From a virus (taxonomy: Duplodnaviria; Caudoviricetes), in the IMG/VR virus record IMGVR_UViG_3300032335_000272, positions 1-26,986 of that record: a stretch of DNA of 26,986 nt, one strand, 5' to 3'. The notes under the pieces are model-generated. The model saw nothing but the letters and a program-made list of their open reading frames with translations, was not told the origin of the DNA and ran no database searches. Numbering within the stretch: position 1 is the first letter of the stretch; every line of letters starts with the position of its first letter. This document shows positions 1 through 26,986 of the stretch, piece after piece. The position numbers and the translations under genes were made by a program.

Positions 1-507
1 AAAGAAGCTGTTAAAGACCTTATTGCTGAACAACGTCAAGCAGAGCAGTCTGGTACTAGCTTGCTTAATACTAAAGCGGTCAATAAAAGCCGTGAGCAAA
101 CTGCGCTTGATAATCGTTTGAGCCGTGAGCAGACTGCTTCTGCGCAAGCTCAAACAAAGCGCGATAGCCTAAAGGCAAGCGCTGATTACAAACTTGAAAA
201 ACTTAAACAAGGCGAACGTGCTCTAGAAATTAAAATTGCGCAGGCTGGTATAACTGCTCAAAGACCTGCGATTGATGCGGCTGCAAAAGAAGCTAAGATG
301 TATAGAATGACATATGATGCTTTAAAAGACAGGGATCCAGATAGAGCTGAAGCAGCTTTAGCCAAAGCAGACGAAGCCCAGCATAGAATTAATATGATTT
401 TGGCTCCACTGTCAGGGATTGCTGGTTCTAGCGCAGCTGCTGCTCCAACAGGTTCAACATCGTCTGTAGCTCCACCCGGAGCAGTTAGAGAAGTGAAGAA
501 ACCATAA
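1..507 (+). CDS. Partial (5'-truncated) Ala/Gln/Lys-rich helical protein, probable internal virion protein
   Basis: Frame 1 is open from base 1 (KEAVKDLIAEQRQ...) to TAA at 505-507, so the gene starts upstream of the window. Coiled-coil-like composition, a duplicated SREQTA, and only 1 nt before the giant virion gene. Confidence 0.55.
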   Translation, partial: KEAVKDLIAEQRQAEQSGTSLLNTKAVNKSREQTALDNRLSREQTASAQAQTKRDSLKASADYKLEKLKQGERALEIKIAQAGITAQRPAIDAAAKEAKMYRMTYDALKDRDPDRAEAALAKADEAQHRINMILAPLSGIAGSSAAAAPTGSTSSVAPPGAVREVKKP

Positions 508-508
508 T

Positions 509-3500
509 ATGCCAACATACCAAGTTGATGTCGGGAACAAAACTTACGAAGTAGATGCACCGGATCCCAACACTGCTTGGCGTTGGGCTAACTCAACACA
601 CTCTACACAAGAGACTAAGGCTAAAGAGCGTACTACGGGCGAGGCGTTTACTGACGTAGGCGCTGGTTTGCTGTCGGGTTTAGGTGGCGCGGCTCAGTTT
701 CCCGGTCAGCTTTATGGTTTGGCTACGGGAGACTTTTCAAAAACTGGTCTCTATGGCGCGGCTCAAGAACTTGAAGAATACGGCAAGGGGTTAAAGTCCG
801 CTGGTTTTCAAGCTAGAGAAGCGGCTGCAAAACGCGCTGTACAAGAAGCCCAAAAGAAAGGCGAGTGGGAAGCGTTTAAAACTTCAATCGGTCAGACTGT
901 TTCTGACCCTGCCCTGCTGGCTAACTTCTTTGCTGAACAACTACCACAACAACTACCAGCATTACTTGCTGCTATTGGTACTCCCGCTGCTTCTGCTAAC
1001 GTTGCGTTGCTTCGTGAAACCGCTAAGAAAGCTGCCTCTGGTCTAGCTAAAGAAGAAGCCGAAGCCGCGGCTAAAAAAGCCGCTGTCAGTCTTGGCGCAA
1101 AAGCTGCCGTAAGAACTGGCGCGGTTCAACAGGGCGCAGACGTAGGTACGGGTACTTATGAGTCCATGTATAAATATCTCACCGAAGAACAAAAGATGGG
1201 TGAGAAAGAAGCGGCAGATACAACGCTTAACTACGCCCGTGCTGCTGGTGTTGGTGGGGCTACTTTATCGTTGCTAGCTCAAAAATTACCGGGGTCGCAA
1301 GCGTTTGAGCGTGCTCTGGCTGGTGAGAAAACCGGCATGGGTCGTATTACTGGCGCACTTGCTGGCGCTATTAAAGAAACTCCCAGTGAGAACATTGAGG
1401 AAGTTGGCGGTCGTGCGCTGCAGAACTTGGCAATGCGTCAAGTTAATGAGAAGCAAGCGCTTACCGAGGGCTTTGGTGAAACCGCTGCTCAAGCTACGTT
1501 GGGCGCTGCGGGTATGGGTGGCGCGGCAGGTATTGTTAGCGGTGGCGGTAAACCAACTGTAGAGAGTAGAAAGACTGCGGAAGAAGAAGATGCGCTTGAT
1601 GAAGTTAAGCAAGGTGAACAGACTGCGGAAGAAAAACCCAACGCACTTAAAGAGGCAATTAAGAAACAATCTCGCGGGCAGGTTGCTAAAACTAGCACTG
1701 ACCTAGATGAACTTAATGGTATTTTGGATCAATATAACAAGGGCATTAAAAAGGCGGAAGAAAGTGGAAAAACATCCGGTGCTCACGTAAATATTGTTAA
1801 AGCAAGAGATAACCTCGTTAAAAGAATTGCGGATTTACAAGCTGCAGGAGGCGTAAATGCTACAGAACTTAACAAACCAGCAGGTGGAGAAGGCGCTGGC
1901 GTGGATTTACAATCCAATATCGGAGCCAGTACCAAAGGAGCTGCGACACCTCCAGCAGATGGAGTGGTTTCTCCTGAGTCGGATGCTGGACAGCCTCCTG
2001 CAGGAGCAGGGGGACAGCCCGCTGCAGTAACCCTATCGTCTGAAGCGCAGGCTGCTAAAGATTTATTAGATGCCGTAGACAAAGGCGGTGTTCCATTAAA
2101 CCCAAGCAAGATTAATGCAATTGCTAGAAGCCTTGGCCTTGATGTTAAAAAATCTGCAAAGCCGGAAGAAACTATTGCAAGACTGCGTGAAGCTGTAGCG
2201 CGCGCATCACAACCTGCAGTAGAAACTGTAGCGCCTGCAGTAAATACCCAAGTAAAGGGAAGCCAAGCGCAAAACCTACGCAACAAACGTAAACAGCAGA
2301 AAATAGATCCCGCAGATTTGCCCGTTGGTGGTGAAGATCCGATTGAGCAGGAAGAACGTCAGCAAGCAAAATGGTACGGGCTTGACTACGATAGTTACAT
2401 TACACAAGCTGGCCTTGATGAAGATCGTTTTTACACCGACTTGCAAGCCGCAGAAATCAAAGCCGCTGCCGGCAGATTTAAACTTGATCTTACTGACTAT
2501 GCGTCTGATCAAGGGTTTGACGACAACCGTTTCTGGAATGATGTTGATTCACTAAAAGATGCATCAAAAGAAAAAGCGCCAGCGCCTCAACGCGGTGCGT
2601 TTAAAGAACAACCGGACAAGACAAGAGTTGCAGGTCAAACCGATGAAGACCTACAGAAGACTGTTGACGAGTTACGTCAGCAAAAGCGCGAGGGTTTATA
2701 TAAGCTAAGCAAAGAAGAGCAGGATCTATACAACGAGCAACGCCAAGCGCATTCTGAAAACATTGAACAGTCCGCTAAAGAAATCGCAGAAGATTTAATT
2801 AATGAACAGGGTAATCTCCCAGAAGCTACTGCGGAAGACATTGAAGACGACAGAGGTTTTGTTACAGAACAGTTAGGCAAGCTACTTAAACTGCCTTCAT
2901 TCAGCGATCTAACACCTTATGAAAAAGGTATCTACTTTGGCGGTCAAGCCGCAGCGTTTGGTAATAGCGTATCAGAACACATCAAAGCTACTCAGCGTTT
3001 GCTAGAGTACCGTGCTGATTTGCTTGCTGTTCAGCGCGACGCACGTAAGAAAGCTCGTAACGAAGCTAAGCGTGGTGGGGCTTCCAAGGAGTCAACAGAA
3101 ATTGCCGCTAAAGCTGCGGCAGATGAAGCTAGAAAAGACTTTGAAATACAGCACGGCTACGAACAGAATAAACCAAGCACGTTGCCCAACTGGAACAGCT
3201 TATCTGAAGAAAACAAACAGGTATACCGTGACACAGTGCAGCAGGGCAGCGCTGCAGAACAAGAACTTGCTTTTCGTAAGATACGCAAAACAGAAACAAA
3301 GTTCTCTCAGTCAGAAGCTGAAGACAAGCGTCAAAGAGAGCAGCAAGCTAATGATGATTTAGTTGCACAGATGCATGCCGCAACTGAGGCAATGATTGAG
3401 AATGACCCTAAGAGCCAAGGCGATGCGTTGACCGTGCAGATGATTCGTCGTTTGCAAGAAGGCGATGTTAAAGGCGTTCTTGAATGGCTGTCAGATAACG

Positions 3501-6500
3501 CCCGTGGCGCTAAGACTGCGCCCCTCACCCGTGTAGGCGTTACTAAAGCAGAGATCAAAACGCAGAAAGTTAAACAAGAAGCGTATTTAAAACTTGTTGC
3601 CGAGAATGAGCGTAAGCGCTTGCTTGAGACTGAAGAAGATCCAGTTAGTATTGAGCGTAAAGTTAAACAAGCAGTTAAGACTGCTGAAGAGCGCCTTACA
3701 TATAAGCGCGGTACATTGGTGCGCGAGGGTAGTCTTGCAGGGCAACTGATTCGTGTCTCTCGTGAAATGAGTTCAAAGGTTTATCGCAACCTTGCCGAGT
3801 CCCTGCTGTCGACAATTGGTGACACTAAGATCAAAGTAGTATTTGATGCTAACCTTGACCCCAAAGAAGGTCTGGCTAAATACGACCCCAAGACAAACAC
3901 AATGACGTTTGGCCCATTTGGGTTTACAGAAACTGCCGTACTGCATGAGATAACGCACGCAGTTACAGCCAAGATTATTCGTCAGTTCTTTAAAGATCCA
4001 TCTGTCTTGACTGAAAGACAGCGCAAGGGTGTTGAGCATTTGCAATCAATCTTTGCTTTATCACAAAGCAGACTGGGTAAGAAGTTCCCAGCAGCGTTTA
4101 AGAACCTGTACGAGTTTGTTGCGTACTCAATGACTGACTTGAAGTTCCAAAATGAACTTGTCAAGATACAGCTAGATGATGCAGTCCGCGCTACAGGACG
4201 CGCTCGAGTGGGGCAAGTAATGCGTGACTATGAGTTCCCTACAGGTAAAACTGCATGGGATGCGTTTACTACGGCACTTGCTTACATCTACAAAGCCTTT
4301 ACGCCCAGCAAAAGAAAAACTAGCTATCTGGTTCCCGTTGAAAATTATGGCGATAGAAATAAAACTACGGGCGTGCAACCACTGCCTAAAGGCGCAAGGG
4401 ACAAGATAACGGAAGCAGATGAAGCATTCATTGAACGGATGCAAGAAAAAGGGCCACCACTACCCGATGAGATTGCGTTGCTAACAGGCGCTGACGAAGC
4501 CATCAAAGACGAAGAGTCAACTTTTGACGAAGGTATTAGCGATGGCGAAGCCGCCCTTGCTGGCGTTAAAAGCATTCCGTTCAACACAACTATGGATAGC
4601 CTTGCTCCGGGTATGGAGGCTCGTGTTGGTGCAACCGTTACTAAAGGCGGTATCACTAATCTCCGTAAAGATACGTACACACAGCCCGGCTACAAAGGTA
4701 ACTTGCTGATAGAAGCTGCCGCAGCTTTTAACGACATCATGGTTGCGCCTGAAGCTATAGAAGAAGTAGAAGAGTTGGCAACGCAAGGAAGCGCCGCCGC
4801 AACTCCGCCCCCTGCCGCTACTCCTACACCAGCTAAACCCGCAACGCCTAAGAATCAGCCAAAGACTGAAACTACTGCCACGTTTGAAGATCAAGTTGAC
4901 GCCGCGCCCGGCTCGCAGATGCCAAGAACAAAGCAGACCCTATACAAACTTTTTACAACTGCGGAAGGTGGCAGAGATATTATTCGCCGCTTTGCAAACA
5001 ACCGCCATGCAATTAAAGCATGGGAGGCCGCAAACGAGATGGTTGGTAAGATCGTATACGCGGGCGAGAAGATTAATGCTGTGTACAACGAGATTACAAT
5101 GTCCACAGGCCGTGCGCGTAACATATACGAGCGTGAGTTAGAAGCAGATATTCAGTCTATTCACGACACAATGCAGAAGCTGTCTGAAAAAGCTGGCGTA
5201 GACTTTGACCGCACGCTTAAAACAATGCACGTCTTTGGTCGCACATTGCATGAGCGTGAGCGTCGCCACATTAAATTTTTATACTACGCGCCCCTTGACC
5301 TAGCTTCTGCTACACGGCGCGGAGAGATCATCCAGAAGTTCCGCAAGGGCGACAAGATGACTGAAGCCGAGATTAAAGGCTATCGAGCAGAGCTTGAGAA
5401 GTTTGCAAAGCCAACAAGTCAGGGCGGCAGTCTTGATGCGGTAAACGGCTACTCATGGACAACTGACCCTGCTACGCCATCTCAGATTGGAAGCAAGGGC
5501 GCGGTCTATACTTCTGCTGATGAGCAGAGCACTCAGTACAACGTGGTTGCTAACTATGACTTGCCTTCACGACAAGCCGCGTATGAAGAATACGAAAAAT
5601 ATAAATATAAAGAAGACGTTGATAAAATTTTAAAGAAAATTGAAAACCTTCAAAAGAAAACTACCGAGCTTAATAAGAAAGCAAACTATTGGTCACAACC
5701 CGTAGACAACATTGTTAAGTTGTATGACTTCAAGCACTATGTTCCATTTAAAGGCCGCGCTAATAAAGTAATTGACGATCAGTTTGACGTTAGGACGGGC
5801 GCTGGTAGAGAGCTGCAAGAAGTACAAAACACATTTGAAGGTCGCATTTCTGACTCAAACAATGTGATTGTGCAAACAATGCTTGATGCAACTCACGCCG
5901 CTGCGCGTGCTGGTCGTAGTGGTATAGATGGACAAGGCTTAACTTTAGCACTTAAGAATGCAGTTAACTCTGGCATGATTAAAGGCGTAACGGGCGATAA
6001 AGACAAAAGTCTTAAAATTAAGTTTGAAGACCGATACAAAGGTGATGTAGACGTTGCCAAGTTGCGTGGCGCAAACGCAATCTTCCACTACGAACCTGAT
6101 GGCACAATCACAATCATTAAGATTGACGACGCAGATTTAAGAGAAGCTATTCGCAGAACATACCGCGAATCCAATCCCGTGGTTAGCATACTTAATTCTG
6201 CTACAAGTTTCTTTGGGCAGATGCACACCCGCTACAACATCCCATTTGCGCCGGCTAACTTCTTAATTGATGGATTAACTAACACATTTAACATAGCCGC
6301 CAAAGAAGGTTGGGGCGTTGGTATTGACTATTTAAAACAGTTAATTGGTCAGCAGGTTCTTCACGGTGGTCTGTACAAGGCTGGCAAGTTCTCTGCTTTA
6401 TACACAGCCAAGAAGTTTGGCGAGATCGAGCGCCTTGCTAAAACAGACCCATTCTTTAGAGACTTAAATGATTATGTAAATGCTGGCGGTAAGGTCTCCT

Positions 6501-8035
6501 ACATTAAGAGTTTGACTGCCGAAGGTTTGGCTGAAGACTTTGAAGCAGATGTTAAAGGCACTAACGTTTTTGTTAAGAGCAAAAAAGGCATAGATAAGGT
6601 TGTTGACGTTTGGTCTGATTCTTTTGAATTGGCTAGCCGTGTAGCTGCTTACCGTATTCTTAAACAGCATTACATCAGTAAAGGTATGGACGAAACGGAA
6701 GCAAAGCAAAAAGCCGTGGGCGATGGCAAAAACTTAGCAAACTTTGAACAGGTCGGTGAGTGGGGTCAGGCTATGGGCGCTATGTTCATGTTCTTCCGCC
6801 CTGCCGCTACAGGCGCAGTGCGTGCGATTGAGGCTCTGGCTCCTGCATTTGTTAGCGCGGACAAGGCCGTGAAGATGCTACCCAATGAGGGAACATTTGC
6901 TTACGAATTTAAAGATGGTAAGCGAGTGTACAAAAACCCCGATGCTATTAAGAAGTACGAGAAAGAACACGATAAACGTCAACAACATGCTCGCGCTGTT
7001 GTAGGTGGTTTGATCGGCATGGGTATGATGGTTTACGCAATGGCTGCGGCAGCGGGCGGTGACGACGACTTAGGTCGTAACAAAGCAGTGACTGACGACA
7101 TGGCCCGTTACACCCGCTACGCACGGTTTCACTTCCGCGTTGGTGACAGAGACTTTGTGTTCCAATTACCTTGGGGCTTTGGCCTTGGCGCATTTGCTTC
7201 TGCTGGCGCTCAGATGGCCGGTTACGCACATGGCGCAGTCATGCGCCCAGAGGGAGATCGTAGCTTCTTCGGCATGTTGAGTAACATCATGGAGGTTGCG
7301 CAAGACTCATTCTTGCCTGTACCGGTGTCTAGAATTGACAAATATGAGAAGCCTGCTGAGTGGATAGCGGATACTTTTGCCCCTTCTATCCTACGCCCCA
7401 TGATCGAGTATGCGATGAACACAGACGCATTGGGTCGCGACATTTACAACGCTCAGAAGAGCCGAGTGAGTGAGGTGTTTGTCGGTGGCGATAGCGTGCC
7501 TGAGTTGTACAAGAGCGCGGCAAGAATGCTTTACGACATTACCGGTGTACCTGTGTCACCTAACGTAATGTATTTCTTTGCTAATAACTACGCAGATGGT
7601 TTGGCCCGGGTGATGCACAACGGCGTCAATGTTGGACAAGCGCTCGTGGGTAACAAAGAGTTTGATCCACGTACGGACACAATCTTGTTTGATCGCTTCT
7701 TTGGCGCGGTGTCTAACGTAGATGCTCGTGAGTTCTCTAAAGTATCCAAAGAGATCAAAGATATTGCAAGTACAATTAAAACTCTGCAAGATGATCCAGA
7801 GCGTTACGCTAAGTATCTATCTAAGAATCCTACACATGAGTATCTTGTTGAGCACTACAACTCTACAGTTAACGGAACTTTGAAAGAATTTCAAGAGCAA
7901 AAAAATACTGTACGCAAGATGCAAGAGATACCTCAAGCAGAACGCACACAAATGCTACGATACCTGACGTTAGGTGAGAACATTGTCAAGCGCGGAATCT
8001 TGAGTGAGTTTGCCGCGCTTGATGTAAAGCCCTAG
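509..8035 (+). CDS. Giant (2508 aa) probable ejection/internal virion protein with a zincin-like HExxH domain and a C-terminal LPD38-like region
   Basis: Long uninterrupted ORF. Gly/Ala-rich N-terminus, acidic helical middle, AVLHEITHAVT followed by NLYEFVAY, hydrophobic VVGGLIGMGMMVYAMAAAAGG, and FQLPWGFGLG near the C-terminus (resembles LPD38). It is the last gene of the + strand module, where podoviruses usually encode ejection proteins. Confidence 0.7.
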   Translation: MPTYQVDVGNKTYEVDAPDPNTAWRWANSTHSTQETKAKERTTGEAFTDVGAGLLSGLGGAAQFPGQLYGLATGDFSKTGLYGAAQELEEYGKGLKSAGFQAREAAAKRAVQEAQKKGEWEAFKTSIGQTVSDPALLANFFAEQLPQQLPALLAAIGTPAASANVALLRETAKKAASGLAKEEAEAAAKKAAVSLGAKAAVRTGAVQQGADVGTGTYESMYKYLTEEQKMGEKEAADTTLNYARAAGVGGATLSLLAQKLPGSQAFERALAGEKTGMGRITGALAGAIKETPSENIEEVGGRALQNLAMRQVNEKQALTEGFGETAAQATLGAAGMGGAAGIVSGGGKPTVESRKTAEEEDALDEVKQGEQTAEEKPNALKEAIKKQSRGQVAKTSTDLDELNGILDQYNKGIKKAEESGKTSGAHVNIVKARDNLVKRIADLQAAGGVNATELNKPAGGEGAGVDLQSNIGASTKGAATPPADGVVSPESDAGQPPAGAGGQPAAVTLSSEAQAAKDLLDAVDKGGVPLNPSKINAIARSLGLDVKKSAKPEETIARLREAVARASQPAVETVAPAVNTQVKGSQAQNLRNKRKQQKIDPADLPVGGEDPIEQEERQQAKWYGLDYDSYITQAGLDEDRFYTDLQAAEIKAAAGRFKLDLTDYASDQGFDDNRFWNDVDSLKDASKEKAPAPQRGAFKEQPDKTRVAGQTDEDLQKTVDELRQQKREGLYKLSKEEQDLYNEQRQAHSENIEQSAKEIAEDLINEQGNLPEATAEDIEDDRGFVTEQLGKLLKLPSFSDLTPYEKGIYFGGQAAAFGNSVSEHIKATQRLLEYRADLLAVQRDARKKARNEAKRGGASKESTEIAAKAAADEARKDFEIQHGYEQNKPSTLPNWNSLSEENKQVYRDTVQQGSAAEQELAFRKIRKTETKFSQSEAEDKRQREQQANDDLVAQMHAATEAMIENDPKSQGDALTVQMIRRLQEGDVKGVLEWLSDNARGAKTAPLTRVGVTKAEIKTQKVKQEAYLKLVAENERKRLLETEEDPVSIERKVKQAVKTAEERLTYKRGTLVREGSLAGQLIRVSREMSSKVYRNLAESLLSTIGDTKIKVVFDANLDPKEGLAKYDPKTNTMTFGPFGFTETAVLHEITHAVTAKIIRQFFKDPSVLTERQRKGVEHLQSIFALSQSRLGKKFPAAFKNLYEFVAYSMTDLKFQNELVKIQLDDAVRATGRARVGQVMRDYEFPTGKTAWDAFTTALAYIYKAFTPSKRKTSYLVPVENYGDRNKTTGVQPLPKGARDKITEADEAFIERMQEKGPPLPDEIALLTGADEAIKDEESTFDEGISDGEAALAGVKSIPFNTTMDSLAPGMEARVGATVTKGGITNLRKDTYTQPGYKGNLLIEAAAAFNDIMVAPEAIEEVEELATQGSAAATPPPAATPTPAKPATPKNQPKTETTATFEDQVDAAPGSQMPRTKQTLYKLFTTAEGGRDIIRRFANNRHAIKAWEAANEMVGKIVYAGEKINAVYNEITMSTGRARNIYERELEADIQSIHDTMQKLSEKAGVDFDRTLKTMHVFGRTLHERERRHIKFLYYAPLDLASATRRGEIIQKFRKGDKMTEAEIKGYRAELEKFAKPTSQGGSLDAVNGYSWTTDPATPSQIGSKGAVYTSADEQSTQYNVVANYDLPSRQAAYEEYEKYKYKEDVDKILKKIENLQKKTTELNKKANYWSQPVDNIVKLYDFKHYVPFKGRANKVIDDQFDVRTGAGRELQEVQNTFEGRISDSNNVIVQTMLDATHAAARAGRSGIDGQGLTLALKNAVNSGMIKGVTGDKDKSLKIKFEDRYKGDVDVAKLRGANAIFHYEPDGTITIIKIDDADLREAIRRTYRESNPVVSILNSATSFFGQMHTRYNIPFAPANFLIDGLTNTFNIAAKEGWGVGIDYLKQLIGQQVLHGGLYKAGKFSALYTAKKFGEIERLAKTDPFFRDLNDYVNAGGKVSYIKSLTAEGLAEDFEADVKGTNVFVKSKKGIDKVVDVWSDSFELASRVAAYRILKQHYISKGMDETEAKQKAVGDGKNLANFEQVGEWGQAMGAMFMFFRPAATGAVRAIEALAPAFVSADKAVKMLPNEGTFAYEFKDGKRVYKNPDAIKKYEKEHDKRQQHARAVVGGLIGMGMMVYAMAAAAGGDDDLGRNKAVTDDMARYTRYARFHFRVGDRDFVFQLPWGFGLGAFASAGAQMAGYAHGAVMRPEGDRSFFGMLSNIMEVAQDSFLPVPVSRIDKYEKPAEWIADTFAPSILRPMIEYAMNTDALGRDIYNAQKSRVSEVFVGGDSVPELYKSAARMLYDITGVPVSPNVMYFFANNYADGLARVMHNGVNVGQALVGNKEFDPRTDTILFDRFFGAVSNVDAREFSKVSKEIKDIASTIKTLQDDPERYAKYLSKNPTHEYLVEHYNSTVNGTLKEFQEQKNTVRKMQEIPQAERTQMLRYLTLGENIVKRGILSEFAALDVKP

Positions 8036-8256
8036 TTGACACGCCATGCACGGACACCGAGGAATCCATCTTCGGTCGTCTTATGCACTTTGACTCCTAT
8101 GCCCTCCCGTTTAGCGCCATTCTGTATTGCGTACAGCATGTATGCAGGGCGCAGAGTTGGTATAAAGAAACTCTGCCCCACTTGCATTTGACTAAACGGA
8201 AAGATCCACTCCGGTTCTTCCAGTGGCATTGCCTCCGGTGGGCTCTTCTTCGACAT
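8032..8256 (-). CDS. Small hypothetical phage protein (FPFxxMxVGxSFFIP type), possibly DNA-binding
   Basis: 74-aa ORF with WIFPFSQMQVGQSFFIP...GVRAWRV, a pattern recognised from small phage proteins. Overlaps the primase 3' end; the start could be the later ATG at 8229. Confidence 0.6.
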   Translation of the reverse strand: MSKKSPPEAMPLEEPEWIFPFSQMQVGQSFFIPTLRPAYMLYAIQNGAKREGIGVKVHKTTEDGFLGVRAWRVN

Positions 8257-11122
8257 GTTTAATTACTCCGCTTAAATCCGTTTTGAACTCATAGACATAG
8301 ACACTTGCTATGCCTGCCGCGGCCTTCCACCCCGTACCAAGGCGTACCTTTTTATCGGTACTAACTAGAACACCGCTGTTCTTAAGCGCTTCCTCAAAAG
8401 CTTTGACACCCGCCTGACCTTTGGCAAGGAACTCTTTAAGTGGGGTCTTAGCAATCTGCAGTATCCCTAGATCAGCATCCGCTCGCATGATCAACGCATT
8501 GCGCGGTTCCATTACAACTTTGTTATCACGGAAAGCCAACATACTTGGCAGGTTTTGATTTAAGAATTCACCAAGCATATTCTCGTAGTCGATGCCGCGA
8601 GTTGTGTTTTGTTTGATGATCTTGCGAGTCTCAACTACCATGTACTGATATACACGTTCAATGTCGATCTTGATAACACCTTCTTCTACGGCAATTTCTC
8701 CGGCAGCAAACACAGCCGAATATGAACTGTTGATAAAACGATACTCGCTTGAGTTAGTCAGGTCTGCGGTTAGGCGTAGTCTCCAACGGTTAATGCGTTC
8801 ACGAATTTCTTCTTCGGGGATGTTGAGAAGGGCGGCAATGAAGCGTGGGCCTGCATGACCGTAGTGAAAGTGAAACGGCTCAAACATCTCTATGCCGCGT
8901 GCATCATCTAACTCAAAGCCGGGAACCATAGGCTTCTCAACTGTGAACTCCAAGTAGCGTACTTCTTCTGCGCCCACGTTCTTCTTGTACTGAGCAATCT
9001 TCTCCCGTGCAGATTGGTTCATGTTAACCATAGACAATAAACAAGACATAAGCGATAGAGGGCGCTCGGCGTTTGTTGATGATTGCAACCTGATCTTGCC
9101 TCGACCTGCGCATAGCGCATAGATTAATTTAGACAGTGACTCACCTGTAGCATTAGAGAACTCATCCAAACCAAACATGTGATTCTTAAAAGTCAGCATG
9201 CGTTGAATCAAACCAGCGTCCGTTGCTTCCATGACTGCGAGAGGTTTAGGCTCGCCATAGACACTTAAACCAGCGTACAACGCACCTGATTTGCCAACGC
9301 CTGTATCACCGAGCAAACCTACAACTGCGCCATGTACGTTTGTGTACTTGAGCAGGGGTGAGCCTAAAGCATATAACAATGCAAACGCATGGAACTCATA
9401 GCCCGGATCGTTCAACATGTCAGCCGCTTTGCGCCAGCCTTCGTACGTACCCTTAGTTCTGAGTAGATTAACAATCGGTTTAGACAATGGTGATGGAGGG
9501 CATTCGCTAACCTTTCCATTTGGGTGATACTCTTTTTCACCAAGCACATAGCCTGTCTCTGTCCAACCTTGCTGGATGCGCATGGTCTGAGCAGAGTCTG
9601 TCTCGATCATATAGTTGCCCCATTTGGTTATGTATGTCATTAGTAATTGCACTTTCGTTGGGTTGTCGAAAAACACGCCATTGCTGGACATGATCTTTTT
9701 AAATTCCTCTTGTGCCGATACAGACTTCATCGGCAACATAAACTCCCTTGCACCGTCGCGCGGCAATACAAGCCTCATGTTTAAACATTCGCCGTCGTAT
9801 GGACTGAACAAACGCTTTGTTGGGTAGAGGTCGTACTTAGTTAGCAGGATTGGGTCATGCTCTGTGATTGATCCATCCTTGTTTGTTTTAGTTGGTGGCT
9901 GGTAATAGATACCGCCATGCACACCTTTAACAAACGGCTTTAGGAAGTCCGGTAGGTGGAGAGGTGCGTCTTTCGGAATCTCCCGAATTGGCTCCGCTTC
10001 ATCGGTGGCGTCTTGCGTTGGTTCGGGTTGGACTGGGGCTTTGGCGATAAGGAATGTTTTTCCAAGGGCGTATGGTGATCTAAACTTTCCTTTGAATTGG
10101 CATCCCTCACATCCTTTTGGATTCTTGTGTTTGAATCTGTCTTCAATAACAGTGCAGGTATGCGTTCCTTCGATTGCTTTGCGTATCTCATTGCGCTTTC
10201 TTTCCGTTTCTTCGTATGTATATTTTTTATACCCCTTGGATGCTTCGTGTGTTGCTTCATCGGCGTCGACACAAGCTTCGGCAATGGTTAGCACTGAGTG
10301 CCACATAGGTTCATCAGCATTGTTTTGATGCATCAAATACCATTTAAGTTGATTACATCCCTTACCTTCTAAGCTATCAATAGCAATCTTGTTAAAGCGA
10401 AACTCGTAGTTGTCCATGCCAAGCATCTTGCGAGTCTCGTCATCGATTCCTTTCTGAACGCTCTTTAAACTAAACACACTGTCATCCGGGGCCGCATCGA
10501 TCTGAACACTATCTAATAGCGCAGTCAGTTCCTCAAACGGATACGTAATCAAGTCACTGAGCAAAGCGGTTGGTAAAGGCGGAACATTGGGGCGCTTATC
10601 CTTGCCCCAGTTCAACGTGTCAGGGCAACGAATCAATCGTGCCGCATCTGCCGGAACACCGGTGTCAATCTCAAACCCAAGGTCAAGCGCAAGCTTTTTA
10701 AATTTCTCGGCATGGGGTTTCCAAACTGATGTAGCAACTTGTTCGTCAAAGATCCAATACGCATACAACCCTCTCCCAGAGTTGAGACGCACAGGTTCAG
10801 GAAACCCTGAGTCCTTGATGAACTTATCGAGAGCCAACATGCCATCCTCTTGGGTGGCATACGGCTTGTCTTCTCCACAATCAATGTCCAAGAAAAAGGA
10901 CTTGATGTAGATACTGTTTACTGCTTGTCGGCTGAATCCTTCAAACGTGCTAGGTGTGAAGTATGTATTCATGCCTTTTTGAGAGTTGAAATAATCAATC
11001 AGCTCAAGAACTTCGTCTACTGTTTCGCAATAGCGAGGAATGATCTTCCCCTGCATATTGATCCCTGCCACGCAGTAGTAGCCCTGCGTAGGCGATATTG
11101 TTTCGTAAAATTGTTTAGTCAT
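8192..11122 (-). CDS. Primase-helicase fusion: AEP/RepB-like primase, Cys cluster and DUF927 (Cch-like) helicase
   Basis: FFLDIDCG (DxD), NSGRGLYAYW, DAARLIRCPDTLN, HTC...CEGC, Walker A GDTGVGKS, Walker B FGLDE. Start moved to ATG 11122 (MTKQFY) because the longer TTG-started ORF runs through a GC hairpin. Confidence 0.8.
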   Translation of the reverse strand: MTKQFYETISPTQGYYCVAGINMQGKIIPRYCETVDEVLELIDYFNSQKGMNTYFTPSTFEGFSRQAVNSIYIKSFFLDIDCGEDKPYATQEDGMLALDKFIKDSGFPEPVRLNSGRGLYAYWIFDEQVATSVWKPHAEKFKKLALDLGFEIDTGVPADAARLIRCPDTLNWGKDKRPNVPPLPTALLSDLITYPFEELTALLDSVQIDAAPDDSVFSLKSVQKGIDDETRKMLGMDNYEFRFNKIAIDSLEGKGCNQLKWYLMHQNNADEPMWHSVLTIAEACVDADEATHEASKGYKKYTYEETERKRNEIRKAIEGTHTCTVIEDRFKHKNPKGCEGCQFKGKFRSPYALGKTFLIAKAPVQPEPTQDATDEAEPIREIPKDAPLHLPDFLKPFVKGVHGGIYYQPPTKTNKDGSITEHDPILLTKYDLYPTKRLFSPYDGECLNMRLVLPRDGAREFMLPMKSVSAQEEFKKIMSSNGVFFDNPTKVQLLMTYITKWGNYMIETDSAQTMRIQQGWTETGYVLGEKEYHPNGKVSECPPSPLSKPIVNLLRTKGTYEGWRKAADMLNDPGYEFHAFALLYALGSPLLKYTNVHGAVVGLLGDTGVGKSGALYAGLSVYGEPKPLAVMEATDAGLIQRMLTFKNHMFGLDEFSNATGESLSKLIYALCAGRGKIRLQSSTNAERPLSLMSCLLSMVNMNQSAREKIAQYKKNVGAEEVRYLEFTVEKPMVPGFELDDARGIEMFEPFHFHYGHAGPRFIAALLNIPEEEIRERINRWRLRLTADLTNSSEYRFINSSYSAVFAAGEIAVEEGVIKIDIERVYQYMVVETRKIIKQNTTRGIDYENMLGEFLNQNLPSMLAFRDNKVVMEPRNALIMRADADLGILQIAKTPLKEFLAKGQAGVKAFEEALKNSGVLVSTDKKVRLGTGWKAAAGIASVYVYEFKTDLSGVIKHVEEEPTGGNATGRTGVDLSV

Positions 11123-11141
11123 TGGATCGCAGAGACAATTA

Positions 11142-11161
11142 GGGCGGGAACTAGCCCGCCC
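11142..11161 (-). terminator. GC-rich hairpin, possible weak terminator/attenuator upstream of the primase
   Basis: GGGCGGG-CTAGTT-CCCGCCC on the - strand (7-bp perfect stem), intergenic, followed by TAATTGTCTCT (poor U-tract). Confidence 0.5.
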
Positions 11162-11172
11162 AACTAGCAAAC

Positions 11173-11490
11173 TTATTTGCTTTTGAATGTCTTACGAACT
11201 TGGGCTAGATAGACTTTTGCTTTCTTAAGATTAACTGCTGGCAGAATCCCCGTCTTAATGTCTTCCTCGACCTTATTCATAAATCGTTCAATAGCGCCAT
11301 GTCTGGCACTACGGATCGGGTTACCACGAAACCAACTGTGTATCGTCATGCGTGATACACCGAAGACAGGGGCAAGGTGTTGAGTAGGTAAGTTTGCTCT
11401 TACACAAACACGCGCTAACTCAGTACCAAGCCGACCATCTAATTCGTTGTCAAGGGCTTGCAGTAATTCCAATCCGTAGGGTCGCGCCAT
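11173..11490 (-). CDS. Helix-turn-helix DNA-binding protein (XRE/Cro-like)
   Basis: LPTQHLAPVFGVSRMTIHSWFRG fits an HTH. Start placed at ATG 11490 (MARPYG), 1 nt after the upstream stop. Confidence 0.7.
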   Translation of the reverse strand: MARPYGLELLQALDNELDGRLGTELARVCVRANLPTQHLAPVFGVSRMTIHSWFRGNPIRSARHGAIERFMNKVEEDIKTGILPAVNLKKAKVYLAQVRKTFKSK

Positions 11491-11491
11491 A

Positions 11492-12331
11492 TTATTTTTT
11501 AGTCCACTTTTTGATGATCTCTGTTGCATCCTCAACGGGTTCAACAGCGGCCTTCTTCACGCTCTCGCGCTTCACGGGTTCAGCTAAAGCAGGTGCTTCA
11601 ATTTCATCGGGTGAGTCAGCTTGGAACACTGTTAGTTTGATAGCGTTTTCTGCCGCCATGCTTTTGCTCTGCTTCATGATTGTGTCTTTCAACTCAGGCG
11701 GTACTGCTTGAGCAGGAGAGAACAACACGCGAGGCACAGGAGCCTTGATATCAAATTGCATCTTGGTAATGATCTTACCTGCACTCACGTTGTTGTTAGC
11801 CAACATTTGAATGAAGGGACGGAAAGGCCATCTGCCGTTTTCCTCTTTACCAAACGCGCTCATCGCTGGCAACACCAATTGATACACATCGCCTGCGGGG
11901 TCGTTAGGCAATACCACGGCAGTGCGCCATGACAACTTGCACTTAGTTCCGTTACCGCCCTGACCGCTACCCTTAACAGAGTTAGGGCAGTTGTCGCACG
12001 AAGCCGCTGCCGGCGTTGGTACAGATGGGTCAGGCTTCTTAGAGTCACTAGACCAGCAAGAAGGTGAAGTCTTCTCGCCCTCACGATATGCGCCTTCGTA
12101 ACAAGTACGTGACGCTTCGTGTGCCATCTTTACAAAGATGACGTTCATCCAATTCTCTTCGTTGACGCTGACTTCCTTGCCGCCAACGATTTTGCGGAAC
12201 ACTCGTCCCTTGATCGAAATGCGCTTAGAGCCTTTCGTTGCACCGCCTGCTACAGCAAGTGTATCTTCGTCAAGCCCCTGTTCAATAAGGGCTGGGTTAT
12301 TCTCAAAAAAGTTTGCGAGTTCGTTACTCAT
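11492..12331 (-). CDS. Putative single-stranded DNA-binding / replication protein with a Cys cluster
   Basis: 279 aa with RISIKGRVFR, CWSSD...CDNCP...C and a charged flexible tail. Lies between helicase and primase. The function is inferred from family resemblance and context. Confidence 0.55.
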   Translation of the reverse strand: MSNELANFFENNPALIEQGLDEDTLAVAGGATKGSKRISIKGRVFRKIVGGKEVSVNEENWMNVIFVKMAHEASRTCYEGAYREGEKTSPSCWSSDSKKPDPSVPTPAAASCDNCPNSVKGSGQGGNGTKCKLSWRTAVVLPNDPAGDVYQLVLPAMSAFGKEENGRWPFRPFIQMLANNNVSAGKIITKMQFDIKAPVPRVLFSPAQAVPPELKDTIMKQSKSMAAENAIKLTVFQADSPDEIEAPALAEPVKRESVKKAAVEPVEDATEIIKKWTKK

Positions 12332-12363
12332 TTGTTTCTCCGACTGTTTTAAAACTGATTTAA

Positions 12364-12765
12364 TTAAACGCGCTCAGTGGCTTTACGTACTGTAATAGCC
12401 ATCTCACGCATGGCATTCACTCCGGGCGGTAGACCATCGTCCTTATGCTCAGACATGAATTCTTTGAAGTTCTTTTGATGGATGCGACGCTCAAACAAAT
12501 CGACTGCACCGTGCGCAAGAACAAATTCTTTAAAGTTGTCCCAATCTGTACAGAAGAAACGTTCTTTGACTGAACGCATGACTGTGCCGTGTTGGGTGCG
12601 GATGCTGTCCGCATTGACTTCACTACAAGCTTGTAGCATTACCTTCTCTAGACCTTCCATGTCACCTTTGAGGGCTTCATCTTGTTGTTCAAATAATGCC
12701 TTGAGTTTTTCACGTTCGTTGCGAATTGTCAAGTATGCTTTTACTAATTCTTCCATGTTAACCAT
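12364..12765 (-). CDS. Hypothetical replication-module protein (N-terminal coiled coil)
   Basis: 133 aa from ATG 12765, overlapping the helicase stop. LVKAYLTIRNER...SIRTQHGTV...DWDNF...LFERRI...PPGVN. Confidence 0.65.
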   Translation of the reverse strand: MVNMEELVKAYLTIRNEREKLKALFEQQDEALKGDMEGLEKVMLQACSEVNADSIRTQHGTVMRSVKERFFCTDWDNFKEFVLAHGAVDLFERRIHQKNFKEFMSEHKDDGLPPGVNAMREMAITVRKATERV

Positions 12766-14335
12766 TGTCTTCAATCTCCAATTCAAATTTATACAGATCA
12801 ACTAATTTATCGTGCAAGTCAACTTTATTTTGCAACATCTCAAAAACTTTGCGCTCAACTTCTGAGCCTTGAAGATGTACAACCGTCATTTTGTTTTGCT
12901 GACCGTAACGATCCATTCGTGCAATGCACTGCAAATATGTTTCCACTGACATAACGGGCGACCAAAACACAACTGTGTTAGCCGCGGTAAGTGTTACGCC
13001 ATGTGATGCCGCTTGTGGTTGAATGATTAGCACACGCGGGTCTGTTGCTGTCTGAAACCTATTAAAGATTTCACTGCGCTCTCGCGCTGATACGCTTCCT
13101 GAAATGATTTCGTTTGTGTATCCCTCCTGAGTTAAAAAATTACTAACGACTACAATTGTGTGTCGATACGGCACGAACACAATCACCTTATGCTTGGTCT
13201 CTTCTACAACTTCTTTCAATGCTTGCTTACGCGATGAGATATCAAACTCAACAACTTCACCGCTATCGGTGTAGACTGCGCCACCCGAGATCTGCAATAG
13301 CTTCGTAAGGCTTGCCGCGGCATTGACTGTGCTGATCTGCTCTCCTGCCGCTTTGATCAGCATATCCTTCTTCAAGTCACGATAAAACTTTTGTGCTTGA
13401 GGTGTCAGGGGGACTTCCCTAATTTGGTAAACAACATCAGGTAAGTCAAGGCACTGCGCTTTCTCAAAGCGGATAGCGGGCTGAAGTGCATTAAAAACTG
13501 CGTCGCGTGCAGTACTCTTTGGCAACCACTTGAACCGAGTCACTTGTTGCATGACTTTATCGCGCCACGCCGTTACGAATTTAGGTACACCGCTTGGATT
13601 GACCAGTCGGGCTAAACCGAATGCGTCAAGCGGAGACTGCGAGGCAGGCGTACCTGTCATCATCCACAGGTATGTATCCATCTTTAGGATGCGAGCGAGA
13701 ATCTTCCAGCGTTGTGTTGACGTTGTTTTGTACGCGTTAGCTTCATCAATGATGATGAGGTCAAAGTTACCCTCTGAGATTTCTTTCTGCACTACACCCA
13801 CGCCATCGTAATTAATTACAACGAAGTCGTAGCCACCCTCAATAACTTTTTTACGTTTGCTTGCAGAGCCATGCGCTACGCCACATGTGCGGTGCATTGC
13901 TGTCTTGAACAGATCGGCTTGCCACGCAGAAAACATAATGGAAAGAGGACAGATCACCAGCACTCTGCGGATGATGCCTTTGTTCATTAGGTAGTCAGCC
14001 GCCCATATCGCGGCAGATGTTTTGCCTGTACCTGCTTCGTTAAAACAGAATGCGCGTCTGCGCAGAGAAAGAAACTCTGATGTTTCTTTTTGGTGAACGA
14101 AAGGTTGAAACAAACCCGGCCAGTTGTATTCCTTGAGTATCGGTGAGGGAACTTTTACATCACGCGGTACGAGAGTAGCAAGGCGCTCCATCTCGGGCAG
14201 TTCCCAATTAACTAACACTTCAGACAATCCTGATTCAGTGTTTAGAATCTCACTCTTCTCGATACACTTGCAGATGAACTCAGCCTCTTCAGTCGGGGCT
14301 TTGAATTTTACTGCGCTATCTAAAACTACTTGCAT
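12758..14335 (-). CDS. SNF2-like superfamily 2 helicase
   Basis: Motif I FNEAGTGKT, Ia VICPLS, II IIIDEAN, III MTGTP, V QPQAASHGVTLT, VI QCIARMDRYGQ. RBS AAGGA upstream. Confidence 0.9.
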   Translation of the reverse strand: MQVVLDSAVKFKAPTEEAEFICKCIEKSEILNTESGLSEVLVNWELPEMERLATLVPRDVKVPSPILKEYNWPGLFQPFVHQKETSEFLSLRRRAFCFNEAGTGKTSAAIWAADYLMNKGIIRRVLVICPLSIMFSAWQADLFKTAMHRTCGVAHGSASKRKKVIEGGYDFVVINYDGVGVVQKEISEGNFDLIIIDEANAYKTTSTQRWKILARILKMDTYLWMMTGTPASQSPLDAFGLARLVNPSGVPKFVTAWRDKVMQQVTRFKWLPKSTARDAVFNALQPAIRFEKAQCLDLPDVVYQIREVPLTPQAQKFYRDLKKDMLIKAAGEQISTVNAAASLTKLLQISGGAVYTDSGEVVEFDISSRKQALKEVVEETKHKVIVFVPYRHTIVVVSNFLTQEGYTNEIISGSVSARERSEIFNRFQTATDPRVLIIQPQAASHGVTLTAANTVVFWSPVMSVETYLQCIARMDRYGQQNKMTVVHLQGSEVERKVFEMLQNKVDLHDKLVDLYKFELEIEDNG

Positions 14336-14357
14336 ACTATCCTTGAACTAAATTGTT

Positions 14358-14482
14358 GGTGTCAAGCCTGACGCATCTGAAAGTCTGCGGGGAGTCCGCG
14401 ATGCCGCTTGACTGACGAAGTTATAAGGGTCAAAATGCTTTAAAACCCCCCTTGTGACTCACCCTCGCCTTACAGTCACACC
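14358..14482 (-). ncRNA. Candidate structured RNA / 5' leader of the helicase operon
   Basis: Non-coding gap of 174 bp in an otherwise gene-dense arm. Nested inverted repeats GTCAAGC/GCTTGAC, GCATC/GATGC, GCGG/CCGC, TGTGACT/AGTCACA and terminal GGTGT/ACACC. Begins right after a consensus promoter. Confidence 0.5.
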
Positions 14483-14485
14483 TAA

Positions 14486-14513
14486 AGTATATGGGCAATA
14501 ATTAGTTTGTCAA
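14486..14513 (-). promoter_or_regulatory. Sigma70-type promoter
   Basis: TTGACA (14513-14508), 16-bp spacer, TATACT (14491-14486). The -35 overlaps the TGA stop of the HNH-like gene. Confidence 0.7.
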
Positions 14514-14824
14514 GTTCTCTTTCGTTCTTTTTTGCTTGTTTCTGATACGAGGTTTCCCTTAGAGTCGCGTTTAAATGAACGATTCTTCGCCACGCTTTGA
14601 ATGCGCAATCCATCTTTGTTTGAACCGCCTTTGTCTAACGCTCTAACGTGCGACACATCTTTGCCCTCACGTCGATCAGCTTTGCCATTGCCGTTAGCAT
14701 CTTCTCCGGTCTTGTCGATTGAACGACGACCACGCTGACGTTCCATGCGACGCTCATGTTCGCCACGAGCAACTTGTTGCTCATACTCTTTCTTGTAGGG
14801 TCTAGGCTTGTTGACGTATGCCAT
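14510..14824 (-). CDS. HNH endonuclease-like protein
   Basis: 104 aa, basic. GKDVSHVRALDKGGSN...LRIQSVAKNRS matches small phage HNH proteins (DVSH in place of DVDH/DVHH). Confidence 0.7.
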   Translation of the reverse strand: MAYVNKPRPYKKEYEQQVARGEHERRMERQRGRRSIDKTGEDANGNGKADRREGKDVSHVRALDKGGSNKDGLRIQSVAKNRSFKRDSKGNLVSETSKKERKRT

Positions 14825-14837
14825 ATGTATCCTTTAA

Positions 14838-15497
14838 TTATTTACCTTTGTAGTGAGTGCAGTCAGACACTGGACACCAACCGCAGAGTGGTGTAGGGTT
14901 CTCTTGCCACACGCCATTCTCATACGAGAGTTGCAGGCGTTTTAGTTGGGGCGCAAAGTCATCCCAGTACTTGTCAATTCTCTCACGCTGATATTCAGAA
15001 GTCACGAAATCGTTGTGAGCAACAAACAGAAGCCCTGCCTTGAAATGCGTGACCTCGGGGAAATACTCAAACCCCATCAACGCCATGAGTTGAAGCTGTT
15101 TGGGATCGGGGTACTTGTTGCTTCCGGTTTTATAGTCAACGATATAGCCTTGATCACCGTCGACCACCATCAAGTCGGCAATGCCACGCACCCAGTAATC
15201 CTTTGCGCCAAAAGTACAGGGTTGTCTGTTTATGGTCAGTGCCATGCGGTACTCAGGGTACTTGACGCCTTCCATGTCGCGCAGTGGGTCTAGCTGTTTA
15301 CCAAAGTGTTCGTAGTTTTTAGCTAGGGGTTTACCCTCCTTCACGTAGTCTTCTAGCGCACTATGAACTTGAGTCCCATAACGCATCTCGACTGTAGCTT
15401 TCTTCTCGTAACGCTTGAGGACTTTAACCTCGTTGTACTGCCGTGGGCAGTTAACAAAGTCCTTGAGACCCGAATAAGACCATTTAATTTCTTGCAT
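14838..15497 (-). CDS. PD-(D/E)XK exonuclease, Cas4/RecB-like
   Basis: WSYS...CP, GTQVH, RGIADL, IVDYKTG, QLQLMA and C-terminal CGWCP...C (1+3 Cys arrangement typical of Fe-S nucleases). Confidence 0.85.
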   Translation of the reverse strand: MQEIKWSYSGLKDFVNCPRQYNEVKVLKRYEKKATVEMRYGTQVHSALEDYVKEGKPLAKNYEHFGKQLDPLRDMEGVKYPEYRMALTINRQPCTFGAKDYWVRGIADLMVVDGDQGYIVDYKTGSNKYPDPKQLQLMALMGFEYFPEVTHFKAGLLFVAHNDFVTSEYQRERIDKYWDDFAPQLKRLQLSYENGVWQENPTPLCGWCPVSDCTHYKGK

Positions 15498-15533
15498 ACT
15501 GAATCCTTACTAAAGTTTTTAGAGAGCTAAATA

Positions 15534-17432
15534 TTAACAGTCTCCGTACCTTTCTGCAAATTCAGCTTCACACGCAACGGGCAGTCCACTCGCCCACGCT
15601 GGAGGCGTAGACATGAGACCAGTTATTATCTCTACCGCCTTCTCTGCCTCGTCTTCCGGTACGACGACAACTGCCGCGTCATGTACAGTCAGCACAACCT
15701 GATAGTGCTTGTTTATCTGAACCATCTGCTCACCCACGATGATCCTTGCTAGGGCTTGCACCACGTTCTCTACAAACGTGCCACCCCAAATAGATACAGA
15801 ACCCTTGCGAGAGTCATAGACAGTCCGGCTCTTAGTTATGTCAGCTTCATCCTCTACCTCGGACACAATAGTCTCATCTTCCTTGCGTAGATTCTTATAG
15901 CGGATACCTAAACCATTGGGTAAGGTAATCCCGTCCTCGTCTACTAAAACGCACTTGTGTTCACCAAAGTACAGACTAGTATCTTCCTCAAAAGTTTTAG
16001 CAATCATCTTATTAAGAACTGTGTCGCCTTCCTTCCACAAGTTCTTGATGTCCGGATAAGTCTCGCGGTAGACGTCAATGATTGTTGAACCCTCCGACTC
16101 GGTAAGGGTACGCCCCATACCCTTGAGTTGCATCACAAACTTCTTACCACCCATGCCATACCCTGCGCCAAGAATCGTAGTCTTGCCCACAAACCTCTCA
16201 TCCTTGCTTATCTCTTCTACGGGTTTCTTATAGATCTTTGATGCCATGATCTTGTACACGTCCTCTTTGTCTGCGAACGCTTTTACTAGATCAGTCTGTC
16301 CTGATAGCCAAGCCAGCACTCTAGCCTCAATCTGAGAAGAGTCACAGTTGATAACGACGTAACCTTCTGGCGCTCTTACCGCACGTTTGAGGGCTTTCTT
16401 CTTGGGGTCACGGCTAGGTAGATTCTGAAAGTTAACCTTGTCGTAGCCTGCCCACCGCCCTGTATGCGCGCCATAGTACTTTAGAGGTATAGGCAATGCG
16501 CCCTTGTTGCGGATGCCAATGTCAATGAACCGCTGAATGCGTGACTCTTCCATCGTTGACTTCGTACCAAGGCGCACAGCACAGAGGTGTTGAATGAATG
16601 TGTCCTCATGCTCGATCAACTCAATGAACTCGGGGTCACCTTTGGCAAGGGCTAGCGTGGGCTTTCCGGTTGTCTTGCTAGTCTTCATCTTAGGCTCAAC
16701 ACCGAACGACCGCAGTACATCAGCAAACTGTTTACCACTAGACAGTTTCTTGCGCACTGCCTCTTCATCCTCACACTCCATGCTCTCCTTGAGAGACGCC
16801 AGCAGTTCGTTCTTTTCTTTCTTCAATGACTCTAATCGCTCATGTAGTAGAGGCTCATCAAGAATGAGCTTGGGATGTGTGAACATCCGTATTGTCATAT
16901 CTATCAGTTGTAACTCACTCGCGGGGAATTTAGTTGCAAGCCTTGTGAAAAGGTCGAAGGTTAACTGCACGTCATTCTTACAGTACTCACCATATTGCGC
17001 CAAGTCCTCGGGCGTAAAGTCAATCAGGTACTTGCCGATCGCATCAACAACCTCAGTACCCTTCTTACCTATCTCATACCTCTCAGCCAAAGCCGCCAGA
17101 GAACCGCCGGCCTCTACGCCATGAACCGCCCTTGCCATGCACAAGGTATCAAGGTAGAACTTGGGCGAGATACCAAAGAACCATTTAAGAATCGCACCAT
17201 CAAACATAGTGTTATGACAAAGCAACGTACTGTTGCGCCAGTCAAAGGACAGCAGTGTCTTACGCAATGCCTCTCGGTTGCCTGAGTACCACATAGGCTT
17301 GCCATCATCAACTTTAACGGCAACACCAATCACCTCAAACTCGTTCGAGCGAATGTATTCTTCTGTAGGGAATCGGGTCAGGCTGAAAGACTTTGAGTAA
17401 AACGTCTCGAAATCAAGTGTAATTAAGGACAA
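15534..17432 (-). CDS. polA: DNA polymerase family A with 3'-5' exonuclease and no 5'-3' exonuclease domain
   Basis: ExoI LDFET, ExoII HNTMFD, ExoIII YCKND, HTGRW, NFQNLP, motif A DSSQIEARVLA, motif B RFVGKTTILGAGYG, motif C TVHDA. Start placed at TTG 17432, 6 nt after GGAG. Confidence 0.93.
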   Translation of the reverse strand: MSLITLDFETFYSKSFSLTRFPTEEYIRSNEFEVIGVAVKVDDGKPMWYSGNREALRKTLLSFDWRNSTLLCHNTMFDGAILKWFFGISPKFYLDTLCMARAVHGVEAGGSLAALAERYEIGKKGTEVVDAIGKYLIDFTPEDLAQYGEYCKNDVQLTFDLFTRLATKFPASELQLIDMTIRMFTHPKLILDEPLLHERLESLKKEKNELLASLKESMECEDEEAVRKKLSSGKQFADVLRSFGVEPKMKTSKTTGKPTLALAKGDPEFIELIEHEDTFIQHLCAVRLGTKSTMEESRIQRFIDIGIRNKGALPIPLKYYGAHTGRWAGYDKVNFQNLPSRDPKKKALKRAVRAPEGYVVINCDSSQIEARVLAWLSGQTDLVKAFADKEDVYKIMASKIYKKPVEEISKDERFVGKTTILGAGYGMGGKKFVMQLKGMGRTLTESEGSTIIDVYRETYPDIKNLWKEGDTVLNKMIAKTFEEDTSLYFGEHKCVLVDEDGITLPNGLGIRYKNLRKEDETIVSEVEDEADITKSRTVYDSRKGSVSIWGGTFVENVVQALARIIVGEQMVQINKHYQVVLTVHDAAVVVVPEDEAEKAVEIITGLMSTPPAWASGLPVACEAEFAERYGDC

Positions 17433-17442
17433 AGCGAACTCC

Positions 17443-17468
17443 AAAAAAAGCAGGGGCTAGCCCCTGCT
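17443..17468 (-). terminator. Rho-independent terminator
   Basis: Perfect 20-bp palindrome AGCAGGGGCTAGCCCCTGCT (17449-17468) running into a T7 tract on the - strand, just after the DUF3310 stop. Confidence 0.85.
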
Positions 17469-17486
17469 GTGTGTGAAAGGATGATA

Positions 17487-17984
17487 TTAAGCGTAAAGTG
17501 TTTGCAGTTTGGTAGCGTACCAAACCATCTTGTCCACGTCCTTGCCTGCATCATCTTTATGCCCTGCGCGTGTCAGGTACTTAACGACGTTACCCTTAAG
17601 ATACCCACGGAACTCATCGGGTGTCAGCTTCGCTTTGATTATGTCGATCGTCTCAATGCCACCGATCTTGTAGTGTGGGGGCTGATTAACATCATCAATG
17701 GATCTCTGCATACGCGCCTTGGGCTTTGTTGCATTGAACACAAGGCGACTCATCTGTTCGTCAGTCAGATTATTCTTGTCATCTTTGCCCATCATTACAC
17801 CTTGCACTCTAACTAATGGATCAGGTGTAGCTGATGCCTTAAGTTTCTTGCGCTCGTTGTGCATTATGGTATACACATAATTAATCTTAGTACCGAGTGC
17901 TTCGGCAATTACTTTTGCTTTCGCCTCGGGATGATTCTTCATGTAGTTACGGATATTCTGTGTTTTGCTAAGTTTTTTAGCCAT
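17487..17984 (-). CDS. N-terminal HTH-like segment fused to DUF3310 (T7 gp1.7-like putative nucleotide kinase)
   Basis: C-terminal DVNQPPHYKIGGIETIDII...GYLKGNVVKYLTRAGHK...DVDKMVWY. N-terminal IRNYMKNHPEAKAKVIAEALGTKINYVYTI. RBS GGAG. Confidence 0.75.
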   Translation of the reverse strand: MAKKLSKTQNIRNYMKNHPEAKAKVIAEALGTKINYVYTIMHNERKKLKASATPDPLVRVQGVMMGKDDKNNLTDEQMSRLVFNATKPKARMQRSIDDVNQPPHYKIGGIETIDIIKAKLTPDEFRGYLKGNVVKYLTRAGHKDDAGKDVDKMVWYATKLQTLYA

Positions 17985-18014
17985 TGTCTCTCCAAAAATT
18001 TAAAAGGGATTGCT

Positions 18015-18042
18015 ATGATGAGGGTTAAAATTTATTTGTCAA
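18015..18042 (-). promoter_or_regulatory. Probable sigma70-type promoter
   Basis: TTGACA (18042-18037), 16-bp AT-rich spacer, CATCAT. Same CTTGACAAA context and stop-codon overlap as the promoter at 14513; the -10 is weak. Confidence 0.5.
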
Positions 18043-18221
18043 GTGGGTTTATCCTCCTTTTTCAAAATATTTTTATAGTATGTTTTAGGAAACGGATCTT
18101 TCTTATTCAATAAGTCTCTTAGCCATTCAACTCCTCCTAATTGTTTAAGGATCATCCAATGTCTATCAGACATACGCATGTATCTAGGTTTTATAGGTTC
18201 AAGTGGTTTAGGTCTTGGCAT
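18039..18221 (-). CDS. Small basic protein, ribbon-helix-helix-like
   Basis: 60 aa, MPRPKP...RYMRMSDRHWMILKQLGGVEWLRDLL. Coupled to the upstream gene by TAATG. Confidence 0.55.
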   Translation of the reverse strand: MPRPKPLEPIKPRYMRMSDRHWMILKQLGGVEWLRDLLNKKDPFPKTYYKNILKKEDKPT

Positions 18222-18430
18222 TATTTTTTCATCCCTCTTACATATATCGCAAAGCTTGCCGTTGTGTCTCCACCATTCTTCATGGCTTCAAATTCCTTAG
18301 CCACCTCCTCAAGCACTGCGTTGCGCTGTGAGGGCGATACAAATACATCGTAGTGGTATGGCTGTCCGTTGCGTATTTGGTTCTCATGCTCAATGCGGTC
18401 AAACTCGTCGTCTTCGTCTGTGTGAATCAT
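18221..18430 (-). CDS. Hypothetical phage protein
   Basis: 69 aa, RNAVLEEVAKEFE...DTTASFAIYVRGMK; ATGA overlap with the upstream gene. Confidence 0.65.
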   Translation of the reverse strand: MIHTDEDDEFDRIEHENQIRNGQPYHYDVFVSPSQRNAVLEEVAKEFEAMKNGGDTTASFAIYVRGMKK

Positions 18431-18750
18431 TTGTTCCCCTTTGCTCTATCCATAACTCTTTCCATAGCGTCGCTGTAACTCATGCCCAGTGCTTTGTTTA
18501 TCAACACCAAAGCCGAATCAATAATTTCGTCATAAACGCCGGGGTCTACTTCTTTGATAACATTCAGCGTTATCTTTGCATCTTCTAATGCCTCGATGTC
18601 CGCGCTGTTAACTTGCCACATCAACTCAATGTCGGCTTCAATGGTGTCAAAGTATGGCTTGATGGGTTTAAGCGGTTTAATTCGATCAAACATCCGTTTG
18701 CCTATCTCGTAGAACTCTTTGTTTTTTCCTGTGCTGTTGTCTATGCTCAT
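18427..18750 (-). CDS. Hypothetical phage protein
   Basis: 107-aa ORF with ATGA overlaps on both sides and an AAGGA RBS. Confidence 0.65.
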   Translation of the reverse strand: MSIDNSTGKNKEFYEIGKRMFDRIKPLKPIKPYFDTIEADIELMWQVNSADIEALEDAKITLNVIKEVDPGVYDEIIDSALVLINKALGMSYSDAMERVMDRAKGNK

Positions 18751-18986
18751 TGGTAGTCCTTACATAAATGGTGTTTAGCATCTTCACGATCTGCCCATGT
18801 ACCTGTGCAACCCGTACATTTAAACTTCCCTGCGGTGATTGAAAACTTACCCGTTAATCTTGGCTCGGGTAGTTCAAGTTGTTTGGCGTAAGTGTGCTCT
18901 TCAACAAGGGCGGCAAAGTGTTCAATGTCGCCGTGCAGGGTCAGGCCGTTGTCCTCGATCAGTTTAATAATTTCGTCTTGTGTCAT
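18747..18986 (-). CDS. Hypothetical protein with a C-terminal zinc-finger-like motif
   Basis: 79 aa from ATG 18986 (MTQDEIIK) after AAGGAG; FKCTGC...HHLC. Confidence 0.6.
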   Translation of the reverse strand: MTQDEIIKLIEDNGLTLHGDIEHFAALVEEHTYAKQLELPEPRLTGKFSITAGKFKCTGCTGTWADREDAKHHLCKDYQ

Positions 18987-19129
18987 GTGTTTTTGCTCCT
19001 TAGTTTGGCTTCTGCCAATTCCAAAATTTCGTACACGGTTTTCCCCCATGTAATTTCATTCTTCTCCTCATCCGTCAGCCCAACCCAAGGGCGAACGTAG
19101 TCTTGAATGTCATCGTCATCTTGTGTCAT
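18983..19129 (-). CDS. Small hypothetical protein (48 aa, WVGLTDEE type), absent from the ORF track
   Basis: Manual translation MTQDDDDIQDYVRPWVGLTDEEKNEITWGKTVYEILELAEAKLRSKNT. RBS AGGAG, ATGA overlaps at both ends. Confidence 0.7.
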   Translation of the reverse strand: MTQDDDDIQDYVRPWVGLTDEEKNEITWGKTVYEILELAEAKLRSKNT

Positions 19130-19356
19130 TTCTTTCTCCTATACTCTAAAACTTCATTTAACAATCGTTCCATCTCGTCAGCCGCCATCAAATGAAACGG
19201 ACTGATAGGTTTGTGGCTTGCCATTGAACGCATCATGCCTATGGTTGTTCTTGCTGTTGTCTCACTCAGAGGGGCGCGTCTTCGTGGTTGTCGGGGTTGA
19301 ACTTTGGAACTCGGTTGCCCTTGTCCTTCGGGTTTGGAAATGGGGGGAAGGGCCAT
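19126..19356 (-). CDS. Hypothetical phage protein
   Basis: 76-aa ORF tiling the operon (1-nt gap upstream, ATGA overlap downstream). Confidence 0.6.
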   Translation of the reverse strand: MALPPISKPEGQGQPSSKVQPRQPRRRAPLSETTARTTIGMMRSMASHKPISPFHLMAADEMERLLNEVLEYRRKK

Positions 19357-19357
19357 G

Positions 19358-19552
19358 TCATTCGCCTAACTCCGCAAAGATTTCGTTGAGAATTGTTTTA
19401 ACTTGGCTGACCATCTCGGCTTTTGAAGCAGGCGCTGACATGACCATCTTGATACTTGCCAACGCCTTGTACATAGCCTGACCCTTCAATGCAAACAGCA
19501 ATGCGTCCTCATCGTCGGGGTAGTCAAACTCAAGAACTGCTTTGCTGTGCAT
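19358..19552 (-). CDS. Hypothetical phage protein
   Basis: 64 aa, KAVLEFDYPDDEDALLFALKG, in operon context. Confidence 0.65.
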   Translation of the reverse strand: MHSKAVLEFDYPDDEDALLFALKGQAMYKALASIKMVMSAPASKAEMVSQVKTILNEIFAELGE

Positions 19553-19709
19553 ACAATCTTTCTATTGGTTTAGCGGTTAGCCATCGATCGCCTAAACGTA
19601 GTACGGCTCGAACCCATTTACGTTGGTTATGTTGATTGATATGTTCGGGAACCATATCGTTGTTATAGATTACTCTTGCCTTGCGACGCAGTTGTTCTGT
19701 AGTCATCAT
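19530..19709 (-). CDS. Small hypothetical protein (59 aa), absent from the ORF track
   Basis: Manual translation MMTTEQLRRKARVIYNNDMVPEHINQHNQRKWVRAVLRLGDRWLTAKPIERLYAQQSSS. Fills the gap exactly and overlaps the VRR-NUC stop (ATGA). Confidence 0.7.
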   Translation of the reverse strand: MMTTEQLRRKARVIYNNDMVPEHINQHNQRKWVRAVLRLGDRWLTAKPIERLYAQQSSS

Positions 19710-19999
19710 TTCAGTCTATCTCCTATAAGTTGTTTAACTAAATGCATGTTGGACTCATCAATGACAAGCGCAATGCCTCCGGCTAACTCGATTGCATTGA
19801 GATTGTGTAGTTGCAAAGCAGTTGGCTTGTTACCTCCCGCCTTGCACTCAATGCCAACGAACTTGCCTGAGACACAAACTAATAGATCAGGCACACCTGA
19901 ATTGCCAAATCCACCTGTTACCGGCTTTACGACGTAAGCCTGCATCTCTTTCAATGCTTGGCTCACAACCTTCTTAACCTTTACTTCGGGTGTACTCAT
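19706..19999 (-). CDS. VRR-NUC domain nuclease (Holliday junction resolvase-like)
   Basis: TPEVKVK...GFGNSGVPDLLVC...FVGIECKAGGNKPTALQ...AGGIALVI. Confidence 0.85.
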   Translation of the reverse strand: MSTPEVKVKKVVSQALKEMQAYVVKPVTGGFGNSGVPDLLVCVSGKFVGIECKAGGNKPTALQLHNLNAIELAGGIALVIDESNMHLVKQLIGDRLK

Positions 20000-20372
20000 G
20001 TGTCATTCTCGATTCGTTCATGGGGACTAGATCTCCTTTCAATTCATCTATCTCCTTCTCTGATATAACTACCACATAAGCATCATTTGCCCATTGCCAG
20101 CCGATGTCGTTAAGACGTGGGTCATGCGTATTGATATAGATATCGGTTGTAAATGTCATCGTGCTGCGTTCTCGTATCACATGCTTGGGCGCGGGTATGG
20201 CGTTAATCATCGCAATTCTTTCTTTGATGCAAGTCGGCAGTCTTTCTCTGTCGTACCTTAAAATCATAGTATCGCCAATGAATACCTCGTATAGTTCTCC
20301 GCGATCAAACACTAGAACCGGAACGCGATAATGATCAAGTTTCTTCCCATATGTTACTGCGGTCAATAACAT
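19974..20372 (-). CDS. Hypothetical protein
   Basis: 132-aa ORF tiling the operon; no motif recognised. Confidence 0.65.
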   Translation of the reverse strand: MLLTAVTYGKKLDHYRVPVLVFDRGELYEVFIGDTMILRYDRERLPTCIKERIAMINAIPAPKHVIRERSTMTFTTDIYINTHDPRLNDIGWQWANDAYVVVISEKEIDELKGDLVPMNESRMTHEYTRSKG

Positions 20373-20373
20373 G

Positions 20374-21282
20374 TCAGCCCTTGCTGATCAGTAATACAGG
20401 GTGATCAATTGCTTTACCGCCTCGGTATGCTTTGGCAATACCCAAGTCATCCCAATGCTGATAGTTATAGGACTTGCCTGAAGCAACCTCCATCTCTCTG
20501 AGCATGAGTGTCGCCACCTTCAAGTCGGGATACTTCTCAAGATCGGGAATGAACTGAGGCTCTGACTCTAATACCAGTTGCTGATCTCCGTCACCACGGC
20601 CTTGCGCTAGGTAGTAGCCATAATCAAGAGGGCATAGTATATCCATAGACTCAGCGAACTTGTGGTAGCCAGACGCTCTCTCAGTTGCTTCTCTCATCTC
20701 CATCTCCAATTCTGCTCTAATCTTTTTGTAGCGATCAGTATCCGAGATTGTCAAGTTTGTGTCAACACCCAAAGCAAAGTTTAGTAACTTAAATTCATCA
20801 TACGCATCTTTCAATCTATTGGGCATATGTTTCTTATTAGCAATAACGCCTAGAAGCTGACGGCTCTGTCTTTTGACATGCTCATGCAGATACTTAGTGT
20901 TAGTGATATCCTCATTCACCTTCTTGAGTGCAGTAAACAAAGAAGATAACTTAGCAGATATGCGGGTATGTCCGAATTCCCTATCGTGACTTCTTGGTAT
21001 ACGCGAGCGATCAATGTTAGGTGAGTAGATAGCAAACAACTTCGTATCGTTATCATAATCCTCGCTCTCGCGCAAGAATACATCTGCAACATAGATGCCT
21101 TTGGGCGTTACCATGCGTACACCCTTGTCGCGCTTGGCATTCCATTTGAACGCGGGTAACTCTGTTGTACTGATAGCAAGCAGACCTAGCTTGTGGTTGG
21201 TCTCTGCTATTAATTGCGTCAGCTTGGGCTGATCGACTAAGAACGCTTCGATCTCTGACTTCTTTGCGTGTTCGTAATACAT
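20374..21282 (-). CDS. Hypothetical protein
   Basis: 302-aa ORF with RBS AAGGAGAG; no motif recognised. Confidence 0.7.
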   Translation of the reverse strand: MYYEHAKKSEIEAFLVDQPKLTQLIAETNHKLGLLAISTTELPAFKWNAKRDKGVRMVTPKGIYVADVFLRESEDYDNDTKLFAIYSPNIDRSRIPRSHDREFGHTRISAKLSSLFTALKKVNEDITNTKYLHEHVKRQSRQLLGVIANKKHMPNRLKDAYDEFKLLNFALGVDTNLTISDTDRYKKIRAELEMEMREATERASGYHKFAESMDILCPLDYGYYLAQGRGDGDQQLVLESEPQFIPDLEKYPDLKVATLMLREMEVASGKSYNYQHWDDLGIAKAYRGGKAIDHPVLLISKG

Positions 21283-21292
21283 ATCTCTCTCC

Positions 21293-22351
21293 TTACAGTT
21301 GTTGAATTATTGAACCATTTGCCAACTCAATCTCGCACCCCCACTTACCCAATGACGCTTGCGGGTCATTGCAGTCATAAGTGATCGCCCTGAACGCGTC
21401 CTCCTCATTGATCAACTCGTAGAAGAACTTATTCAAGATGAACTCAAACTCGTAGTCACCCGACTCCACTAGCCTTCGCAACGCCCACTCAGGGTAAGTG
21501 CGCATGCGCGAGATACCACTAACGCCTTTGTATATGGCGTATGTATACAACGCACCAAGCAGATCCTTGTTCGCCATATCCATTACGTACGGCTTTACCT
21601 TATCGGTGATAGGGTCTAGCTTATCCGAGGTCCCGCCCCATTTCTGTTTGTCCCACACCATCCCATGCGCGTAATTCATCTGTATATCCACCTTATCGAA
21701 GTGTGGCTTAACGAACGCTTCAGCATCCTCTGTTATGTCATTTATGAATCTAATGAACGACTTCTCGTCAAACTGACGCACCATGACCTTGCAAGCTTTG
21801 ATCTGATCTGCGTATCTCTTACGGATACCATCAGACAGTTTGCGATCGACCACCCACTTGCGCACAGTGAACCCGTGATCGTCATGGAACTTTCCAGTAT
21901 CTAAGTTCCAACGCATACCTTTGAACAGGGGTAGCCTTCTCTGATTTGCATACTGAAGATACTCACCGCCATACTTCACAGAAGTACTTATCATTGGATT
22001 ACCATTTACAGGTAAAGCGGTTGTTGACTTAGCCCATAAAGGTACACTTTGCATACCGGCATTGAGCATCCAGTAATCCGACTGATACATTGTCCTAGTT
22101 GTAGCGATCTCAATCGTGTTATCAGAGTGAACGATTGCGAGAGGCGACAGCTTCTCAGCATCAGTGATGTTCTTTGAACTAAGATTCCAATACCACAGTT
22201 CATAAGAGCCATCATTTCTTGGCGTGAAATGCCTTGCGCTGTATTTTCTAAAGCCTAGCGGATACACCTTGTGTCCACGAATCGGGGCTACGGTTGTGTG
22301 GATATCGTAAAGCTTCGTATAATTGATTCTGCCAATAATATCTTCAAACAT
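21293..22351 (-). CDS. Hypothetical protein
   Basis: 352-aa ORF starting 1 nt after the vWA gene stop; no motif recognised. Confidence 0.7.
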   Translation of the reverse strand: MFEDIIGRINYTKLYDIHTTVAPIRGHKVYPLGFRKYSARHFTPRNDGSYELWYWNLSSKNITDAEKLSPLAIVHSDNTIEIATTRTMYQSDYWMLNAGMQSVPLWAKSTTALPVNGNPMISTSVKYGGEYLQYANQRRLPLFKGMRWNLDTGKFHDDHGFTVRKWVVDRKLSDGIRKRYADQIKACKVMVRQFDEKSFIRFINDITEDAEAFVKPHFDKVDIQMNYAHGMVWDKQKWGGTSDKLDPITDKVKPYVMDMANKDLLGALYTYAIYKGVSGISRMRTYPEWALRRLVESGDYEFEFILNKFFYELINEEDAFRAITYDCNDPQASLGKWGCEIELANGSIIQQL

Positions 22352-22352
22352 G

Positions 22353-23591
22353 TCAGTCTTCCTTCATAAGTTTCTTGTGTCCGCTTGGGACTGTTAATGA
22401 TTTGTTCTGTGTGATCAACCACAAAGTTGGTGTAGTGATATCCCATTTGATATCGTTCTCAACGTAGCCATCGGTGAACACGATCACCGCTTCTGCATTG
22501 ATGTTTTTCTTCTTTATGTAATCAGCTACGGCTGACACCCTAGTTCCCCCACCACCCTTGGGCTTTAACATAGATGCCAGTTGTTGATACTCACCTTCGG
22601 TGAACTTCTGCTCGCCCGCGACCATAGTGTCCCACCAAAGCACTCGGACTCCACTCGGTGTAACGCTTTCGCATATGCTTGCCAGTTCAGTAGCAAACTC
22701 TGCCAACTCCACGCTACCGATCGAGCCTGATGTATCGATCGCGACCACCAACTCACCGACTGTCTCGCTGATAGTGCTAGGCAGATACAGATCGTTAGGC
22801 AACATACGACGATTGAACTTGCGCCATGTGTACTCATCCTTACCCACAGAGAACTCAGAGATAAACTCGCGCAATGCTTCACGCCAATCGATCTTGGGTT
22901 CGAGTAACTCTTTGATTGCTCTAGGTGTATCACCACCCATGCTACCCGCGAGGATGCCACCCTCACGCAAGGCTTTGTCGATACGCTCGTCAAGGTCTTT
23001 GGCTTCTTGCTCAGACAACTCTTGACCATCGCCTGTCATGTCATGCTCATCGAAGCCTTCACCATACTCGTTACCAACGTCATCGCCATCTTGCGGTTCA
23101 GACCCCCCTGATCCATTACCTTTACCTTTACCATCACCTTCCCCACCCTTGCCACCTTTCTCTTTGAGGAAGTTGTAGATCTCAGTGAATGACCAATCCT
23201 TAAACTGTGGGCTATAGATAGCGCACTTAGGCAACGTCACAAGGTTCGGGTCTTTCGCCTCGATATCCTTGATGATTGAGTTAACAACAAGATCAGCGGC
23301 TACATTCGCTAGCTTCTTGTTCTCCTTCCACTTGGATCTATGATGCGGTAGATGTTTCAATCCCACATGAAGATTCTCGTGCAACACGACTGCGTTATGC
23401 TCGGGATCACTCAGGGCATCCATGAACGCACGACCATAGCGTTTGTTAACGCCATCAGTGAATGCGGTCTTGACCTTCTCTTCTACTGACGATTCGCCTA
23501 GCATAATCACGCCTGAGTACAGGGCGGTATGCTTGCTCTTCATCAGCTTGATATGGCTTCTCTTAAGCCTTGTTTCTGCATTGATAGTCAT
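22353..23591 (-). CDS. DUF2201-like metallopeptidase domain plus vWA domain protein
   Basis: TAFTDG, VLHENLH (HExxH), ANVAADLVVN, Gly/Asp-rich linker, MIDAS IDTSGS, GGGGT, VFTDG. Confidence 0.85.
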   Translation of the reverse strand: MTINAETRLKRSHIKLMKSKHTALYSGVIMLGESSVEEKVKTAFTDGVNKRYGRAFMDALSDPEHNAVVLHENLHVGLKHLPHHRSKWKENKKLANVAADLVVNSIIKDIEAKDPNLVTLPKCAIYSPQFKDWSFTEIYNFLKEKGGKGGEGDGKGKGNGSGGSEPQDGDDVGNEYGEGFDEHDMTGDGQELSEQEAKDLDERIDKALREGGILAGSMGGDTPRAIKELLEPKIDWREALREFISEFSVGKDEYTWRKFNRRMLPNDLYLPSTISETVGELVVAIDTSGSIGSVELAEFATELASICESVTPSGVRVLWWDTMVAGEQKFTEGEYQQLASMLKPKGGGGTRVSAVADYIKKKNINAEAVIVFTDGYVENDIKWDITTPTLWLITQNKSLTVPSGHKKLMKED

Positions 23592-23608
23592 AGCTTCTCT
23601 CCTTCTGA

Positions 23609-24685
23609 TTAAGTCATTAAGTCATAGTTATCGATAGCCCACTTCTTGATGCGATCGTTGTGACGTGCAAGCTTGGTCTTGCTACGCAACATCATCGTAA
23701 AGAAGATAGACTGAACCTCTGATGATTTGATTCGGTCAACGAACTGCATGAACTTGCTCAACTCATCGTGTTCTTGAACAACGTCGATTGCTTGGAACAT
23801 GATCAACAGCAACGCTGATACATCATCGTTAGGACAATCAATAGTCAATGGCGCTTTGATAATGTCCTTCACGTCTGCGACCTTATGCTCTAACGCCAAG
23901 AAAGCCGCCATATCTCTAGCACATGCTTCACCGACAGTACCCGCCAGTGCAACCATCGTCGCATTCTCTCCGATCAGGTCAGTCTGACGCACAATAACGT
24001 CAGCCCGAGCCAATGAGCGAGGCGAGGCGAACTGCTTCGTAGTGCTACTAGGTTTGAAGATATATGGATTGTCTTCTTGCTCACCATCCAAGTACGACGC
24101 CATGACCTTGGGATACCGCGCTACCCATGAACGAATCACACGACTAACGCCATTAGCACCAGCCCACTGATTCCACTCGGTAGCGGTTGGCTTGCGCATC
24201 TGTACCTTACACACACGATTGGCGACGTGCGCTAACATGTTGTCGCCAACACCATCTGTGGTATTGTTAGAAGTAGCAAACATCAGCGACCCGTAAGGCA
24301 ACGCACGATCACCGACGTAACGCTCTAGCACCATGCGAGTAAACAACACCTGCAACATCTTTGGTGCTTTGAGCATCTCGTCAAGCATGATGACCTTCTT
24401 CTTGCCGTTGTCTATCTTGAACAGATCAGAGACGTAATACTCAAGGGACTTCGACGCATGATTCGGAATCGATGCCGCCACGTCCATCAACTCTTTGTTA
24501 GGACAGTCAACATAGATGAAGTCATACTCATCCTCACCCAACTCCTTGCGCAACGCTTCCAGAATAGATGACTTGCCAACCCCAGGCTCACTCATAATCA
24601 TAGGGGTGAGGTGCGCACCAATGTGCTTCACCAACTTGATACACTCATCGATCGACACCATTGGTGTTGTACTTACTTTAGCCAT
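23609..24685 (-). CDS. MoxR-like AAA+ ATPase
   Basis: Walker A variant SEPGVGKS, Walker B IMLDE, ATSN, ANR arginine finger, SPRS. Directly upstream of the vWA gene. Confidence 0.85.
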   Translation of the reverse strand: MAKVSTTPMVSIDECIKLVKHIGAHLTPMIMSEPGVGKSSILEALRKELGEDEYDFIYVDCPNKELMDVAASIPNHASKSLEYYVSDLFKIDNGKKKVIMLDEMLKAPKMLQVLFTRMVLERYVGDRALPYGSLMFATSNNTTDGVGDNMLAHVANRVCKVQMRKPTATEWNQWAGANGVSRVIRSWVARYPKVMASYLDGEQEDNPYIFKPSSTTKQFASPRSLARADVIVRQTDLIGENATMVALAGTVGEACARDMAAFLALEHKVADVKDIIKAPLTIDCPNDDVSALLLIMFQAIDVVQEHDELSKFMQFVDRIKSSEVQSIFFTMMLRSKTKLARHNDRIKKWAIDNYDLMT

Positions 24686-24717
24686 TTGATTTCTCCCAGT
24701 TAATTAATGATTCAGGA

Positions 24718-24918
24718 TTAGCTGATCCGATTTCTAAGACCTTCCATGTCAACTTCAATAGAGAATGTTTTCTCATCCTCATCGACAGTGACAGTGGCTT
24801 GATTGAGTCCGACCGCAAGTATGGCGCACCTATAGTACTTAGCCATATGATTGGCTTTGTGCCACAGATAGACCATGAACGCGAACGCGCACAGTAAAAC
24901 AATTTCTAACTCAGTCAT
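24718..24918 (-). CDS. Small protein with an N-terminal transmembrane helix
   Basis: 66 aa, IVLLCAFAFMVYLW followed by basic residues. RBS GAGG. Confidence 0.6.
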   Translation of the reverse strand: MTELEIVLLCAFAFMVYLWHKANHMAKYYRCAILAVGLNQATVTVDEDEKTFSIEVDMEGLRNRIS

Positions 24919-24919
24919 A

Positions 24920-25843
24920 TTAGTCCTCGAACAATGATGTATTCAAAGTGAACTTCTCAATCACGTCATCCACTTTGGCTTTCACACTCATGCGCATAGC
25001 ATCGCTATCACGCAACCCCTCAGCATCTACATTCCGTAGTGCTTCTGCTAACGCAACCCTTGCGTTCTCTAACTCCTTGTTGTTAGTTAAGTTGAAATGT
25101 TGCAATGTGTTACACAACTCCTTGGTCTGCTCGATAGTCGTGTCGTAAATCTTGCGCTTACGTTTCTTCTTACCATCGTCAGTTAACTCTGCTTCGTTGT
25201 CACCACATGCGTAGGAGATGCGCTCTGCATAGAGAACCAGACGCGACGCCGCGTCTTGCATGATCTCATCGACCTTGCTCTGTGCTTGCTTCATGTAATG
25301 ACGCTTCAAGTCATCTGCGATCTCAGTCGCGATGTTGTTGCGAAAGTCAGCGGTTGGAACCTCTGTCACATACAGATTGATTTTGAACCGACCACCGATA
25401 TCTTTCTGATCAGGGTAGTCTGATTTGTTAAACATATCGCCATTCTTGAACGCCATGTCAGAGACAATGCTTGGGTATTGCGTCTCAAACTCAGTAATCA
25501 ATTTAGCAAAGGCGACCTCATGCTCACGATATTCCTTCATGAACACCTCGATCGAAACCGTGGGCAAATAGCGCAATGCGCCTTGCCAGTCGTAAGTCCG
25601 ACGCTGAAGCCAGTTGCTGACTGTCTGCCGATAATTGACCAACGACTTGTGCGTGGGATGGTTGGCTAGTAGATTCTTGGTGAAGCGACCGCTGTTCTGA
25701 TCTGCTTTGTATGCGTTAATCACCTCATTAGTGATAGCGCGGTCTTGCTTAGTAGCGCTCCACACATTAACGTCTACGTTGACGATCATGCCTGACGATG
25801 CAAGGCTGATCACATGCTCGGGGGTTTGTAGTTCAAAGTTCAT
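24920..25843 (-). CDS. DUF3150-like protein
   Basis: 307 aa: VNVDVNVWSATKQD, FNKSDYP...RF, NLTNNKELE, LRDSDAMR. Resembles the family commonly seen next to phage AAA/vWA pairs. RBS GAGGAG. Confidence 0.55.
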   Translation of the reverse strand: MNFELQTPEHVISLASSGMIVNVDVNVWSATKQDRAITNEVINAYKADQNSGRFTKNLLANHPTHKSLVNYRQTVSNWLQRRTYDWQGALRYLPTVSIEVFMKEYREHEVAFAKLITEFETQYPSIVSDMAFKNGDMFNKSDYPDQKDIGGRFKINLYVTEVPTADFRNNIATEIADDLKRHYMKQAQSKVDEIMQDAASRLVLYAERISYACGDNEAELTDDGKKKRKRKIYDTTIEQTKELCNTLQHFNLTNNKELENARVALAEALRNVDAEGLRDSDAMRMSVKAKVDDVIEKFTLNTSLFED

Positions 25844-25845
25844 AG

Positions 25846-26040
25846 TTACTCCTCAAAAAAGTTAAACGATATTTCAGTTGGCACAATTTCGTAACCCAAC
25901 TGCTTGACCAACTTCATAGTCGAGTCAGTTAGAGTTACATCTTTTGCAATAGAAGCAAAGATCTTTGCCCTATTACAAACAGGGTACACACGCCTAACCC
26001 CATACTTCTCGGTTATGCGCACAGTGATTTTGTTATCCAT
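25846..26040 (-). CDS. Hypothetical phage protein
   Basis: 64 aa, YGVRRVYPVC...AKIFASIA...TLT...LGYEI. RBS GGAGG. Confidence 0.7.
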   Translation of the reverse strand: MDNKITVRITEKYGVRRVYPVCNRAKIFASIAKDVTLTDSTMKLVKQLGYEIVPTEISFNFFEE

Positions 26041-26053
26041 CAGACCCTCCTGA

Positions 26054-26266
26054 TCAGCGGTATAGACCGCCCTTGTTGTTGATACCCCTGAGATCAGTCA
26101 GGTCTGTGATAAGCATGTAATTGCTTTTGTGCATTGGCGCGATCGTACGTGTTCGCGTACGTGAGTCAGCTTCCCCACATGGCATGCACAGGCGAAAGCC
26201 AGCGTTCGCACGCTTGGCACTGTAGTGATCACCACAGCGATTGCAGATTGGTTTCATGCGAGACAT
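26054..26266 (-). CDS. Small CxxC...CxxC zinc-finger protein (TraR/DksA C4-like spacing)
   Basis: CNRCGD...R...GFRLCMPCG, then APMHKSNY...NNKGG. RBS GAGGT. Confidence 0.65.
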   Translation of the reverse strand: MSRMKPICNRCGDHYSAKRANAGFRLCMPCGEADSRTRTRTIAPMHKSNYMLITDLTDLRGINNKGGLYR

Positions 26267-26273
26267 GGCTACC

Positions 26274-26540
26274 TCACAGGCGGGTTTGATTGAGTGCTTT
26301 GGTCAGCACACGATAGTTAGTAGTTGTCTCACCATCAAGTAGATCACCTTGGATGCACAGGCGCATCTCATACTCAGCGGTGTCTTTGTTGGCGTACACG
26401 TCGAGGATTGTCTCGTTGCATACTAGGATGTACACCTCACGACGCATAGCGTGGCTGATTGCGCTACGCAATGAATGATGTACATTTTCGTCATTGCTGA
26501 TTGCTTGCAAGACGGAATCGATACTCTTGAACTGTCCCAT
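26274..26540 (-). CDS. Hypothetical protein, first gene after the early promoter
   Basis: 88-aa ORF with RBS AAGGA. Confidence 0.65.
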   Translation of the reverse strand: MGQFKSIDSVLQAISNDENVHHSLRSAISHAMRREVYILVCNETILDVYANKDTAEYEMRLCIQGDLLDGETTTNYRVLTKALNQTRL

Positions 26541-26650
26541 AACTGATCCTTTACTGAATTGATAAACTGCGAATCAGGGTTAGCTGATTCAATACATAGA
26601 CTGAATGTGTTGGGCGGTACTGACTGCATATTTCCCGACCCAACAAATAC

Positions 26651-26679
26651 ATTATAACATAACTTTACAAATAAACCAA
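26651..26679 (-). promoter_or_regulatory. Strong sigma70-type promoter with extended -10
   Basis: TTGGTT (26679-26674), 17-bp spacer, TATAAT (26656-26651) preceded by TGn; AT-rich intergenic region. Confidence 0.75.
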
Positions 26680-26715
26680 GCATGTTACATGACTTTTTTT
26701 CGTAGGCGCACTGCC

Positions 26716-26805
26716 TTATGGTCTCCAATAAAAGAGATCAAGTAGTAGCACCATGACTGCTAGCAGAAACAAGACGCGCTCAAACTTATCCCATCGTGTC
26801 ATCAT
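26716..26805 (-). CDS. 29-aa single-pass membrane peptide, absent from the ORF track
   Basis: Manual translation MMTRWDKFERVLFLLAVMVLLLDLFYWRP. RBS GGGAG, ATGA overlap with the upstream gene. Confidence 0.65.
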   Translation of the reverse strand: MMTRWDKFERVLFLLAVMVLLLDLFYWRP

Positions 26806-26986
26806 CTTTTCTCCCTGTTCAACATGAGATCAAAGTCCGGCTCGGTTAAGCCGAAAGTATTCTTCAGATCAGCTACATCTGATTCAAAGATTAAGTGGCT
26901 ACCGCAAGCGGGGCAGTCGTACTGCTTGCCATCGGATAGGGCGATCTTGTACTCAAAGGTATGGTCTGACCCATCACCCTTGGCGC
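26802..26986 (-). CDS. Partial (5'-truncated) hypothetical protein with CPACG motif
   Basis: Frame open from the window end (AKGDGSDHTFEY...YDCPACGSHL...) to TGA at 26802. Confidence 0.55.
   Translation of the reverse strand, partial: AKGDGSDHTFEYKIALSDGKQYDCPACGSHLIFESDVADLKNTFGLTEPDFDLMLNREKR

Follow-up and report, generated by a model that had tools for sequence, protein, structure and literature searches.

A dispersed array of palindromes in the early arm of a phage family and a candidate phage protein that may read it

A stretch of 26,986 nucleotides from a tailed phage (IMG/VR record IMGVR_UViG_3300032335_000272; we refer to the whole stretch as the window) contains 16 copies of the palindrome TCAG-N6-CTGA. 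They span positions 10797 to 26882, are confined to the early arm by exact-core count, and the array continues past the window. On balance we lean towards the view that they are sites for the phage's own first early protein, a presumed dimer that would repress its own gene and probably stall RNA polymerase across the early arm.

The array is genuine, and neither the choice of spacer nor codon bias has produced it. From 4-mer counts, 0.66 copies are expected in the window (Poisson P 4e-17). The motif ranks top among 256 x 21 gapped palindromes, the runner-up having a P of 6e-4. When the spacer of TCAG-Nk-CTGA is varied from 0 to 20, only N6 is enriched and every other length gives 0-3 copies, which rules out that other spacers are equally frequent. 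An order-3 Markov model of the early arm yields 0.54 sites on average and 3 at most in 300 runs. Codon bias as the source is ruled out by shuffling synonymous codons: 12 sites lie wholly within 27 genes, against a mean of 0.70 and a maximum of 4 in 2,000 shuffles. Core variants with one mismatch show no enrichment (7 in the early arm, 4 in positions 1-8100). A preliminary description of this DNA, which had proposed the spacer and codon controls, listed 15 sites; all are present where it placed them, and a sixteenth, at 23098, had been overlooked. It was right that positions 1-10796 contain none (the exact-core count is zero), that six copies read ATCAG-N6-CTGAT in full (6/16 on recount) and that the gaps shrink rightward, from 3,423 to 295 bp, in the direction of the promoter-proximal end of the early arm, which is on the minus strand. 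Of the 16 sites, 15 have ATCAG in one or both halves. In three genomes the sites are spaced more regularly than expected by chance (P 0.0008, 0.002 and 0.02). The structural arm, on the opposite strand, provides an internal control: the gene at its end, for a 2,508-aa LPD38 protein (509..8035, plus strand), is free of sites, as is the rest of 1-10796, so the equal density that the preliminary description had thought worth checking is not seen.

The extended site is about 28 bp long, TA-N4-aTCAG-N6-CTGAt-N4-TA, with 11-bp arms around a 6-bp centre that varies among copies. The outer TA, 6-7 bp outside the core, occurs in 13 of 32 arms against a background of 5.5% (P 5e-9). The arm that carries the array (8192..26540, minus strand) holds small genes and genes for a zinc-finger protein, a DUF3150-like protein, an AAA ATPase, a VWA protein and an endonuclease, and further for PolA, exonuclease, helicase, HTH and primase proteins. 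From left to right, sites (no strand is assigned to them) lie within the genes for primase/DUF927 (10797..10810), SNF2 helicase (14220..14233), family A DNA polymerase (15689..15702 and 16291..16304), HTH-DUF3310 (17821..17834) and a 97-aa endonuclease (19887..19900). A 302-aa gene has one site whose end is its stop codon (20374..20387) and another in its interior (21219..21232). The VWA/DUF2201 gene has two (22522..22535 and the overlooked 23098..23111), and the AAA ATPase gene has one (23974..23987). The next site crosses the stop codon of a 66-aa gene (24712..24725), another lies within the DUF3150-like gene (25410..25423), and one covers the ribosome-binding site and start of a 64-aa gene (26040..26053). 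Of the last two, one falls in the 5' leader, some 57 bp downstream from the putative start of the early promoter (26574..26587), and the other is the rightmost in the window (26869..26882).

Related IMG/VR phages carry lineage-specific spellings of the motif at matching places. In G001, a relative with 93% identity, the sites number 24, and 8 of these are nearer the start of the arm than the window reaches. Counts in the early arm and in the rest of the genome are 24/0 in G001, 17/3 in G002, 13/0 in G003, 9/0 in G006 and 12/0 in G007; in complete genomes the array comes to an end within the early transcription unit, leaving the late arm, of about 40 kb, nearly empty. The primase site has the same codon position in G001 and G002, and the helicase and endonuclease sites have the same codon positions in G001, G002 and G003, the helicase site with lineage-specific flanks. 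The aligned column of the VWA site at 22522 reads CTCAG in G002 and TTCA in G009 and G010. In the DUF3150-like gene the spelling is ATCAG, CTCAG and GTCAG among G001, G002 and G003, with both flanks altered jointly; joint change of the two arms is the pattern at orthologous coding sites. The preliminary description had also suggested looking at synonymous positions. Third codon positions that differ from G002 number 1/20 in the core (P 3e-5), 8/18 in the spacer and 1,953/4,024 in the background, so the core is kept at wobble positions, which argues that selection acts on the DNA of the sites. The site centre drifts between relatives at the background rate, and gene order between sites is conserved. 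Within one phage clade there are at least nine spellings, and motifs in relatives include TTCAC, GACA-N3-TGTC and GTAT-N6-ATAC forms.

The candidate reader is the first early protein, of about 195 aa. It is encoded immediately to the right of the window, and the array begins there, beside the -35 of this gene. It is basic (median pI 9.15) and all-helical. Among 112 distinct promoters of the first early gene, 90 have the palindrome of the lineage placed so that it stops 1-4 bp short of a -35-like hexamer, which its outer TA arm thereby overlaps. These promoters are near consensus. In L279, L255 and L257 the promoter site lies a further 12 or about 20 bp upstream, roughly in helical steps, which would suit an activator just as well; no clear helical phasing was found between the GATACCAGTTA box and the palindrome. 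Within the window, a sigma70-like early promoter (26651..26679, minus strand; TTGGTT, 17 bp, TATAAT with an upstream TG) was recognized by eye. G001 has a near-identical second copy, likewise with a site about 58 bp downstream. The remaining sites are 40-60 bp downstream of promoters or intragenic, an arrangement that would suit a block to elongation and hardly activation of initiation. Models of the reader (pLDDT 87.7 at full length, 95.7 for the N-terminal part) had no Foldseek match in PDB or BFVD at E <= 0.001, and the best VIA scores (Z 6.0 and 6.3, rmsd about 4) are at the level of common helical arrangements. Since the reader matched no known family or fold of DNA-binding proteins in searches of Pfam, PHROGs and folds (a distant relation is possible), the case for DNA binding by this protein is made by its covariation with the sites and by the position of the site at its gene.

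The covariation concerns residue 121, which tracks base 2 of the half-site across 117 proteins. Where base 2 is T, the residue is K in 90 proteins, Q in 3 and A in 1; with C it is T in 16 and D in 6; with A it is N in 1. The residue adjoins an invariant Y122 on a basic helix of 36 residues. This column had been spotted by eye ahead of a scan of 1,984 columns in 7 protein families (the HTH protein discussed below was outside the scan), in which it was the best, with a leave-one-out balanced accuracy of 0.97; the second best reached 0.89. Paralogs from different subclades that share one genome agree with the rule. In a held-out set of 35 proteins, mostly near copies of training lineages, 32 agree, 1 disagrees (L258) and 2 are unclear. 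On the tree the link comprises about 4 independent changes, with 1 independent pair on well-supported branches, too few for a sign test to reach significance. Tree-level counts (12 changes on the reader tree, 11 on that of the DUF3150-like protein) do not separate reader from backbone.

One lineage may have been caught in the act of rewriting its sites. The contigs L279 and L276 are 86-95% identical to L277 in four other proteins and 32-33% identical in the reader. L279 has no intact copy of the 6 old TTCA sites that align, and it has 4 new CCTA-N8-TAGG sites, one of them before its promoter. The L279 and L276 contigs end before the counterpart of the HTH gene. Low reader identity alone does not force a change of motif, as readers that are only 25-32% identical go with the same motif in G010 and L266 and in L243 and L250.

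How might such a system work? That the protein binds the sites directly, does so as a dimer and represses rather than activates is what we infer from the features described. The presumed dimer of the first early protein would bind the 28-bp palindromes and, once bound, would repress its own promoter. At downstream sites it would probably stall host RNA polymerase and so shut the early arm. A look for an RNA polymerase motif of the DxDGD type in the giant proteins from 13 records found none. The purpose might be to time the switch from early to late expression or to silence incoming close relatives. The latter would account for the continued joint divergence of site and reader. Silencing of a prophage as the purpose has no support, because no integrase was found: neither the 65 proteins of G002 (Pfam) nor the 68 of G006 (PHROGs) gave a match to an integrase or partition system, though one of a kind that these searches do not recognise may be present.

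If the first early protein binds the sites, it may instead activate transcription, or organise or shield the DNA that enters first, by compaction or by blocking translocating nucleases. We regard this as possible, if on the unlikely side. Even spacing of about 0.3-0.9 kb in a gradient from the genome end would suit it, as would the gaps between site and promoter, whose values (about 2-3, 12 and 20 bp) come close to helical steps, and the distance of most sites of the window from promoters. Activation, however, sits poorly with promoters that are already near consensus and with a site overlapping the edge of the -35 hexamer. The array of complete genomes ends within the early transcription unit, with a nearly empty late arm, and shielding from host nucleases alone leaves the repeated rewriting of the motif unexplained. 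A related proposal, to which we give very little credence, is that the sites are ratchet points that draw the genome into the cell. Their even spacing would fit, as would their start at the end presumed to enter first, but their density drops along the arm until almost none are left in the late arm, and genome pulling is expected to matter most late in entry.

The binder could also be another protein. A host transcription factor or nucleoid protein, with motif changes reflecting host switches, seems improbable to us. A switch of host could alter the motif together with a first early protein that faces the host. Full sites number 1-6 per 1.1-3.8 Mb in five MAGs with related contigs, figures that say little without a known host. 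Yet base 2 of the motif tracks a residue of a phage protein better than it tracks 1,983 other columns, old sites decayed and new ones arose where the reader diverged in an otherwise similar backbone, and the spellings are many for one phage clade. Titration of a host factor, a role offered by the preliminary description, is disfavoured since the motif changes along with a phage gene. The general idea put forward there, dispersed sites for a two-fold symmetric DNA-binding protein, survives, with roadblocks as the likeliest role. The three binders that it named do not. In a set of 11 relatives, the gene for a 60-aa RHH-like protein (18039..18221, minus strand) was detected in one, and the HTH at the N terminus of the HTH-DUF3310 fusion (17487..17984, minus strand) in four. 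The HTH protein at 11173..11490 (minus strand) is present in 11 of 11 and could stand for a different phage protein as the binder, a reading that we find quite unlikely: ATCAG and CTCAG phages have the same second helix in it, and that of TTCAC and GACA-N3-TGTC phages, the latter with another spacer length, is nearly the same. Least credible of all is that the sites serve a tyrosine recombinase. The 28-bp extended site with its 11-bp arms and 6-bp centre has the 11-6-11 geometry of dif-type sites, but the centre differs among copies and drifts freely, gene order between sites is conserved, and no recombinase family was matched in G002 (Pfam) or G006 (PHROGs).

The closest look-alike of the array is the repeat of Cluster O mycobacteriophages such as Corndog, a 17-bp dyad of 7-3-7 form in dozens of copies, for which the authors predict a dimeric binder and, in the text available, assign no function (PMC4351075). 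The likeness extends to an exact palindrome with a free centre, to dispersed copies, partly intragenic (about a third in Cluster O), whose density rises toward one genome end, and to phages without an integrase (PMC4351075). The sequence and geometry differ (5-6-5 plus outer TA here), the Cluster O repeats are genome-wide rather than limited to the early arm, and lineage variation of the motif and a candidate binder, named here by residue-base covariation, are features of our phages as set against that account (PMC4351075). In mode of action the array would resemble the Cluster A stoperators without being one of them. Those are 20-30 dispersed sites for one phage protein (L5 gp71, Bxb1 gp69), described in the accessible parts of the reports as asymmetric, oriented and mainly intergenic 13-mers read by a monomeric, HTH-containing repressor of temperate phages (PMC3029335, PMC9283540, PMC6550527). 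Going by those accounts, both systems have many copies of one site over lytic genes (16 in the window, 24 in G001), a proposed block of initiation and elongation (predicted here), and a lineage consensus that correlates with residues of the reader (here residue 121, about 4 changes). By the same accounts, our sites are different: they are palindromes around a free centre of 6 bp, and in the window most of them lie within genes. The candidate reader differs in having no detected HTH family, and the phages in that no integrase was found (G002 with Pfam, G006 with PHROGs).

The repressor c of phiC31, a temperate phage, binds dispersed conserved inverted repeats. Our array shares with it dispersed inverted repeats and a phage repressor, although the latter is a candidate here. 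In two Atlas searches the closest cluster with a Pfam family was that of PF25746, which we take to be the family of repressor c (0.77 and 0.76, below the level at which the tool treats a match as more than a lead), and this family was absent from the Pfam matches among the families listed (25 of 41) for 38 members of the reader family.

Why non-temperate phages should carry dispersed palindromic arrays is a puzzle already in the literature, the function of those in Cluster O being given as unknown in the available text (PMC4351075). The present family puts a name to a candidate reader, includes a lineage that seems to be in the course of rewriting its sites, and yields a prediction of specificity from a single residue: K121 with xTCA, T or D with xCCA. 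The question can be reduced to one small protein and a 28-bp oligonucleotide. If confirmed, the reader would represent a new DNA-binding fold with natural orthogonal repressor-operator pairs, and lytic-looking phages would have a route to time their genes or to exclude kin. A bolder version, which we offer only tentatively, is that a new fold with a simple residue-to-base code is the master switch of widespread integrase-free aquatic podophages. The first phage in a cell would produce the reader straight away and silence the early arm of relatives with the same palindrome, an immunity without lysogeny that would drive the joint rewriting of the reader and some 20 sites in essential genes.

We found no published description of the motif or the protein in a search that covered few subscription journals and main texts rather than supplements. 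Arrays also occur in further clades and in two cultured, distantly related phages whose first genes have no detectable homology to the reader: none was detected for the first early proteins of the GTAT-N6-ATAC and GACA-N3-TGTC clades, nor for those of MinM2 and RHph_TM3_14A. A repeat in phage KPP25 proved to be a plain tandem repeat, with no palindromic array in the 49 of 64 kb scanned. The 8 matches in prokaryotic genomes are all contigs of 1-9 kb in MAGs, and the nearest cultured relatives of the polymerase, at 34%, are in Rhizobium and Pseudomonas phages. Rhizobium phage RHph_TM3_14A has 28 copies of GTTACC-N6-GGTAAC in 48.9 kb and MinM2 has 22 copies of GGTTCAG-N-CTGAACC in 45 kb; the literature search returned no description of either array. 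Both phages resemble ours in their early gene set (ATPase, VWA) and in a site before the first early gene, and differ in having sites in the late arm too. In RHph_TM3_14A the site overlaps, by eye, a promoter-like sequence.

All 15 TCAG-N6-CTGA palindromes listed in the preliminary description are present where it placed them, and one more copy at 23098 brings the number in the window to 16. From 4-mer counts 0.66 would be expected (P 4e-17). This palindrome ranks first among 256 x 21 gapped palindromes, the runner-up having a P of 6e-4. TCAG and CTGA at spacers other than N6 occur in 0-3 copies only, and bases 1-10796 are indeed free of sites. Within 27 genes there are twelve complete copies, whereas 2,000 shuffles of synonymous codons gave 0.70 on average and never more than 4. 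One-mismatch versions are not enriched, which makes the core an exact one. The site reaches further out than had been described: of the 32 arms, 13 have a TA 6-7 bp outside the core, where the background rate is 5.5%. This outer TA is shared by the 8 relatives profiled and gives an extended site of about 28 bp, TA-N4-aTCAG-N6-CTGAt-N4-TA.

The expected conservation at synonymous sites is borne out. In a comparison with the related phage G002, 1 of 20 third codon positions within the core has changed, against 8 of 18 in the spacer and 1,953 of 4,024 in the background. The core is preserved and the centre drifts. Ten close relatives, which do not count as independent, give 1 of 179 for the core against 5,010 of 28,710. 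At orthologous codons of the DUF3150-like gene both flanks of the site change together (ATCAG..CTGAT, CTCAG..CTGAG, GTCAG..CTGAC). Such joint changes would imply a trans-acting reader with a shifted preference. The array is a real, family-wide feature under selection.

The window is a 27-kb phage fragment that equals its whole record. Its early/replication arm (8192-26540, minus strand) encodes an AAA ATPase, a VWA protein, an endonuclease, PolA, an exonuclease, a SNF2 helicase and a primase, while the LPD38 giant protein (509-8035) is on the opposite strand. Because the early arm is on the minus strand, the sites are densest at its promoter-proximal end. Related phages show the same restriction, with early and remaining counts of 24 and 0 (G001), 17 and 3 (G002), 13 and 0 (G003), 9 and 0 (G006), and 12 and 0 (G007). 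In three genomes, sites over the first 8-10 kb are spaced more regularly than uniform placement would give (CV 0.45, 0.40 and 0.48; P 0.0008, 0.002 and 0.02).

The sequence of the motif is specific to lineages. Taking the best gapped palindrome per fetched locus, one clade alone has the half-sites ATCAG, CTCAG, GTCAG, TTCAS, TCCAC, CCCAC, TACAC, CCTA and TTCGA, and other clades have GTAT-N6-ATAC, GACA-N3-TGTC and still other motifs. A palindrome at P < 1e-5 was found in 78 of the 104 sources that have the candidate reader introduced below; many of the remaining 26 had little downstream DNA. Exact arrays extend to distant cultured relatives, with 28 copies in RHph_TM3_14A (L202) and 22 in MinM2 (L201); there is none in the portion of KPP25 scanned. 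No such array is present in the early region of G014, a relative whose sequence is missing its left end. Its early genes (1-13600) are the same, and the top gapped word there is asymmetric instead, CATT-N5-TCTC in 9 copies, which may be just a ribosome-binding pattern. In the GACA-N3-TGTC clade, as at G011 (38599-46054) and L035, the sites lie in 5' leaders and are often paired 16 bp apart, making a four-half-site array.

What might read these sites? None of the three binders proposed from the window holds up. The gene for the 60-aa RHH-like protein occurs in a single relative out of 11, the HTH of the HTH-DUF3310 fusion in four; the HTH at 11173-11490 is in all 11, but its helix hardly varies between phages with differing motifs. 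Another candidate is the first early protein, of about 195 aa, encoded just beyond the right end of the window. This gene is duplicated in G001 (8707-9303 and 9517-10095), a relative that matches the window at 93% identity across most of its length, and the array starts there about 100 bp ahead of it. With a median pI of 9.15 the protein is basic; it is predicted to be helical, with confident models (pLDDT 87.7 and 95.7), and family and fold searches gave no match for it.

The elements ahead of this gene keep a set order, running terminator, GATACCAGTTA box, palindrome, -35/-10 and then the gene itself. Of the 112 distinct box-bearing promoters, 90 have the palindrome ending 1-4 bp ahead of a -35-like hexamer, a count that is partly fitted, as the script scored palindrome and promoter jointly (11 hits had no box). 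The near-invariant GATACCAGTTA box, followed by a GC-rich stretch, is found at G001 8543, 9359 and 10154 (L099) and in the same place in most relatives. It comes directly after the terminator, 50-75 bp ahead of the palindrome, in 1-3 cassettes per genome, and stays constant while the adjoining palindrome changes. At locus L256 (3650-3950) the gene is right at a G-rich presumed genome end, with a promoter that has neither box nor adjacent palindrome; the L256 arm has a weak GTCAC array.

Residue 121 of the candidate reader, beside the invariant Y122 on helix 106-141, follows base 2 of the half-site. Among 117 labelled proteins, T goes with K in 90, Q in 3 and A in 1, C with T in 16 and D in 6, and A with N in 1. 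Its leave-one-out balanced accuracy over 33 representative loci is 0.97, the highest of 1,984 columns in seven families (next 0.89), although this column had been noticed before the scan. Paralogs from different subclades within one genome fit the rule. Judged by promoter site alone, 32 of 35 held-out proteins agree, one (L258) contradicts the rule, and two (L190 and L264) are ambiguous; most of the 35 are near copies, and the relisted G008 is not counted. The link amounts to four changes on the tree, of which one pair falls on starred branches, and a sign test would need more. A swap points the same way. Loci L279 and L276 are 86-95% identical to L277 in the DUF3150-like protein, the ATPase and both terminase subunits, and only 32-33% in the candidate reader. 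Six of 13 L277 sites align to L279, none of them intact there, and L279 has four CCTA-N8-TAGG sites near its left end. Against such coupling, the same motif also accompanies readers only 25-32% identical. The candidate reader is probably the binder.

If it is, we consider it fairly likely to be a repressor. Sites fall into three classes: abutting the -35 of the reader promoter, 40-60 bp beyond other early promoters (as 26574, after the promoter at 26651-26679), and inside genes. Repression would cover all three by one activity, promoter occlusion together with cumulative downstream roadblocks, strongest near the start of the early arm. As the first protein made, the candidate reader would accumulate and shut this arm off, either to set the timing or to counter incoming kin. 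To rewrite some 20 sites jointly within essential genes is costly and would fit escape from relatives' readers, a logic described for Cluster A immunity (PMC6550527). The main rival has the same protein acting as an activator or organising the DNA, and with this agrees that in L279, L255 and L257 the promoter site lies further upstream, by roughly one or two turns of the helix. A host factor, another phage protein, an entry ratchet or recombination sites are less likely.

Cluster A stoperators are described as asymmetric, oriented and mainly intergenic 13-mers bound by an HTH repressor (PMC3029335), which binds as a monomer (PMC9283540). The array would work alike, but its sites are not asymmetric and it is not a member of that system. 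Nearest in form, though different in sequence, is the 17-bp dyad of Cluster O phages, which lack an integrase and carry more than 30 copies, with no function given for them (PMC4351075). No published account of the motif or of the candidate reader was found in the part of the literature covered. The window adds a specific, testable candidate reader with a fold not matched to any known one.

A few other observations can be mentioned. Complete relatives are 62-66 kb long, with genes for terminase, portal, capsid, SU10-type adaptor and tail fibre. Pfam scans of 65 G002 proteins and PHROGs scans of 68 G006 proteins, which covered proteins other than the largest and those already annotated, gave no match to an integrase or RNA polymerase. 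The closest cultured polymerases, at 34% identity, are from Rhizobium RHph_TM phages and Pseudomonas KPP25. MinM2, Pag-Yong1 and Pra-JY27 are each 65,014 bp long and share one and the same match, yet have three different stated cyanobacterial hosts. L283 and L284, short contigs of the window's family (52% DUF3150-like identity), are binned in two freshwater actinobacterial MAGs, a weak hint at the host. In the window, the early and late arms converge at 8032-8192, with about 155 bp between the stop codons of primase and LPD38. A 70-aa C4 zinc-finger protein (26054-26266, minus strand), kept in 10 of 11 relatives, has only a weak zinc-ribbon match in Pfam; its cysteine pattern is reminiscent of DksA/TraR. 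Just past the first early genes, L099 (10250-10760) has an AT-rich tract surrounded by numerous short repeats, GTTCTA/TAGAAC or TTGGAACA, which resembles an iteron-type replication origin with array sites on either side; similar tracts occur in G011, L017, L241 and RHph_TM3_14A.
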